Part shown: one piece after another, positions 1 through 64,000 of the stretch
How the letters are laid out: every line of letters begins with the position of its first letter
Position numbering within the stretch: the first letter of the stretch is position 1
From: an uncultured beta proteobacterium
Lineage (GTDB): Bacteria; Pseudomonadota; Gammaproteobacteria; Burkholderiales; SG8-39
Reading direction: 5' to 3'
Length of the DNA stretch: 64,000 nt
Assembly: GCA_963716855.1 (NCBI GenBank)
Contig: CAVQUV010000002.1
Coordinates: 170,758 to 234,757, forward strand
Made by a program: the position numbers and the translations under genes
Notes under the pieces: generated by a model
Seen by the model: only the letters and a program-made list of their open reading frames with translations
Databases searched by the model: none
What the model was told of the DNA's origin: nothing

Positions 1-402
1 CTCTGGGGCCGGCCCACGTGGGGGACCTACTGGGTCTGGGACGCGCGGCTGACCTCCGAGCTGATCCTGCTGTTCCTGTACCTCGGCTTCATGGCGCTGC
101 AGGCCGCGATCGACGATCCGCGCCGCGCGGACAAGGCGGGGGCGGTGCTCGCGATCGTGGGCGTGGTGAACGTCCCGATCATCTATTTCTCGGTGAAGTG
201 GTGGAACACGCTGCATCAGGGCGCCTCGGTGAGCCTGACGAAAGCCCCGACGATGGCGAGCACGATGCTGACCGGCATGGCCGTCATGGCGCTCGGCTTC
301 TGGATGTACTCGATCGCCATCACCCTGGCGCGGGTGCGGGCAATCATCCTCGAGCGCGAGCGCCGGTCCGATTGGATCAAGGTACAGGTGGAAAGCAGCT
401 GA
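1..402 (+). CDS. ccmC: Heme exporter protein CcmC, C-terminal part (5' end lies outside the window)
   Basis: Frame 1 is open from the window edge. The translation LWGRPTWGTYWVWDARLTSE carries the CcmC Trp-rich WGxxWxWD heme-handling motif. Stop is TGA 400-402, and ccmDEFGHI follow directly. Confidence 0.9.
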   Translation, partial: LWGRPTWGTYWVWDARLTSELILLFLYLGFMALQAAIDDPRRADKAGAVLAIVGVVNVPIIYFSVKWWNTLHQGASVSLTKAPTMASTMLTGMAVMALGFWMYSIAITLARVRAIILERERRSDWIKVQVESS

Positions 403-403
403 T

Positions 404-583
404 ATGGTCTGGGGCTCCTGGGATAATTTCTGGGCGATGGGCGGCTATGCACCGTTCGTCTGGGGCGCCTACGGCGTGACGGTGGCGGCGCTGGCGATCG
501 AGGTCTGGCTGGTGGGAATCCGGCGGCGCCGGGCGCTTGCCGAAGTGGAGCGGCGCCGCCAGCGCGGCGGAGAGGAACGATGA
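404..583 (+). CDS. ccmD: Heme exporter protein CcmD (59 aa, below the ORF-track size cutoff)
   Basis: ATG at 404, two nt after the ccmC stop. Stop TGA 581-583 overlaps the ccmE ATG at 580 (ATGA). It has one TM helix ([23 protein letters not shown]) followed by an Arg-rich tail, and sits in the canonical position between ccmC and ccmE. Confidence 0.7.
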
Positions 584-1029
584 AACCGAGACAGAAGCGC
601 GCGTTGCTGATCGGCACGGGGCTCGTCATCCTGGCGGGCGCGGTCACGCTCGTGCTCACCGCGTTCCAGCAGAACCTGGTGTTCTTCTTCACGCCGTCGC
701 AGATCGCCGCGAACGAGGCGCCGGTCGGCAAGCCGTTTCGCATCGGCGGCATGGTGGAAGAGGGCAGCCTCAAGCGCGGCGGCGACGGCCTGACGGTGCA
801 GTTCAAGGTCACCGACACGGCGAAGTCGGTCCCGGTGAAGTACACCGGCATCCTTCCCGACCTGTTCAAGGAGGGAAAGGGCGTGGTCGCGCAGGGGCGG
901 CTCGGGCCGGACGGCGTCTTCCAGGCGACCGAGGTGCTCGCGAAGCACGACGAGAACTACATGCCGCCGGAAGCCGCGCACGCGCTCGAGCAGGGCGCGA
1001 AGGCGCAGAAGACGATCAAGTCCAACTGA
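580..1029 (+). CDS. ccmE: Cytochrome c-type biogenesis heme chaperone CcmE
   Basis: 149 aa with an N-terminal membrane anchor and the C-terminal heme-binding motif [12 protein letters not shown] (HxxxY). Lies within the ccm operon. Confidence 0.92.
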
Positions 1030-1039
1030 GGTCCCGACC

Positions 1040-3022
1040 GTGATCCCAGAGATCGGCCAGTTCGCACTCATCCTCGCGCTGCTGCTCGCGCTCGTTCAGG
1101 GCACGCTGCCGATCGCCGGCGCGCACCGCGGCATCGCGGGCTGGACCGCGCTCGCGCGGCCGGTGGCGCAGGGCCAGTTCCTGTTCATCGTGATCGCGTA
1201 CGCGTGCCTCGCGTACTCGTTCGTGAGCAACGACTTCTCGGTGCTGAACGTCGCGTCGCACTCCAACTCGAAGCTCCCGGCGCACTACCGGTTCGCCGCG
1301 AGCTGGGGCTCGCACGAGGGCTCGCTGCTCCTCTGGGTGCTGATGCTCAACGTCTGGACGGTCGCGGTAACGATCTTCAGCCGCCACCTGCCGCAGGAGA
1401 TGGTGGCGCGCGTGGTCGGGGTGATGGGGCTCGTCAGCGTCGGGTTCCTGCTCTTCATGCTCACGACCTCCAATCCGTTCGACCGCCTGTTCCCGGCGGC
1501 GGCCGACGGGCGCGATCTCAACCCGCTGCTGCAGGACCCGGGCATGGTGTTCCACCCGCCGATGCTCTACATGGGCTACGTCGGCTTCTCGGTCGCGTTC
1601 GCGTTCGCGATCTCCGCGCTGCTCGGCGGCCGGCTCGACTCGACCTGGGCGCGGTGGTCGCGGCCGTGGACGACCGCGGCGTGGTGCTTCCTGACGATCG
1701 GCATCATGATCGGGAGCTGGTGGGCCTACTACGAGCTCGGCTGGGGCGGCTGGTGGTTCTGGGACCCGGTCGAGAACGCCTCCTTCATGCCGTGGCTCGT
1801 CGGCACCGCGCTCGTGCACTCGCTCGCCGTCACCGACAAGCGCGGCAGCTTCAAGACCTGGACCGTGCTGCTCGCGATCTGCGCGTTCTCGCTGTCGCTC
1901 CTCGGCACCTTCCTCGTGCGCTCCGGGGTGCTCACCTCGGTGCACGCGTTCGCGACCGACCCGAAGCGCGGCGTCTTCATCCTCGCGTTCCTCGCGCTGG
2001 TGATCGGCGGCTCGCTCGCGCTGTTCGCCGTGCGCGCGCCGCGGGTCGGGCTCGGGGGCAAGTTCGAGATGGTGTCGCGCGAGTCGATGCTGCTCGCGAA
2101 CAACGTGCTGCTCGTCGTCGCGGCCGGCTCGGTGCTGCTCGGCACGCTGTACCCGCTGTTCCTCGACGCGCTGAGTCGCGGCCAGACGAAGATCTCCGTC
2201 GGACCGCCGTACTTCGACGCGGTTTTCGTGCCGATCATGACCCCGCTCGTGTTCCTGATGGGCATCGGCCCGCTCGCGCGCTGGAAGGAAGCCCGGCTGC
2301 CGGACCTGTGGACCCGGCTCAAGTGGGCGCTCGGCGTCAGCCTCGCGACCGCGCTCGTGCTCCCGTTCCTCGCCGGATCCTGGAAGCCGCTCGTGAGCTT
2401 CGGGTTGCTGCTCGCGCTCTGGATCGTTGCGTCGACGGTCGTCCACGTCAGGGAGCGTGTTCGCAACCTGCGCGGCGGGCTCGGCGCGCGGCTCGCGAGC
2501 CAGCCGCGGGGCTACTGGGGCATGCTGCTCGCCCATCTCGGCGTGGCGGTGTTCATCGTCGGGGTGACGCTCGTCAAGGGCTACGAGATCGAGCGCGACG
2601 TCCGCATGGCCGTCGGCGACACGATCAAGGTCGGCAGCTACACGTTCCGCTTCGACGGCGTCCGCGACGTGCCGGGGCCGAACTACGCCGCCTCGCGCGC
2701 GTCGGTCGACGTCAGCAAGGACGGCAAGTCGATCGAGACGCTGCATCCCGAGAAGCGCATCTATTTCGCGCAGCAGATGCCGATGACCGAGGCGGCGATC
2801 GACTCGGGGATCCTCGGCGACATCTACGTCTCGCTCGGCGATCCGGTCGGCGACGGCTCCTGGGCGGTACGCGTCTACGACAAGCCGTTCGTCAACTGGA
2901 TCTGGTTCGGCTGCATCCTGATGGCGATCGGCGGTTTTATCGCGCTGTCGGATCGTCGCTACCGCGTCGGCGCCGCGCGCGAAGCCGTGGTCACGCCCGG
3001 CGCCACGGCGACGGCCGGCTGA
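1040..3022 (+). CDS. ccmF: Cytochrome c heme lyase subunit CcmF
   Basis: 660-aa polytopic membrane protein with the WWD motif GWGGWWFWDPVENAS. Starts at GTG 1040, in ccm context. Confidence 0.93.
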   Translation: MIPEIGQFALILALLLALVQGTLPIAGAHRGIAGWTALARPVAQGQFLFIVIAYACLAYSFVSNDFSVLNVASHSNSKLPAHYRFAASWGSHEGSLLLWVLMLNVWTVAVTIFSRHLPQEMVARVVGVMGLVSVGFLLFMLTTSNPFDRLFPAAADGRDLNPLLQDPGMVFHPPMLYMGYVGFSVAFAFAISALLGGRLDSTWARWSRPWTTAAWCFLTIGIMIGSWWAYYELGWGGWWFWDPVENASFMPWLVGTALVHSLAVTDKRGSFKTWTVLLAICAFSLSLLGTFLVRSGVLTSVHAFATDPKRGVFILAFLALVIGGSLALFAVRAPRVGLGGKFEMVSRESMLLANNVLLVVAAGSVLLGTLYPLFLDALSRGQTKISVGPPYFDAVFVPIMTPLVFLMGIGPLARWKEARLPDLWTRLKWALGVSLATALVLPFLAGSWKPLVSFGLLLALWIVASTVVHVRERVRNLRGGLGARLASQPRGYWGMLLAHLGVAVFIVGVTLVKGYEIERDVRMAVGDTIKVGSYTFRFDGVRDVPGPNYAASRASVDVSKDGKSIETLHPEKRIYFAQQMPMTEAAIDSGILGDIYVSLGDPVGDGSWAVRVYDKPFVNWIWFGCILMAIGGFIALSDRRYRVGAAREAVVTPGATATAG

Positions 3023-3038
3023 TCCTTCGAGGACACCC

Positions 3039-3566
3039 ATGAGCCGCTTCGCGATCCCGCTCGCCGTATTCGTCGTCCTCCTCGCGTTCCTCTTCGTCGG
3101 GCTCGGCCTCAACCCGCGCGAGGTCCCGTCGCCGCTGATCGGCAAGCCCGCGCCGGCGTTCCAGCTCGCGCAGCTGCACACGCCCGACCGGCCGTTCACC
3201 GAGAAGGACATGCTCGGCCAGGTCTGGCTCCTGAACGTGTGGGCGTCCTGGTGCGTGTCGTGCCGCGACGAGCACCCGCTGCTGGTCGAGCTCGCGAAGG
3301 CGAAGAGCGTGCCGCTGGTCGGCCTCAACTACAAGGACAAGCCGGACGAGGCGAAGGCCTGGTTGAAGCAGTTCGGCGACCCGTATCAGCTGTCGATCAC
3401 CGACCTCAACGGCCGCGTGGGCATCGACTACGGCGTGTACGGCGTGCCCGAGACCTTCCTGATCGACAAGGCCGGGGTGGTCCGCTACAAGCACATCGGC
3501 CCGATCACGCCCGACGCGCTGCAGACGAAGATCCTGCCGCTCGTCAAGGAGCTGCAGAAGTCGTGA
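3039..3566 (+). CDS. ccmG: Thiol:disulfide interchange protein CcmG/DsbE
   Basis: 175 aa with an N-terminal anchor and a thioredoxin fold containing WASWCVSCRDEHP (CxxC). Confidence 0.9.
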   Translation: MSRFAIPLAVFVVLLAFLFVGLGLNPREVPSPLIGKPAPAFQLAQLHTPDRPFTEKDMLGQVWLLNVWASWCVSCRDEHPLLVELAKAKSVPLVGLNYKDKPDEAKAWLKQFGDPYQLSITDLNGRVGIDYGVYGVPETFLIDKAGVVRYKHIGPITPDALQTKILPLVKELQKS

Positions 3567-4027
3567 TGCGGCGCCTTCTCGTGCTCGTCCTGGCGCTCGC
3601 GCCGCTCGTCGCGTTCGCGAAGGACGCGATCCCGACCGAGCAGGACCCGGTCGCGGCGAAGCGCGCGGTCGGCCTGGCCGAGCAGCTCCGCTGCCTCGTC
3701 TGCCAGAACCAGTCGATCGCCGAGTCGAACGCCGAGCTGGCGCTGGACCTGCGCCGGCAGATCAACGAGCAGATCGCCGCGGGCAAGAGCGACGGGGAGA
3801 TCGTCGATTTCATGGTGCAGCGCTACGGCGACTTCGTGCTCTACCGACCGCCGTTCAAGGCGACCACCGTGCTGCTGTGGCTCGGCCCTGCGGTGCTGCT
3901 GCTGCTCGGGTTCTGGACGCTTCGGCGCGCGCTGCGACAGCGCAGGCGCGCGACCGAGGAATTGCCGCTGTCCGAGGACGAGCGGGCGCGCGCCGGGCGG
4001 CTGCTCGGCGGGGAACCGCCGAAGTGA
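3566..4027 (+). CDS. ccmH: Cytochrome c-type biogenesis protein CcmH
   Basis: ATG 3566 overlaps the ccmG stop. It has a signal peptide (MRRLLVLVLALAPLVAFA), the conserved LRCLVCQNQSIAESNA motif and a C-terminal TM helix. Confidence 0.88.
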   Translation: MRRLLVLVLALAPLVAFAKDAIPTEQDPVAAKRAVGLAEQLRCLVCQNQSIAESNAELALDLRRQINEQIAAGKSDGEIVDFMVQRYGDFVLYRPPFKATTVLLWLGPAVLLLLGFWTLRRALRQRRRATEELPLSEDERARAGRLLGGEPPK

Positions 4028-5283
4028 TCGCCTTCGCGCTCGTCGCCACCGCGATGGTGGCCGTCGCGGTGGCGTGGATCCTGGTCCCGCTGCTGCGGCG
4101 TCGCGACGCCGGCGACGTCGATCGCGGTGCGTCCAACGTGGCCATCCTGCGCGACCAGTTCGCCGAGCTCGACGCCGACCTCGAGCGCGGCACGATCTCC
4201 GCCGCGAACCATGAGCAGGCGCGGCGCGAGCTCGAGCGCCGCGTGCTCGAGGAGGTCTCCGGGTCGCCGGGCGCAGCGACCCGGGAGCGCGGCACGCCCT
4301 GGGCCGCCGCCGTGCTCGCCGGCCTCGTCCCGGTCGTGGCGGTGCTGCTGTACCTCGTGATCGGCACGCCGGACGCGCTCGGGCCGCAGGCGCGGGCGCC
4401 CGCCGGCGCGGAGGGCGGGCACCAGGTCACGCGCGAGGAGGTCGAGAAGATGGTCGCCGACCTCGCGGTGCGGCTCGAGAAGGAGCCCGACAACGTGAAC
4501 GGCTGGGTCGTGCTCGCGCGCTCGTACGCCGTCATGAACCGCCATGGCGATGCCGTGAAGGCCTACGAGCGCGTCATCCAGCTCGTGCCGAACGACCCCG
4601 ATCTGCTCGCCGACTATGCCGACACGCTCGCCGTGACGATGGGCGGGAATCTCGCCGGCAAGCCGCTGGAGCTCGCCAAGCGCGCGCTCGCGGCCGATCC
4701 GACCCACTGGAAGGCGCTCGCGCTCGTCGGCACCGAGGCGTTCAACCGGAAGGACTACAAGACCGCCATCGCGTACTGGGAGAAGCTGAAGGCCACCGCG
4801 CCGCCCGGGTCGCCGATCGCGCAGTCGATCGACTCGAGCATCGCGGAGGCGCGCGAGCGGGGCGGAATCAAGGGCGCCGCCGCGCCGCCCGCGGCCGTGG
4901 CCGTCGCGCCGCCTGTGGCGGTCGCCGCCGCGCCCGCGGGGGGCCGCGTCGCCGGCAAGGTCGACCTGAGCCCCGCGCTCAAGGGCAAGGTCGCGCCGAC
5001 CGACACGGTGTTCGTCTTCGCGCGCGCCGCCGCGGGCCCGCGCATGCCGCTCGCGATCCTGCGCAGGCAGGTGAAGGATCTTCCGCTCGAGTTCGCGCTC
5101 GACGACTCGATGGCGATGGCGCCGAACATGTCGCTCTCCAGCTTCCCGGAGGTCGTGGTGGGGGCGCGCGTCTCGCGGTCGGGCAACGCGACGCCGCAGA
5201 GCGGCGACCTCGAAGGCCTGTCGAAGCCGGTCAAGGTCGGCGCGAGCGGAATCGCGGTCGTGATCGACAGCGCGCTCCCCTGA
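4024..5283 (+). CDS. ccmI: Cytochrome c-type biogenesis protein CcmI/CycH (TM + TPR)
   Basis: GTG 4024 overlaps the ccmH stop (GTGA). It has two N-terminal TM helices, a TPR region (WVVLARSYAVMNRHGDAVKAYERVIQL...) and an Ala/Pro-rich linker. It is the last gene of the ccm operon. The start codon was inferred. Confidence 0.8.
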   Translation: MIAFALVATAMVAVAVAWILVPLLRRRDAGDVDRGASNVAILRDQFAELDADLERGTISAANHEQARRELERRVLEEVSGSPGAATRERGTPWAAAVLAGLVPVVAVLLYLVIGTPDALGPQARAPAGAEGGHQVTREEVEKMVADLAVRLEKEPDNVNGWVVLARSYAVMNRHGDAVKAYERVIQLVPNDPDLLADYADTLAVTMGGNLAGKPLELAKRALAADPTHWKALALVGTEAFNRKDYKTAIAYWEKLKATAPPGSPIAQSIDSSIAEARERGGIKGAAAPPAAVAVAPPVAVAAAPAGGRVAGKVDLSPALKGKVAPTDTVFVFARAAAGPRMPLAILRRQVKDLPLEFALDDSMAMAPNMSLSSFPEVVVGARVSRSGNATPQSGDLEGLSKPVKVGASGIAVVIDSALP

Positions 5284-5321
5284 GCGCCCGGCGACGCGGT
5301 CGCCTTGGCGACCGCCGGGTC

Positions 5322-5335
5322 TTGATCTCGATCAA
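5322..5335 (+). promoter_or_regulatory. FNR/Anr/Dnr-type binding site TTGAT-N4-ATCAA
   Basis: TTGATctcgATCAA is a perfect match to the FNR consensus half-sites. Its centre is about 79 nt upstream of the octaheme cytochrome ATG (5408), which fits a class II anaerobic promoter with a ~35-40 nt 5' UTR. Confidence 0.6.
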
Positions 5336-5407
5336 TCGCGGCACCGCGCCTCTCGGGTGAAATGATCCACTGCGGGAAACCGCAGTCTGAGCCCAAGGAG
5401 GGGGAGC

Positions 5408-7120
5408 ATGCCGGATCGCCTGCGTCTCGCGCTCGTGCGCGCCGTTCACGTGGTTTCCGCCGCCGCCTTCGCCGTCGCGGCCTACTTCGCGGTGGCGCCC
5501 ACCGCGCACGCGCAGGCGAAGAAAGCCGCGGCGTTCGATGCCGCGCCATGCCTCGCGTGCCACAAGCCGATCAAGGAATTCCACGACTCCGGCAAGCACA
5601 AGGGCGTCGGGTGCAACGCGTGCCACGGCAACCTCGACTCGCACGTCGCCGACCGGAAGGTGCGCCCGAGCACCAACATGGACCCGGCCGCCTGCGGCGC
5701 GTGCCACAAGCTGCAATACGAGAGCCAGTTCACGATGAACTGGGAGAAGCCCGCGCGCTGGGAGAAATCGCAGCAGGTCGGCCCGTCGCCGAACCCGTCG
5801 TGGGAAAAGCTGATGTGGCCGCACGGGTTCACGCGCGAGCACAACCTCGCGCGGTCGCACCAGCACATGGTGCTCGACCAGTTCGTCGTGGATCGCGCCT
5901 TCGGCGGCCGGTTCGAGGCGAAGCAGGGCTGGCAGTACCTCACGCGGCAAGGCAACTACAAGGTCTGGGACGTTCTGAAGGACAACTACCCGGACAACAC
6001 CGACCAGAAGGTCTTCAAGCCCGGCACCGCCGCCGCCGCCAACCCGGTGTGCATGAGCTGCAAGACGCAGGACCACATCCTCGACTGGGCCTACATGGGC
6101 GATCCGGCGCCGACGGCGAAGTGGAGCCGCACCTCCAAAGTGGTCGAATTCGTGAAGGACGTGAACCACGCGATGAACTGCTTCTTCTGCCACGACCCGC
6201 ACGCCGCCAAGCCGCGGGTCGTCCGCGACGCCCTCATCCAGGCGCTGACGCGCCCCGAGAAGGACACCCTGTGGCATCAGGACGCGCGCGCCGGGAAGAT
6301 CGAGGTGAAGGACCTCGGCGTGCGCGGCCACACGCGCAAGATCGCGATGCTCGACCGCTACGACACGAAGCTCCAGTGCGGCCAGTGCCACGTCGAGTAC
6401 AACTGCAACCCCGGCACCGATCCGACCACCGGACAGCCGATCGGGATGGCCGACCAGCGGGCGAACCACTTCCCGTTCAAGAGCGTGAACGAGATCGGCA
6501 AGCACTACACCGACCTCAAGTTCCGCGACTTCCGGCACCAGATCACCGGGGCGCTGCTCTGGAAGGGCCAGCATCCGGACGTCGAGAACTACTACGGCTC
6601 GAAGCACCAGAAGGCCGGCGTCGAGTGCCACCAGTGCCACATGCCGAAGATGAAGGACGCCAAGACCGGCAAGACCTACACGTCGCACTGGCAAACCTCG
6701 CCGAAGCACTACGTCAAGGAGACTTGCCTGCAGTGCCACGGCGAGTGGACGGAGCGGCAGGCGAAGTACGTGATGGAGTCGCTCAGCGCGCGCATCCAGG
6801 GCAAGACGCGCAAGGCCGAGTACTGGCTCACGCGCATGATCGACAAGTTCGAGGAGGCCAAGGGCCTCGGCGTGGACGAGGCGACGCTCAACCAGGTGCG
6901 CGAGAAGCACTACGAGGCGGACATCCACTGGGAGTGGTGGACCGCCTCCAACGGCGCGGCCTTCCACAATCCGGACCAGACGACCGAGTCGCTCGCGAAG
7001 TCGGTGACGCTGTCGCAGGAGGGGATCAAGCTCCTCGACGATGCGATGGCGAAGCGCCGCTCGGAGCAGCGGAGCGCCGCGGCCGCGCCTGCGCCGGGTG
7101 CGGCGCCGAAGCCGAACTAG
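5408..7120 (+). CDS. Octaheme cytochrome c nitrite reductase family protein (TvNiR/ONR type, CxxCK catalytic heme)
   Basis: 570 aa with a signal peptide and eight heme-c motifs: CLACH, CNACH, CGACH, CMSCK (nt 6050-6064), CFFCH, CGQCH, CHQCH, CLQCH. It also has an NrfA-like CGQCHVEYNCNPG segment. Confidence 0.85.
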   Translation: MPDRLRLALVRAVHVVSAAAFAVAAYFAVAPTAHAQAKKAAAFDAAPCLACHKPIKEFHDSGKHKGVGCNACHGNLDSHVADRKVRPSTNMDPAACGACHKLQYESQFTMNWEKPARWEKSQQVGPSPNPSWEKLMWPHGFTREHNLARSHQHMVLDQFVVDRAFGGRFEAKQGWQYLTRQGNYKVWDVLKDNYPDNTDQKVFKPGTAAAANPVCMSCKTQDHILDWAYMGDPAPTAKWSRTSKVVEFVKDVNHAMNCFFCHDPHAAKPRVVRDALIQALTRPEKDTLWHQDARAGKIEVKDLGVRGHTRKIAMLDRYDTKLQCGQCHVEYNCNPGTDPTTGQPIGMADQRANHFPFKSVNEIGKHYTDLKFRDFRHQITGALLWKGQHPDVENYYGSKHQKAGVECHQCHMPKMKDAKTGKTYTSHWQTSPKHYVKETCLQCHGEWTERQAKYVMESLSARIQGKTRKAEYWLTRMIDKFEEAKGLGVDEATLNQVREKHYEADIHWEWWTASNGAAFHNPDQTTESLAKSVTLSQEGIKLLDDAMAKRRSEQRSAAAAPAPGAAPKPN

Positions 7121-7136
7121 CCGGCCGGGCGCTCGA

Positions 7137-7712
7137 ATGAGGGCCGCGTACCTCGCATCCGGTGTCGCGATCGTCGGCGTGGCGATCGCCACCGCGATCC
7201 TCGTCGTCGTCGTCCCGGATGCGGATGCACCCGACTCCGGTGCGCTTCCCGTGACGCGCGATGCGCTCAAGTCGCACGTCGAGCGCGCGCCGCGCGACGG
7301 TCGAGCCTGGGTGATGCTCGCGCGCGCGGAGCTCGATGCCGATCGCTTCCGCGAGGCGGCCGACGCGTACGAGCGCGGACTCGCGACCTCGCGCAAGGTC
7401 GCGCTGGATGCCGCAGTCTGGTGCGAGTACGCCGATGCGCTCGGCATGGCGCAGGGCGGCCGTCTCGAGGGACGGCCCCGCGAGCTGATCGAGCGCGCCC
7501 TCGCGCTGAACCCGGCGCATCCGAAGGCGCTGGAGATGGCCGGAAGCGCGGCCTATGAACGCGGCGATTTCGCCGCCGCCGCACGCCACTGGAAGGCGTT
7601 GCTGGCGCAGCTCGCGGCGGACTCGCACGCGCACGGCGAGCTCGCGGCGGCGGTCGCACGCGCCGAACGCAAGGCCACCGGCCGCGCGCCGCTGACCGAC
7701 CGGGCCGGGTAA
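7137..7712 (+). CDS. TM-anchored TPR protein, paralog of the CcmI TPR module (NrfG-like apocytochrome chaperone candidate)
   Basis: ATG 7137 (internal Met of ORF 7041..7712) lies 16 nt after the cytochrome stop. It has an N-terminal TM helix, then TPR repeats that align by eye with the C-terminal TPR region of CcmI (4024..5283). Confidence 0.65.
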   Translation: MRAAYLASGVAIVGVAIATAILVVVVPDADAPDSGALPVTRDALKSHVERAPRDGRAWVMLARAELDADRFREAADAYERGLATSRKVALDAAVWCEYADALGMAQGGRLEGRPRELIERALALNPAHPKALEMAGSAAYERGDFAAAARHWKALLAQLAADSHAHGELAAAVARAERKATGRAPLTDRAG

Positions 7713-7732
7713 TCGTCCGGTCTCGCGACCCC

Positions 7733-9134
7733 GTGGAGCGCGTCGACGTCGTTGTCGTCGGCGCGGGCATCTCCGGCCTCGCGACGGCCTTCCATCTGCA
7801 GCGCCGCGGCCACGCGGTGCGCGTGCTCGAGGCCGCGCCGCGCGCCGGCGGCGTGATCGGCTCGCACCGCCGCGACGGCGTCCTGTACGAGACCGGACCC
7901 AACAGCACGCTCGACACCACCCCGCTGATCGGCGCGCTGCTCGATGCGGCGGGAATCGCGGCCGAGCGTCTCGACGCGACCGCCGCTGCGGCCCGGCGCT
8001 ACGTGCTCCGAGGGGGGCGCCTCGCGCCATTGCCGACCTCGCCCGGAGCGTTCCTCGCGACGCCGCTCTTCTCCATCGGCGCGAAGCTCGCGCTCGCGCG
8101 CGAGCCGTTCATCGCGCCGGCACCGCCCGACCGCGAGGAAACGGTCGCCGCCTTCGTCCGCCGGCGGCTGGGCGACGAGTTTCTCGACTATGCGATCGAG
8201 CCGTTCGTCGCCGGCATCTACGCCGGTGACCCCGACCAGCTTTCGGTGCAGGCGGCGTTTCCGAGACTGCACGCGCTCGAGCAGCGCTATCGCAGCCTGA
8301 TCCGCGGGCAGATCCTCGGCGCGCGCGAGCGTGCGCGCGCGCGACGAGACGGCAAGGAACACCGCGACGAGCTTCTCGTTCCAGAACGGCATGCAGACCC
8401 TCCCCGACGCGCTCGCGCGCACGTTGCGCGGGCTCGAGACGGGCGTTCGCGTCGTACGCCTGGCGCGCGCCGATGACGGCACGTTCACCGTGCACGGCGA
8501 GCGGACCGGCGAATCCACGGAGGCGCGCGCGCGCGCGGTCGTGCTCGCCGTGCCTGCGGACGCGGCCGCCGGCCTCGTGCGTCGGCTGGCGCCGGCCGCG
8601 GCGCAGGCGCTCGACGCGATTCCGTATTCGCCGGTTGCCGTCGTTGCGTCGGTCTACCGCCGCGCGGACGTGCGGCACGCGCTCGACGGCTTCGGCTTCC
8701 TTTCGCCCCGCAAGGAGGGCAGGGCGATCCTCGGCACGCTGTTCTCGAGCAGCATGTTCGAGGGACGGGTCCCGGCGGACACCGTGCTGCTGACGACCTT
8801 CGTCGGCGGGGCCCGCGATCCTGCGCTCGCGGGGTCGCCTCCCGGCGAGATTGCGGCGGCGGTGGAGCGCGAGCTCGCGGCGCTCCTCGGCGCCGCGTCG
8901 CCGCAGTGGCGCGAAGTGGTCCAGTGGCCGCGTGCGATCCCGCAGTACACGCTCGGGCATCTCGGCCGCATCGCCGCGCTCGAAGCGAGCGAGGCCGCCG
9001 TGCCGGGACTCTTCTTCCGCGGGAACTACCGCGGCGGCGTATCGGTGGGCGATTGCATCAAGTCCGCCGACGCAGGCGCCGCGGCCGTGGCGGCGTTCCT
9101 CGCGGCCTATCCGTCGCGCAGCGCGACGCGATAG
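7733..9134 (+). pseudogene. hemY: Protoporphyrinogen oxidase HemY (FAD amine-oxidase fold), reading frame broken by a +1 shift near 8320-8375
   Basis: The N-terminal part is in frame 2 (VDVVVVGAGISGLATAFHL dinucleotide-binding motif ... AFPRLHALEQRYRSLIRG). The remainder is in frame 3 (SFSFQNGMQTLPDAL ... WPRAIPQYTLGH ... FRGNYRGGVSVGDCI). Together they make one full-length HemY. Confidence 0.8.
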
Positions 9135-9925
9135 ATCAGGAAGTAGATCGCGGCGACGAATGCCGCGCCGCCGACGATGTTGCCGAGCGTCACGGGCACG
9201 AGGTTGTGCAGCAGCCCGGACCAGTCGAGGGCCGCCGCCTGCGGCACGGCGCTCCCGGCGCTGCCTTTCAGCAGGAGGCCGAGCGGGATGAGGTACATGT
9301 TCGCGACGCAGTGCTCGAACCCCGCGGCGACGAAGGCCGAGATCGGGAAGACGATGGCGAGGATCTTGTCGGTGACCGAGCGGCCCGCGAGCGAGATCCA
9401 GACCGCCAGGCAGACGAGCAGGTTGCACAGCACGCCCTTCATGAACGCTTCCCAGAACGGCAGGGCCGCTTTGGCCGCCGCGATCTTCACGTACTGCGCG
9501 CCGATCAGCCCGCCGTTCGACGCCGCATGGTCGGCGAGGTAGACGACCAGTGCCAGTCCGGCCGCGCCGACGGCGTTCCCGACGTAGACGATCGCCCAGT
9601 TGCGCGCGAGCTCGGACGTCGAGATCCGTCGGCTCGCCCAGGCCATCACCATCAGGTTGTTGCCGGTGAAGAGCTCCGCGCCCGCGACGACCACCAGCAC
9701 CAGTCCGAGCGAGAACACCACGCCGCCGAGCACGCGTGCGGTCGCGAAGGACAGCGCGGGATCGGCGGTCACGACCACCGAGTAGAGCGCGCCGAGCCCG
9801 ATGAAGCCGCCGGCGCACACCGCGAGCATGAAGACGGCCAGGAAGGGCAGGCGCACCTTGGTCACGCCGACCGACTCGACTTTCTCGGCGATCTGCTTCG
9901 GCGAGTAGGGGTCGAGCTCGAACAT
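9107..9925 (-). CDS. Formate/nitrite transporter family channel (FocA/NirC type)
   Basis: 272 aa starting MFELDPYSPKQIAEKV, with six TM helices and FNT signatures (GAELFTGN, FEHCVANM). It is the C-terminal part of ORF 9107..11356. The ATG overlaps the upstream stop codon (TGATG). Confidence 0.88.
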   Translation of the reverse strand: MFELDPYSPKQIAEKVESVGVTKVRLPFLAVFMLAVCAGGFIGLGALYSVVVTADPALSFATARVLGGVVFSLGLVLVVVAGAELFTGNNLMVMAWASRRISTSELARNWAIVYVGNAVGAAGLALVVYLADHAASNGGLIGAQYVKIAAAKAALPFWEAFMKGVLCNLLVCLAVWISLAGRSVTDKILAIVFPISAFVAAGFEHCVANMYLIPLGLLLKGSAGSAVPQAAALDWSGLLHNLVPVTLGNIVGGAAFVAAIYFLIYRVALRDG

Positions 9926-11463
9926 CAGTCGCCCTCGCGCCCGAGCGCGGCGCGCAGCTCGGTCTTGAGCACCTTGCCGTAGTTGTTCTTCGGCAGGCTC
10001 GCGACGAAGCGATACGACTTCGGGCGCTTGAACCGCGCGATGTTGTCGAGGCAAAGCGAATCGAGCTCCGCGGCGCTCGGCGCGGCGCCCGCGCGGCGGA
10101 ACGACGAACGCCACGACCTCCTCGCCCCACTCGGGGTGCGGCCGGCCGACGACCGAGACCTCGTGCACGCCGGGATGGCGGAGCAGCACCTCCTCGACCT
10201 CGCGCGGATAGATGTTCGAGCCGCCGCTGATGATCAGGTCCTTCGAGCGGTCCATCAGCGTGAGGAATCCGTCCTCGTCCACGGCGCCGACATCGCCGGT
10301 GTGGAGCCAGCCGCCGCGCAGCGTCGCGGCCGTGGCCTCCGGATTGCGCCAGTAGCCCTTCATCACCACGTCGCCGCGCACGAGGACCTCGCCGGGCTCG
10401 CCGGGCGGGAGCGGTCGATCCTGCGCCGTCCGCGACGCGCACCTCGACGCAGGACTGCGCGACGCCGACCGAAGCGAGCCGCTGCGCGTGGCGCGGGTGA
10501 CCCCCGTCGCCATGGTGATGCCGCGACGAGCGCAGCGATGGTCATCGGGCACTCGCCCTGACCGTAGATCTGGACGAAGCGCTGACCCATGACCGCGATG
10601 GCGTCCTGGACGTCGGCGAGATACATCGGGCCGCCGCCGTAGACGACGGTCTTGAGCCCGCCGAGCGCGGGCCGCGCGGCGCGCGCGTGATCGACGAGGC
10701 GCTTGACCATCGTCGGCGCGGCGAACATCGCCATGCCCGGCCACGCCCGGGCGAGCGAGAAGATCTCCGCCGGCTCGAACCCCCCGCTCTCCGGGATGAC
10801 CTGCAGCGCCGCCGCGGCGACGTGCGGCGGCCCGTAGATGCCGGATCCGTGCGACATCGGCGCGGCGTGGACGATCGAGTCCCCGTGCCCGATCGCGTCG
10901 ACGTCGGCGAAGTAGCAGAGCGTCATCGCGAGCAGATTGCGGTGGGTGAGCATCACGCCCTTCGGCCGGCCGGTCGTGCCGCTCGTGTAGAAGAGCCAGG
11001 CGAGATCGTCCGGCGCGGCCTCGGCCAGGGCGAGCTCGGAGTCGAGGGCGAAGGCGCGGTACTCGTCGCTCTCGACCGCGATCGTGCGCGCCAGCCCCGG
11101 GACGCTCGCGGCGAGCGCGCCGATCGCCTGCGCGTGATCGGCATCGACGAAGCACGCGCGCGCGCCCGAGTGGTCGAGGATGTACTCGGCTTCCTTCGGG
11201 TGGAGCTTGGCGTTGATCGGCACGATCGCGAGGCCTGCCCACCATGCGGCCCACGTCAGCTCGACATAGGCCGGGCAGTTCGACATGAACAGCGCGATCC
11301 GGTCGCCCGGGGCGAGCCGGAGCCGCGCGCGCAGCGCGGCGCCGAGGCGCGCGCACGTGCGCGCGAGACCGCGATAGTCGGCGAGAGCCCGCTCCCCGAG
11401 CGCGAGCGCCGGCGCGTCGGGAAAGACGCGTCCGGCGCGCGCGAGCAGGCCCGCCAGGTTCAC
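9925..11463 (-). pseudogene. AMP-dependent acyl-CoA synthetase/ligase interrupted by three +1 frameshifts
   Basis: The N-terminal part in ORF 10363..11463 has the AMP motif LFYTSGTTGRPKGVMLTH and reads on to IYGQGECPMTIAAL. It continues in a second frame (SRHHHGDGGHPRHAQRLASVGVAQSCVEVRVADG). A third frame follows (QDRPLPPGEPGEVLVRGDVVMKGYW...WLHTGDVG...GGSNIYPREVE...EEVVAFVV). It then returns to the first frame (RRAGAAPSAAELDSLCLDNIARFKRPKSYRFVASLPKNNYGKVLK). The shifts lie at about nt 10525, 10420 and 10097. Confidence 0.8.
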
Positions 11464-11878
11464 GGCGCTGCGAGGAAAGCGGCGATCGGCTTTGCCGCGA
11501 GACCGATCTGCGTGACGCCGTCGATGTGCCCGCCGTCGGTCGGGATCTCGAAGTACTCGACCGCGTTGCCCTGCTTGCGCAGCGTGTCGGCGAGCACGAG
11601 GCCGACGGCGGCCCGCAGCACGGACCGGATGCTTCGCTTCATGGGTGCTTGCCCCCTCATTGGCGGCGCGCGGGAATCGGCGCCCGGGGGCGATTGTAGT
11701 GGGCGCCGCGCACGGCGGCGTCGATCAGGCGGGGAAGCGCAGGTTCCCCGGAACGCGCTGGATGGGGCCGGAGGCGGCCGGGAGGAGGAGGAGGGAGGAG
11801 GGTCCCGGCCGCTCCCCGACACCCGATCCAGCGCGGGGGGAATCGTCTGGCCGGCCCGCATTCCGGGCCGGCGCTGGT

Positions 11879-11920
11879 GGTTAGACGCTAGAGGTTAGAA
11901 GCTGTCGGTTGGACGCTGGG
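11879..11920. repeat. Three tandem 14-bp direct repeats (GGTTAGACGCTAGA / GGTTAGAAGCTGTC / GGTTGGACGCTGGG)
   Basis: Read directly from the sequence. The array ends 2 nt before the stop codon of the minus-strand ORF 11923..12282. Confidence 0.6.
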
Positions 11921-11922
11921 CG

Positions 11923-12282
11923 TCAGATGTGGGCGACGTAGCCGTCCCGCTCGAGCTTGCGCATGCGCATCTCGAGGTCGGCCAGGTTCGCGGCGCGCGC
12001 GAGATACGCTTCGTCACGTGCCCGCCGGCCCTTTTCGAGCCAGGCCTCGAATCGATCCCAAAGGCCTGCCACCTTGGCGCTGATGTAGGCGGCGCGCATG
12101 GCCCGCGCCCGGGCTTCGATCTCGACGCTGTTCAGCACGAACACGGTATCAACAGCGGTCTCGACCGGCTCGGGCTCCACCTTCGTGGCAATTTCGACCG
12201 CCACCGGGGCCTCGTCTGCGCTGAACGCCGGGCCGGACCGAATCACGCTGTCGCCTTCGTACATGGGGGCTGTCAGTCTCAT
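11923..12282 (-). CDS. Hypothetical protein with a DUF3563-like C-terminus
   Basis: 119-aa ORF with normal codon usage. Its C-terminal RDEAYLARAANLADLEMRMRKLERDGY resembles (from memory) the small DUF3563 proteins of Burkholderiales (AYL..s.dladLErRmR). It is divergent from the LysR gene across an AT-richer intergenic region. Confidence 0.5.
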   Translation of the reverse strand: MRLTAPMYEGDSVIRSGPAFSADEAPVAVEIATKVEPEPVETAVDTVFVLNSVEIEARARAMRAAYISAKVAGLWDRFEAWLEKGRRARDEAYLARAANLADLEMRMRKLERDGYVAHI

Positions 12283-12479
12283 TTGAAACTCCTAGCTAGA
12301 TCTCTGATCTCAATGCGTTGTTGCATTGCACGATGCCAACATATAGCCTCTGTGTAGCCGCTTCAATTCGCATGTTTGGATCGGCGCGATCGGTGTCGGT
12401 TATACCGTGTCTAATTTCACGGCGAGCCGCACAGTGAATCGCTGAAAATCAACCACTTAAGATCCAGGAGCTCGATTTC

Positions 12480-13415
12480 GTGGAGCTTTACCAGTTGCGC
12501 GGCTTTGTCGTCGTGGCCGAGGTCGGCAACCTGACCCGGGCCGCCGAGCGGCTGCACCTCAGCCAGCCGGCGCTGAGCGCCCAGATCAAGGCGCTCGAGG
12601 ACGAGCTCGGGGTGGTGCTCTTCGACCGGATCTCCAGCGGGATGCAGCTGACGGTCGGGGGGCGCCGGCTGCTGGCGGAGGCCGAGAAGGTGCTCGCGGC
12701 GGCCCAGTCCGTGAGCGCCGCGGCGCGCGTGCTCAAGGGCGAAGTTGCGGCCCGGGCACGGATCGGCACGGTCTCCGACCCCGAGTTCATCCGCGTCGGG
12801 GCGCTCCTGAACGCCGCGATGGAACGCTACCCGCTCCTCCAGATCGAGCTCCATCAGGCGGTCAGCGGCGAGGCTTTCGAGCAGGTGCGCCAGGGCGAGC
12901 TCGACGCGAGCTTCTATTTCGGGACGCTCGCGCATCCGACGATGGCCGGCCTGCGGCTGGGGGAGATGGCCTATCGGGTCGTGGCGCCGGCGCAGTGGTG
13001 CGACCGGATCGCGGCGGCGGGCTGGGCGGAACTCGCCGCGATGCCGTGGATCATGACTCCGTCGATCAGCACCCACAACCAGCTGGTCAGCGAGCTCTTC
13101 GCCGGGCACGCCCCGGCGCCGGCCAAAGTGGTCGTGGCCGACCAGGAGTCCCTCATCAGCGAGCTCGTCGGCGCGGGTGTCGGGGTGGCGCTCATGCGCG
13201 AGGACCTCGCCCTCGAGAAGGTCGCGGCGGGCGAGGCGTGCCTGTGGCGCGAGCTCCGCGTCACGACGACGCTGTGGTTCGTCTACCTCGCGGAGCGCGC
13301 GCACGATCCCGCGATCGCGGCGCTGCTCGACGTGCTGCGCGACCTGTGGGGCGTGACCGCGGCGGCGGAGCCGCGGGTCAGCCGCGGCCGGCGAGCTTCG
13401 CGTTCGCCTGCGTGA
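12480..13415 (+). CDS. LysR-family transcriptional regulator
   Basis: 311 aa with an N-terminal wHTH ([47 protein letters not shown]) and a periplasmic-binding-fold effector domain. Confidence 0.9.
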
Positions 13416-14673
13416 GGCGATCGATCAGCACCCGCATGAACGCCTTCTGGAAGTTCACCTGGCAGGTCGAGCTGGCCACACGGAGCGCGATCGACTTGAT
13501 CTCGATGACGGTGATGTCGTTGAGCGCCTTGATGCTCGTCGTCCGCTGCGTGACGCGATCGTTGAAGTAGAGCAGCTCGCCGAAGCAGCCGGCGCGGCGG
13601 ATGGTGTTGATCGAGGTGCCGCCGATCGACACGTCGACCTCGCCCTCGATCAGCAGGAAGAAGCTCTCGCCGTGGTCGCCCTCGCGGATGATCACCGTAT
13701 TGCGCGGAATCTCGCGCCAGTGGCTGATGCGCAGCGCCTCCCACAGGGTCGCGTCGTCGAAGTCCTCGAAGAACGACAGGTTCTTCAGCTCGGCGAACTT
13801 CGCCGAGTCCGAGATCGATTCGCCGGCGAGTCGCAGGGCGCCGAACGCCTTGGAGAGGTCCTTGCCGAAATCGATCCAGCTCTGGTAGCGGTTCGCCGAG
13901 TTCTTCTGCATCGCCTTGAGGCAGATCTCGTCGAGCAGGGCCGGCAGCTCCGGCCGCAGCTGCGACGGCGGCGGCGGCGTGACGTTCAGGATCTCGTAGG
14001 TGAGCGAGAGCTGGTTGGACGCGTTGAACGGCAGCCGCCCGGTGAGCAGCTTGTACATCACCACGCCGAGCGAGTAGATGTCGGTGTGATGGGTGATGTC
14101 CTCGAGCCGGATCTGCTCGGGCGACATGTACGCGGGCGAGCCGATCCCGGTGAGCTGCGTGGTGTCCTGCGCGAGCTGCTCCTGGAACGAGGCGCCGAAG
14201 TCGCTGACCTTGATCTCGCCTTCCGGGCTGTAGAGGAGGTTGCCGGGCTTGATGTCGCGGTGGATCACACCCAACTGGAACGCGTAATCGAGCGCCCGGA
14301 TGCACTTGAAGATCACCTCGACCACCTTCGACAGCGGCAGCAGGCTGTCGATCTCGCTGTAGGTCTCGAGGGTGGTGCCCCGGACGTACTCCATGACGAT
14401 GTAGCTGTACTCGGGCTCGCTGACGGCGTCGAAGATCTCGACGATGTGCGGGTGGTTCAGCCGTCCGGCGAGCGCCGCCTCGGCGAGGAAGCCCTTGCGC
14501 AGCAGCTTCGCGGTCTGCTCGCTGACGCTCTCCTCGAAGAAGAACACCTTGATCGCGACGTCGCGGTCGGCGAACGGGTCGCGTCCGAGGTAGACGCGGC
14601 TGGTGGCGCCCCGCCCGATCTCCTGCTTGATCGGGTACTTGCCGATGCGCCATTCGAGCTCGAACTTCATCAT
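13378..14673 (-). CDS. Hanks-type Ser/Thr protein kinase fused to a C-terminal cyclic-nucleotide-binding domain
   Basis: 431 aa. The kinase domain has GRGATSRVY...[17 protein letters not shown] and [10 protein letters not shown]. The cNMP domain shows FFEDF...[19 protein letters not shown]...GCFGELLYF...RTTSIKA (phosphate-binding cassette). Confidence 0.85.
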
Positions 14674-14748
14674 TTCGAAGGATTTTTTCGTCGACCGGCA
14701 AGTTTATCGCAAGCTCGCGGGCCGGCCCATTGACCACGCGCGGCAAGG

Positions 14749-14777
14749 CTTGAAAAAACCGGCACTTGTCCACATTA
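14749..14777 (+). promoter_or_regulatory. Sigma-32 (RpoH) type heat-shock promoter upstream of clpB
   Basis: CTTGAAA (14749-14755), a 14-nt spacer, then CCACATTA (14770-14777), against the consensus CTTGAAA-N13-15-CCCCATnT. It lies about 35 nt upstream of the clpB ATG, and an RBS (GAAGGAG) follows. Confidence 0.6.
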
Positions 14778-14810
14778 GCTAAGGCAGTACCGAACAGAAG
14801 GAGTGCGCTC

Positions 14811-17415
<2,605 letters not shown>

Positions 17416-17447
17416 CGCGCCCGCGCACGCGGGCGGCGCCCGGCGGC

Positions 17448-17476
17448 TTGACAACCCCAGGGCGATCCCCTATACA
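17448..17476 (+). promoter_or_regulatory. Near-consensus sigma-70 promoter (TTGACA-17 nt-TATACA) preceding a ~240-nt leader
   Basis: TTGACA at 17448-17453, an exact 17-nt spacer, then TATACA at 17471-17476. The next gene start is 17723. Confidence 0.5.
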
Positions 17477-17722
17477 CGCGGCTTGAGCGTGGGTGGGTAG
17501 AAGCGGTCAGCCGGGCCGACGATGGCGCAACGCCGCTGCGGTTCGGTAGGAGATTGCTCACAAGCGTACGTTTTCGCTGCGTGCGATCCTGACCGAGAAC
17601 TGCCTATGTCACGCACTCCCCCTGCTGCCGAGGCAACGACAAGCGGGACCGCCCATGCCGGCGCACCCGTGCACTGCACTGATCGAGTCTCCCCGCACCG
17701 CCCATCTTCGAGGAGGGTAGCC

Positions 17723-18694
17723 ATGTTCGACCGTTTCACCAGGGTTCTCGCACTCGCGCTGCTCGCGCTCCCGCTGGCGGCGCCGGCGCAGGACAAGATC
17801 ACTTTCATGACCAGCTGGTACGCGCAGGCCGAGCACGGCGGCTTCTACCAGGCGCTCGCGAAGGGCCTGTACAAGAAGTACGGCCTCGACGTCACCATCA
17901 GGATGGGCGGTCCCCAGGTGAACGGCATGCAGCTCATGATGGCGGGCCAGGCCGACATGCACATGGGCTACGACTTCCAGGTCCTCAAGTCGATCGAGCA
18001 GGGCCTGACGCCGGTGACCGTGGCGACCTCGTTCCAGCACGATCTCCAGGGCCTCCTCGCGCACGAGGACGTCAAGAGCCTCGGCGACCTCAAGGGCAAG
18101 ACCATCCTCGTCGCCACCGCGGGCCGCTCCTCCTGGTGGCCGTGGATGCGACAGAAATACGGCTACGCCGAGGAGCAGGTGCGCCCGTATACGTTCAACC
18201 TGCAACCCTTCCTCGCGGACCAGAATCTCGCGCAGCAGGCCTACCTGTCCTCCGAGCCCTTCCAGGCGGAGAAGGCCGGCGTGAAGGCGCGCTTCTTCCT
18301 CTTCGCGCGCGACGGCTTCCCGCCGTACGGCACGACCATCGTGGCCACCCAGAGGCTCGTGAAGGAGAAGCCGGACGTGGTGCAGCGCTTCGTGCGCGCG
18401 TCGATGGAAGGCTGGAAGGGCTACCTGGAGGATCCGGCCGCCGCGAACGAGCTGATCAAGAAGGACAACCCGAACATGAAGGACGACCAGCTCGCCTACG
18501 CGGTCGCGAAGCTGAAGGAGCAGAACCTGGTCGGCGGCGGCGACGCGGCGAAGATGGGCATCGGGGTGATGACCGACGAGCGCTGGAAGAAGACCCACGA
18601 ATACATGGTCTCGGCGGGGCTGCTGCCCGCGACCGTCGACGTCCGGCAGGCGTACACGACGCAGTTCGTCAAGGACCTGAAGGTCATGCCGTAA
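17723..18694 (+). CDS. ABC transporter periplasmic substrate-binding protein, NMT1/THI5-like (COG0715 nitrate/sulfonate/bicarbonate type)
   Basis: ATG 17723 follows the RBS AGGAGGG. It has a signal peptide (MFDRFTRVLALALLALPLAAPAQD) and the family hallmark WYAQAEHGGFYQALAKGLYKKYGLDV. It is the internal part of ORF 17522..18694. Confidence 0.85.
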   Translation: MFDRFTRVLALALLALPLAAPAQDKITFMTSWYAQAEHGGFYQALAKGLYKKYGLDVTIRMGGPQVNGMQLMMAGQADMHMGYDFQVLKSIEQGLTPVTVATSFQHDLQGLLAHEDVKSLGDLKGKTILVATAGRSSWWPWMRQKYGYAEEQVRPYTFNLQPFLADQNLAQQAYLSSEPFQAEKAGVKARFFLFARDGFPPYGTTIVATQRLVKEKPDVVQRFVRASMEGWKGYLEDPAAANELIKKDNPNMKDDQLAYAVAKLKEQNLVGGGDAAKMGIGVMTDERWKKTHEYMVSAGLLPATVDVRQAYTTQFVKDLKVMP

Positions 18695-18789
18695 GGCGCG
18701 CGCCGCCCGCGTCGCCAGGCGCGCCGCGCCGCGCTCGCCCGAAGGCGAGTCCGCGCGCGGCGCGGGAACCCCCCAGGCCAGCCATCGCA

Positions 18790-19596
18790 ATGTCCGCACT
18801 GCTCGCGTCCGCCAGGGACCCGGTCGTCGAGATCCGGGGGGCGGACAAGGTCTTCCCCAACGGCACCCGGGCGCTCAGCCCGGTCGACCTCACGATCCGC
18901 GGCGGCGAGTTCGTCACGCTGCTCGGTCCGTCGGGTTGCGGGAAGTCGACGCTGCTGAAGCTGATCGCGAACCTGATCGCGCCGTCCACCGGGACGCTCG
19001 GCTGGTGGCAGAGCGGGTTCGATCACGTCGGCGCGCCGGGCAAGAATCTCGTGATGGTGTTCCAGGACGCGACGCTCATGCCCTGGGCGCGCGTGCAGCG
19101 GAACGTGCGCCTGCCGCTCGATCTCGCGCAGATGGCCCGGGCGGACGCCGATGCGCGCGTGGCCGAGGCGCTGGCGCTCGTCGGACTGACCGGCTTCGAG
19201 ACCCACTACCCGCGGCAGCTCTCCGGCGGGATGCAGATGCGCGTCTCGATCGCGCGCGCGCTCGTGACCGAGCCGAACCTGCTGCTGATGGACGAACCGT
19301 TCGGGGCGCTCGACGAGATCACGCGCAACAAGCTGGACGCCGACATCATCCAGCTGTGGTGGAAGAAGCAGCTCACCATCGTCTTCGTGACGCACAGCAT
19401 CTACGAGGCGATCTTCCTGTCGACCCGCATCGTGGTCATGGCGGCGCGGCCGGGGCGGGTGCTGAAGGACGTCGTGATCGACGAGCCGCACCCCCGCACC
19501 GAGGCGTTCCGCGTCACCCAGAAGTTCGCCGCCTACGCGAAGGAGCTGACCGAGCTCCTCGCCGAAGCCAGCGCGAAGGGAGCGACCGACCTGTGA
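18790..19596 (+). CDS. ABC transporter ATP-binding protein (COG1116 type)
   Basis: MSALLASARDPVVEIRG... with Walker A GPSGCGKST, signature LSGGMQMRV and Walker B LLLMDEPFGALD. Confidence 0.9.
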   Translation: MSALLASARDPVVEIRGADKVFPNGTRALSPVDLTIRGGEFVTLLGPSGCGKSTLLKLIANLIAPSTGTLGWWQSGFDHVGAPGKNLVMVFQDATLMPWARVQRNVRLPLDLAQMARADADARVAEALALVGLTGFETHYPRQLSGGMQMRVSIARALVTEPNLLLMDEPFGALDEITRNKLDADIIQLWWKKQLTIVFVTHSIYEAIFLSTRIVVMAARPGRVLKDVVIDEPHPRTEAFRVTQKFAAYAKELTELLAEASAKGATDL

Positions 19597-20378
19597 GCGA
19601 CCGCCTCATTCGATGGGCCGCGCCGCTCGCCGTAGGCGTCTTCGTCCTGGTCCTCTGGCATGTGCTGGTGAAGGCTTTCGACGTGCCCAAGTTCCTCGTC
19701 CCGGGCCCGCTGCTCGTGCTCGAGACGCTGATCACCGACTGGGGCCTGCTGTTCCGGTCGCTGCTGGTCACGCTCAAGATCACGTTCGGCGCGTTCCTGC
19801 TGGCGGTCGTGATCGGCACGACGGTGGCATTCCTGTTCGTCCAGAGCCGCTGGGTCGAGATGAGTCTCTTCCCCTACGCGGTGCTGCTGCAGGTCACGCC
19901 GATCGTGGCGATCGCGCCGCTCATCATCATCTGGGTCAAGGAGCCGACCCTGGCGCTGATCGTCTGCGCCACGATCGTCGCGCTGTTCCCGATCATCTCC
20001 AACACGATCCTCGGGCTGCGCAGCGTGAACCCCGGGCTGATCAATTTGTTCCGCATGAACAAGGCGACGCGCTGGCAGACGCTCACGCAGCTGCGCATCC
20101 CGTCGGCCGCGCCGTACTTCTTCGGCGGCCTGCGCATCTCCTCGGGCCTCGCGCTGATCGGCGCGGTCGTGGCCGAGTTCGTCGCCGGCACGGGCGGCAC
20201 CGGCGCGGGCCTCGCCTACCAGATCCTCCAGGCGGGCTACCAGATCAACATTCCGCGCCTGTTCGCCGCGCTGCTGATGATCACCGTCACCGGCGTGCTG
20301 CTGTTCCTCCTGATGGTGTTCCTGTCCAAGCTGGCGCTCGCGAGCTGGCACGAGTCGGAAGTGGCGCACGAGAGCTAG
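19593..20378 (+). CDS. ABC transporter permease (COG0600 type)
   Basis: GTG 19593 overlaps the ATPase stop (GTGA). About 6 TM helices and a BPD-transporter EAA-like loop (NKATRWQTLTQLRIPSAAPYFFGGLR). Confidence 0.9.
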   Translation: MSDRLIRWAAPLAVGVFVLVLWHVLVKAFDVPKFLVPGPLLVLETLITDWGLLFRSLLVTLKITFGAFLLAVVIGTTVAFLFVQSRWVEMSLFPYAVLLQVTPIVAIAPLIIIWVKEPTLALIVCATIVALFPIISNTILGLRSVNPGLINLFRMNKATRWQTLTQLRIPSAAPYFFGGLRISSGLALIGAVVAEFVAGTGGTGAGLAYQILQAGYQINIPRLFAALLMITVTGVLLFLLMVFLSKLALASWHESEVAHES

Positions 20379-20473
20379 GATTGGATGAAACCGATGCCGC
20401 AGGCATCGCTTTCCCGGATTTCGGGGAGCACGCGGGGGCGCCGCGCAGCGGCACTGCTCCCTCGTGTCGTCGA

Positions 20474-21835
20474 ATGATGCTGATCAGGAACGCCACCGCC
20501 ATCATGACCGGCCTCGCGGGCGAGAATGCCCGGGCGGCCGGGCGCGACCTGCGCATCGACGCGAACGGCCGCATCGCGGCGATCGGCGCGCTCGCGCCGC
20601 AGCCCGGCGAGCGCGTGGTCGACGCCACCGACTGCGTCGTGTACCCCGGCTGGGTCAACACCCATCACCACCTCGCCCAGTCGGTGCTGAAGGGCGTGCC
20701 CGCGGGGATCAACCTGCCGCTGCTCGCCTGGCTGGACGCCGTACCCTATCGCTACCGCTCCCGCTTCGACGCGGAGCTGCTGGCGACCGCGGCGGAGATC
20801 GGGATCACGGAGCTCATGCTGTCGGGCTGCACGACGGTCGCCGACCATCACTACGTCTACTGGCCGGGAATGGGCTACGACCCGGCGCAGGTCTACTTCG
20901 ACCTCGCGGCGCGGCTCGGCGTCCGCTTCGTGCTCTGCCGCGGCGGCGCCACCGTGAAGCGGGCCTTCGAAGCGAACGACCCGAACGCGGTGCAGCCCGA
21001 GACGCTGGACGGGATCGTCGGCGACGTCGAGCGGCTCGTCGGCGCCTATCACGATCCGGGTCCCGAGGCGATGCGCCGCATCGTGCTCGCGCCGGCGACC
21101 CCCACCTGGTCGCTGCGCCCCGAGGAGCTGAAGCCGGCGGTGCGCGCGGCCCGCAAGCTCGGAATTCGCGTGCACAGCCATCTCTCGGAGACGGCCGACT
21201 ACGTCGCCTTCTGCCGCGAAAAGCACGACTGCAAGCCGGTCGAGTTCATGGCCGAGCACGAATGGCTCGGCAGCGACGTCTGGTTCGCGCACATGGTGCA
21301 TCTCTCCGCGTCGGAGATCCGGCTCGCGGGCGAGACCGGCACCGGCGTCGCGCACTGCCCCGCATCCAACTGCCGGCTGGGGAGCGGCGTCGCCCCGGTG
21401 GCGGAGCTCGCCCGCGCCGGCGCACCGGTGTCGATCGGCGTGGACGGCGCAGCCTCCAACGAGTCCGCCGACTTCATCACCGAGGCTCATACCTGCTGGT
21501 ACACGCACCGCGCGGTGAAGGGCGCCGCCGCGGTGACCGTCGAGGACGTGATCCACTGGGGCACCCGCGGTGGCGCGCGCGTGCTCGGGATCGACAACAT
21601 CGGCGCGCTCGAGGTCGGCCGCGCGGCGGACCTCGCCGTCTACTCGCTCGATCATCCGCGCTATGCGGGGCTGCACGATCCGGCGATCGGCCCGGTGGCG
21701 AGCGGTGGCAAGCCGCACCTCCGGCTCCTTACGGTGCAGGGACGGGTGGTGGTGGAAGACGATTCGATTCCCGGGCAGGACCTGCCGCGACTGCTCGCCC
21801 GCGCGCGCGAGGCCGTGCGGAAGCTTGCGAACTGA
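20474..21835 (+). CDS. Metal-dependent amidohydrolase, COG0402 family (8-oxoguanine/guanine/isoxanthopterin deaminase or AtzB/TrzA-like)
   Basis: 453 aa. MMLIRNATAIMTG... with the HxH metal site in PGWVNTHHHLAQ, plus VHSHLSET, AHCPASN and GVDGAASN. Confidence 0.85.
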   Translation: MMLIRNATAIMTGLAGENARAAGRDLRIDANGRIAAIGALAPQPGERVVDATDCVVYPGWVNTHHHLAQSVLKGVPAGINLPLLAWLDAVPYRYRSRFDAELLATAAEIGITELMLSGCTTVADHHYVYWPGMGYDPAQVYFDLAARLGVRFVLCRGGATVKRAFEANDPNAVQPETLDGIVGDVERLVGAYHDPGPEAMRRIVLAPATPTWSLRPEELKPAVRAARKLGIRVHSHLSETADYVAFCREKHDCKPVEFMAEHEWLGSDVWFAHMVHLSASEIRLAGETGTGVAHCPASNCRLGSGVAPVAELARAGAPVSIGVDGAASNESADFITEAHTCWYTHRAVKGAAAVTVEDVIHWGTRGGARVLGIDNIGALEVGRAADLAVYSLDHPRYAGLHDPAIGPVASGGKPHLRLLTVQGRVVVEDDSIPGQDLPRLLARAREAVRKLAN

Positions 21836-21837
21836 CC

Positions 21838-22698
21838 ATGCGGCGCTTCGAGTATTTCGAGCCTGGAACACTCGACGAGGTGGTCGCGCTGCTGGGGCGC
21901 TTCGGGGGCGACGCAAGCCTGCTCGCTGGCGGCACGGACCTGCTCGTCGAGATCAGGGAGCACCTCCGCTGGCCGCGGCAGGTCGTCAACATCAAGAAGA
22001 TCCCGGGCATGGCCGCGCTCGAGTTCGACGACCGGACCGGGCTGCGGTTCGGCGCGCTCGTCACTGCGCGCGAGATCGAGATCTCGCCGGTCGTGCTGGC
22101 GAAGTACCCGGGCCTCGCCCAGGCCGCGCGCGAGCTCGGTTCGATCCAGGTTCGCCATCGCGCCACGGTCGTCGGCAACATTTGCCGCGCGTCGCCCTCC
22201 GCCGACACGCTGCCCCCGCTGATCGCCGACGGTGCGACGGTGCGGATCTACGGACCCACGGGGGAGCGGACCGTCGCGCTCGAGTCGTTCTTCACCGGGC
22301 CCGGCAAGACGGTCCTCGCGCCCGGCGAACTGGTGACGGAGATCGCGGTGCCGCCGCCGCCGCCGCGCACCGGCAAGCACTACCTCAAGCACGGCCGCCG
22401 CAAGGCGATGGAGCTCGCGACCGTCGGCGTCGGCGTGACGCTCACGCTCGACGGCGTCGCGTGCCGCGAGATCCGGATCGCGCTCGGTGCCGTCGCGCCG
22501 ACGCCGATCCGCGCGCGGCAGGCGGAAGATGCGCTGCGCGGCCGGACGCCGGACGGCGCGGCGATCGAGGCGGCGGCGCGGATCGCGATGGGCGAATGCC
22601 GCCCGATCAGCAACGTGCGCGGCAGCGCGGCGTACCGGCGGGAAATGGTCGGCGTGCTCACGCAGCGCGCGATCGACGCAGGCACTGAGGGCGAGTAG
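21838..22698 (+). CDS. Molybdenum hydroxylase FAD-binding (medium, CoxM-like) subunit, copy 1
   Basis: 286 aa. F-Y-EP-TLDEVVALL...LLAGGTDLLVEI (FAD_binding_5) and a CO-dehydrogenase flavoprotein C-terminal domain (RGSAAYRREMVGVL). The ATG is 2 nt after the amidohydrolase stop. Confidence 0.88.
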   Translation: MRRFEYFEPGTLDEVVALLGRFGGDASLLAGGTDLLVEIREHLRWPRQVVNIKKIPGMAALEFDDRTGLRFGALVTAREIEISPVVLAKYPGLAQAARELGSIQVRHRATVVGNICRASPSADTLPPLIADGATVRIYGPTGERTVALESFFTGPGKTVLAPGELVTEIAVPPPPPRTGKHYLKHGRRKAMELATVGVGVTLTLDGVACREIRIALGAVAPTPIRARQAEDALRGRTPDGAAIEAAARIAMGECRPISNVRGSAAYRREMVGVLTQRAIDAGTEGE

Positions 22699-22700
22699 CG

Positions 22701-23184
22701 ATGAAGCGGGTCATCGAAGTCACGATCAACGGCGAGCGCCAGGCGCTGGCGCTCGAGCCCTACCGCAGCCTGCTCGACGTGCTGCGGAACGAGGTCGGGC
22801 TCACCGGCACGAAGAAGGGCTGCGACGTCGGCGACTGCGGCGCGTGCACCGTGCTGCTCGACGGCAAGCCGGTCAACTCGTGCCTCGTGCTCGGCGTCGA
22901 GGTCGGCGGCTGCGAGCGTCGTGACGATCGAGGGCCTCCAGCCCGACCCGGAGCGCCTGCACCCGCTGCAGGAGAGCTTCATGAAGCACGGCGGCGCGCA
23001 GTGCGGGTTCTGCACGCCGGGCTTCATCATGATGGCGAAGGCGCTGCTCGACGAGAATCCCGACCCGACCGAGGACGAGATCCGCTTCGGCATCGCGGGG
23101 AACATCTGCCGCTGCACCGGCTACACGAAGATCGTGACGGCGATCCAGGCGGCCGCGAAGGAACTCGCGGAGGCAAAGCCGTGA
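22701..23184 (+). pseudogene. Molybdenum hydroxylase [2Fe-2S] (small, CoxS-like) subunit, copy 1, with a +1 shift near nt 22917
   Basis: The N-terminal half is in frame 3 ([33 protein letters not shown]). The C-terminal half is in frame 1 ([10 protein letters not shown]...[16 protein letters not shown]...[15 protein letters not shown] 22921..23184). Confidence 0.85.
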
Positions 23185-25499
23185 GCATCGTAGGAAGCGC
23201 GATCGCAGGAAACGCGATCGTAGGAAACGCGATCGTAGGAACCAGCGTCAAGCGCACCGACCTGATCGGCAAGGTCACCGGCACCGCGCAGTACGCGGGC
23301 GACGTGAAGCTCGCCGGCATGCTGCACGGGAAGATCAAGCGCAGCAACATCGCGCATGCCAACATCAAACGCATCGACGTCAGCCGGGCGCGCGCGTTTC
23401 CCGGCGTGAAGGCGGTGCTGACGCACGAGAACGTGCCGCGCGTGCTGCACTACGGCTCGCCGCATCCGCGCTCGGCCTCGGTCACGTGCGATCAGTACAT
23501 CCTCGACCGGAAGGTGCGCTACTGGGGCGAGGGCGTCGCCGCCGTCGCGGCGGTGAGCGAGGAGATCGCCGAGGAGGCGCTCGACCTGATCGACGTCGAG
23601 TACGAGCCGCTGCCCGCCGTCTTCACCGTGGAGGCGGCGCAGGCCCCCGGCGCGCCGGTCATTCATGAGACCGGATACGCGAACAACCTGCTCTTCAAGC
23701 CGATCGTGGTCGCGCGCGGCGATGTCGCGAACGGTTTCGCGCAGGCCGATCTGATCCTCGAGGGCGAATACGAGACCGGACGCCCGACGCCGGCATACAT
23801 GGAGCCGAACGTCTGCGTGTGCCAGTGGGACAACACCGGCAAGCTCACGGTGTGGGTCTCGACCCAGACCGCGTTCATGGTGCGCGGGATCCTCGCCGAG
23901 GTGCTCGGCCTGCCGCTCAACAAAGTGCGGGTGCTCGTGGACCACATGGGCGGCGGCTTCGGCGCGAAGCAGGACCTCTTCCAGCACGAGTTCCTGTGCG
24001 CGCTGCTCGCAAAGGAGACCCGTCATCCGGTGCGGATGGAATTCACGCGCGGCGAGACGTTCGTCGGCGGGCGCTCGCGTCACCCCTGCAAGATCTGGCT
24101 CAAGCAGGGCTTCAGGAAGGACGGCACGATCGTCGCGCGCCAGGCGCGCATGACCTACAACAGCGGCGCATACGGCTCGCACGGACCGGGCGTCACCATC
24201 GTCGGCACGAGCGCGCTCACCTCGCTCTATCGCTGCGAGAACGTCCACCTCGAAGGGCGTTGCGTCTATACGAACACGCCGATCGCGGGTGCCTACCGCG
24301 GCTACGGCGTGGTGCAGACCTACTACGCGCTCGACATCCAGATGGACGAGGCCGCCGCCCGGCTCGGCATGGATCCCGTCGCGCTCAAGCTCAAGAACGC
24401 GGTGCGCGAGGGCGACCTGGCGCCGTCCGGCCACCCGATCGTCGGGCATGGCCTCGAGGACTGCATCCGGCGCGGCGCGCAGGAGACCGGCTGGGAGGCG
24501 CTGCGCCGGCGGCCGCGCGAGTCGGGCGGCACGCTGCGCCGCGGCTGGGGCATGGGCTGCGAGATGCACGGCTCCAGCGCCTACCCCGGCATCAAGGAGC
24601 AGGGCAACGCAATCGTGAAGATGAACGAGGACGGCACCGCCGTCCTCCTGACCGGCGCCGCCGGCCTGGGCACCGGGGCGCACACCGCGCTCGCGCAGAT
24701 CGTCGCCGAGGAGCTGGGGCTGCGCTTCGACGACATCGCCGTCGTCCACGGCGACACCGACATCGTGCCGTGGGACATCGGCGCGTTTGCGAGCCACACC
24801 ACGTTCATGGTGGGGCGCGCGGCGCAGATGGCGGCAGCCGAGGTGAAGAAACAGCTCCTCGCCCGCGCGGGGGAGCAGCTCGAAGTGGCGCCCGAGGATC
24901 TCGAGATCCGCGACAGCGTGATCGCGGTGCGCGGGGTCGCCGGCAAGGGCATGACCGTGCGCGAATCGATGGGTCCGAAGCCCGGCATCCCGGCGGCGAA
25001 CCTGCTGGGCAACGGGACCTACACGCCGACCAAGTCGTACTCGTTCGCCGCGCATTTCGTGGAGGTGCAGGTCGACACCGGGACCGGGCAGATCGACGTG
25101 CTGCAAGTCGTCCCGGTGCACGAGATCGGCAAGGTCGTGCATCCGGTCGCGGCCGCCGGCCAGATCGAAGGCGGGATCCAGCAAGGCATCGGCCACACGC
25201 TCACGGAGGAATACGTCGTCGATCTCACCAACGGCCGCTCGCTCAACGCCGGGTTCGTCGACTACAAGATGCCGCTGTCGATGGACATGCCGCCGATCAG
25301 GACGATCATCCTGGAGACCGCCCCGGATCCCGGCGGACCCTACGGGGCCAAGGGCCTCGGCGAGGATCCGATCATCGCCATCGGCCCCGCGATCGCCAAC
25401 GCCGTGCACGCCGCGATCGGCGTGCGCTTCCGCCATTTCCCGATCACGCCGGAGCAGGTGCTCGCGGCACTGAAGGACCCGTCGAATGCAGATGCCTGA
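23181..25499 (+). CDS. Molybdenum hydroxylase molybdopterin-binding (large, CoxL-like) subunit, copy 1
   Basis: GTG 23181 overlaps the small-subunit stop. 772 aa with [19 protein letters not shown], the active-site loop [14 protein letters not shown] and [18 protein letters not shown]. It lacks the CODH VAYRCSFR loop. Confidence 0.9.
23184..23243 (+). repeat. Four tandem 15-bp in-frame repeats at the 5' end of the large-subunit gene
   Basis: agcatcgtaggaagc / gcgatcgcaggaaac / gcgatcgtaggaaac / gcgatcgtaggaacc, encoding [20 protein letters not shown]. Confidence 0.75.
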
Positions 25500-26496
25500 C
25501 AAGGGGATGCGGCCGCCGGTCCCCGTCACGATCCTCACCGGCTTCCTCGGATCGGGGAAGACAACGCTGCTCAACTACATCCTCACCGAGCGGCACGGGC
25601 ACCGCATCGCCGTCATCGAGAACGAGTTCGGCGAGGTCAACATCGATGCGGGCCTGGTGCTCACGTCGGAGGAGCAGATCTACGAGTTCACGAACGGCTG
25701 CATCTGCTGCGTGGGCAGCGTGCGCACCGACCTGATCAAGATCCTCAAGAACCTCATGGGCCGCCGCGAGAAGTTCGACCACATCCTGGTCGAGACGAGC
25801 GGCCTCGCCGATCCGCAGCCGGTCGCGGCGACCTTCTTCGTCGACGACGAGGTCGCGCGCCAGGTCACGCTGGACGGGATCGTCACGCTGGTGGATGCGA
25901 AGCACATCGGGCAGCACCTCGACGACCCGAGCCTGCACGGGCACGACAACCAGGCGGTCGACCAGATCGTCACCGCCGATCGCGTGATCGTGAACAAGGT
26001 CGACCTCGTGGACGAGGCGGCGGCCGCGGCGATCGAGGCGCGGGTGCGCGGCCTGAACGCGACCGCCGAGATCATCCGGTCGAGCTACGCGAAGGTCGCG
26101 CTCGACCGCATCCTCGGCATCGGCGCATTCGATCTCGCGCACACCATGGCGGTCGAGCCGGACTTCCTCGACGACCAGCATCACGCGCACGAGCACGATG
26201 CGGCGGTCGAGTCGATCGCCGCGGTCTACGACGCGCGCTTCGATCGCTTCCGCCTGGCGGCCTTCCTCAAGCGCCTGCTCGATGCGCGCGGCGACGATAT
26301 CTTCCGCGTGAAAGGCATCGTCGCGGTCGCCGACGACCATCGCCGCTGCGTTCTCCAGGCGGTGCACAAGATCATGGAGCTGCGTCCGGCCAATCCCTGG
26401 GGCGCCGAGAAGCCGACCAGCAAGATCGTGTTCATCGGCCGCAATCTCGACCGCGTGGAGATCGAGGCGGGGCTGAAGGATTGCCTCGTGGCGTGA
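25486..26496 (+). CDS. COG0523 (CobW/HypB/UreG-type, G3E) metallochaperone GTPase
   Basis: P-loop [15 protein letters not shown], CxCC motif NGCICCV, His-rich stretch [10 protein letters not shown] and a CobW C-terminal domain. The start overlaps the end of the large-subunit gene; an alternative Met lies at 25507. Confidence 0.85.
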
Positions 26497-26545
26497 GCGC
26501 CTCGGCGCGCGGTTCGCGCGAGGCCAAGACGCATGACCGTGCCGC

Positions 26546-27301
26546 GTGATCGACGATCCGATCTTCTATCTCGCCGCCGTGCCGGCCGTCCTGCTGTACG
26601 GGATCGCGAAGGGCGGGTTTGCGGGCGGCTTCGGCATCGTCGCCGTGCCGCTCATGGCGCTCGTGATCCCGCCGGCGCAGGCTGCGGCGATCATGCTGCC
26701 GATCCTGCTCGTCATGGATCTCGCCGCCGTCTGGGCGTACCGGCGATCGTGGGACCGGGGGCTCATCAAGCTGCTGGTACCCGCGAGCCTCCTTGGCATG
26801 GCGATCGGCACGCTCGCATTCCGCTACCTGACGCCGGACCTCATCCGGCTCGCCCTCGGGGCGATCGCGATCGCGTTCGTGCTGTATCGCTGGGCTGCGC
26901 ACGTGCCCAATGCGACGCCCGCGCGCCGCTCGGTCGCGAAGGGCTGGTTCTGGGGCACGCTGTCCGGGCTCACGGGATTCGTCGCGCACGCCGGCGGCCC
27001 GCCGCTGCACGTCTTTCTCTTGCCGCTGCGACTCGCGCCGGCGTTGCTGATCGGAACGGTGGCCGTCCTCTTCGCCGCGCTCAACTGGGCGAAGGTTCTC
27101 CCGTATTGGTGGCTCGGGCTCTTGAGCGTTCAGAACGTCTCGACCGCGGCGGCCCTCGTTCCCGTGGGCGTCGCGGGGGTGTGGGCCGGCGTGTGGCTGC
27201 AGCGGCGCGTCAACGAAAAGCTGTTCTACTCGCTGATCTACGTGTTCCTGCTGCTGACGGGGCTGAAGCTGTGTTACGACGGACTTCGGGCCGTGATCTG
27301 A
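26546..27301 (+). CDS. TauE/SafE (DUF81) family anion exporter/permease
   Basis: 251 aa with 7-8 TM helices and an internal duplication typical of DUF81 (YGIAKGGFAGGFGIVAVPLM ... GFVAHAGGPPLHVFLL). Confidence 0.8.
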   Translation: MIDDPIFYLAAVPAVLLYGIAKGGFAGGFGIVAVPLMALVIPPAQAAAIMLPILLVMDLAAVWAYRRSWDRGLIKLLVPASLLGMAIGTLAFRYLTPDLIRLALGAIAIAFVLYRWAAHVPNATPARRSVAKGWFWGTLSGLTGFVAHAGGPPLHVFLLPLRLAPALLIGTVAVLFAALNWAKVLPYWWLGLLSVQNVSTAAALVPVGVAGVWAGVWLQRRVNEKLFYSLIYVFLLLTGLKLCYDGLRAVI

Positions 27302-27323
27302 GCGGCGAGCGCCTCGCGACCGC

Positions 27324-28199
27324 ATGAAACCTGCCGCATTCGAGTATCGCGCCCCGACGTCGCTCGAGGAGGTGTTCGGTCTCCTCGAGGCGAATCCGGA
27401 CGCGAAGCTCCTGGCCGGCGGGCAAAGCCTCGTGCCGGTGCTCAATTTCCGGCTGGCGGCACCGCCGCTCCTGATCGACCTCAATCGGATCCCCGCGCTC
27501 GCGGGCGTCGCGTTCGAGCGGAACGGTGCGCTGACGATAGGCGCGATGACGCGTCATCGCGTGTTCGAGACCGATCCACGCGTGCGCCAGGCGCAGCCGC
27601 TCGCCGCCGCAGCGGTTTCGGAGATCGCGCACGTGCCGATCCGCAATCGCGGCACGATCGGCGGGAGCCTCTGCCACGCCGATCCCGCGGCCGAGTGGCC
27701 CGCAGTCGCGCTCGCCTGCGGCGCCGAGCTGACCATCGCGCGCCGGGGTGCCACGCGCACCGTGCCCGCCGCCGATTTCTTCACCGGGCTGTTCAGCACA
27801 GTGGTCGGACCGGGCGAGCTCCTGACCGCGGTGCGCTTCCCCGCGTGGCCGGAGCGACGCCGCCACGGCTTCGTCGAGATCGCCCGCCGCCAGGGCGATT
27901 TCGCGATCGTCGGCGTCGCAGCGACGGTGGGCCTGGACGCGCAGGGCGACGCCGTCGCGGCGCGCATCGCGGTGTTCGGCGCCGCCGACACGCCGGTCCT
28001 TGCGGCCGAGGCGGCGCAGGCGCTCGTCGGTCGTCGCGGAATCGAGGCGGCGCGCGAGGCAGGGCGCATCGCGCGGGCGCGCATTCCGACGCGCTCGGAT
28101 CACCACGCGAGCGCCGAGTACCGCAGCGAGCTCATCGAGGTGCTGGTGCGCCGTGCGCTCGAGCAGGCGCTCGTGCCCGCGCCGGCAAAGGCGGCCTGA
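27324..28199 (+). CDS. Molybdenum hydroxylase FAD-binding (CoxM-like) subunit, copy 2
   Basis: 291 aa. MKPAAFEYRAPTSLEEVFGLLE...LLAGGQSLVPVLNFR and a C-terminal ASAEYRSELIEVLVRRAL. Confidence 0.88.
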   Translation: MKPAAFEYRAPTSLEEVFGLLEANPDAKLLAGGQSLVPVLNFRLAAPPLLIDLNRIPALAGVAFERNGALTIGAMTRHRVFETDPRVRQAQPLAAAAVSEIAHVPIRNRGTIGGSLCHADPAAEWPAVALACGAELTIARRGATRTVPAADFFTGLFSTVVGPGELLTAVRFPAWPERRRHGFVEIARRQGDFAIVGVAATVGLDAQGDAVAARIAVFGAADTPVLAAEAAQALVGRRGIEAAREAGRIARARIPTRSDHHASAEYRSELIEVLVRRALEQALVPAPAKAA

Positions 28200-28669
28200 T
28201 GCCCGTCGAAATCGCGCTCACGGTGAACGGCCAAAGCGCGCGCGGCTCGGTCGAGCCGCGCGAATCGCTCGCCGACTTCCTGCGCGAGGACCTCGCGCTC
28301 ACGGGTACGCACCTCGGCTGCGAGCACGGCGCGTGCGGCGCGTGCACGGTGCTGGTCGACGGCGCGGCGGTGCGGTCGTGCCTGATGTTCGCCGTGCAGG
28401 CCGACGGCGCGAAGATCGTGACGGTGGAGGGGCTCGCGCGCGGTGACGAGCTCTCACCGCTGCAGCGCGCCTTTCACGCGCATCACGCCCTTCAGTGCGG
28501 GTTCTGCACCCCCGGCTTCCTCGTCACGGCGACGGCGTTGCTCGCGGAGAACCCGGATCCGACGCCCGACGAGGTCCGCGCCGCGCTCTCGGGAAGCCTC
28601 TGCCGGTGCACCGGATACATCGGGATTGTCGCAGCGGTGCTCGCCGCAGCGAAGGCGGGTGGCGCGTGA
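28199..28669 (+). CDS. Molybdenum hydroxylase [2Fe-2S] (CoxS-like) subunit, copy 2
   Basis: 156 aa with GCEHGACGACTVLVDG...[10 protein letters not shown]...LCRCTGY. The ATG overlaps the preceding stop. Confidence 0.9.
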   Translation: MPVEIALTVNGQSARGSVEPRESLADFLREDLALTGTHLGCEHGACGACTVLVDGAAVRSCLMFAVQADGAKIVTVEGLARGDELSPLQRAFHAHHALQCGFCTPGFLVTATALLAENPDPTPDEVRAALSGSLCRCTGYIGIVAAVLAAAKAGGA

Positions 28670-30922
28670 GAGAGCGACGCGGCGGCGCGCGGCTGGGTCG
28701 GGCGTGCGGTTCCGCGCAGCGAGGATCTGCGCTTCGTCACCGGGCGCGGGCGCTACGTCGACGACCTGAAGTTTCCGGGCATGCTGCACGCGGTGGTCGT
28801 GCGCAGCGCGCATGCCCACGCGCTGCTGCGGGGCATCGACACGACCGCGGCGCTCGCCGTGCCGGGCGTCGCCGCAGTGTTCACGTTCGCCGACATCGCC
28901 GTGCATGCCGCGCCGATCCCGGTCCGGACCGGGCCGCTCGAAGGGACCGAGCGCTACCTGCAGCGACCGCTCGCAAGCGACCGGGTTCGCTACGTGGGCG
29001 AGCCGGTCGCGTTGGTGGTCGCGGCCGACCGCTACGTCGCCGAGGACGCAGCCGAGCGGGTCGCGGTGGACTACGAGCCGCTGCCCGCTGTGGTCGACGT
29101 TGCGGCCGCGCGCATCGATCGAACGCTGCTCTTCCCCGAGACGGGCACGAACCGGTCGTGCGCCTATCGCATCGCGCTCGGCGACGTCGACGCGGCGTTC
29201 GCGCGTGCCGACTACGTGCGCACCGAGACGTTCCGGTGCCAGCGCCATGGCGCGATTCCGTTGGAGACGCGCGGCCTCGTCTGCCTGGAGCGCGACGGCA
29301 CGCTCGAGGTCTGGGGCGCGACGAAGGTGCCTTTCTGGAACCGCCGCACCCTCGCGGCGATGCTCGAGCGCCCGGTCGATTCGATCGCGATGATCGAGGT
29401 CGACGTCGGCGGCAGCTTCGGAGCGCGCGGCGAGTTCTATCCCGAGGACCTCCTGATCCCGTTCGCGGCCCTCGCGCTCGGGCGGCCGGTGAAGTGGATC
29501 GAGGACCGGCGCGAGCACCTGATGGCCGCGAACCACTCCCGCGAGATGGAGTGCGAGCTGTCGGTCGCCCTCGCGCGCGACGGCACCCTGCTCGGGCTGC
29601 GCGGGCGGCTCGCGGTGGACATGGGCGCCTACACGCGCACTAACAGCGGTGTAGTACCGTCGAAGGCCGCGCAATTCCTGCTCGGACCGTACCGACTGCG
29701 GCACTTCGGTTGCGACGTCGAGCTCGCGATGACGAACAAGACGCCGGTGGGCACCTACCGGGCGCCGGGGCGGTTCGAAGCGAATTTCTTCCGCGAGCGG
29801 CTGTTCGACATCGCCTGCGGCGAACTGGGGATCGATCGCGTCGCGTTCCGGGAGAGGAACCTCATCCGGCCCGACGAGCTGCCCTGGTCGATCGGCAAGA
29901 CCGTGCCCTACGAGCCGGAGACCGAATACGACACCGGCGACTATCCTGGCCTGTTCCGCCGCGCGCTCGAGGCGTTCGACTACGCCGGCCGGATGCAGCG
30001 CGCCGCCGCAGCGCGTGACGGCCGGCTGCACGGCGTGGGCTTCGGCTGCTTCGTGGAGTCGAGCGGCGCCGGGCCGGCCGAGTCGGCGCGCATCGTCGCG
30101 CGGGGGAGGGGCCGCTTCGACCTCTACACCGGCACCTCGTCGGCCGGGCAGGGGCACGAGACCTCGCTCGCCCAGATCCTCGCCGATGCGGTCGGTGCGC
30201 CGCTCGCGGCGATCGCGGTGCATCACGGCTCGACCGGGCTCGTGCCGCAGGGATTCGGCACGTTTCACAGCCGCGCGGTCGTCGTCGGCGGGAGCGCCGT
30301 GATGCTGGCCGGCGAGAAGCTCGCCGCGCAGCTCGCGGCGCTTGCGGCCGAGCGCGGAACGACCGTCGAGTCGCTCGACCTTGACGCACTTGCTGCAGCG
30401 TCGCATCCTGCGCTCGAAGCGCTCGCGACGTTCGAGGTCGACAAGCGGACCTACACGTACGGCGTGCATCTGTGTCACGTCGCCGTGGACCCGGAAACCG
30501 CGCGCGTCGACGTGCTCGACTATCTCTCCACCGAGGACGTGGGGCGCGCGATCAACCCGCTGATCGTTCACGGCCAGGCGATCGGCGCGGCGGTGCAGGG
30601 GCTGGGCGGCGCCTTTCTGGACGAGTTCAAGTACGACGCCGAGGGGCAGCTCCTCACCGGCACCTTCGCCGACTACCTGCTCCCGACCGCAACCGACTTC
30701 CCGAACGTGTCCGCGCTGACCTTCGAGGAGTCGCCCTCGCTGCTCAATCCGCTCGGCGCGAAGGGCGCCGGGGAGGGCGGCATCGTCGCGGTCGGCGCGG
30801 CGGTGGGCAACGCCGTGGCGCACGCGCTCGCGCCGCTCGGCGTGGCGATCACGGCCATGCCGCTGTCGCTCGACAACCTTGCGCGCGCGATTCGCGCGGC
30901 GCGCGGCAAAGGCGGCTCGTGA
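28666..30922 (+). pseudogene. Molybdenum hydroxylase molybdopterin-binding (CoxL-like) subunit, copy 2; its 5' end needs a +1 shift near nt 28684
   Basis: ORF 28781..30922 (713 aa, loop GTYRAPGRFEANFF) begins at an internal Met. The conserved N-terminus WVGRAVPRSEDLRFVTGRGRYVDDLKFPG is encoded upstream in the same frame. There is no ATG, GTG or TTG between the stop at 28667-28669 and that segment. GTG 28666 (overlapping the copy-2 small-subunit stop) is one frame off. Confidence 0.8.
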
Positions 30923-30972
30923 GCGGGGAAAGGCGGTATGCTTTCAAGGCAGCGTCCACACGGGAGGAACCC

Positions 30973-31953
30973 ATGACAGCTCGGCCCAACAATCTTGTTC
31001 GCACCGCAGCCGCGCTTCTCGCCGTGGGATTCGCCGGCGTGGCGATGGCGCAGGACGTCAACGTGCGCTTCTCGTGGAAGCTCAAGGGCGAGTACGCGCC
31101 GCTGTACGTCGCGCAGGAGAAGGGCTACTACAAGCAGGAAGGCCTCAACGTGCGCCTCGGTGAGGGGGCCGGCGCGCAGGCCGCGCTCGGGGCGCTGCTG
31201 CAGGGGCAGGAGGATGCGGTGCTGCTGCCCGGGATCTTTGCGCTCACGGCGATCACCAAGGGCATGCCGGTCAAGCTCATCGCGCTCTATCACCCGCAGA
31301 CGCCGATGGCGATCATCTCGTACCCCGACAACCCGATCCGCACGCCCAAGGATCTCGAGGGCAAGACGATCCCGCACTCGGTCGGCGAGACGGCGACCTC
31401 GTACCTCGACGTGCTGTGCAAGCTGAACAACGTCGACTGCACGAAGATCAACAAGGTCCAGATGGCGCCGCAGGCGCGCGCCTCGCAGTTCGTCGCGCGC
31501 AAGGTCGACGGCCTCAGCGTCTACCAGACCAACGACCTGCCGCTGATCGAGGCGCAGCAGAAGGACGCGAACTTCGTGGTCCTCGACCTGCCGAAGCACG
31601 GCCTGCAGGTGCCCGGGATGGCGCTGGTGACGAGCGACAAGCTCATCGCCGAGAAGCCAGATGCGCTGAAGAAGCTTCTGCGCGCCACCGGTAAAGCGGT
31701 CGGCGATGCGCAGAAGGACCCGACGGACGCGGCGCGCATGATGCTCAAGAACTGGTCGGGCGGTCCCGCCGAGACGATCGTGATCAAGCAGGTCAAGGCG
31801 ACGGTGGACGCGATCCCCGCCAGCGGCGGGCGGCCGGTCGGCTGGATCGACGAGAAGGTGATCGCCGCGGCGCTCGAGATCCTGCAGAACGCGAAAGAGA
31901 TCGACGCGCCCAAGCCGCTGAATACCTACTACACGAACGCGCTGCTGCAGTAA
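30973..31953 (+). CDS. ABC transporter periplasmic substrate-binding protein, NMT1/COG0715 type, copy 2
   Basis: ATG 30973 follows the RBS GGGAGGA. It has a signal peptide (LLAVGFAGVAMAQD) and the hallmark WKLKGEYAPLYVAQEKGYYKQEGLNV. Confidence 0.85.
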   Translation: MTARPNNLVRTAAALLAVGFAGVAMAQDVNVRFSWKLKGEYAPLYVAQEKGYYKQEGLNVRLGEGAGAQAALGALLQGQEDAVLLPGIFALTAITKGMPVKLIALYHPQTPMAIISYPDNPIRTPKDLEGKTIPHSVGETATSYLDVLCKLNNVDCTKINKVQMAPQARASQFVARKVDGLSVYQTNDLPLIEAQQKDANFVVLDLPKHGLQVPGMALVTSDKLIAEKPDALKKLLRATGKAVGDAQKDPTDAARMMLKNWSGGPAETIVIKQVKATVDAIPASGGRPVGWIDEKVIAAALEILQNAKEIDAPKPLNTYYTNALLQ

Positions 31954-31975
31954 GCGCCCCCGAACCTTCGCGAGA

Positions 31976-32005
31976 CGAGCCGCCACCCGCGGCTCGTTTT
32001 CGTTT
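31976..32005 (+). terminator. Intrinsic terminator/attenuator between the binding-protein and permease genes
   Basis: An 8-bp GC stem CGAGCCGC/GCGGCTCG (31976-31983 and 31989-31996) with a 5-nt loop, followed by TTTTCGTTT. The permease ATG is at 32008. Confidence 0.55.
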
Positions 32006-32007
32006 AG

Positions 32008-32790
32008 ATGACGCCACGGAACCGACGTAAGCTGAAGCGCGCCGTGCTCGAGCGGCTTGCCGCGCCGGTGCTCGCGGTCGTCGTGCTGCTCGTGTGGCAG
32101 GGCGCCGTCTCGGTTCTCGGCATCTCGGAATTCATCCTGCCCTCGCCCTGGGCGATCCTCAAACGGATCTACAGCGACTTCGCGCTGCTCTTCGCGCACA
32201 CCCGCGTCACGATGCTCGAAGTGGTCGGCGGGTTCGGGCTCGCCGCGCTGACGGGCGTTCCCTTCGCGCTCGCGATCTTCTATTCGCGCCTCGTCGAGAA
32301 GGCGATCTACCCGCTGCTGGTCGGGCTGCAGACGATCCCGAAGGTGGCGCTCGCGCCGCTGCTGGTGCTCTACCTCGGGTACGGCTGGGCGCCCAAGATC
32401 TTCCTCGCGTTCCTGATCTCGTTCTTCCCGATCGTCATCTCGACCGTGGTCGGCCTGCAATCGCTCGACAAGAGCCTCGTGTATCTGGTGCGCTCCATGG
32501 GCGCGAGCGAACGGCAGACCTTCTGGAAGATCCGCCTGCCGGCCGCGCTGCCGAGCGTGTTCGGCGGCTTCAAGGTCGGGATTGCGCTCGCCGTGATCGG
32601 AGCGGTGATCGGCGAGTACGTCGCCTCCGAGCGCGGGCTGGGCTACCTGCAGATGCAGGCCACCTCGCAGTTCGACACCACGCTCAACTTCGCCTCGGTC
32701 GTCGTGATCTCGCTCGTCGGCGTCGTGCTGTACTTCGTGCTCGCGGCGTTCGAGGCGCGGCTCGTATTCCAGCGCGACCACGCGCGCTAG
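32008..32790 (+). CDS. ABC transporter permease, copy 2
   Basis: 260 aa with ~6 TM helices and the EAA-like loop SERQTFWKIRLPAALPSVFGGFK. Paralogous to 19593..20378. Confidence 0.9.
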   Translation: MTPRNRRKLKRAVLERLAAPVLAVVVLLVWQGAVSVLGISEFILPSPWAILKRIYSDFALLFAHTRVTMLEVVGGFGLAALTGVPFALAIFYSRLVEKAIYPLLVGLQTIPKVALAPLLVLYLGYGWAPKIFLAFLISFFPIVISTVVGLQSLDKSLVYLVRSMGASERQTFWKIRLPAALPSVFGGFKVGIALAVIGAVIGEYVASERGLGYLQMQATSQFDTTLNFASVVVISLVGVVLYFVLAAFEARLVFQRDHAR

Positions 32791-32804
32791 GCGAGGGCGT
32801 GCGC

Positions 32805-33593
32805 ATGAGCTCACATGGGGTGGCGCTGCGGATCGAGGGCGTCACCAAGATCTACGAAACGCGCGAGGGCGACCCGCTTCCGGCGCTCGATCCGACCGAT
32901 TTCGAGGTCGCGCCGGGGGAGTTCGTCGCGGTCGTCGGCCCGAGCGGCTGCGGCAAGAGCACGCTGCTGTCGCTCGTCGCCGCGCTCTTCCCGGTTTCCG
33001 CCGGACGCATCCTGATCGACGACGAGGAAGTGAAGCGGCCTCACCCGAAGGTCGGCGTAGTGTTCCAGACCGACCTGCTGCTCTACTGGCGCACCGTCCT
33101 CGACAACCTGCTGCTGCCGGCGGAGATCAAGGGTTGGGAGCGGCGCAAGTACGCCGCGCGCGCGGACGCGCTCCTCGAGCAGGTCGGGCTCGCCGGGTTC
33201 GGGCAGAAGTACCCGTCGGAGCTCTCGGGCGGCATGAAGCAGCGCGTGGCGCTCGCCCGCGCGCTGATCCAGGAGCCGGGGCTCCTGTTGATGGACGAGC
33301 CGTTCGGCGCGCTCGACGCGCTCACGCGCGAGCAGATGATCATGGACCTGCAGGCGATGTGGCTCGACGTGCGCAACACGGTGGTCTTCATCACCCACGA
33401 CATCGCGGAAGCGGTGTTCCTCGCGGACCGCGTGCTCGTGATGTCCCCGCGGCCGGGCCGGATCGACCTCGATCTGCGGATCGACCTGCCGCGCCCGCGG
33501 CGCTCGCATATCCATGCGGAGCCGGGGTTTCTCGAGTTGACGGGGCGCATCCGCGCGGAGTTCGAAAAGCGCGGCGTGCTGCGGGAGCGCTAG
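32805..33593 (+). CDS. ABC transporter ATP-binding protein, copy 2
   Basis: MSSHGVALRIEGVTKIY... with Walker A GPSGCGKST, signature LSGGMKQRV and Walker B LLLMDEPFGALD. It is the C-terminal part of ORF 32094..33593. Confidence 0.9.
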   Translation: MSSHGVALRIEGVTKIYETREGDPLPALDPTDFEVAPGEFVAVVGPSGCGKSTLLSLVAALFPVSAGRILIDDEEVKRPHPKVGVVFQTDLLLYWRTVLDNLLLPAEIKGWERRKYAARADALLEQVGLAGFGQKYPSELSGGMKQRVALARALIQEPGLLLMDEPFGALDALTREQMIMDLQAMWLDVRNTVVFITHDIAEAVFLADRVLVMSPRPGRIDLDLRIDLPRPRRSHIHAEPGFLELTGRIRAEFEKRGVLRER

Positions 33594-33663
33594 CTGATCC
33601 AGACCCGACGAGCGAGGCGAAGGCGATACGGTCGAGCGCGGACGAGCAGGCCGGACGACTGTT

Positions 33664-35364
33664 CTACCGGGCGACGCGCTGATCGAACAAGTACGTCGGC
33701 GCCGCCATGACCCCATTGCGACCAGCCTGCTTGGCCGCGTAGAGCGCGCGATCGGCGCGCTCGAGCAGTTCTTGGGATGTGTGGTTCGGCCCGGCCACCC
33801 GGTGCGCCACACCGATGCTCGAAGTGACCCGTCCGAACGGAGAGGCGCCGTGCGGGATATCCAGCGCACCGATTGCTGCCAGCACGCGCCGGGCAACGTC
33901 GAGCGCGCCGTCCGTGTTGGTGTCCGGCAGCAGGACCACGAATTCGTCGCCGCCATAGCGCGCGGCGAGGTCTGCCGGGCGCTGCAGCGATTGGCCGACT
34001 GCCTTGCCGACGGCGGCAAGGCAGGCATCGCCGGCGCGATGCCCATGGTAATCGTTGTAGGACTTGAAGTAGTCGACATCGATGAACAGCACCGTCAGCG
34101 GCCTGTGGTTCCGATGCGCGCGCTCCCACTCCGTGGAGCAAACGACGTCAAAGTGGCGGCGGTTATGGAGACCGGTGAGCGGGTCGGTGATGGTGAGCGC
34201 ACGTAGTTCGTCCTGTAGGCGCCGGTTCTCTTCCAGTTGCTGACGCAGGCGCCAATTGAAGCGATAGAAGCGACGTGCGATCCAGATGACCACCGCCAAG
34301 ATGAGGGCGCCGGCTGCAAGCACCCACAGCAGCCAGCGCAAGTCAGTCGGCCGCGGGGGATGGTAGATCAGTCCGCGGATGTCGATGTCGGCGCCTCCCG
34401 GTGCAAGGCCGAGTTCGCGGTACACGTCAAAGATGTGCTGCCAGCGGCCGACGTGCGTGTGGCCGAGCTCTACAAGATCCGAGCGCACCAGTGGCATCAT
34501 GCGTTCGGCCTCAAAGCGCAGTTTTTCCACGGGAAGGTCGGGCGCGTACTTCGCGTGAATGAGTGCAGAGATCTCCTCCTGATGCGCGAGAGCGTACTCC
34601 CAGCCGCGCAGACTCGCCGCGCGGAATGCCTCCGCCCATTCCGGGTGCCTCGTCACCATTGCACGGGTGGTGAACAGCGTGTCGCCGTAAAAGTCCACGC
34701 CGCTGGAACGGGGTGTGAACTGGCGGTATTGCCCACCCGATTGCTGCAGGTAGTAGCTCTCGTCGGTCTCGTAGCCCGCGAGCGCGTCGACGCGCCCCTG
34801 CACTAGGGTGTCCACGCTGTAGTCATGCTGCACGAGTTGCAGTCGGTCGAGCGGCACCCGCTCACGCTGCAGGTAGGCGAAAATTTCGGTTTCCCACGGC
34901 GCGAGCGCCACCTTGTGGCCCGCGAGGTCATGCACGGTATCGATGCCAGCGTCGCGGCGCACAAACAAAGTGAGTGGCGAGTGCTGGAAGATGGAGGCAA
35001 GCACGACAACCGGGTCGCCTCTGGCGTAGCGCAACACCAGTTCCGAGGACGCGACGCCGAATTCGGCACCGCCCTTCAGCACCGTCTCGACAGGATCGGT
35101 ACCGGGAGTTGCCGGGATGATCGTCACGTCGAAACCGGCCTCACGGTAATAGCCCTTCTCGAGTGCCGTGTAGAAGCCGGCAAACTGGAATTGGTGACGC
35201 CACTTGAGCTGCAGGCGCACCGGGGTAGCGTTGCCGGAAAACGTCTCGGACGCACAGACGGTGGGCGTGACCACGAGGAAAAGGATGGCGGACATGACAA
35301 CGGCCAGTTCGGTACGCCACATCGCCAGACTGGTCGTTGTTGGTCGGGTATGTCCGTCGCTCAT
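33664..35364 (-). CDS. Membrane diguanylate cyclase (GGDEF) with a periplasmic NMT1/COG0715-type sensor domain
   Basis: 566 aa. The N-terminal TM is followed by a periplasmic domain (LQLKWRHQFQFAGFYTALEKGYYREAGFDV), a second TM, a coiled coil and a GGDEF domain (RYGGDEFVVLL, RxxD-type I-site region). Confidence 0.85.
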   Translation of the reverse strand: MSDGHTRPTTTSLAMWRTELAVVMSAILFLVVTPTVCASETFSGNATPVRLQLKWRHQFQFAGFYTALEKGYYREAGFDVTIIPATPGTDPVETVLKGGAEFGVASSELVLRYARGDPVVVLASIFQHSPLTLFVRRDAGIDTVHDLAGHKVALAPWETEIFAYLQRERVPLDRLQLVQHDYSVDTLVQGRVDALAGYETDESYYLQQSGGQYRQFTPRSSGVDFYGDTLFTTRAMVTRHPEWAEAFRAASLRGWEYALAHQEEISALIHAKYAPDLPVEKLRFEAERMMPLVRSDLVELGHTHVGRWQHIFDVYRELGLAPGGADIDIRGLIYHPPRPTDLRWLLWVLAAGALILAVVIWIARRFYRFNWRLRQQLEENRRLQDELRALTITDPLTGLHNRRHFDVVCSTEWERAHRNHRPLTVLFIDVDYFKSYNDYHGHRAGDACLAAVGKAVGQSLQRPADLAARYGGDEFVVLLPDTNTDGALDVARRVLAAIGALDIPHGASPFGRVTSSIGVAHRVAGPNHTSQELLERADRALYAAKQAGRNGVMAAPTYLFDQRVAR

Positions 35365-35560
35365 GCGGATCGTCCTTTTCCGGTCAGGCGTATTGTAGTC
35401 TGGGTGAGCGATCGGCTTTTCATCAGGTCAACGAGGGCGCGTGGTCCGAGGCGATCTTGCGAGACCGTCAGCTCAGCCGGCTCAGATGCCGTCCGTACGA
35501 TCTCGAATCGTCGGACCAACAGGCGCGACCAACCGTTGTTGGACCTAGGTGGAGGGACGG

Positions 35561-36214
35561 ATGAAACAGTTCAGTGGCGTTTGCACGGCGGTCGTGATCG
35601 ACAACGTTGATCCCGACAACAGTGGACGTGTGAAAGTGCGGCTCGGACCGCTAAGCGGGGCAGGCGAAAAGGGCTCCGAAGCGTGGGCTCGTATTGCCAC
35701 CCTGATGGCTGGCGACAACCGGGGAACCTGGTTCATCCCGGACGTGAAAGACGAAGTCCTGGTGGCCTTCGAAGCAGGCGATATGAGGAGGCCTTACGTC
35801 ATTGGGGCGCTGTGGAGCGGCACCAACTCGCCGCCGGAGACGATGGACGCCGACAACACCAAGAAACTCTTGCGTTCCCGAAGCGGTGTGACGATCACTT
35901 TGGACGATCAGAGCGGCCAGGAGAGTTTTCTCGTCGAGACGCCAGGTGGCCAGAGGTTGATGCTCAAGGATGGTCCCGGCGCAGTCGAGATCACTGACAG
36001 CAGCGGCAATGCCGTGAAACTCGAGACCTCCGGCGTCACCGTGACCGCCTCGGCAAAAGTTACCATCAACGCCAGCACGGTTCAGGTCAATGCGAGCATG
36101 TGCAGTGTGAACGCCGGAATGTCGAAATTCAGCGGGGTGGTGCAGTGCGACACGCTCATCAGCAATAGCGTCGTCAGCGCGAGCTACAGCCCTGGTGCGG
36201 GGAATATCTGGTGA
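35561..36214 (+). CDS. Phage baseplate assembly protein V / gp5-like OB-fold spike protein (orphan)
   Basis: ATG 35561 follows the RBS GGAGGG. The OB-fold signature is GVCTAVVIDNVDPDNSGRVKVRL...SEAWARIATLMAGDNRGTWFIPDVKDEVLVAFEAGDMRRPYVIGALW. A beta-helical repeat tail follows (VTITLDD, LMLKD, VEITD, VKLE, VTVTA, VTINA, VQVNA). Confidence 0.75.
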   Translation: MKQFSGVCTAVVIDNVDPDNSGRVKVRLGPLSGAGEKGSEAWARIATLMAGDNRGTWFIPDVKDEVLVAFEAGDMRRPYVIGALWSGTNSPPETMDADNTKKLLRSRSGVTITLDDQSGQESFLVETPGGQRLMLKDGPGAVEITDSSGNAVKLETSGVTVTASAKVTINASTVQVNASMCSVNAGMSKFSGVVQCDTLISNSVVSASYSPGAGNIW

Positions 36215-36274
36215 CGACCGAGTCGGTCAGGTCGCCATTGCGAGAACTGGCGGTCCCACGGGATTGAGACGAGC

Positions 36275-37612
36275 CTAGTCGGACTTGAGATATTTCTCGA
36301 GATCCACCGGCGGATAGACGACCTTGACGTAGCGCTCGTGCCGCTCGCGCGTGAGCGTCGCATCGATAATCACCTTCGCCACTACGCCGTGCGCATCGGA
36401 CGACGGGTCGAGCTCGTTGCCATGCGCACCCGGAATCGGGATCACGTCCTCGTGCCAGCGCACGCGCGTCCCGAGCGCCCACATGACATCGGCGGGATCG
36501 TAAATGTCCACGTCGCCGTCGACGACGATCACCGTCTTGAAGTTGACGTGCGCCGCCATCGCGGCGAGCGCGACGTTGCGCGCCTCGCCGGGCTCGGGCT
36601 TGTTTAGGCTGATGATCGCGGTGAAGCCGGCGGCGTAGGGCGGAAGGTGCACGGCCTTGAGCCGCGGGGTGATGTGGCGCACGAACCGTGCGAGCAGCGG
36701 CTCGCGCGTGATCATGTTCCCGACGCTCACGTGCTCGTAGCCGCCGCCGTTCATCGTCTGGAAGATCGGCTTCGCGCGGTGGGTGATGCGGGTGATGCGC
36801 GCGACGTGCTTGGGATCCTTGCCCGAGTAGTGGCCGGTGAACTCGGCCATCGGGCCCTCCATCTCCCGCACGCCGGCGAGGACCTCGCCTTCCAGGACGA
36901 TCTCGGCGGAGGCCGGCACCAGCACGTCGCACGTCAGCGCGCGCACGACGGGGATCGGCGCGCCGCGGAGCGCACCGGCCACCTCGTACTCGTCGCCGTC
37001 GTAGCGGAACGCGGCGGCCATCATGACGACCGGGTCCGGACCGATCGCCACGCAGAAGGGCAGGTTCTGTCCCTGCGGCTCGATCTTGTCGAAGAACGCC
37101 TTGATGTGGCGCCAGATGTTCATGCTGATGCCGGCGCGATCGGCGCCGAAGATCTGCATGCGGTTGTAGGACAGGTTGTGACGGCGGGTCTGCGGGTCGC
37201 GCGCGATCACCACCCCTGCGGTGATGAAGGCGCCCGCGTCGAGCGGTGAATGCGTCGGAATCGGCCAGCGCCCGAGATCGGGCTTGTCGATCACGATCTC
37301 CTGGCAGGGCGCGGGGCCGTCGACGACCCGCGCGGCGATCGGCTTTTCCGTCGCGGCCGCCATCCGCCCGCCGACCTCCGCCACCTCGCAGCCGAGAGCG
37401 AGCGCGATGCGGCGCGGCGAGCTCAGGAGACCGCCCACGACCGGCACGTCGAAGCCTTTCACCGCATGGAAGAACGCGGCCTTGTCGGCGCGCTCGCACG
37501 CCTTGAGCACGGCACCGAGCTCGCGCACCGGATCGACCGCGCGGCGGATCTCGTGCAGCTCGCCCGCCTTGCGGACGACGTCAAGGTAGCTGCGGAGATC
37601 GTGAACGTTCAT
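36275..37612 (-). CDS. UbiD-family (prFMN-dependent) decarboxylase/carboxylase, subunit or paralog 2
   Basis: Starts at MNVHDLRSYLDVV (Met58 of ORF 36275..37783), 4 nt after the upstream UbiD stop. UbiD hallmarks are NLSYNRMQI and EGPMAEFTGHYSG. Confidence 0.85.
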   Translation of the reverse strand: MNVHDLRSYLDVVRKAGELHEIRRAVDPVRELGAVLKACERADKAAFFHAVKGFDVPVVGGLLSSPRRIALALGCEVAEVGGRMAAATEKPIAARVVDGPAPCQEIVIDKPDLGRWPIPTHSPLDAGAFITAGVVIARDPQTRRHNLSYNRMQIFGADRAGISMNIWRHIKAFFDKIEPQGQNLPFCVAIGPDPVVMMAAAFRYDGDEYEVAGALRGAPIPVVRALTCDVLVPASAEIVLEGEVLAGVREMEGPMAEFTGHYSGKDPKHVARITRITHRAKPIFQTMNGGGYEHVSVGNMITREPLLARFVRHITPRLKAVHLPPYAAGFTAIISLNKPEPGEARNVALAAMAAHVNFKTVIVVDGDVDIYDPADVMWALGTRVRWHEDVIPIPGAHGNELDPSSDAHGVVAKVIIDATLTRERHERYVKVVYPPVDLEKYLKSD

Positions 37613-37616
37613 CGGG

Positions 37617-38999
37617 CTAACGGCGCGTGCGCGCCAGGATCTCTGCGGCGCGCGCGAAGGCCCGCTCCGACACCTTTGCCCGGACGCCCTCGAAGCCGGG
37701 CCCGCGCGTGGCGTCGAGGCCCATTCGGGAGGTCGTGCCGACTCCCGACGCGGAGGGATCGAGCGCGCTGCCCGGCAGGCCATCGACGATCAGCACGTCG
37801 CGGTGCGGTTGGAAGTGCGTCGCAAGCGCCCACAGCACCTCCGAGTCGTCGGTGATGTCGACATCGGGATCGACCGCGATCACGGTCTTGAGGTAGGGAT
37901 CCCAGCCGAGGAGCCCGAGCATCACCTGGCGCGCCTCGCCGGGACGCAGCTGGCGCAGCGCGACGTACGCGTGGAAGTGGGTGCCCGAGGTCGGATAGTG
38001 GACCGCGGTGACGCTCGGAAAGCGCTCCTTCAGCTTCTCGGCCATCTCGGATTCGCGCGGGACGCGGCCGAGGTTGAGGTGCTCGGCGGAGTTCCCTCCC
38101 GCGACGTCGACCAGCCACGCGTCGCGCCGCCGCAGGATCGCCTCGACCTTGAAGAGATTGTTGGTCGACCGGTTCGACGAGTAGCCGGTGAACTCGCCGA
38201 ACGGGCCTTCCTCCGCCTGCGCCGCCGGGTCGATCGTGCCTTCGAGCACGATCTCGGCCGCGGCGGGTACCGCGATCCCGTGCACCGGCGTGCGGATCGT
38301 TTCGAGCGGCGCCCCGATGAGCCCGCCGGCGACGCGGCGCTCGTCCACGCCGAATCCGACGCGCGCGGAGGCGGCGAGCATGAACAGCGGATGCGCGCCG
38401 ATGACCATCGCGACGGGCATCGGACGGCCGCGCTCCGCATATATGTGCAGCAGGCGCCAGAGGTGGCCGCGGGAATGCAGGCTGGTCGCGAGCTCGGTCG
38501 GCGAGTGCAGCATCGCGCGGTGGTAGCTCAGGTTGCCCGCGCCGGTGTCCGGATGCTCCGCGACGACGATGCCGCTCGTCACGTACGGCGCGCGGTCCGT
38601 TTCGAAGTGCTTGAGCAGCGGCAGCGTCGCCAGGTCGATCGCGCGCGTCTCGACCGTGTCCAGAACGGGACCCGATTCGAGGACGCGGAAGTCGCAGGCC
38701 GCATGCGAGCGCGCCTGGTAGGCCTCGTGCAGCCGCGCGGGATCCGCGCCGAGCAGCCTTGCAATGCGCGTGCGCGAGCCGAAGACGTTCGTGGCGACCC
38801 GCGTGCCGATGCCGGTCACGCGCTCGAATACGAGCAGGGGGTCGCGTCCCGCGGCGACAAGCTGCCACAGCACCGCCGTGACGTCCTGGTCCGCGGAGAC
38901 CTCGTCGGCGATGACGAGGACGTCGTCCGGATGCGCCGCGCGATAGTCCGCGAGGAAGCTATGGAAGTCCTGCGCGCCGGGCTGTGGCGGATGCGTCAT
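37617..38999 (-). CDS. UbiD-family (prFMN-dependent) decarboxylase/carboxylase, subunit or paralog 1
   Basis: 460 aa with NLSYHRAML and EEGPFGEFTGYSS motifs. Only distantly similar to the downstream UbiD copy. Confidence 0.85.
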   Translation of the reverse strand: MTHPPQPGAQDFHSFLADYRAAHPDDVLVIADEVSADQDVTAVLWQLVAAGRDPLLVFERVTGIGTRVATNVFGSRTRIARLLGADPARLHEAYQARSHAACDFRVLESGPVLDTVETRAIDLATLPLLKHFETDRAPYVTSGIVVAEHPDTGAGNLSYHRAMLHSPTELATSLHSRGHLWRLLHIYAERGRPMPVAMVIGAHPLFMLAASARVGFGVDERRVAGGLIGAPLETIRTPVHGIAVPAAAEIVLEGTIDPAAQAEEGPFGEFTGYSSNRSTNNLFKVEAILRRRDAWLVDVAGGNSAEHLNLGRVPRESEMAEKLKERFPSVTAVHYPTSGTHFHAYVALRQLRPGEARQVMLGLLGWDPYLKTVIAVDPDVDITDDSEVLWALATHFQPHRDVLIVDGLPGSALDPSASGVGTTSRMGLDATRGPGFEGVRAKVSERAFARAAEILARTRR

Positions 39000-39026
39000 A
39001 TCGCTCGTCGCCCGGCGCCGCGCGGA

Positions 39027-39941
39027 TCACTTCACGCCGGCGTAAGTGTCCTTCAGCCGCGCCTGGGCTTCTTCCAGCGTGCGCGGGGGCGGGGTGGTCT
39101 TGATGCCGACCATGCGCGCGATGTTGTTGCCCATGTAGTCCTCGAGCCCGTCCTCGTCGAGGCCCATGCCCTGCGGCGGCGCCTGGCACAGCACCTCCAG
39201 CTCGCGCAGCCACATGCCCGGCTCGTTCGGCGGCGAATCCGTGCCGAAGACGATCTTGTGCCGGGGCAGCTCCTTGGCGAACTCCACGATCCGCGACTGG
39301 AAGCACCAGCCGGACTCGCAGACCACGTTCGGGGTGTCCATCGCCATCCAGAACGCCTCGAAGGAGTAGTTGCCGCCGGTCTGGATGCCGAAGTGCCCGA
39401 TGATGAACTGCACCATCGGGAACTCGCGGATGATCGGGTAGAACTGCGTCGGGATGCTGTACGGGCCGTCGCCGGTGTGGATCAGCACCACGACGTTGTA
39501 TTTCGCGCACATCTTCATCGCCGGGCGCAGCCAGTCGAGCGCGCGGTCCGGGCGGTAGCCGTGCATGTTGGTGTGCAGCTTCAGCATCTTGAAGCCGTAC
39601 TCCTTCACGTGGAACTCGAGCTCCAGGGCGCCGTTCTCGGGCCCCCAGCGCGGGTTGTAGTTGAAGTTGCCGATGAATCGGTCGGGATACTTCTGGCACA
39701 GCTCGGCGCAGTAGGCCATGTAGTCGCGGATCCCGTCGCGACCCATCCGGTTGCCGTCCCGGTAACCGGTGTTCCCCGGCGGCGGCTGGATGAAGCCCAT
39801 GTCGATGCGGCGCGGCTTGCCGTTGATCATGTACGGCCCGTCCATCAGCTTGAGCATGCGCTCGCCGTTGAACGGCGTGCCGGTGTGCCGCCACGCCTCG
39901 TCGACGAGGTTGGTCGGATGCAGGTGGGTGTCGATGATCAT
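39027..39941 (-). CDS. Amidohydrolase_2 (ACMSD/LigW/gamma-resorcylate decarboxylase-type TIM-barrel metal hydrolase)
   Basis: 304 aa with the N-terminal HxH site MIIDTHLHPT, plus LIHTGDGPYS, IIGHFG and FGTDSPPNEPGMW (strand-8 Asp). Confidence 0.8.
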   Translation of the reverse strand: MIIDTHLHPTNLVDEAWRHTGTPFNGERMLKLMDGPYMINGKPRRIDMGFIQPPPGNTGYRDGNRMGRDGIRDYMAYCAELCQKYPDRFIGNFNYNPRWGPENGALELEFHVKEYGFKMLKLHTNMHGYRPDRALDWLRPAMKMCAKYNVVVLIHTGDGPYSIPTQFYPIIREFPMVQFIIGHFGIQTGGNYSFEAFWMAMDTPNVVCESGWCFQSRIVEFAKELPRHKIVFGTDSPPNEPGMWLRELEVLCQAPPQGMGLDEDGLEDYMGNNIARMVGIKTTPPPRTLEEAQARLKDTYAGVK

Positions 39942-39963
39942 CTAACGCGCTCCGAATGCTTCG

Positions 39964-40885
39964 CTATGCAGCCACCGGCGTCTTCGCCGCGAGGCGCGCT
40001 TTCGCCTCCTCGACCGTGCGCGGCGGCGCGGTCGGCTTCAGGCCGATCATCCGCGCCAGGTTGTTCCCGAGGTAATCCTCGAGCGAGTCCTCGTCCAGGT
40101 TCAGGCCCTGGGGCGGTTCCATGCACAGCACCTCCAGCAGCCGCAGCCACATGCCCGGCTCGTTGGGCGGGGTGGACGGTGCCGAAGATGATCTTGTGCT
40201 TGGGCAGGTCCTTCGCGAACTCCACGATGCGCGACTGCAGGCAGTAGCCCGATTCGCAGAACACGTTCGGCATGTCCATCGCCATCTGGAACGGCTCGAA
40301 GCAGTACACGCCGCCGGTCTGCACGCCGAAGTGCGCCATGATGAAGTTGATCGTCGGGAACTCGCGGATGATCGGCACCCACTCGGTCGGGATGCTGTAC
40401 GGACCGTCGCCGGTGTGGAGCCGGACCAGCAGGCCGAGCTCGGCGCATTTCTTCAGGGCGGGGCGCAGCCAGTCCTTCGCGCGGTCCGGCCGGTAGGCGT
40501 GCAGGTTCGCGTGGAGCTGCACCATCTTGAAGCCGAACTCCTTCGCGTGGCGCTCGATCTCCAGGGCGCCGTTCTCCGTGCCGTAGCGCGGGTTGTAGAC
40601 GAAGCAGCCGAGGAACCGGTCGGGATACTTCTGGACGAGCTCGACCGTGTAGTCCATGTACGCCCGGATGGCGTCGCGGCCGGTGCGGGTGCCGTCGGTC
40701 CAGGTGTAGAGGGTGTTGCCCTCCGCCGGCTGGATGAAAGCCTTGTCGACGCGGCGCGGCTTGCCGTTGACCGTGTACGGGCCGTCCATCATCTTGATCA
40801 GGCGCTCGCCGGTGAACGGTTCGCCGTCGTGCCACCAGGCCAGATCGACGACCTTCGTGGGATGGCAGGCCGAGTCGATGATCAT
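39964..40885 (-). pseudogene. Amidohydrolase_2 paralog with degenerate metal ligands, +1 shift near nt 40177
   Basis: MIIDSACHPT... (Met112 of ORF 39938..41218) shares blocks with 39027..39941. These include MDGPY..NGKPRR.D..FIQP, HTGDGPYSIPT, IIREFP and CESG.C.QSRIVEFAK.LP.HKI.FGT. The C-terminus (PPNEPGMWLRLLEVLCMEPPQG..., ORF 39964..40152) is in the next frame. Confidence 0.75.
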
Positions 40886-41216
40886 GCGGACGCTCCTTCG
40901 GTGATCGGTTGGTGACGCGCAAGCGGTTCGCGCCGGGGACGGCTCCGTCCGGGGCCTGCTCGCTCGCGCTCCGATCGGGGCGCGGCGCGGGCAGGGTCGC
41001 GGTCGGGATCGCACGGGGCGAATCACCTCGCCTGTGAGCAATCTCCCACCGAGCGGCTGCGGCGTTGCACCGCGTGCGGCCCGGCCGACCGCTTCTACCC
41101 ACGTCCCGGGCTTTTTAGGGGATCGACCTGCATCTGTCAAGGGGCGCGGCCGCGTCGCGCGCTCGGTAAGATCGCGCTCGAAATCGCATGCAACGCCGGA
41201 CACGGAGCGCCCGATC

Positions 41217-42331
<1,115 letters not shown>

Positions 42332-42338
<7 letters not shown>

Positions 42339-42940
42339 GTACCTGCGTGAGCGGTAGTCGACCGCGCGCGGCGCGCAAGCTCTTCCCAGAGCGTCCCGGT
42401 GTCCTTCCGGAACACCGTGTCGGCGTCCGCGTCGAACACCCACCAGTCGCCGCGCTGCAGCTCGTTCGCCAGCTGCCCGGGCGCCCAGCCCGAGAAGCCG
42501 TTGAAAAAGCGGATCTGCTCGGGCGGCTTGAGCAGCAGCTGCTCGACGGTGGGGGGATGCAGCGCGAGGTGCAGGTCGTCGCCCGCGGGGAGCGACTGGC
42601 CCGGTGTCTCTTTTGCGCGGAACACTGCAAACAGCCCCACGCGCTCCACGGGCCCGCCGAAGTAGAGCGGCTCGGTGAACCTCGCGAGCGTGGGGTTGCC
42701 GGGCAGGATGCTCGCCAGCGACTGCCGGGTCGGGCGATTGATGATCACCCCGAGCGTGGCGCCATCCGGCGCGTTCGTGACCAGCACGACGGTGTGCTGG
42801 AAGTTCGGGTCGAGCAGGCTCGGCTTGGCGACCAGGAAGAACCCGCGATCGGTCGGCTGCGCAGCCGCGGCGTGAGCGCCCAGCGCGAGGACTGCGGCGA
42901 ACAGCAGCCGCAGCGCCGCGCGGGCGCCCGTCATGCTCAC
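42332..42940 (-). CDS. YqgE/AlgH (UPF0301, DUF179) family protein with a predicted signal peptide
   Basis: 202 aa. The N-terminal [19 protein letters not shown] precedes the family core [20 protein letters not shown]...GVIINRP...YFGGPV...[24 protein letters not shown]. Confidence 0.75.
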
Positions 42941-42944
42941 CGCT

Positions 42945-43565
42945 CTAGTCGGAGGTGTGCTCCGCGGGCGTCGACGCGCTGATCTGCCGCGACATCCGCA
43001 GCATCTCCTCCCACAGCGTGTCGGTGTCCTTGCGGAAGATCGTGTTGACGTCCGGGTTCAGGACGTGCCACAGGCCGCGGTCGATCTCGCGGCGCAGCTC
43101 GCCGGGGCGCCAGCCGACGTAGCCGACGTAGAAGCGCGCGTCGTTCGGCCGTTCCTCGATGATCTTGTCGATCGTGTTGACGTTGATCGCGAGATAGAGG
43201 TTCGACATCATCAGCAGCGAGCCCTGCCCCGGGCTCGCGTCGCCGCGCACCACCGCCACGAGCGCGGTGGTCGAAAACGGCCCGCCGAAGAACACCGGCT
43301 CCACGACTTTCTTGGACGGCTCGTGCTCGGGAAACAGGCTCGACAGCGAGCGGCGCGTCGGGCGATTGAGGATCACGCCGACGTGGCCGCCGTTGGCGGT
43401 CGGCGAGGCGATGAGGACGGTCTGGCGGTACTCCGGATCGCGCAGCGCCGGCGCCGCGACCAGGAAGACGGCGCCGTCGGTCGAGGGCGTCTGGCCCTGC
43501 GCCCACGTCGTCGAGGCGACGAGGGCGAGGAGCGTGGCGGCGAGCAGGCGGGGCCAGAGTGTCAT
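42945..43565 (-). CDS. YqgE/AlgH (UPF0301, DUF179) family protein with a predicted signal peptide, tandem paralog
   Basis: 206 aa. The N-terminal MTLWPRLLAATLLALVASTTWAQG precedes FLVAAPALRDPEYRQTVLIA...GVILNRP...FFGGP...YVGYVGWRPGELRREIDRGLWHV. Confidence 0.75.
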   Translation of the reverse strand: MTLWPRLLAATLLALVASTTWAQGQTPSTDGAVFLVAAPALRDPEYRQTVLIASPTANGGHVGVILNRPTRRSLSSLFPEHEPSKKVVEPVFFGGPFSTTALVAVVRGDASPGQGSLLMMSNLYLAINVNTIDKIIEERPNDARFYVGYVGWRPGELRREIDRGLWHVLNPDVNTIFRKDTDTLWEEMLRMSRQISASTPAEHTSD

Positions 43566-43598
43566 CGGTTCATCCTCGGAAGCGGCGCGGCAACGACC

Positions 43599-44210
43599 CT
43601 ATTCTAGCGAGGTGACGGGGGCGTGGCGGAAACAGCTCACCAGGTGATCGTTCGCCATGCCCACCGCCTGCATGAAAGCGTAGCAAATTGTGGAGCCGAC
43701 GAAGCGAAATCCTGCGCGCCGGAGGTCGTTTGCCATGGAATCGGAGATCGCGGTGCGGGCCGGTACCTGATCTACGCGCCGCCAGCGGTTCCGGATGGGG
43801 CGGCCGTCCACGAACCGCCAGAGATAGGCGTCCAGGCTGCCGTAGCGCTCGCGCACCGCGAGCGCGGACCGCGCATTCTGCACCGCCGCCTCGATTTTCA
43901 GGCGGTTACGGACGATTCCCGCGTCGGCGAGAAGGGCGGTTTTCTTGCGCGTCCCGTAGCGCGCGATGCGCTCGGGGTCGAAGCCGTCGAACGCCCGGCG
44001 GTAGTTCGCGCGCTTGTTGAGGATCGTCGACCAGGACAGGCCGGCCTGCGCGCCTTCCAGGATCAGGAACTCGAAGAGCGTGCGGTCGTCGTGCACGGGC
44101 ACTCCCCACTCCTCGTCGTGGTAGCGCACGTAGAGCTCGCTGCCGAGGCACCAGGCGCACCGCTTTCGTGCGTCCGGCTTCCAAGCCGGAGGGCGGGCCG
44201 CCCCCGGCAT
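43599..44210 (-). CDS. tag: DNA-3-methyladenine glycosylase I
   Basis: 203 aa. RCAWCLGSELYVRYHDEEWGVPVHDDRTLFEFLILEGAQAGLSWSTIL, the Tag zinc/HhH signature. Confidence 0.88.
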   Translation of the reverse strand: MPGAARPPAWKPDARKRCAWCLGSELYVRYHDEEWGVPVHDDRTLFEFLILEGAQAGLSWSTILNKRANYRRAFDGFDPERIARYGTRKKTALLADAGIVRNRLKIEAAVQNARSALAVRERYGSLDAYLWRFVDGRPIRNRWRRVDQVPARTAISDSMANDLRRAGFRFVGSTICYAFMQAVGMANDHLVSCFRHAPVTSLE

Positions 44211-44252
44211 CAGAAGAACGCCTGAATCCCGGTTTGTGCCCTGCCGAGGATC
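44210..44252 (-). other. Relic of an acyl-CoA dehydrogenase 3' end (encodes [13 protein letters not shown]-stop) abutting the tag start codon
   Basis: This 43-nt segment translates on the minus strand to exactly the same 13 residues plus stop as the real gcdH C-terminus at 44316..44358. It differs at about 9 synonymous positions. Its TGA overlaps the tag ATG. Confidence 0.6.
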
Positions 44253-44315
44253 GTCAACGACGCAAGGGGATACATCCCCTTGCGATCCCCTAGGTCAGCC
44301 GGGCGCGCGAGCATC

Positions 44316-45518
<1,203 letters not shown>

Positions 45519-45540
45519 GCGGCGTCTCCTTGCGGGAGGG

Positions 45541-47064
45541 TCAGTTCTCGGGCGTGAGCAATGATAGTCCAAGCCATGCGCGGCGCTTCAGCCACGGGCT
45601 CGGGCGGTAGCGCGGGTCGCCGTAGAAGGACTGCAGGCGCTCGAGGATCTCGAGCACGCGGGCCGGGCCGATCGCGTCGCCCCAGGCGAGGGGCCCGAGC
45701 GGATAGCCGAGCCCGAGGGTCACGGCGAGGTCGAGATCCTGCGGCGAGCAGATGCGCTGCTGCGCGATGTCGCAGCCGATGTTGACGATGTGCGCCACCA
45801 CGCGTTGCGCGATAAAGCCCGCGCTGTCGTGGATCGCCGACACCGGGACGCCGTCCCGGGCGAGCAGGGCGTGCGCGGCGTCGCGCATCGCCGGCAGGGT
45901 GGCGGGCGTCGCCATGATCGTGCGGCGCTTGTCGAGGCCGAACAGGCCGTCCACCGCGACCGTGCGCGTGGCGTCGATGCGTTCCGCGATGGCGGCGCTC
46001 GTTGCATCCAATCCGAGCGGCGCGACCAGGCACAGCGAATCGGGGCCCGGGCGATCGCCGTGATCGAGCTGGGCGCCGAGCGTCGCGACCGTCGCCGCGA
46101 GCCGGTCGTGCAGGCCGTGTCGCGCGACCCAGACTTTCGGGATCGGCACGTCCGGCACGGGCGCGACCGGCATCGGCTGCGCGCGACCGGCGACGTACTC
46201 GTAGAACCCGCGGTTATCCGATTTGCGCCCGAGCCGCCCGGCGACGACGCGCTGCGCCGTGATCGGCGAGGGGCGATAGCGCGGTTCCTGGTAGTACTGG
46301 TCGTAGATCGATTCCATCACCGGGTGCGAGACGTCCAGTCCGGTGAGGTCCATCAGCTCGAACGGGCCCATGCGGAAGCCCGCCTGGTCGCGGAGACAGC
46401 GGTCGATCTCCCAGAACGGGGCGACGCCCTCGCGCAGGCACGCGAGCGCCTCCGTGCCGAAGCCGCGGCCCGCATGGTTGACGATGAACCCCGGCGTGTC
46501 CTGCGCGCGCACCGGCGTGTGACCCATGCGCCGCGCGAGCGCGACCAGCGCGTCGCCGACCCACGGCGCGGTCAGCAGGCCGTCGACCACCTCGACGACC
46601 TTCATGAGCGGCACCGGGTTGAAGAAATGGAAGCCGCCGACGCGGTCGGGATGCTTGCACGCCGCGGCGATCGCGGTGACCTGCAGCGACGAGGTGTTGG
46701 TGGCGAGCACGCAGTCGGGCGCGACGAACCCCTCGAGGTGCTGGAACAGCTCGCATTTCGCATCGAGCCGCTCGACGATCGCTTCGATCACGACCTGGCA
46801 CTTCGCGAGATGCCCGAGCCCGTGCCCGACCTCGAGCAGACCGGCGGCGCGGGTCGCCGCGTCCGCGGGCACCTTGCCCTTGTCCGCGAGCTTTGCGATC
46901 GTGCCGACGACGTAGTCCTGCGCCGCGGATGCCGCGTCGGCGCGGCTGTCGTAGAGCACGACGTGGACGCCGGCCTGCGCCGCGATCTGCGCGATGCCGC
47001 GTCCCATCACGCCGGTGCCGACGATGCCGATGGCGAGATCCTGGCGCTGCGGGTCGAGGGGCAT
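45541..47064 (-). CDS. 3-hydroxyacyl-CoA dehydrogenase (long form with duplicated C-terminal domain)
   Basis: 507 aa with the NAD site [14 protein letters not shown], then [17 protein letters not shown] and PGFIVNH, plus a second 3HCDH_C-like domain. Confidence 0.88.
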
Positions 47065-47263
47065 GTGCGCGATCTGGAGGAGAGCCGCAGGCGCCGATTG
47101 TAGCCCGCCGCAAGCGCGTGCCGATTGACGCCCCTTAAGGATTTCGGCAATCTCTCTCCGGAGTACGCGCCGGCGAGGAGAGGTCGCCCGACGGCCCGGC
47201 GCGCCGCCGCGTGCGGCGCGCTCAGGACCGGCGCGGAAGAGTCATTCCATAGGAGGGCGACCG

Positions 47264-47698
47264 ATGTATAAGCGCATTCTCATGGCGTACAACGGTACGC
47301 GCGAGGGCAAGGCAGCGCTGCTCGCCTGCACCGAGATCGCGGCGTTCGAGCGGGCCGAGACCCACCTGCTCGCGGTCGCGAGCATGCCGTCCAGCATGTT
47401 CCTCACCGAGGGGTTCCTGCCCGAGGAGCTCATCGAGGAGGAGAAGAAGCGCATGCAGGACGTCCTCGGCGAAGGGCTCGCGGCGCTCAAGGAGCGCGGC
47501 TATGCGGTCGAGGGCCACCTCGCGGTCGGGGAACCCGTGGAGGAGATCTGCCGGCTCGCGTCCGAGGTCAAGTGCGACCTGATCGTGGTCGGCCACAAGC
47601 AGAAGCAGTCGTTCGCCGCGCGCTGGTGGCGCGGGTCGGTGGGCGCCACGCTGCTCGACTACGCGCCCTGCAGCGTCCTCGTCGCGATGGGCGCTTGA
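47264..47698 (+). CDS. Universal stress protein (UspA family)
   Basis: 144 aa. MYKRILMAYNGT...DLIVVGHKQKQSFAARWWRGSVGATLLDYAPCSVLV. Confidence 0.85.
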   Translation: MYKRILMAYNGTREGKAALLACTEIAAFERAETHLLAVASMPSSMFLTEGFLPEELIEEEKKRMQDVLGEGLAALKERGYAVEGHLAVGEPVEEICRLASEVKCDLIVVGHKQKQSFAARWWRGSVGATLLDYAPCSVLVAMGA

Positions 47699-49281
47699 GC
47701 GGGGGCGGCGCGCGCGCCCGGCTCGCGCCGCCGCTCGAGCCGCCGCCGCGCGTCGATGATCTCGCGCCGCGCGGCGCGGTGCGGCATCCCGACGCGATCG
47801 CGGTGATCGCGCCCGACGGCGCGCTCACCTATCGCGAGTTCGCGGCTGCCGTCGACAGCGCTGCAGCGCTGCTCCGAGAACTCGAGGTGCGCGGAGGCGA
47901 CCGCGTACTGGTCGTCAACGAGAACTGCGCGGCGGCGCTCCTCCTGGCGCTGGCGACGACCCGCATCGCGGCCTGGCCGGTCCTGGTGAACGCGCGGCTC
48001 TCCGCCCGGGAGATCGAGGCGATCACCGCGCATTGCACGCCGCGGCGGATGCTCTTCACCACCGCGGCTTCGCGCGACGCGGCGTCGCATGCGGAGCGTG
48101 CCGGCGCGGCGGCGCTGGCGTTGCAGGGCGTCGCCGACATTGCGGCCGCCCCGGTCGACGGGGCCGCCGTCGCGGAGCCGGTCGAGGACGATCCCGCGCG
48201 CCAGGTCGCGGCGCTGGTCTACACCACCGGAACCACGGGCGCGCCGAAGGGCGTCATGCTTTCCCACCGGAACCTGCTGTTCGCCGCGGTCTCCGGTGCG
48301 ACGCTCCGGCGACTCGGCCCCGACGATCGCGTCTACGTGGCGCTGCCGATCTCGCACATCTTCGGCCTCGCGTCGGGCTGCATGGGGAGCCTGCTCGCCG
48401 GCGCGGCGCTGCATCTCGTTCCGCGCTTCACCCCCGAGGGCCTCGCCGACGCGCTCGAGCACGACGGCATCACGGTGCTGCCGGGAGTGCCGGCGATGTA
48501 CACGCGGCTGCTCGAGCACGCGCGGCGCACCGGCCGCGCGATCCGCGCGCCGCGGCTGAGGTTCGCGTACGCGGGCGGCGCGCCGCTCGATCCAGCGCTG
48601 AAGGTCGAGGTGGAGGGCGTGCTCCGGCAGCCGCTGCACAACGGCTATGGCCTGACCGAAACCTCGCCGACCATCTCGTCAACCCGCATCGAGGCGCCGC
48701 GTACCGATCTCTCGGTCGGTCCGCCCGTCCCGGGAATCGAGCTGCGCCTCGTCGGCGCCGATGCTCGCGTGGTGCCGGGCGGCGAGGTTGGCGAGCTGCA
48801 CGTGCGCGGACCGAATGTCATGCTCGGCTACCACCGCGATCCGGATCTGACCGCGCAGGTGATCGATCGCGAAGGCTGGTTCAACACGGGTGATCTCGCG
48901 CGGCAGGACGGCGACGGGAGTCTCTTCATCGTCGGACGGACGAAGGAGCTGATCATCCGCTCCGGCTTCAACGTCTATCCCGCCGAAGTCGAAGGCGTGC
49001 TCGGCCAGCATCCGGCCGTCGCACAGTCCGCGGTGGTGGGGCGCACGGTGCCTGGCAACGAGGAGGTGGTCGCGTTCGTCGAGCTGCGCGCCGGCGCCGC
49101 CGCGGCGCCGGCGGAGCTGCACGCTTTCGCCGCCGCGCGACTCGCGCCCTACAAAGTGCCCGCCGAGATCGTCGTGATGTCCGCGCTGCCGGCGTCGGCC
49201 ACCGGCAAGGTGCTGAAGGCGAAACTGCGCGAACTGGCGCAGGCGGGCACGGAGGCTGGATCCCGGCTTGCGCCGGGATGA
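47695..49281 (+). CDS. AMP-dependent acyl-CoA synthetase/ligase
   Basis: Has the AMP motif LVYTTGTTGAPKGVMLSH, plus YGLTETS, FNTGDLA and GKVLK. The proposed TTG start at 47695 overlaps the usp stop, so the start is uncertain. The last 26 nt, including the stop codon, lie inside the first REP element. Confidence 0.82.
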   Translation: MSGGGARARLAPPLEPPPRVDDLAPRGAVRHPDAIAVIAPDGALTYREFAAAVDSAAALLRELEVRGGDRVLVVNENCAAALLLALATTRIAAWPVLVNARLSAREIEAITAHCTPRRMLFTTAASRDAASHAERAGAAALALQGVADIAAAPVDGAAVAEPVEDDPARQVAALVYTTGTTGAPKGVMLSHRNLLFAAVSGATLRRLGPDDRVYVALPISHIFGLASGCMGSLLAGAALHLVPRFTPEGLADALEHDGITVLPGVPAMYTRLLEHARRTGRAIRAPRLRFAYAGGAPLDPALKVEVEGVLRQPLHNGYGLTETSPTISSTRIEAPRTDLSVGPPVPGIELRLVGADARVVPGGEVGELHVRGPNVMLGYHRDPDLTAQVIDREGWFNTGDLARQDGDGSLFIVGRTKELIIRSGFNVYPAEVEGVLGQHPAVAQSAVVGRTVPGNEEVVAFVELRAGAAAAPAELHAFAAARLAPYKVPAEIVVMSALPASATGKVLKAKLRELAQAGTEAGSRLAPG

Positions 49282-49659
49282 CGGTTCAGCTCGTCACTCC
49301 GGCGAAAGCCGGAGTCCAGGCAAGGGCCTGGCGTACTGCGAAATGCGCCGCTGGATCCCGGCTTGCGCCGGGATGACGGTTTAGCTCGTCACTCCGGCGA
49401 AAGCCGGAGTCCAGGCGAGGGCCGGCGTACTGCGAAATGCGCCGCTGGATCCCGGCTTGCGCCGGGATGACGGTTTAGCTCGTCACTCCGGCGAAAGCCG
49501 GAGTCCAGGCGAGGGCCGGCGTACTGCGAAATGCGCCGCTGGATTCCGGCTTGCGCCGGGATGACGGTTTAGCTCGTCACTCCGGCGAAAGCCGGAGTCC
49601 AGGCGAGGGCCGGCGTACTGCGAAATGCGCTGCTGGATCCCGGCTTGCGCCGGGATGAC
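49256..49659. repeat. Tandem array (~4.3 units, period 94-95 bp) of REPIN-like doublets of a 27-nt palindromic REP element
   Basis: The forward REP ctggatcccggcttgcgccgggatgac occurs at 49256, 49351, 49445, 49539 and 49633. The inverted copy gtcactccggcgaaagccggagtccag occurs at 49293, 49388, 49482 and 49576. Whole units are near-identical. Confidence 0.88.
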
Positions 49660-49693
49660 CTGCGACGCGCGGCAGTTGCCGCGCTCTCGCAGG

Positions 49694-52600
49694 TCACTTG
49701 ACCGCGAAGTCGGCGCGCGTCGGCTTGCCCTTGTCCTTGATGCCCTCGGCCGTGAGCTTCGGGGCGACGATGAACACGCGCTCGGCCGGCACCTTGCCTT
49801 CCGTGACGATCCATTCCTTCGCGACCTGCGCGCGCGCGTTGGCAAGCACGCGGAGGTCCTCGTCGGTGACCTGAGCATTCGTGAGCATCAGGGTCTCCAT
49901 CTCCGGCACCGGCAGGTCCTTGGCGATCCCGATCATGTTGCGCGGCTTCGGGAATTTCTCGTCGCCATATGCGCGGCGCAGGTACTTCTCGTACTCCGCG
50001 CTCTCCACGGTGACGGCGTCGGCCGAGGCGGGCGCCTTGCCTTCGCGCCGTAGATCGTCGAACTTCTGCGCCTTTACCTTGCGCTCTATCGACGTGCGCT
50101 TGAGCCCCTCCCGGTCGACCCCGGGGTCGACACGACCCGCGACGTCGAGCTTCAACCCGGGGCGCTCGGTCAGGGCTTTGGTGAGGTTCTTGAGCTTGCC
50201 GACGTCCTCGCCGTCGAGCGCGGCCGACCCGGGCGCGAACTCGAGGTACGCGAGCTCCTCGCCGCCTCCGAACGCCGCGCCGAGCAGCGCGAAGGGCGCG
50301 GTGACCGCCTTGACGATGAGGTTGCCGATCACCTGGAAGACGATCCCGATGACGCTGAACTGCGGGTCGTCGAGCGAGCCGGAGATCGGCAGGTTCACGT
50401 CGATCACGCCGTTGCGGTCCTTGAGCAGCGCGACCGCGAGCGTGACCGGAAGCTTCGTGGCGGTGGGGCTCTCGACCTTCTCGCCGAAGGTGAGCTGGTC
50501 GAGGTAGATGTTGTTCTCCGCCGCGAGCTTGCGGTTCTCGACGTGGTACTTCACGGTCACCGAGAGCTTGCCGCGCTCGATGCCGTAGCCGGCGTACTTG
50601 ATCGAGTAGGGCGACATCGGCGGCAGCTCGATGTCCTTGGCGCTCGCCTTGATGTCGAGGAAGAGGTCGGCGGCGAGCGCGTTCACGCGCCCGACGATCT
50701 CGACCGGCGCGGCATTGTCGATCTTCGCGCGCAGCTCCACGTCCCCCGCCTTCTCGGGCGTCATCTCGGTCACCGCACCGCCCACGCCGGTCAGGTTCGC
50801 GGTGTAGTTCGGCTTGATGAAGAAGTCGCTGAGGTTGACGTTGCCGCCCTGCAGCGTGATCTTGCCGATGCGGATGTTCGACGGGAGCCCCGCGATGGCG
50901 GGCTGCGCGGCCGGCGGCTTGTCGCCGGCGGCCGGCGCCGCAGGCTTGGGAGCGGGCGCCTCGGGCTTCGCCGCGGGCGCGTCGGCGGGCGCGGGCGCGC
51001 CGGGCGGCCGCGCGAGGTCCTGCAGATTCAACCGTCCTTCCGCCGAGAGGATGATGCGCGCGTAGAAGTCGGCGAGCGCGATCTCGTCGAGCGCGACCTT
51101 CAGCGGCTCGAGGTTGAAGTCGATCGCGCCGAGCGAGAGCGACTTCCACTTCACGAGGTCCTGCGTGGTCGGCTTGTCCACCGAAGCGAAGTCGGTGAGG
51201 CCGAAGTCGCCCTTGTACGATGCCTTGATCGCGCCGCCCGCGGGCATCTCGAACGCGGCCACGCCCTTCGCCGACACGGCGCCCGAGGTGATCGCGAGGT
51301 TGACCTTGTCGTCGATGTAGCGCTGCGCCGGCGTGATGGCGATGGTCCGTGCGTCGACCCGCAGGCTGCCCGACAGCGGGTCGAGCGTGAGCGGGCCGCT
51401 TGCCGCGAGCGTCCCGGTCTTGTCGATCGTGGCCCGGAGGTTGACGGTGCCGCGCTGGCCCTTCGCGGTCGACAGCTTCTCCGCCTTCAGCTGGATCGGC
51501 GCGACGCTGATCCGCAGCGGGTCGCCGATGGCGAGATCCTCGAGCGCGACCGAGCCGCGCTCGAGCGAGAGCTCGCCAAGGTCGATACGCCACGGCTGCG
51601 CAGCCGGTGTGGCCGCCGCCGGCGCGCGTCCCGGCTTTTGCGGGGCTTCGGTCTTGCCGGCGCGCGCGATGCGCTCGACGTTCAGCCTGCCGTCCTTCTC
51701 GCGGCGCAGGGTCGCGGCGGCCTCGCGCACGGCGATCTGCCCGAGGTTCGCGGTCTGCGCGGCGAGATCGGCGCCCGCGCCCTTGACTTCGACCGACGCG
51801 ATGCGGAGGAGGGGCTCCTTCTCCCCCGGCAGGCGGGCCCGGAAGCTCTTCAGCGCGAGCGCGAGGTCGGAGACCTTGAGGTCGTGCTTCTCCATCGCCA
51901 AATCCGAAGCCCACTTGAAGGCGAGACCGAGATCGACCTGGCCGTCCTCGACCTCGAGGTCGGCCGCCTGCTTGACGTAGGGCTGATAGCGCTTGAGCTG
52001 GACGCCGGCGACGTCGACCCGGCCGTCGACGGTCGGCGGGTCGGCGACCACGCCAGCCGCGAGCTTCACCGTTTCGGCGGCATCGGTGCGCACCGACACG
52101 TTCCACTCGGAGCGCTTGCCTTTCCCGCTGTCGATGTCGCGCGCTTCGACTTGCAGCGCCTCGAGGGTCGTCTCGAACGCCGGTGCGGTGGTCTCGTCGG
52201 TAAACCGCACCTTGCCGGACTTGAGCGCGAGGAGGGCAACTTTGAGCGGCACCGCGGCCGCGCCCGTTTCTCTGCGTGCCTCGCGCTGCGATTCCGCGCC
52301 GGCCGCGGCGACCCCGCCGATCCGCTCGAGGTTGATCGCACCGGACTTGTCGCGCCGCACGTGGACGTCCGGCGCCTCGAGCTCGATCGCCTTCAGGTCG
52401 ACGGCCGGCGCGAGCGCATCGACCTCGTTGATCTCGATCCCGAGACGCTGCCAGGCGAGCGTGGGCCGATCCTCGAGGTCGAGCACGTTCACTTGCTTCA
52501 CCGCGGTCGCGCCGCGCACCTTGATTCTCGGCGACTTGCCGTCGGGCTGCTCGAACGCGACGACGAGCCGGGTGTCGAGCAGGGCCGATTTCACCTTGCC

Positions 52601-53362
52601 GCGCAGCTTGAAGGGCAGGTAGTCGACCAGCCGCGTGAGGTCGAAGTCATCGAGGTTGACGTCCACGGTGGTCACGTGGGACTCGTGGAAAGGCTGGGTC
52701 TCGCCTTTCACGCCGAGCGGCGCGCCGTTCACTTTCGCGGCCAGCTCGGGCGCGACCTTCACCTCGACGTCCGCCGGCAGGCTGGAGACGAACGGAATCC
52801 CGATCCGCAGGTCCGCGATCTCGTGCTTCTCCTTCTCCGCGCGGTCGTCGAAGTCGATGCGGCCGTCCAGGAGCTGGATGTTGAAGACGGCGAACTTCGG
52901 CGGCGGGCCCTCGCTCTTCGGCCGCGCGAGCGCCTCGTCGACGAGGTCCTGGAAGTTGTAGGTCCGGTCGGCGTTGCGCACCACGCGGACGTGCGGCTTG
53001 GTGAGCTTCACCTCGTCGATGACCGGCGCGAGCCGGAAGATCGAGGTCCAGGCCGCGTTGACGTACAGCTCTTCGAACGTGACGAACAGCGCGTCGCCCG
53101 AGCGCTCGCGCGCGGCGAAGCCCCGCACCGTGACCGACGGCGCGAAGGGGTTCACGCGCACCGCCTCGACGGTGACCGTCCGGTGCAAGGCCTTGGACAG
53201 CTCCTGCTCGAGCTGCGATTTCACGATCGGCGGGAGGACGAGGAAGCCGATCAGTGCGAAGAGCGCGAGGAGGCCGAGGACCCACCAGAGGATCTTGCGG
53301 GCGCGCGGCGTTGTGGCGAGCCCGGCAACGCGCGTCGCGGCGGAGGACACGGAGGCGTTCAT
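49694..53362 (-). CDS. DUF748 / AsmA-like large envelope protein
   Basis: 1222 aa with an N-terminal anchor (ILWWVLGLLALFALIGFLVLPPIV). It has long beta-rich repeats of the DUF748/AsmA type and a Pro/Ala-rich linker (PAPADAPAAKPEAPAPKPAAPAAGDKPPAAQPA). The family call is from memory of typical N-terminal architecture. Confidence 0.75.
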   Translation of the reverse strand: MNASVSSAATRVAGLATTPRARKILWWVLGLLALFALIGFLVLPPIVKSQLEQELSKALHRTVTVEAVRVNPFAPSVTVRGFAARERSGDALFVTFEELYVNAAWTSIFRLAPVIDEVKLTKPHVRVVRNADRTYNFQDLVDEALARPKSEGPPPKFAVFNIQLLDGRIDFDDRAEKEKHEIADLRIGIPFVSSLPADVEVKVAPELAAKVNGAPLGVKGETQPFHESHVTTVDVNLDDFDLTRLVDYLPFKLRGKVKSALLDTRLVVAFEQPDGKSPRIKVRGATAVKQVNVLDLEDRPTLAWQRLGIEINEVDALAPAVDLKAIELEAPDVHVRRDKSGAINLERIGGVAAAGAESQREARRETGAAAVPLKVALLALKSGKVRFTDETTAPAFETTLEALQVEARDIDSGKGKRSEWNVSVRTDAAETVKLAAGVVADPPTVDGRVDVAGVQLKRYQPYVKQAADLEVEDGQVDLGLAFKWASDLAMEKHDLKVSDLALALKSFRARLPGEKEPLLRIASVEVKGAGADLAAQTANLGQIAVREAAATLRREKDGRLNVERIARAGKTEAPQKPGRAPAAATPAAQPWRIDLGELSLERGSVALEDLAIGDPLRISVAPIQLKAEKLSTAKGQRGTVNLRATIDKTGTLAASGPLTLDPLSGSLRVDARTIAITPAQRYIDDKVNLAITSGAVSAKGVAAFEMPAGGAIKASYKGDFGLTDFASVDKPTTQDLVKWKSLSLGAIDFNLEPLKVALDEIALADFYARIILSAEGRLNLQDLARPPGAPAPADAPAAKPEAPAPKPAAPAAGDKPPAAQPAIAGLPSNIRIGKITLQGGNVNLSDFFIKPNYTANLTGVGGAVTEMTPEKAGDVELRAKIDNAAPVEIVGRVNALAADLFLDIKASAKDIELPPMSPYSIKYAGYGIERGKLSVTVKYHVENRKLAAENNIYLDQLTFGEKVESPTATKLPVTLAVALLKDRNGVIDVNLPISGSLDDPQFSVIGIVFQVIGNLIVKAVTAPFALLGAAFGGGEELAYLEFAPGSAALDGEDVGKLKNLTKALTERPGLKLDVAGRVDPGVDREGLKRTSIERKVKAQKFDDLRREGKAPASADAVTVESAEYEKYLRRAYGDEKFPKPRNMIGIAKDLPVPEMETLMLTNAQVTDEDLRVLANARAQVAKEWIVTEGKVPAERVFIVAPKLTAEGIKDKGKPTRADFAVK

Positions 53363-53432
53363 TTGAGGGCTTCTGGGAAAGCGGGGCTCGATAAGACTAG
53401 CAGGGACTCGACCCGAGCGTCACCGCGCGCGA

Positions 53433-54215
53433 ATGGCGCACCGTGGGCCGTGGCAAGATGATGCGATGAGTTCGCTTCCGCGCGGCACGGACAAGCCGAA
53501 ACAGGGTTTTGCGCCGCGCGTCGTCCCGCTCGGCGACGGGGCGGTGATGGCGGAGCTCGCCGACACGCTGGACCTCGACGCCAATGCGGCGGCGCACCGG
53601 ATCGCCGCCGACGTGCGGCGGAACGCGCCCGAGTGGGTGGTGGACGTCATGCCGGCGCTCGTGACGGTGACGGTGCACTTCGCGGCGGAGACCGCGACCG
53701 ACGCGGCCGCGCACCGGAACGGCGCCACGCGGCTCCTGCTGGAGGCGCTCGAGCGCGAAGGCGGCGAGCCCGCCGCGCCGCCGGGCCGGACGGTGGAAAT
53801 CCCGGTCTGCTATGAGCTGCCGCACGCGCTGGATCTCGCGGAGGTCGCCGCGCTCACGGGACTCTCGGACGCCGCGGTGGTGCGCGCGCACGTCGAGTCC
53901 CGACATCGGGTGCTGATGATCGGCTTCGTTCCAGGCCATCCGTACATCGGCGGGCTCGACGCGCGGCTCGCCGTCCCGCGGCGCGCCAACCCCCGTCCAC
54001 GCATGGAAGCCGGCTCCGTGGCGATCGCCAACGGGCAGACCGCCATCTATCCGTTCGTCACGCCCGGCGGCTGGAACGTCATCGGCCGTACGCCGCTCGC
54101 GCTCTTCGATCCCGGTCGCGAACGGCCGAGCCTGCTCGAGGCGGGCGACGCCGTCGTCTTCGTACCCATCTCGCCTGCCGAATTCGAGCGGCTCGCCGGG
54201 GGCCGCGGGCGATGA
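53433..54215 (+). CDS. pxpB: 5-oxoprolinase subunit B (PxpB, KipI / allophanate hydrolase subunit 1 family)
   Basis: VVPLGDGAVMAEL...VTVTVHF...VEIPVCY...GFVPGHPYIGGLD...IYPFVTPGGWNVIGRTP. An alternative start lies at 53466. Confidence 0.85.
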   Translation: MAHRGPWQDDAMSSLPRGTDKPKQGFAPRVVPLGDGAVMAELADTLDLDANAAAHRIAADVRRNAPEWVVDVMPALVTVTVHFAAETATDAAAHRNGATRLLLEALEREGGEPAAPPGRTVEIPVCYELPHALDLAEVAALTGLSDAAVVRAHVESRHRVLMIGFVPGHPYIGGLDARLAVPRRANPRPRMEAGSVAIANGQTAIYPFVTPGGWNVIGRTPLALFDPGRERPSLLEAGDAVVFVPISPAEFERLAGGRGR

Positions 54216-55243
54216 CCGTAAAGGTGTTGCGGCCCGGGTCCCTCGCGACGCTGCAAGACCTCGGGCGCGGCGGGATGCAGCATCTCGGGATCGTCCCCGG
54301 CGGCGCGATGGACGCCGTGTCGCACCGGATCGCAAATGCGCTCGTCGGCAATCGCGCCGACGCCGCGACGCTCGAGCTCGCGATCTCGGGCCCCGAGCTG
54401 CTCTTCGAGCGCCGCGCGCTCGTCGCGCTGGCGGGCGCGCGGTTCGAGGCCTGGATCGACGGTGCGGTCTTTCCCGATGCGCGCCCGGTGCTGGTTCGCG
54501 CCGGGGCCCGGCTGCGCATCGGGCGAGCGACCGCGGGCGCGTTCGGCTATCTGGCGGTCGCCGGGGGCTTCGACCTGCCCGTCGTGCTCGGCAGCCGCAG
54601 CACCTATCTGCCCGGTGCGTTCGGCGGACTGGAAGGACGGCTTGTGTCTTCCGGCGCGTCGCTTCCGCTCGCAGCGGACGCGGAAGCCATTGCGACGGGG
54701 CGCTTCGCGCGCGCCGTCCGCAAGCGCGAGGAGGTCGCGCTCGCCGGCGGGGCGGCGCGCAGCGTTCGCTGGCTCGCGCCGGCGCTCACCGTGTCTGCCA
54801 CCGATCCGGCGCTCGCTCGTGCCGTCGAGGGCGTCCACGCGGCGCTCTTCGCCGACGCGGCGCGGACCGCGTTCTTCGCCGTGCGCTGGCGCGTCGCGCC
54901 CGACTCCAACCGGATGGGGTACCGGCTTCTCGGACCGAGGCTCGATCTGGTCGCGCCGTCCGAGATCCTGTCGCAGGCCACGTGCCTCGGGACCGTGCAG
55001 GTCCCGGCGAACGGCCAGCCGATCGTGCTCATGTCGGATCACCAGACGACGGGCGGCTACCCTAAGATCGCGGAGGTGATCGCCGCCGATGCGCCGTCGC
55101 TCGCGCAGGTGCCGCCCGGCGGCGCGGTGCGGTTCGTGGCGGTGAAGCTCGACGAGGCGGACGCCGCGCGCGAGGTCCTCGCGCGACGGGTGAGCGAGCT
55201 GGTCGAGCGCATTCTCTGGGAGTTCGGCGATGAAGACGATTGA
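54212..55243 (+). CDS. pxpC: 5-oxoprolinase subunit C (PxpC, KipA / allophanate hydrolase subunit 2 family)
   Basis: 343 aa. VLRPGSLATLQDLGRGGMQHLGIVPGGAMD...SNRMGYRL...HQTTGGYPKIAEVI. The start overlaps the pxpB stop. Confidence 0.88.
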   Translation: MTVKVLRPGSLATLQDLGRGGMQHLGIVPGGAMDAVSHRIANALVGNRADAATLELAISGPELLFERRALVALAGARFEAWIDGAVFPDARPVLVRAGARLRIGRATAGAFGYLAVAGGFDLPVVLGSRSTYLPGAFGGLEGRLVSSGASLPLAADAEAIATGRFARAVRKREEVALAGGAARSVRWLAPALTVSATDPALARAVEGVHAALFADAARTAFFAVRWRVAPDSNRMGYRLLGPRLDLVAPSEILSQATCLGTVQVPANGQPIVLMSDHQTTGGYPKIAEVIAADAPSLAQVPPGGAVRFVAVKLDEADAAREVLARRVSELVERILWEFGDEDD

Positions 55244-55986
55244 TCTCAACTGCGACATGGGCGAGAGCTACGGCGCCTGGAAGATGGGCGACGATCGCGG
55301 GCTCATGCCGCTCATCTCGTCGGCCAACGTCGCATGCGGCTTCCATGCGGGCGATCCATCGACGATCCGCGCAACGGTCCGCCTCGCGGTCGACCACGGG
55401 GTCGCGGTGGGGGCGCACCCGTCGTTGCCCGACCTTCAGGGATTCGGCAGGCGGGCGATGCACATCAGCCCGCAGGAGTGCTACGACCTCGTGCTCTACC
55501 AGTCCGGCGCGGTCGAGGCATTCGCGCGGGCGGCGGGCGCCCGCCTGCATCACGTGAAGATCCACGGGATGCTCTACAACATGGCGGCGAAGGACGCCGG
55601 CCTGGCGGACGCGATCGTGCGTGCGACGCGCGACCTCGGCGGCGGCACGATCCTCTACGCGCTCTCCGGCAGCGCGATGATGGAGGCGGCAGTCGAAGCA
55701 CGGCGTGCGCGCGGTCGGCGAGGTGTTCGGCGATCGCTCCTACCAGGCGGACGGCACGCTCACGCCCCGCGGCCAGCCGGGCGCGATGATCACCGAGGAA
55801 GCCGCGTCGGTCGCGCAGGTGCTGCTGATGGTGGAGCAGGGCAAGGTGCGGTCGCTCTCCGGCGTCGAGGTGCCGGTCGCGCCGGGGACGCTCTGCCTCC
55901 ACGGCGACCAGCCGGGCGCGGTCAGGTTCGCGACGGCGCTGCGGGCCGCCCTCGCCGAACGGAAGATCGAGGTGCGGGCGCCGTAG
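55230..55986 (+). pseudogene. pxpA: 5-oxoprolinase subunit A (PxpA, LamB/YcsF family), +1 shift near nt 55695
   Basis: MKTIDLNCDMGESYGAWKMGDD...ACGFHAGDP...HVKIHGMLYN in frame 3. It continues as HGVRAVGEVFGDRSYQADGTLTPRG...LCLHGDQPGAV in frame 1 (ORF 55705..55986). Confidence 0.85.
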
Positions 55987-56011
55987 CGCCTGCTGCCCGC
56001 CCGGAAACGCG

Positions 56012-56033
56012 AAGGGCCCCGTCGGGGCCCTTT
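56012..56033. terminator. GC-rich hairpin between convergent pxpA and ssrA (candidate bidirectional terminator)
   Basis: AAGGGCCCC-gtc-GGGGCCCTT, a 9-bp perfect stem followed by T. It sits 8 nt from the tmRNA 3' end and 26 nt after the pxpA stop. Confidence 0.55.
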
Positions 56034-56040
56034 GGCGTTG

Positions 56041-56406
56041 TGGTGGAGGCGGCGGGAATCGAACCCGCGTCCGAAAGTCCTCCGCAGTCAGGACTACATG
56101 CTTAGCCTGGTCGTTTGGATCTCGCCTCGCGCCCGCCGACCGGCAGGCTGACGCTCGGCCAGCCGCTTCGACGGATCCACCCGGCCAAGCGGCCAGACCG
56201 GGCGGAGAGGCTGATGTGAATGACGCTGCACCCCTCTCGGGGCCTAGCCCATCAGCAGGCTAGTGCAGCGTCTCGCCGGTGTTAGGCGGCGAGAGCGAAA
56301 CGCTCGTCGTTGGCGTTTGTAGTGTTTCCAGTTGGATTAACGAGGTCGCTGGCCCTCGGCATGCCCTGCGCTGCTTCGAAACCCCCGTCGAGACCAGGTC
56401 GCCCCC
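56041..56406 (-). ncRNA. ssrA: Transfer-messenger RNA (tmRNA, SsrA)
   Basis: The minus strand starts GGGGGCGACCTGGTCTCGACGGGGG. It ends in the tRNA-Ala-like T-arm and acceptor GGACGCGGGTTCGATTCCCGCCGCCTCCACCA. The internal tag ORF GCCAACGACGAGCGTTTCGCTCTCGCCGCCTAA encodes ANDERFALAA-stop (56282-56314). Confidence 0.93.
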
Positions 56407-56464
56407 AATGGACGTGTGCTGCGCACGGATTTCCCGCGGGTCGCAAGCGACCCGCGTACATGCA

Positions 56465-57127
56465 TTATATGGGTGATCCCAGGTGGTTCAAGACTTCGAG
56501 CGGGTGATCGATGACCGCGTCGGCACCCCAGGCGTGCGGGTCGCCGTCCACGCCGAGATAGCCGTACGCGGCCGCGATGACCGGCATGCCCGCGGCGCGC
56601 GCGGCCTGGATGTCCCGCAGATCGTCGCCGACGTAAAGGCAACGGCCCGCCTCGACGCCGATGTGGCGCGCGGCGTGCAGGAGCGGGTCGGGGTGCGGCT
56701 TGGCGCGCGCAGTGGTGTCGCCGCCGACGATGCAGGCCGCGCGGTCGAGCAGGGCGAGGGCTTCGAGCAGCGGTCGCGTGAAGCGTTCGGCCTTGTTGGT
56801 CACCACACCCCAGCGCACCGCGCGCGCGTCGAGGCTCGCGAGAAGCTCCGCCATGCCCGCGAAGAGCTCGGTCTCGACGCAGATGCGCTCCGCGTAGAGG
56901 TCCAGAAACCGCGCCTTCAAGGACTCGTACTCGGCGTGGCCGGGATCGATGCCGAAGCCGACCCGCAGCATCCCGCGGGCGCCGCTCGAGGTGACGGGGC
57001 GCGCCGCGTCGACCGGCACCGGCGGCCGGCGTCGTTCGTCGAGCAGCGCGTTGAGCGCGCCCGCGAGGTCGGGCGCGGTGTCCGCGAGCGTTCCGTCGAG
57101 ATCGAAGAGGACCGCGCGGATCGTCAT
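56465..57127 (-). CDS. gph: Phosphoglycolate phosphatase (HAD superfamily)
   Basis: 220 aa. [21 protein letters not shown] (DxDGT motif), VVTNK and [16 protein letters not shown]. The ATG overlaps the ubiG stop (ATGA). Confidence 0.85.
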
Positions 57128-57834
57128 TCCGGCCGGGTCGCGTGAACGATGTAGTTCACGTCGGTGTCGGGGCCGAGCGCATAGACCTTCGTCAGCGGGT
57201 TGTAGGTCATGCCGACGAGTCCGGCGACCTCCAATCCGGGCTCGCGACACCAGCGCGACAGCTCGGAGGGCTTGATGAATCGGGCGTAGTCGTGCGTTCC
57301 CCGGGGGAGCAGGCGCAGCACGTATTCGGCGCCGATGATGGCGAACAGGTAGGACTTCGAGTTGCGGTTGAGGGTCGCGAAGAATAGGTGTCCGCCCGGT
57401 CGCGCCAGCGCTGCACAGGCCCGGACAGTGCTCGCCGGATCCGGCACGTGCTCCAGCACTTCGAGGCAGGTCACGACGTCGTAGCTTCCGGGTTCGCGCG
57501 CCGCGAGGTCTTCCGCGGATACGGCTTCGTACTCGACCGACAGCTGCGACTCGAGGAGATGCAGCCGGGCAACCTTCAGCGGCTTGTCGGCGAGGTCGAT
57601 CCCCTTCACTCGTGCGCCCGCGCGGGCCATGGCTTCGGCCAGGATGCCGCCGCCGCATCCGACGTCGAGGACGCGCTTGCCCGCGAGACGCGCCTTGCCG
57701 TCGATCCAGGCGAGGCGGAGCGGGTTGATCTGGTGGAGCGGCCGGAATTCGCCGTTCGGGTCCCACCAGCGGTGCGCGAGCTCGCTGAATTTCGCGAGCT
57801 CTTGCGGGTCAACGTTCGTCGTCGTTTGGGTCAT
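57124..57834 (-). CDS. ubiG: Ubiquinone biosynthesis O-methyltransferase UbiG
   Basis: 236 aa. [30 protein letters not shown]...[13 protein letters not shown] (SAM motif). Confidence 0.92.
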
Positions 57835-57868
57835 CCTGCAACCGCTAGCTTAGCGCGGCAGGGCCTCC

Positions 57869-57899
57869 AAAACAAAAAGCCCCGCCGAAGCGGGGCTTT
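57869..57899 (-). terminator. Rho-independent terminator downstream of ompA copy 1
   Basis: The minus strand reads AAAGCCCCGC-ttcg-GCGGGGCTTTTTGTTTT, a 10-bp stem with a GNRA-like loop and a T-run. Confidence 0.7.
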
Positions 57900-57916
57900 C
57901 TGCTGAAGCGCAGTCG

Positions 57917-58576
57917 TTACTTCTGGCGCGTGCCGACCACCTCGATCTCCACGCGGCGGTTCTTGGCGCGGCCGGCGGCGGTACGGTTGTCCGCGATCGG
58001 CTGGGACTTGCCCTTGCCTTCGGTGTAGATCCGGTTCGGCTCGATGCCCTTGCTGACCAGGTAGGCCTTCACGGCTTCGGCGCGGCGGACCGACAGCTTC
58101 TGGTTGTAGGCGTCACCACCGATCGAGTCCGTGTGACCGATCGCGATGATCACCTCCAGCGCAACGGTCTTCAGCTTGCCGACCAGGTCGTCGAGCTTCG
58201 CCTTGCCTTCGGGCTTCAGGATCGATTTGTCGAAGTCGAAGAAGACGTCAGCCGCGAAGGTGACCTTCTCGGTAACGGGCTTCGGCGGCGGCGGCGGCGC
58301 GGGCTTCGGAGCCGGCGGCGGGGCGACGACGGGCGCGGGCGGGGGCGGCGGCTCGCAGACCTGCTTCGGCAGCAGATCCTTGTCGCACTCGCAGTTCGCG
58401 ATTGCCGGGGTCCAGTAGCCGGTGCGCCAGCAGAGGTTGTACGGGTCCTTGATGATCGCGTTGCGGGTGTCGGTCACGTAACCGGACGTGCCCTTGCCCT
58501 GCTGCGCGAACGCGGGAGCAGCGACCAGGCCGATCACGACGGCGGACGCAGCGATGAGTGTCGTCTGTTTGAACAT
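57917..58576 (-). CDS. ompA: OmpA-family outer-membrane/peptidoglycan-associated protein, copy 1
   Basis: 219 aa. It has a signal peptide, a Cys-containing N-domain (NLCWRTGYWTPAIANCECDKDLLPKQVCE) and a Pro-rich linker. The OmpA_C domain shows FDFDKSILKPEGKAKLD...GHTDSIGGDAYNQKLSVRRAEAV...NRRVEIEV. Confidence 0.88.
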   Translation of the reverse strand: MFKQTTLIAASAVVIGLVAAPAFAQQGKGTSGYVTDTRNAIIKDPYNLCWRTGYWTPAIANCECDKDLLPKQVCEPPPPPAPVVAPPPAPKPAPPPPPKPVTEKVTFAADVFFDFDKSILKPEGKAKLDDLVGKLKTVALEVIIAIGHTDSIGGDAYNQKLSVRRAEAVKAYLVSKGIEPNRIYTEGKGKSQPIADNRTAAGRAKNRRVEIEVVGTRQK

Positions 58577-58751
58577 TCGTTCCCCTTCCAGATGAAATCG
58601 AGCCTTGTTTTTCGCTGCCGGCCTTCACGCGGCGTGCCGGCGCTCAATCGGCACCGTACAGCGTGGAACTATGCCACAAACCGCGAAAGTCAACACGCCG
58701 GTGTGGCGTCGACGCGACACCGGGTTGATTCTGGATCGCGGGCGGTCGGCC

Positions 58752-58784
58752 GGGAAAAGAAAGAGCCCCGCCGCGGCGGGGCTC
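58752..58784 (-). terminator. Rho-independent terminator downstream of ompA copy 2
   Basis: The minus strand reads GAGCCCCGCC-gc-GGCGGGGCTC followed by TTTCTTTTCCC. Confidence 0.65.
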
Positions 58785-58806
58785 TCGATGACGCAGGAGG
58801 GCGGGG

Positions 58807-59502
58807 TTACTGGGTCCGCGTGCCCACGACTTCCACCTCGACACGCCGGTTGGGCGCGAGGCACTGGATCAGCTCCTGCTGATTCCTCACCTCGGACTTC
58901 GGCCCCGGGGCCGGGCACTGCTTCACCGGCTGCGTCTTGCCCTTGCCCTCGGTGTAGATCCGGTTCGGCTCGATGCCCTTGCTGACCAGGTACGCCTTCA
59001 CGGCTTCGGCGCGTCGGACCGACAGCTTTTGGTTGTACGCATCGCCGCCGATGCGGTCGGTGTGGCCGATTGCGATGATCACCTCGAGGGCGACCCCCTT
59101 CACCTTGCTGACCAGATCGTCGAGCTTGGCCTTGCCTTCAGGCTTGAGGACCGCTTTGTCGAAGTCAAACAGCAGGTCGGCCGCGAAGGTGACCTTCTGG
59201 GTCGTGGGCTTGGGCGCGGGCTTGGCGGCCGGAGGCGGCGGCGGCGGAGCGGCCGCGGGGGCCGGCGGGGGCGGCGGCTCGCAGACCTGCTTCGGGAGCA
59301 GATCCTTGTCGCATTCGCAGTTGGCGATCGCCGGGGTCCAGTAGCCGGTGCGCCAGCAGAGGTTGTACGGGTCCTTGACGATCGCGTTGCGGGTGTCGGT
59401 CACGTAACCCGACGTGCCCTTGCCCTGCTGCGCGAACGCGGGAGCAGCGACCAGGCCGAGCGCGACCAGCGACCCGGCGAGAAGCGCAAGTGGTTTGAAC
59501 AT
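58807..59502 (-). CDS. ompA: OmpA-family outer-membrane/peptidoglycan-associated protein, copy 2 (tandem paralog)
   Basis: 231 aa starting MFKPLALLAGSLVALGLVAAPAFAQQ (C-terminal part of ORF 58807..60549). It has the same architecture as copy 1, with an extra Cys-flanked insert QCPAPGPKSEVRNQQELIQC near the C-terminus. Confidence 0.88.
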   Translation of the reverse strand: MFKPLALLAGSLVALGLVAAPAFAQQGKGTSGYVTDTRNAIVKDPYNLCWRTGYWTPAIANCECDKDLLPKQVCEPPPPPAPAAAPPPPPPAAKPAPKPTTQKVTFAADLLFDFDKAVLKPEGKAKLDDLVSKVKGVALEVIIAIGHTDRIGGDAYNQKLSVRRAEAVKAYLVSKGIEPNRIYTEGKGKTQPVKQCPAPGPKSEVRNQQELIQCLAPNRRVEVEVVGTRTQ

Positions 59503-59575
59503 CGAATCCCCTTTCCTGAGAATTGGCGCTCGCCGCAAGACGAGTCGTCCCTGAGACCGCAATGAGTCAAGCTTC

Positions 59576-60902
59576 TTATTTGCGTAGGGAATTCTGCCAC
59601 AACGCGGTGCGCTTTTCCAACATTCGGGGGTCGATTTGCTGGAGGACGCGATCCTCCAACAGCGCGCGGCCCCCGACCCAAACGTGGGTGACGTGCTCCC
59701 GCCCACAGGCGTAGACCAGGTGTGAAACCGGGTCGTAACAGGGCTGCGTTTCGGGTTGCCCCAGCGTGACCGCGCACAGATCGGCCGACATGCCGGGCGC
59801 AATCGTTCCGATCCGCGACTCCAGGCCGAGCGCGCGGGCGCCGCCGAGGGTCGCGCAGCGCAGCGCAACGTGTGCGGGCAAGGCGTCGGCCCGCCCTGCG
59901 ACCGCTTTCGCCAGCAGCGCCGCGGTGCGCATCTCCATGGAACATGTCGAGGCGGTTGTTGCTCGCCGCACCGTCGGTCCCGATCCCGACGTTGACGCCC
60001 GCCGCCAGCAGGCCGGCGATGGGAGCGAACCCGCTCGCGAGCTTCAGGTTCGACGACGGGCAGTGCGCGACGGAGCAGCCGTTGCGGGCCAGGGTGGCGA
60101 TCTCCGCCGGGTCGAGGTGAATCGCGTGGACGCCGATCAGCCGCGGGCTGGCGAGCCCGAGGGCCTCGAGGCGTTCGAGCGGGCGCTTCCCGTGGACCTC
60201 GATGCTTTCGCGGACTTCCTCCGCGGTCTCGTGGAGGTGGATGTGGACCGGCAGATCGAGTTCCTCGGCGAGGACTGCGATCCGCGCGAACGTCCGGTCG
60301 GACACCGTGTACGGCGCGTGCGGCGCGATGCAGAACGAGAGCCGTTCCTCCGCCCCGAGGCGGTCGCGCAGCGCCAGCCCTTTCGCGAGGTAGTCGTCCG
60401 CGTCGGACGCGTAGGCGCTCGGGAACTCGACCGCGATCAGCCCGATGCCGGCCCGCATGCCGCTGTCGATGCAGGCGCGCGCGGCAGCCTCCGGGAAGAA
60501 ATACATGTCGTTGAAGAAGGTGACCCCGCCGCGCAGCATCTCCGCACACGCGAGCAGCGTGCCGTCATAGACGAACTCGGGCGACACGTGCTCAAGTTCG
60601 ACCGGCCAGACGTGATCCTTGAGCCACTCCATCAGCGGCCGGTCGTCGGCGAGGCCGCGCATCAGGCTCATCGCCGCATGCGTGTGCAGGTTCACCAGGC
60701 CCGGGATCAGGACGTGCTCGCGCAGCGTGACGCGCTGGGCCGTCGAGTAGGCGCGGGTGGCCTCCGGTGAGGGCAGTACCGCGGCAATGCGTCCGGCGCG
60801 GACGACGACGCTGTGATCTTCGAGGACCACGCCGTCGGGCTCGACCGGTACGACCCAGCGCGCGTCGATGACGAGGTCGGCGGCGGCGGGCGGGTTGGCC
60901 AT
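59576..60902 (-). pseudogene. TRZ/ATZ-family amidohydrolase (MtaD-like 5-methylthioadenosine/S-adenosylhomocysteine deaminase), +1 shift near nt 59940
   Basis: MANPPAAADLVIDARWVVPVEP...LIPGLVNLHTHAAMSL...HIHLHET...AHCPSSN...GTDGAASNNRLDMF in ORF 59400..60902. It continues as EMRTAALLAK...GGARALGLE...GMSADL in ORF 59576..59971. Confidence 0.85.
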
Positions 60903-61054
60903 CGGAGCGTGCGGATACTACCGCATCCGTTCTCGAAGCCCGCGATTTCGCGGCTCGCGAACCTTGGACCGTGAAGGTCCTGGATGCTAAAATTCCACGC
61001 TTTGCACGGGCTCGATTGCGCCCGGCCGTCACCCGAAAAACAAGCCCCGCCTGA

Positions 61055-63663
<2,609 letters not shown>

Positions 63664-63667
<4 letters not shown>

Positions 63668-64000
63668 GAGTGTTCAATTTCAGCGCCGGGCCGGCGGTGC
63701 TTCCGGAGGCGGTCCTCCGGCAGGCGGCCGCCGAGATGCTCGACTGGCACGGCAGCGAGATGTCCGTGATGGAGATGAGCCATCGCGGCAAGGAGTTCAT
63801 CGCCATCGCGGAGGAGGCGGAGGCGAGCCTCCGCGACCTGCTGGCGATCCCGGCGAACTACAAGGTCCTGTTCCTGCAGGGCGGTGCGACGCTGCAGTTC
63901 GCGATGGTCCCGATGAACCTGCTGCGCGGGAAGGGCTCGGCCGACTACGTCAACACCGGCGAGTGGTCGAAGAAGGCGATCAAGGAGGCGCAGAACTTCT
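63664..64000 (+). CDS. serC: Phosphoserine aminotransferase SerC, N-terminal part (3' end lies outside the window)
   Basis: GTG 63664 overlaps the gyrA stop. The translation [45 protein letters not shown]...[18 protein letters not shown] is typical SerC. The frame is open to the window end. Confidence 0.88.

Follow-up and report, generated by a model that had tools for sequence, protein, structure and literature searches.

A predicted octaheme nitrite reductase of the TvNiR family encoded between a ccm operon and an NrfG-like TPR gene in an uncultured betaproteobacterium

The evidence supports the assignment of the open reading frame at 5408-7120(+) of the window, the whole stretch of 64,000 nucleotides analysed here, as an intact member of the already characterised family of TvNiR-type octaheme nitrite-to-ammonia reductases (ONRs). 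A periplasmic enzyme of this family, with a mechanism taken from its homologs, a promoter and chaperone setting read from conservation and an electron donor encoded elsewhere, is the joint explanation that we hold to be very likely. The features of the locus are collected in Table 1.

The octaheme protein and its family

The frame, called onr below, is uninterrupted, ends with a stop codon and encodes 570 residues, as stated in the first-pass annotation, where an octaheme TvNiR-type identity, and not a pentaheme NrfA, had been proposed. Its GC3 of 0.95 is typical for coding sequence in a window of 69% GC. Exactly eight C..C[HK] motifs were found by a regular-expression scan of the translation, at the residues previously listed: C48LACH, C69NACH, C96GACH, C215MSCK (also correctly placed on the nucleotide sequence), C258FFCH, C324GQCH, C407HQCH and C440LQCH. 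They are seven CXXCH and one CXXCK, in the order 3xCXXCH-CXXCK-4xCXXCH that is described for ONRs (PMC10716430, PMC5433712, where the definition and the activities of the family are also given). When the six frames of the 64 kb were scanned for stop-to-stop ORFs of 50 aa or more, only onr was found to bear CXXCH, so the cluster of heme motifs is not a product of chance. Only one of the 17 cysteines, C333, falls outside the heme motifs. The segment CGQCHVEYNCNPG begins at residue 324, and the Y331-x-C333 arrangement noticed earlier is present at nt 6398-6406. The N-terminus (MPDRLRLALVRAVHVVSAAAFAVAAYFAVAPTAHA, followed by QAKK) looks, by inspection, like a Sec signal peptide, with a charged part, a hydrophobic stretch and an AXA motif; cleavage is predicted 7 residues before the start of the TvNiR chain alignment.

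When compared with PDB by phmmer, the protein matched three solved ONRs at E values between 1e-155 and 1e-144 over residues 43-548, including TvNiR (2zo5/2ot4, 9e-155) and the ONR of Trichlorobacter ammonificans (8rv0, 1e-144). Identity to TvNiR is 49.5% over 499 aa, and the heme motifs align one-to-one. NrfA structures were matched at 1e-25 or weaker and with the C-terminal half only (residues about 314-550); in terms of bit scores, 519 bits for ONR over residues 43-548 are to be compared with at most 93 for NrfA over residues 321-546, homology to ONRs thus covering the full length. Chains of Otr, MccA and HAO produced no match even at E<=1. The same order, ONR before NrfA before MccA, was obtained by Foldseek with an AlphaFold model of the protein: ONR structures were found at E about 1e-32 and TM 0.69-0.78, NrfA at about 1e-9, and MccA at E 0.7 and TM 0.14. 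The model, built without hemes, has a mean pLDDT of 69.8, with values below 50 around residues 204-243, 257-273 and 329-333, and served for the ranking of folds only; the correspondence of active-site residues rests on sequence alignment, and the family placement on the gaps in bit score and fold score.

In the alignment, K219 corresponds to TvNiR K188 within an ungapped identical block (CxxCKTQDHILDWAYMGD), and E330, Y331 and C333 correspond to E302, Y303 and C305 within another (QCHVEYNCNPG), while K386, Q388 and H389 face K358, Q360 and H361, and R163 faces R131. The identical residues E330, K386 and Q388 would be those of the calcium site in NrfA and TvNiR structures. The catalytic, calcium-site and heme-binding residues are invariant in 40 relatives (66-95% identity). 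Tyr, Arg and Cys are described in the active site of ONRs (PMC5433712), their His lies between the sixth and seventh heme motifs, and every ONR is reported to be calcium-dependent (PMC10716430). By homology, lysine ligation of heme 4, a Tyr-Cys bond, calcium binding and a hexameric state would be expected here as well. Both the residue correspondence and the family ranking agree with the identity first proposed.

Public pipelines label relatives of the protein "cytochrome c552 nitrite reductase", and Pfam Cytochrom_C552 does match it (E 3e-50, residues 98-554, with c3/c7-type matches in residues 47-107), as a pentaheme NrfA provided with an unrelated N-terminal cytochrome extension might. Such a protein is highly improbable, since the NCBIfam NrfA equivalogs score far below their cutoffs (NF008339, 111 bits versus 595; TIGR03152, 92 versus 692.5), NrfA structures align to the C-terminal half only, and the N-terminal triheme part is collinear with TvNiR from residue 43. 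Membership in another octaheme family, namely tetrathionate reductase Otr, sulfite reductase MccA/SirA or reductive HAO, would agree with the heme count and with a multiheme scaffold that is distantly common to these proteins (PMC9250108). It is even harder to believe, given the lack of any Otr, MccA or HAO chain at E<=1 in the PDB search, the poor Foldseek scores of MccA and the CXXCK motif, which is absent from all three. In HAO, the catalytic heme also carries CXXCH. Otr contains eight CXXCH motifs (PMC12285233), and MccA-family enzymes have a long CXnCH site (PMC6976685).

Table 1. Features of the onr locus, in window coordinates. L081 is a 10.7-kb JGI metagenome contig that carries the closest public copy of onr (95% identical).
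Feature	Position	Strand	Basis and remarks
ccmC, 3' part	1..402	+	Runs off window start; Pfam Cytochrom_C_asm E 2e-20; collinear with L081 ccm operon
ccmD	404..583	+	Pfam CcmD E 5e-16
ccmE, heme chaperone	580..1029	+	Pfam CcmE E 3e-39; 96% aa identity to L081
ccmF, CcmF/NrfE-family heme lyase subunit	1040..3022	+	Pfam CcmF_C E 4e-137; TIGR00353 780 bits, above cutoff; NrfE-specific TIGR03145 744, under cutoff 927
ccmG/dsbE, thiol:disulfide oxidoreductase	3039..3566	+	TIGR00385 dsbE 179 bits, above cutoff; Pfam Redoxin
ccmH, LRCxxCQ thiol reductant, CcmH/NrfF family	3563..4027	+	LRCLVCQ in translation; NCBIfam NrfF model E 3e-35, below cutoff; L081 ortholog carries Pfam CcmH
ccmI, apocytochrome chaperone	4024..5283	+	TIGR03142 ccmI 101.8 bits, above cutoff; Pfam TPR_CcmH_CycH, Ig_CycH
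Putative CRP/FNR-family box TTGATCTCGATCAA	5322..5335	.	Perfect TTGAT-N4-ATCAA palindrome; only match with <=1 mismatch in 64 kb
Candidate -10 hexamer TGAAAT	5358..5363	+	22 nt after box, class II geometry; read from sequence
Stem-loop CTGCGG-GAAA-CCGCAG	5370..5385	+	Predicted 5' end of onr mRNA; read from sequence
Ribosome-binding site AAGGAGGG	5395..5402	+	5 nt before ATG 5408; read from sequence
onr, octaheme cytochrome c nitrite reductase, 570 aa	5408..7120	+	ORF, motifs, homology; signal peptide, N-terminal triheme domain, NrfA-like pentaheme catalytic domain
Signal peptide, residues 1-35	5408..5512	+	Predicted
R163, catalytic Arg	5894..5896	+	Aligns with TvNiR R131 in VVDRAxGGRF
C215MSCK, catalytic heme-4 motif	6050..6064	+	K219 aligns with TvNiR K188, the proximal ligand
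E330-Y331-N332-C333	6395..6406	+	By alignment: calcium ligand, catalytic Tyr, Cys partner of Tyr-Cys cross-link
K386-G-Q388-H389	6563..6574	+	By alignment: calcium-site residues and catalytic His, between heme motifs 6 and 7
NrfG-like gene "TPR2", 191 aa	7137..7712	+	N-terminal membrane anchor and CcmI-type TPR domain; Pfam TPR_CcmH_CycH E 3e-15
hemY-type protoporphyrinogen oxidase	7733..9134	+	Two frames, 7733-8329 and 8358-9134; TIGR00562 180.7 and 153 bits, cutoff 97.85
FocA-like formate/nitrite-family channel	9113..9925	-	Convergent with onr unit; Pfam Form_Nir_trans E 1e-75

Genes and signals around onr

The first-pass annotation had placed the gene directly behind a ccm operon. This is correct: ccmC (partial), ccmD, ccmE, ccmF, ccmG, ccmH and ccmI precede it, and the ccmI stop codon lies 124 nt before the onr ATG; the FNR-type box, the NrfG-like gene and hemY had been missed. 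The product of ccmI is composed of an N-terminal membrane domain, a TPR domain and an Ig-like domain.

For the palindrome upstream of onr, one match was found where 0.23 would be expected anywhere in 64 kb; its weight derives from position and from conservation in relatives, and not from the single match in the window. Of 77 related loci, 62 have TTGAYN4RTCAA within 300 nt 5' of onr, and these copies make up 62 of all 73 such boxes in 1.1 Mb. Class II FNR/CRP sites were defined as TTGAT-N4-ATCAA with its centre at about -41.5 relative to the transcription start and with the box 22 nt before the -10 element. With the start predicted near 5370, TGAAAT may serve as the -10 element, and GAAATT/GAAACT-like elements are found at similar spacing in L001, L003, L004, L008 and L012. 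No canonical sigma-70 site was detected by a consensus promoter scan between 5000 and 9300, and two terminator-like minus-strand matches inside onr are at chance level. The stem-loop of the leader is also present in L081, as CTGCGGGAAACCGCAA. The conserved context suggests that onr is transcribed from a promoter of its own, under the positive control of a CRP/FNR-family regulator; since the FNR-type box is conserved, induction at low oxygen or under anoxia is predicted, and NO might be the inducer if the regulator is a Dnr-type member. No FNR/Dnr-type regulator gene was found in the window.

TPR2 starts 16 nt past the onr stop codon, and an equivalent gene is found on the same strand directly 3' of onr in 67 of 69 related loci. 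It encodes a CcmI paralog (34% identity to residues 95-279 of the window's own CcmI, BLASTP E 2e-24). The best NCBIfam match is NrfG (E 5e-6), with 26.3 bits versus a cutoff of 306, and the PDB structure of NrfG, 2e2e, was matched at E 0.004, the best PDB matches being designed consensus TPR proteins. Small, membrane-anchored, paralogous to CcmI and encoded together with a CXXCK cytochrome, it has the architecture of an NrfG (PMC12285233); given the scores, TPR2 is classed as NrfG-like in architecture and context, and not as an NrfG ortholog.

According to the alignment with L081, where hemY is intact and encodes 460 aa, the copy in the window is split by a 1-bp insertion near 8344; a hemY gene lies 3' of onr in 24 of 60 loci, and it would fit the heme demand of an eight-heme protein. 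Several other genes of the window also show frame breaks, at 10423, 10527, 17133, 22918-23211 and 55689, which makes sequence quality or gene decay a concern; onr is intact. The channel gene scores better as FocA (244 bits) than as NirC (103 bits) in NCBIfam. It was considered as a part of the onr module and dropped as a mere neighbour, being present in L081 and in none of 80 more distant loci.

Heme attachment, electron supply and role

Judging from the characterised enzymes, System I (Ccm) would attach the eight hemes after Sec export, and heme 4, ligated by K219, would keep a free distal site. There, nitrite would be reduced to ammonium by six electrons in a reaction assisted by Y331 (cross-linked to C333), H389, R163 and Ca2+, the electrons entering through the N-terminal triheme domain and the chain of bis-His hemes. 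The donor is probably encoded elsewhere, and would most likely be some generic c-type cytochrome of the periplasm that receives its electrons from the quinol pool. The earlier statement that NrfB-, NrfH- or NrfCD-type donor genes are absent from the window holds, and no nap, nar, fdh, nrfH or nrfBCD gene was found within the 64 kb. Among 80 loci no c-type cytochrome donor is generally conserved within about 8 kb of onr; two Rubrivivax-type loci have an 11-heme/cytochrome b fusion and a NapC/NirT-like pentaheme protein near the gene.

A full ccm operon is located 5' of onr in 18 of 52 loci, lone CcmF/NrfE genes stand beside it in 7 of 52 and likewise in the TvNiR clade, and in Thiobacillaceae onr lies directly 5' of ccmABCDEFGHI; altogether, the linkage of the gene to System I heme-lyase genes takes at least four different forms among the clades. 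NrfE and CcmF are not separable by NCBIfam among the lone lyase genes, and no separate NrfE or NrfF copy was found at this locus. Dedicated lyase parts acting at atypical heme sites are known as NrfEFG (PMC12285233) and SirEFG (PMC6976685). The conserved context points to co-transcription of onr with TPR2, a membrane-anchored CcmI paralog of NrfG-like architecture. The most likely task of TPR2 would be to deliver apo-ONR to the housekeeping CcmFH lyase, whose genes lie just upstream, for the attachment of heme at the atypical CXXCK site. Paralogy and synteny are what suggests this role. ONR maturation may then need a chaperone of its own, TPR2 adapting CcmFH to CXXCK in a self-contained, anaerobically induced onr-onrG module, defined jointly with the conserved FNR-type box and widespread in Burkholderiales; we put this forward tentatively, at somewhat less than even chances. 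If true, such an adaptation would explain why onr is tethered to lyase genes in its different arrangements.

The proximity of ccm genes and TPR2 could also be incidental, TPR2 being an ordinary TPR protein, or a second and redundant CcmI, without any ONR-specific role. The weak NrfG match, the designed proteins at the top of its PDB matches, the full ccm operon in only 18 of 52 loci and the fact that in S. oneidensis the CXXCK site of NrfA is matured by the general CcmI (PMC12285233, PMC6976685) would all suit this explanation, which we nevertheless regard as unlikely: TPR2 follows onr at its constant place regardless of the upstream genes, here after 16 nt, the linkage to lyase genes recurs across clades, and the TPR domain of the membrane-anchored protein is specifically of the CcmI type. 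Less unlikely, although still the minor possibility, is that a bona fide ONR is employed in the detoxification or scavenging of nitrite, hydroxylamine, NO, sulfite or peroxide, and not in energy-conserving ammonification. In vitro, hydroxylamine, sulfite and H2O2 are further substrates of TvNiR (PMC5433712), and both the window, with none of the nap, nar, fdh or nrf genes sought, and the vicinity of onr in most of the 80 loci, with no conserved donor gene, would agree with such a job. On the other hand, ONR is reported in PMC11972089, citing Sorokin 2023, as the sole DNRA nitrite reductase of T. ammonificans, and respiratory reductases typically have FNR-type promoters, although such a promoter would suit detoxification too.

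Known systems and distribution

The ONR described here shares the order of heme motifs, with CXXCK at heme 4, with TvNiR and TvPaR of Thioalkalivibrio nitratireducens and T. paradoxus (PDB 2ot4, 2zo5, 3sxq), and the Arg, Tyr-x-Cys, His and calcium-site residues of TvNiR are identical in a collinear chain. The host is a high-GC betaproteobacterial lineage, whereas TvNiR belongs to a haloalkaliphilic sulfur oxidiser; unlike TvNiR, the protein ends with an Ala/Pro-rich tail of about 20 residues past the last helix, and the gene context is ccm-onr-TPR-hemY, in contrast to fccAB / onr / ccmF-like in the TvNiR clade. The architecture had been presented as that of Thioalkalivibrio enzymes, which is right as to the family and overrates its rarity: thousands of members, already named c552-type nitrite reductase by public pipelines, are found in databases, well beyond Thioalkalivibrio. 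The ONR of T. ammonificans (8rv0) and NrfA-3 of T. lovleyi belong to the same family, with the E value and TM scores given above. The former is reported to be the working DNRA enzyme and to act with Nap, and the T. lovleyi ONR gene is directly 3' of nap (PMC11972089), whereas no nap gene is present in the window.

Pentaheme NrfA of the E. coli type has a homologous catalytic domain with a CXXCK heme, a CcmI-paralogous TPR protein encoded with the reductase and a CRP/FNR-family promoter box (PMC12285233). In contrast, three additional N-terminal hemes are found here, nrfB, nrfCD and nrfH are missing, the place of a separate NrfE/NrfF is presumably taken by the products of the general ccmF and ccmH genes just upstream, and TPR2, unlike E. 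coli NrfG, fails the NrfG equivalog cutoff. The same logic is seen with SirA and SirEFG/SirG of Shewanella oneidensis, an octaheme reductase with one atypical site and adjoining CcmF-, CcmH- and CcmI-like parts (PMC6976685); SirA, however, belongs to a different reductase family (MccA type, CX12NKGCH site) with a different substrate, and only the TPR chaperone is duplicated here.

The family is present in at least 592 species genomes, mostly betaproteobacterial MAGs, and is common in Burkholderiales; at species level, the closest relatives come from MAGs of Burkholderiaceae and Burkholderiales and reach at most 79% identity. A look-up of the exact ONR sequence of the window returned no record. 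Between the window and L081, onr shows 94.6% protein and 92.4% DNA identity and is surpassed in conservation by only one gene of its cluster, ccmE, while the TPR gene shows 73.8% protein identity. These values, together with an uninterrupted frame in which every functional residue is kept, make it very improbable that onr is a decaying relic, as could be supposed from the broken frames of hemY, clpB and the genes for an acyl-CoA synthetase, a LamB/YcsF protein and a xanthine-dehydrogenase-type enzyme. That housekeeping genes such as clpB are affected would suggest single-base errors of the assembly, and not decay.

ONRs are a less studied sister group of NrfA, and the copy reported here implies no new chemistry and overturns nothing known. 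What the comparison adds is that onr is common in betaproteobacterial MAGs, in at least 592 species-level genomes as against the 106 non-redundant onr sequences of a 2021 genome screen, and that a CcmI/NrfG-like gene and a CRP/FNR-type box go along with it, but no canonical Nrf donor. Should the onr-onrG module be true, Burkholderiales with no Nrf-type quinol dehydrogenase beside the gene would form a reservoir of nitrite ammonifiers larger than the 2021 screen indicates. Enzymes of this class turn nitrite into ammonium, so that nitrogen is retained and not lost as gas.

Family assignment of the octaheme protein

The onr gene is translated without interruption into a 570-aa protein, in which a pattern scan identified exactly eight heme-c motifs, seven CXXCH and one CXXCK, all at the residues and nucleotides indicated by the first-pass annotation. 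No CXXCH was found in the other ORFs of at least 50 aa, in the six frames of the 64-kb window, so the eight-motif cluster is not due to chance. The sole Cys outside the heme motifs, C333, lies two residues past Y331, within CGQCHVEYNCNPG. The GC3 of onr, 0.95 in a window of 69% GC, is as expected of a real gene. By inspection, the N-terminus shows a Sec-type signal peptide layout (charged, hydrophobic, Ala-His-Ala), common to the relatives despite their differing sequences.

Pfam models assign residues 98-554 to Cytochrom_C552, and residues 47-107 to c3/c7-type multiheme models. NrfA identity was rejected, since the protein reaches only 111 and 92 bits with the curated equivalog models of NrfA, whose cutoffs are 595 and 692. 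Searched against all PDB chains, it was closest to the enzymes of Thioalkalivibrio nitratireducens (TvNiR) and T. paradoxus, entered as "eight-heme nitrite reductases" (E 9e-155 to 2e-151 over query residues 43-548), with the octaheme nitrite reductase of Trichlorobacter ammonificans next (8rv0, E 1e-144). Pentaheme NrfA chains matched at E 1e-25 to 1e-13, over residues 314-550 only (approximately), and octaheme tetrathionate reductase (Otr), MccA and HAO gave no match in this search, even at E<=1.

The octaheme nitrite reductase (ONR) of the window and TvNiR share 49.5% identity over 499 aligned positions, and their eight heme motifs pair one-to-one. The TvNiR chain was rebuilt from the PDB alignment, with an index that fits the literature numbering (R131, K188, Y303, C305 and H361 are R, K, Y, C and H, respectively). 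By this alignment, TvNiR R131, K188, E302, Y303, C305, K358, Q360 and H361 correspond to R163, K219, E330, Y331, C333, K386, Q388 and H389 of ONR; these residues and all those of the heme motifs are invariant in an alignment with 39 relatives (66-95% identity). An AlphaFold model, obtained from the relatives' alignment, has a mean pLDDT of 69.8 and is poor near the heme-4 pocket; moderate confidence is not unusual for multiheme proteins modelled without cofactors. By using Foldseek, the model matched ONR structures over the full length (E about 1e-32 to 1e-30, TM 0.69-0.78), NrfA at about 1e-9 and MccA at E 0.7, a ranking of the predicted fold that is unambiguous despite the moderate model.

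Two outcomes had been named in advance as evidence against a TvNiR-type enzyme: a displacement of Lys219, Tyr331 or Cys333 from the TvNiR catalytic residues, and a placement with Otr or MccA. The three residues, including the proposed Tyr-x-Cys pair, align to their catalytic counterparts, and both the PDB search and Foldseek favour ONR; the original interpretation is favoured because residue mapping and rankings both match a TvNiR-type ONR. Published traits of the family comprise seven CXXCH plus a single CXXCK, together with a Tyr, an Arg and a Cys in the active site (PMC5433712), a 3x-1x-4x motif order, a His located between the sixth and seventh motifs, and dependence on calcium (PMC10716430); the sequence of the window protein agrees with each of them. 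Its assignment, as an ordinary member, to this known family with solved structures is thus supported.

Among the candidates scored in a word-indexed search, 1,735 proteins reached E<=1e-10. Identity to ONR is 68-95% for the best 120, many of which already bear the names "formate-dependent nitrite reductase cytochrome c552 subunit" or "ammonia-forming cytochrome c nitrite reductase subunit c552"; a TvNiR-seeded search added 2,305 more at E<=1e-30. Scanning one genome per species confirmed at least 592 onr loci; nearly all of the best 80 (59-79% identity; "related loci" below) belong to betaproteobacterial, Burkholderiales, Rubrivivax or Ramlibacter MAGs. In 2021, a screen covering about one million assemblies had yielded 106 non-redundant onr genes, mostly from Gammaproteobacteria (GTDB sense) and Desulfuromonadia (PMC10716430). 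One MAG contig, L026, carries a tandem onr pair (68% and 74% identical to the query) behind ccmGHI.

Coordinates of features in the window and in comparison loci carrying onr (L-numbers)
Sequence	Feature	Coordinates (strand)
Window	CRP/FNR-family palindrome	5322-5335
Window	Stem-loop	5370-5385
Window	onr	5408-7120 (+)
Window	CXXCK motif, C215MSCK	6050-6064
Window	TPR gene	7137-7712 (+)
Window	hemY-type gene	7733-9134 (+)
Window	FocA-like channel gene	9113-9925 (-)
Window	Acyl-CoA synthetase gene	~9925-11620 (-)
Window	Ser/Thr kinase fusion	13381-14688 (-)
Window	Out-of-frame Fer2_2 domain	22918-23211
Window	Low-GC3 region	33664-36214
Window	UbiD-family/Amidohydro_2 genes; AlgH-like (DUF179) paralogs	36278-40891 (-) and 42380-43559 (-)
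L026	Tandem onr pair	3154-4725 and 5030-6547
L062	11-heme fusion and five-heme protein	9435-13074
L076	ORF pair similar to that of L062	11511-15081
L082	fccAB; CcmF/NrfE neighbour of onr	4289-6196 and 9053-9694
L084	fccAB; ccmA-I neighbours of onr	4938-6849 and 8889-15719

Sequence integrity and neighbouring genes

In the closest public relative, the JGI metagenome contig L081, the gene order is the same and ONR is 94.6% identical at the protein and 92.4% at the DNA level, second in the cluster to ccmE (96.0%); the TPR protein reaches 73.8%. The onr gene is free of frame breaks. The hemY-type protoporphyrinogen oxidase gene lies in two frames, with a 1-bp insertion near 8344 in a GC-repeat stretch; each half scores above the TIGR00562 cutoff, and the L081 ortholog is intact (460 aa). 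The acyl-CoA synthetase (AMP-binding) gene is in three frame segments, with uncompensated 1-bp insertions at about 10423 and 10527, and its AMP-binding_C domain shares one open frame with the downstream FocA-like gene. Other breaks were found in clpB (frame switch at 17133, apparently via the extra C in GAG[C]ATCGCG), in a xanthine-dehydrogenase-type molybdoenzyme gene and in LamB/YcsF (split at profile positions 149/153, ~55689); a coding-score scan indicated a possible one near 40173 in an Amidohydro_2 gene, in a short segment without Pfam match. As several single-base indels hit housekeeping genes, assembly errors rather than decay are suggested.

The FocA-like formate/nitrite-family channel gene, convergent with the onr-TPR-hemY unit, is kept in L081 and in none of the 80 related loci, which are more distant. 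The rest of the window consists of ordinary chromosomal genes (a LysR regulator, a Ser/Thr kinase, clpB, ABC transporters, xanthine-dehydrogenase-type molybdoenzymes, UbiD-family enzymes, fatty-acid oxidation genes and gyrA). The kinase is fused with a cyclic-nucleotide-binding domain and adjoins the LysR regulator and a small DUF3563 gene. One region of GC3 0.75-0.78, below its neighbours, encodes an NMT1-GGDEF protein and a fragment matching the T6SS/phage baseplate OB domain (Phage_base_V). Two UbiD-family decarboxylase genes stand in tandem with Amidohydro_2 genes and, separately, two AlgH-like (DUF179) paralogs are in tandem.

Predicted activity and electron donors

By homology, mature periplasmic ONR would contain eight hemes, seven with bis-His ligation and a catalytic one ligated by Lys, and would reduce nitrite to ammonium at a Tyr(-Cys)/His/Arg/Ca2+ pocket. 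For TvNiR, the reduction of hydroxylamine, sulfite and peroxide is known as well (PMC5433712). The role of ONR may be respiratory or detoxifying.

The 64-kb window contains no nap, nar, nir, formate dehydrogenase (fdh), NrfC or NrfD gene, and no other c-type cytochrome, NrfH/NapC or NrfBCD gene, in agreement with the earlier remark that a donor of the NrfB/NrfH/NrfCD type is missing from it. Most of the 80 related loci show no conserved donor gene beside onr. Some lineages offer hints of a donor, in the form of fccAB, an 11-heme/cytochrome b561 and pentaheme pair, or nap beside onr, the latter being known in T. lovleyi (PMC11972089). The fccAB genes (flavocytochrome c sulfide dehydrogenase) next to onr in L082 and L084 hint at a sulfide-ONR link in sulfur oxidisers. 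In L062, 3' of onr-TPR, a 723-aa protein with 11 CXXCH fused to a cytochrome b561-type membrane domain is followed by a 476-aa five-heme NapC/NirT-like protein; the two are candidates for a dedicated quinol dehydrogenase for ONR. L076 has an ORF pair about 1.3 kb past its TPR gene, matching that of L062 by size and heme count only (700 aa, 11 motifs; 483 aa, 5). No pair of the L062 type is present in the window.

Upstream box and linkage to lyase genes

A position directly behind the ccm operon had been proposed, and ccmC (partial), ccmD, ccmE, ccmF, ccmG/dsbE, ccmH and ccmI, with ends overlapping or nearly abutting, were indeed found upstream of onr, the ccmI stop preceding it by 124 nt. Inside this gap lies TTGATCTCGATCAA, a perfect CRP/FNR-family palindrome and the sole match in the window with at most one mismatch (expected: 0.23 in 64 kb, about 4e-4 per 124-nt gap). 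TGAAAT follows it by exactly 22 nt, a class II geometry, and the box centre would be near -41.5 if transcription starts at the predicted ~5370. In relaxed form (TTGAYN4RTCAA), the box is found in 62 of the 77 evaluable related loci, at most 300 nt upstream of onr; these sites account for 62 of all 73 in the 1.1 Mb of locus sequence, of which the searched regions make up 2%. Because of this enrichment, onr is predicted to have its own conserved, FNR-family dependent promoter, regardless of upstream genes. With such a promoter, expression would be expected to rise under anoxia, or in response to NO should the regulator be a Dnr/NnrR-type protein. A perfect stem of 6 bp, closed by a GAAA loop (CTGCGG GAAA CCGCAG), is located where the transcript is predicted to begin, and is nearly identical in L081.

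The TPR gene starts 16 nt past the onr stop and encodes 191 aa, with an N-terminal hydrophobic anchor and a CcmH/CycH-type TPR domain. The product is paralogous to the second transmembrane segment and TPR part of the window's CcmI (34% identity, E 2e-24), without the N-terminal and the Ig-like C-terminal domains of the latter. NrfG has the same architecture; it is described as a CcmI paralog that E. coli requires, together with NrfE and NrfF, for heme attachment at the CXXCK of NrfA (PMC12285233). NrfG is the best NCBIfam match, far below cutoff, and in the PDB its structure 2e2e ranks near the top of the natural proteins at only E 0.004, so the protein is classified as NrfG-like and not as an NrfG ortholog.

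Among the 80 related loci, the TPR gene is found 3' of onr, on the same strand, in 67 of the 69 with room for it, a full ccm operon upstream in 18/52, a lone CcmF/NrfE-family gene upstream in 7/52 (downstream of the TPR gene in one more, L065), and hemY within 3 kb downstream in 24/60. In a contig of the TvNiR clade (ONR at 87% identity to TvNiR), a CcmF/NrfE-type gene directly follows onr and fccAB is divergent upstream; in a Thiobacillaceae contig the order is fccA-fccB-onr-ccmABCDEFGHI. That onr recurs beside System I lyase genes, in at least four distinct arrangements, speaks for a functional link, as judged from synteny and paralogy, for which heme attachment at the atypical CXXCK site would be the obvious candidate. 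Lyase parts dealing with atypical heme sites have precedents in NrfEFG and Shewanella SirEFG/SirG (PMC12285233, PMC6976685). The conserved onr-TPR pair, the repeated lyase linkage and the FNR-type box are what the locus adds, with modest surprise, to the picture of the family.

Follow-up and report, generated by a model that had tools for sequence, protein, structure and literature searches.

Bacterial breakdown of pterin and lumazine to xanthine has recently been assigned to cluster I (LA1_0140-0152) of Cupriavidus sp. LA-1 (Doi, Maeda & Takaya 2025, Commun Biol 8:1292; PMC12391406), in which the UbiD enzyme XCDC converts xanthine-8-carboxylate to xanthine. For the xanthine riboswitch class, Yu & Breaker (2020) described OFF regulation by xanthine/urate and targets including NMT1/THI5-like, tauA-type, hutI-like amidohydrolase and PRK12393 genes. 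Lumazine and pterin are mentioned in neither of the riboswitch papers checked (Yu & Breaker 2020; PMC8266621), and no report linking the xanthine riboswitch to genes for 6,7-dihydroxylumazine isomerase (DHLI) was found in the searchable literature.

In the window, the whole 64-kb stretch of DNA analysed, we consider it likely that positions 17.45-41.14 kb form a pteridine (pterin/lumazine) catabolic regulon of two convergent operons. An initial annotation had delimited a unit at 17723-33593, and its 15 co-directional plus-strand genes agree with Pfam in the order claimed: NMT1-type SBP, ABC ATPase, permease, Amidohydro_1, FAD_binding_5/CO_deh_flav_C, Fer2/Fer2_2, Ald_Xan_dh_C/MoCoBD_1/2 and cobW/CobW_C, then TauE, a second FAD/FeS/Mo set, an NMT1 SBP, a permease and an ATPase. 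Its limits were too narrow, since an aptamer lies upstream at 17489-17565 and a convergent operon with a linked function follows at 36275-41106; the two Amidohydro_2 and two UbiD genes of the latter (36.3-40.9 kb) had gone unmentioned. The cluster and its flanks are conserved across related Burkholderiales MAGs, and the arrangement is thus not due to chance. No terminator above chance was found within the 15-gene run. The first operon begins with the following features, the genes of which make up module 1:

17448-17476, + strand: putative promoter-like element TTGACA-N17-TATACA, 5' of riboswitch 1
17489-17565, + strand: xanthine-riboswitch (NMT1 RNA, RF03054) aptamer 1 in the SBP1 5' leader; Rfam 35.4 bits, E 2.7e-6
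17583-17589, + strand: conserved GCGAUCC box, candidate expression platform, able to pair with the aptamer 3' strand (alternative helix)
17723-18694, + strand: SBP1, NMT1/THI5-like periplasmic binding protein; PF09084, 112 bits; GGAGG ribosome-binding site
18790-19596, + strand: ABC ATPase 1; PF00005; NitT/TauT-type by NCBIfam
19593-20378, + strand: ABC permease 1; PF00528; start overlaps the ATPase stop codon by 4 nt
20379-20476, + strand: structured intergenic element, 98 nt; MFE -50 kcal/mol
20477-21835, + strand: PRK12393-family amidohydrolase; NF009059, 718.6 bits (cutoff 543)
21838-22698, + strand: LuDH-like FAD subunit, set 1 (FAD1); PF00941, PF03450
22701-23184, + strand: LuDH-like [2Fe-2S] subunit, set 1 (FeS1); Fer2 and Fer2_2 match the repaired translation
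23181-25499, + strand: LuDH-like molybdopterin large subunit, set 1 (Mo1); PF01315, PF02738, PF20256
25486-26496, + strand: CobW/COG0523 GTPase; PF02492, PF07683

The convergent operon comprises:

36275-37612, - strand: second UbiD-family decarboxylase (UbiDa); UbiD_N, UbiD, UbiD_C; refined start
37617-38999, - strand: XCDC-like UbiD decarboxylase; UbiD domains
39027-39941, - strand: DHLI beta-like Amidohydro_2 (6,7-dihydroxylumazine isomerase, catalytic subunit); PF04909
39964-40885, - strand: DHLI alpha-like Amidohydro_2 paralogue; PF04909
41030-41106, - strand: xanthine-riboswitch aptamer 2, 5' leader of the DHLI-alpha operon; covariance model CM R1 75.4 bits; RF03054 33.7 bits, E 8.4e-6
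41112-41140, - strand: putative promoter-like element TTGACA-N17-TAAAAA, 5' of riboswitch 2

Judging by sequence, module 1 and the convergent operon are orthologous to LA-1 cluster I, as assessed through congeneric Cupriavidus genomes of identical gene order and not through the LA-1 sequence itself. One of these genomes, Cupriavidus nantongensis, carries at locus L045 the same 13 genes in precisely the order published for LA-1 (DHLI-alpha, DHLI-beta, UbiD, Xan_ur permease, LysR, FAD, FeS, Mo, UbiX, cobW, AraC, permease and NF009059 deaminase). Compared with a dozen Cupriavidus loci of L045-like order, the window proteins show identities of 87-89% for DHLI-beta, 66-67% for DHLI-alpha, 69-72% for XCDC, 73-76% for Mo1, 62-67% for FeS1, 58-61% for FAD1, 57-60% for the GTPase (its Cupriavidus counterpart is likewise cobW/CobW_C) and 52-54% for the deaminase, whose counterpart at the PDA position also belongs to NF009059. 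DHLI-beta lies within 10 kb of the Mo1 orthologue in 62 of the 80 loci recovered with Mo1; it is 85-93% identical among loci and retains His6, His8 and Asp235. DHLI-alpha, 67% identical to DHLI-beta in the window, lacks the HxH motif (SACH replaces THLH). The XCDC gene is syntenic with the DHLI genes across about 60 loci (63-74% identity), UbiDa is restricted to near relatives plus two further loci, and SBP1 is 85-96% identical in close relatives of the locus. The 98-nt element has no match in Rfam and only one other copy, at a different intergenic position in L009; it is absent from L010.

The initial annotation had considered the sequence insufficient for naming a substrate. Pterins/lumazines converted to xanthine are instead indicated by orthology to LA-1 cluster I and by the adjacent isomerase and decarboxylase genes. 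Its outline of N-heterocycle uptake, deamination and Mo-dependent hydroxylation, with pterin among the candidates, stands, whereas its claims on substrate, regulator and symmetry do not. It had named clustering of both large subunits with a characterised enzyme of like operon as evidence against its reading; set 1 does cluster tightly with LuDH and shares the core operon composition, and set 2 does not.

In the proposed pathway, pterin and lumazine compounds would enter the cell through the SBP1-ATPase1-permease1 ABC importer, with SBP1 as the proposed pteridine binder, although we know of no NMT1-type SBP for which pteridine binding is established. Pterins such as 7-hydroxypterin (isoxanthopterin) would be deaminated to the corresponding lumazines by the PRK12393 amidohydrolase, a proposed PDA-like pterin/7-hydroxypterin deaminase by homology, and FAD1-FeS1-Mo1, by orthology a lumazine dehydrogenase (LuDH), would hydroxylate C7 and then C6 to give 6,7-dihydroxylumazine. 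DHLI alpha/beta would convert this product to xanthine-8-carboxylate, possibly aided in Zn loading by the CobW GTPase, which we propose as a Zn-insertion/folding helper resembling LA1_0143 (role taken from PMC12391406). XCDC would then release xanthine, its required prFMN presumably being supplied by a UbiX encoded elsewhere.

A purine-oxidation operon is a quite unlikely alternative, in which the amidohydrolase would deaminate guanine or 8-oxoguanine, both Mo enzymes would be xanthine/hypoxanthine dehydrogenases yielding xanthine and urate, and the riboswitch would prevent over-accumulation. PRK12393 and NMT1 genes were taken as purine-related by Yu & Breaker, and the COX-group XOR (E2) of LA-1 oxidises xanthine, but the Mo1 orthologue LuDH shows less than 0.1 U/mg on xanthine (both PMC12391406). 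Likewise, 8-oxoguanine deaminase is the second-best NCBIfam match of the amidohydrolase and XdhA the nearest NCBIfam model for Mo1, yet both scores fall under their cutoffs (425.7 bits against 532 and 652.7 against 780). In 62 of 80 loci, moreover, the core is linked to genes for DHLI and XCDC, enzymes that play no part in purine oxidation. The best PDB match and nearest solved relative of the amidohydrolase, 2PAJ, which we take to be an isoxanthopterin deaminase, reportedly acts as a deaminase on isoxanthopterin and pterin-6-carboxylate, with neither guanine nor 8-oxoguanine as a substrate.

The remainder of the first operon, module 2, consists of:

26546-27301, + strand: TauE/SafE-family membrane protein, first gene of module 2; PF01925
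27324-28199, + strand: XOR set 2 FAD subunit; PF00941, PF03450
28199-28669, + strand: XOR set 2 [2Fe-2S] subunit (FeS2); Fer2, Fer2_2
28670-30922, + strand: XOR set 2 Mo large subunit (Mo2), CoxL-like group; Pfam domains from residue 24 of the frame opening at 28670
30973-31953, + strand: SBP2, NMT1-like binding protein; PF09084, 133.6 bits
32008-32790, + strand: ABC permease 2; PF00528
32805-33593, + strand: ABC ATPase 2; PF00005

Several details of the initial annotation are confirmed here: the loop GAYRGYGV is present in Mo1 (residue 370, about nt 24288) and GTYRAPGRFE in set 2 (about nt 29750), the CO-dehydrogenase motif AYRCSFR is absent from both Mo subunits, and no XdhC/CoxDEF-type maturation genes occur among the 15 genes. 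Its description of a duplicated, near mirror-symmetric pair of modules has to be abandoned. The modules are distant paralogues, with 24% identity between the SBPs, 34% between the permeases, 45% between the ATPases, and 36%, 54% and 29% between the FAD, FeS and Mo subunits, respectively. Module 2 is absent from L009, although the Mo1 of that locus is 94% identical to that of the window, and is therefore not a duplication; it is a later seven-gene insertion into the first operon, confined to the nearest relatives. The TauE gene occurs only in L001, L004, L005, L006, L008, L010 and L011, and L090 carries a set-2 XOR orthologue in a different gene context. Module 2 is tied to pteridines by position alone. 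As a best guess, it would let the cell import and hydroxylate further pteridine- or purine-like compounds.

That the locus is instead a duplicated uptake-plus-oxidation supercluster for an unknown N-heterocycle, with no tie to any characterised pathway, seems very unlikely. Both Mo subunits and both SBPs do score under all NCBIfam equivalog cutoffs, and module 2 lacks close relatives of characterised function (for Mo2, the top PDB match is 7DQX at 530 bits, and identity is at most 62% outside a small clade). However, a characterised cluster has gene-for-gene counterparts of module 1 and the convergent operon at 52-89% identity, and the modules are not duplicates, as the L009 locus attests. For module 1, this alternative is largely refuted.

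Some genes of the proposed regulon are interrupted as sequenced. In FeS1, one extra base near 22917, seen relative to L001, L007, L009 and L010, shifts the frame, and frame 0 reads through without a stop into Mo1 (932-aa ORF, 22701-25499). DHLI-alpha has a frame break near 40170-40212 when set against L009. At least six single-base breaks occur in the window, in Amino_oxidase, AMP-binding enzyme, ClpB, FeS1, Mo2 and DHLI-alpha genes, so that the FeS1 frameshift is probably an assembly error; the same explanation is most likely for DHLI-alpha and ClpB. The overlapping starts and stops of the initial annotation hold at 19593, 23181, 25486 and 28199 but not at 28666, where the GTG and the conserved Mo2 N-terminus are in different frames; the latter lies in the FeS2 frame directly after the FeS2 TGA, and the first canonical in-frame start, ATG 28781, falls within the hammerhead domain. 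Since this offset recurs in a second assembly, L089, the frame anomalies need not all be errors. Genuine decay, in which the FeS1 frameshift and Mo2 start loss are pseudogenising mutations that leave the cluster non-functional, is nevertheless highly improbable. The window has no intact reading frame for FeS1 or Mo2, and L089 is an independent assembly (99.3% identical); against this, ClpB, amine oxidase, AMP-binding enzyme and DHLI-alpha genes are broken too, each site compared with relatives carries exactly one extra base, Mo2 differs between the window and L089 by six synonymous and two non-synonymous changes, the 87 nt 5' of the first Mo2 ATG are unchanged between them, and GC3 is about 0.9 throughout FeS1 and Mo2.

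In the proposed regulon, both operons would start with a promoter-like element followed by an aptamer of the xanthine riboswitch. The elements, read from the sequence, share the core GATCCCCTA; that at 17448-17476 was missed by a consensus scanner because its final -10 base is A. Both aptamers score just under the RF03054 gathering score of 36, and the purpose-built covariance model CM R1 gives aptamer 1 83.7 bits. Aptamer 1 occupies the equivalent site in L001, L004, L005, L009, L010 and L011, shows P1/P2 covariation and has J1 GAAGCGG and J2 AU-UG intact; aptamer 2 has a homologous position in L009 and the Cupriavidus loci. The aptamer structure is 93.8% paired with compensatory change at four pairs, its covariation score was reached by none of 500 shuffles, and the ligand-contacting nucleotides (as in PMC8266621) are kept in both copies. 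Thirty of the 37 riboswitch matches lie upstream of a DHLI-alpha gene and five upstream of SBP1, and of 62 related loci, 29 have the aptamer 5' of the DHLI genes, all 14 Cupriavidus loci among them. MFE folding of both leaders (145-158 nt up to the start codon) was not significant. The alternative helix of the GCGAUCC box has eight pairs, with 46 of 48 cells in standard pairs (RNAalifold, six leaders), and the box may act in gene control. The claim that the cluster has no regulator holds for protein regulators among the 15 genes, but an aptamer stands directly 5' of SBP1 and another at the head of the convergent operon. As the class is an OFF switch, xanthine or urate would repress both operons, and the two riboswitches probably shut the cluster off as xanthine builds up (end-product feedback). 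Transcript levels of cluster I in LA-1 were reported to respond little to xanthine ('relatively little effect'; PMC12391406). That transcript result is silent on translational control.

Compared with LA-1 cluster I, the locus has the same PRK12393-type pterin deaminase, CobW-type GTPase, three-subunit FAD/FeS/Mo lumazine dehydrogenase in identical gene order, adjacent Amidohydro_2 pair (DHLI alpha/beta, the Zn ligands of beta being retained) and UbiD-type decarboxylase, and shares with Cupriavidus loci of this architecture the xanthine-riboswitch aptamer 5' of DHLI-alpha. It differs in that ABC importer(s) of NMT1/TauABC type stand in place of the two Xan_ur permeases, in the absence of UbiX, AraC and an adjacent LysR, in its two convergent operons with one riboswitch each, and in an extra UbiD paralogue and the seven-gene insertion (TauE, second CoxL-like XOR, second ABC importer). 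The isoxanthopterin pathway of Alcaligenes faecalis (McNutt, 1960s; in PMC12391406), whose host also belongs to the Burkholderiales, runs through the same deamination, hydroxylation to tetrahydroxypteridine, isomerisation to xanthine-8-carboxylate and decarboxylation to xanthine, but its genes were never identified in that species. The isoxanthopterin deaminase Sgx9339a (2PAJ; Hall et al. 2010, cited as ref. 65 in PMC5737381) is of the PRK12393 family and aligns end to end with the window protein (about 60% identity, 546 bits), yet that protein is of environmental (Sargasso Sea) origin, known without its genomic context and only from in vitro characterisation. CoxL-like ('form II') Mo hydroxylases, e.g. 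6-hydroxypseudooxynicotine dehydrogenase (7DQX), are like set 2 in being encoded by three genes (FAD/FeS/Mo) and in having the catalytic GxGE glutamate, and the YRAPGR loop of set 2 resembles AYRGAGR; in contrast, the 7DQX match is only 530 bits, the set-2 orthologue group (at least 82% identity) is confined to a few Burkholderiales MAGs, and, unlike CODH, set 2 has no AYRCSFR Cu-binding loop. Relative to RF03054 (Yu & Breaker 2020; Xu et al. 2021), both aptamers keep the P1-J1-P2a-P2b architecture, the J1 (GAAGCGG) and J2 (A-U) ligand-contacting nucleotides and the placement in 5' leaders of NMT1/THI5-like and amidohydrolase genes of Proteobacteria, but have a long P2b insertion, score 0.6-2.3 bits under the gathering score and would regulate a pathway, pteridines to xanthine, that the riboswitch papers do not consider. 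Taken together, the cluster is likely a variant of the recently characterised pterin/lumazine breakdown pathway, with ABC importers, an extra Mo enzyme module and two riboswitches.

The fifteen co-directional genes at 17723-33593 were confirmed by GC3 frame plots, start-codon inspection and Pfam, in the order proposed by the initial annotation: an NMT1/THI5-like binding protein (SBP1), an ABC ATPase and a permease; a COG0402-type amidohydrolase; FAD, FeS and Mo subunits (set 1); a CobW/COG0523 GTPase; a TauE protein; a second FAD, FeS and Mo trio (set 2); and SBP2 with its permease and ATPase. Both large-subunit loop motifs, GAYRGYGV and GTYRAPGR, lie where they had been placed, the CO dehydrogenase loop VAYRCSFR is absent from both large subunits, and there is neither an XdhC/CoxDEF-type maturation gene nor a protein regulator among the fifteen genes. 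The genes from SBP1 to the GTPase form module 1 and those from TauE onwards module 2. A recent duplication of one module into the other is ruled out, as their counterparts are only 24-54% identical. Downstream, on the opposite strand, a convergent operon contains genes for two neighbouring Amidohydro_2 paralogues and for a pair of UbiD proteins.

Features of the window discussed in the text
17490-17564: candidate xanthine riboswitch aptamer 1, in the 230-nt gap before SBP1
20379-20476: 98-nt structured intergenic element between permease 1 and the deaminase
26546-33593: module 2 (TauE, FAD2-FeS2-Mo2, SBP2-permease2-ATPase2)
33664-35364, minus strand: 566-aa protein with NMT1/THI5-like and GGDEF domains
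35365-36274: 0.9-kb low-GC (60%) segment
35549-36214, plus strand: open reading frame within the low-GC segment
36275-37612, minus strand: second UbiD, end of the convergent operon
37617-38999, minus strand: UbiD protein resembling xanthine-8-carboxylate decarboxylase (XCDC)
39027-39941, minus strand: probable beta subunit of 6,7-dihydroxylumazine isomerase (DHLI-beta)
39964-40885, minus strand: DHLI-alpha
41030-41106, minus strand: candidate aptamer 2, upstream of DHLI-alpha
42332-43598, minus strand: two tandem AlgH-like (DUF179) genes
56041-56406, minus strand: tmRNA gene

The substrate of this supercluster had been considered unknown. Module 1 and the convergent operon instead match a pterin/lumazine-to-xanthine pathway published in 2025. 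Cluster I of Cupriavidus sp. LA-1, characterised by Doi, Maeda & Takaya 2025 (PMC12391406), encodes a deaminase acting on pterin and 7-hydroxypterin (LA1_0140); a GTP-binding protein (LA1_0143), which aids zinc loading of the isomerase and always accompanies DHLI beta; UbiX (LA1_0144); a three-subunit, NAD+-dependent lumazine dehydrogenase (LuDH, LA1_0145-0147), which converts lumazine via 7-hydroxylumazine into 6,7-dihydroxylumazine; a UbiD-type XCDC (LA1_0150); and the two-subunit Amidohydro_2 isomerase DHLI (LA1_0151/0152). LuDH, the orthologue of Mo1, does not oxidise xanthine, and the cluster, which is variable in organisation, also carries two permeases and two regulators (PMC12391406).

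All window proteins were mapped onto 80 loci obtained from one scan of species-representative genomes with a Mo1 alignment. In this mapping the FAD1-FeS1-Mo1-GTPase core adjoins two Amidohydro_2 genes and one UbiD gene, and DHLI-beta lies within 10 kb of Mo1 in 62 of the 80 loci. The LA-1 cluster I gene order was found in at least 12 of the 14 Cupriavidus loci. In the locus of Cupriavidus nantongensis (L045), Pfam and NCBIfam confirmed all 13 genes of the published order, including UbiX, the cobW-type GTPase, both Xan_ur permeases, LysR, AraC and the NF009059 deaminase. The identities below refer to Cupriavidus loci of LA-1 gene order, not to the sequences of LA-1 itself.

Identity of window proteins to Cupriavidus loci of LA-1 gene order
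DHLI-beta: 87-89%
Mo1: 73-76% (14 loci)
XCDC: 69-72%
DHLI-alpha: 66-67%
FeS1: 62-67% (14 loci)
FAD1: 58-61% (14 loci)
GTPase: 57-60%, with the same cobW and CobW_C domains
Deaminase: 52-54%, to the gene in the pterin deaminase (PDA) position

DHLI-beta (MIIDTHLHPT..., FGTD(235)SPPNEPG) keeps the published zinc ligands His6, His8 and Asp235. DHLI-alpha is 67% identical to beta and has lost the HxH motif, reading S5-A6-C7-H8, so that His6 is gone and His8 retained; in the Cupriavidus alpha subunit these positions are S6/Y8. The XCDC-like protein has UbiD domains and is syntenic in about 60 loci. The amidohydrolase passes NF009059 (PRK12393) with a score of 718.6 against a cutoff of 543, the Cupriavidus gene in the PDA position scoring 788.5. 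Among solved structures, 2PAJ matches it best by a wide margin (546 bits at about 60% identity) and is taken here as the isoxanthopterin deaminase that Hall et al. 2010 described. All six core features of LA-1 cluster I that were compared are present, namely the LuDH trio, DHLI beta, DHLI alpha, UbiD, the GTPase and the deaminase. UbiX, both Xan_ur permeases and AraC were absent, by tblastn with Cupriavidus queries, from the window and from three related loci (L001 and the near relatives L009 and L010); UbiX and the permeases are accessory and lie outside the catalytic core. Taken together, the identities of the core, the gene order and the conserved DHLI zinc ligands argue, at the sequence level, that module 1 and the convergent operon probably constitute a variant of the LA-1 cluster I type of pterin/lumazine-to-xanthine pathway.

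The initial annotation had named, as evidence against its view, tight grouping of the large subunits with an already characterised enzyme from an operon of the same composition; of the two sets, only set 1 shows such grouping. Other assignments were rejected on score. Under TIGR02416 (CO dehydrogenase, form I CoxL) the two large subunits reach 302.8 and 422.6, where the cutoff is 991; under the NCBIfam equivalog NF043082 (XdhA/XdhB) Mo1 reaches 652.7, below 780, and Mo2 341.4; and scores for 4-hydroxybenzoyl-CoA reductase and glyceraldehyde dehydrogenase were also under the curated cutoffs.

Module 2 is confined to the closest relatives. In the near relative L009, which has no module 2, the convergent UbiD/DHLI operon comes immediately after the GTPase. 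Mo2 falls within the CoxL-like group, with 7DQX as its best PDB match (530 bits), and passes no NCBIfam equivalog cutoff. Its orthologue group is small, identity outside it being at most 62%. The LA-1 'E2' enzyme, a COX-group XOR that oxidises xanthine and lumazine (LA1_3154-3156), was the target of a comparison of set 2 with Cupriavidus; among the best 120 Mo2 matches (at least 57% identity) no named entry was Cupriavidus, most entries being without an organism name. A portable cassette of an XOR with its own ABC importer is ruled out by locus L090, where the Mo2 orthologue (73%) has different partners and a non-orthologous transporter. The position of module 2 in a riboswitch-led operon, in which terminators do not exceed chance, hints weakly at a related role, concerning pteridines or purines.

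The riboswitches in question belong to the xanthine (NMT1 RNA) class, RF03054, and were seen in permissive local Rfam scans; at the gathering threshold the window yields only the tmRNA gene (RF00023, 198 bits). Aptamer 1 scores 35.4 bits (E 2.7e-6) against a gathering score of 36, and relatives carry it at the same position. Aptamer 2 scores 33.7 bits (E 8.4e-6) in Rfam and 75.4 bits under our own covariance model, which was built from 13 aptamer instances. Neither aptamer reaches the RF03054 gathering score, the shortfall being 0.6-2.3 bits; an insertion of roughly 24 nt in P2b lowers the score. In the 13-sequence alignment 93.8% of cells are paired across the P1, P2a and P2b helices, against 29-58% in slid controls; four pairs show double (compensatory) changes, and none of 500 shuffles reaches the observed covariation score. 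Both aptamers read GUAGAAGCGGUC...GGAGAUUGC and keep the junction nucleotides of the ligand pocket (A6, G7-A8-A9-G10-C11, A39, U40, U41). The only pocket difference in either is at position 38 (G versus C/A), which makes contact through its phosphate alone, by M3 coordination (Xu et al. 2021, PMC8266621).

The association extends well beyond the window. Our model also finds copies upstream of DHLI-alpha in Herminiimonas, Janthinobacterium, Rhodoplanes, Ensifer and others; 30 of the 37 tabulated matches lie upstream of DHLI-alpha and five upstream of SBP1, and 29 of the 62 DHLI loci have a strong match. All 14 Cupriavidus loci of cluster I type (L038, L044-L046, L049, L051, L052, L054, L055, L060, L061, L065, L067 and L070) carry an aptamer 93-307 nt upstream of DHLI-alpha (about 1340-2420, plus strand, in the loci). 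Several ABC-importer loci without the riboswitch have a divergent LysR gene instead.

Promoter-like elements (TTGACA-N17-TAnAnA) were read by eye ahead of both window aptamers; a promoter and terminator scan did not detect them, and its terminator counts were at chance level. After each window aptamer a conserved GCGAUCCY box can pair with the aptamer 3' strand, forming a conserved alternative helix that competes with the aptamer. For the two leaders, MFE folding gave no significant result (z = -0.6 and -1.0). The class binds xanthine and urate and turns expression OFF; its targets include NMT1/THI5-like, tauA-type, hutI-like amidohydrolase and PRK12393 genes, and the physiological logic was found unclear (Yu & Breaker 2020). 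Since the pteridine pathway ends in xanthine, an OFF switch would amount to end-product feedback: by analogy with the behaviour of the class described by Yu & Breaker 2020, accumulating xanthine would switch both aptamers OFF and so restrain the pathway. The description of the cluster by Doi et al. 2025 (PMC12391406) makes no mention of a riboswitch. Among the papers searched, none pairs "xanthine riboswitch" with "lumazine", and the three that pair it with "pterin" are unrelated. A general association of the riboswitch with DHLI thus appears to be unreported.

At least six single-base frame breaks occur across the 64 kb, in unrelated genes.

Frame breaks in the window
7559-9134 (7.6-9.1 kb): amine oxidase, split between frames
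9107-11724 (9.1-11.7 kb): AMP-binding enzyme, split between frames
17126-17134 (about 17127): ClpB, one extra base relative to every relative
22917: FeS1, one extra base relative to every relative
28666-28693: Mo2 start, one extra base relative to every relative, L089 apart
40170-40212 (near 40.19 kb): DHLI-alpha, one frame break

The relatives compared at the ClpB, FeS1 and Mo2-start sites include L010, with proteins 95-99% identical. FeS1 is broken in the given sequence by its extra base, and its frame 0 runs stop-free into Mo1 as a 932-aa open reading frame (22701-25499). Programmed frameshifting in FeS1 is ruled out by insertions of the same one-base kind in unrelated genes across the window. 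Because the breaks also strike unrelated genes, including a housekeeping chaperone, they point to mostly technical causes, that is, assembly error rather than decay of the cluster. Frequent single-base insertions, to which this assembly seems prone, produce false fusions, such as the 932-aa frame, and false pseudogenes.

Four of the five overlapping start and stop codons reported earlier are real; the fifth, a GTG at 28666, does not share the frame of the conserved N-terminus of Mo2. That N-terminus (WVGRAVPRSEDLRF...) lies in the FeS2 frame, directly after the FeS2 TGA. L089, a 9-kb contig from an independent assembly that shares 99.3% identity with the window, shows the same +1 offset, its FeS2/Mo2 spacing (1508-1536) being 28 nt rather than 27, and in both sequences FeS2 and Mo2 share a reading frame that one TGA interrupts. 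A 24-nt segment at the junction holds eight of the 65 differences between window and L089, including compensating +2/-2 indels. Mo2 itself differs by six synonymous and two non-synonymous changes, with none in the 87 nt preceding the first ATG; with so few non-synonymous changes between two strains, Mo2 seems to be under constraint. At the junction, either a GC-rich repeat has caused a systematic error or the oddity is real, and the in-frame FeS2-TGA-Mo2 arrangement, found in two assemblies, could be a genuine read-through fusion.

Several neighbouring features were also recorded. The 566-aa protein between the two operons starts with a hydrophobic segment, carries an NMT1/THI5-like binding domain and ends in a GGDEF diguanylate cyclase domain; it is present in L089 and replaced by a GMC oxidoreductase in the related loci L001 and L004. 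It could tie pteridine or purine sensing to c-di-GMP signalling. The low-GC segment between its gene and the UbiD genes contains an open reading frame matching the Phage_base_V / VgrG OB domain and looks like a fragment of foreign DNA. The second UbiD is 32% identical to the XCDC-like protein, is closest to VdcC-type models and was found in near relatives and two other loci only; our guess for its substrate is pterin- or lumazine-6-carboxylate. The 98-nt intergenic element (MFE -50 kcal/mol) has no Rfam match; a 91% identical copy lies between the deaminase and FAD1 in L009 (8551-8637), and L010 lacks it. The AlgH-like genes, also in tandem in L009, are followed by 3-methyladenine glycosylase and acyl-CoA dehydrogenase genes, apparently unrelated to the cluster.

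These results turn a supercluster of unknown substrate into a testable assignment. The pathway was previously shown in one Cupriavidus isolate, and its range is extended by core clusters from Burkholderiales and Rhizobiales of soil and freshwater, where at least 62 species-level genomes carry them. They also link work on the xanthine riboswitch (2017-2021) with that on pterin and lumazine catabolism (2025), between which searchable papers contain no cross-citation. Part of the riboswitch regulon would accordingly need re-annotation from "purine oxidation" to "pteridine catabolism". A broader reading, which joins four proposals and which we hold as speculative and rather unlikely as a whole, is as follows. 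The xanthine riboswitch class may largely serve to sense the end product when bacteria break down pteridines; a pathway that turns pterins and lumazines into xanthine would then explain its puzzling OFF logic and its association with NMT1/THI5-like, 'hutI'-like (DHLI) and PRK12393 genes. In this lineage, the TauE protein, the CoxL-like XOR, the second ABC importer and possibly also the additional UbiD would form a new upper branch, through which a second class of pteridines, for example 6-substituted pterins derived from degraded folate, could enter the trunk pathway. Lumazine-type intermediates or xanthine-8-carboxylate might likewise be sensed by the aptamers, given that they have in common the 2,4-dioxopyrimidine face read by the RNA. 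The fourth proposal is the FeS2-Mo2 fusion. Apart from this broader reading, pteridines are predicted as a new ligand class for NMT1/THI5-like ABC binding proteins, and module 2, a small CoxL-like enzyme module inside a pathway of known chemistry, offers a favourable setting for substrate discovery.

Compared with LA-1 cluster I, the window has an ABC importer of the NMT1/TauABC type in place of the permeases. Rubrivivax, Azohydromonas, Ideonella and Ramlibacter share the arrangement of importer plus deaminase, and two Cupriavidus species share the importer. What is new here is the two-operon layout with dual riboswitches, the ABC importers, the inserted CoxL-like module and the general association of the riboswitch with DHLI.
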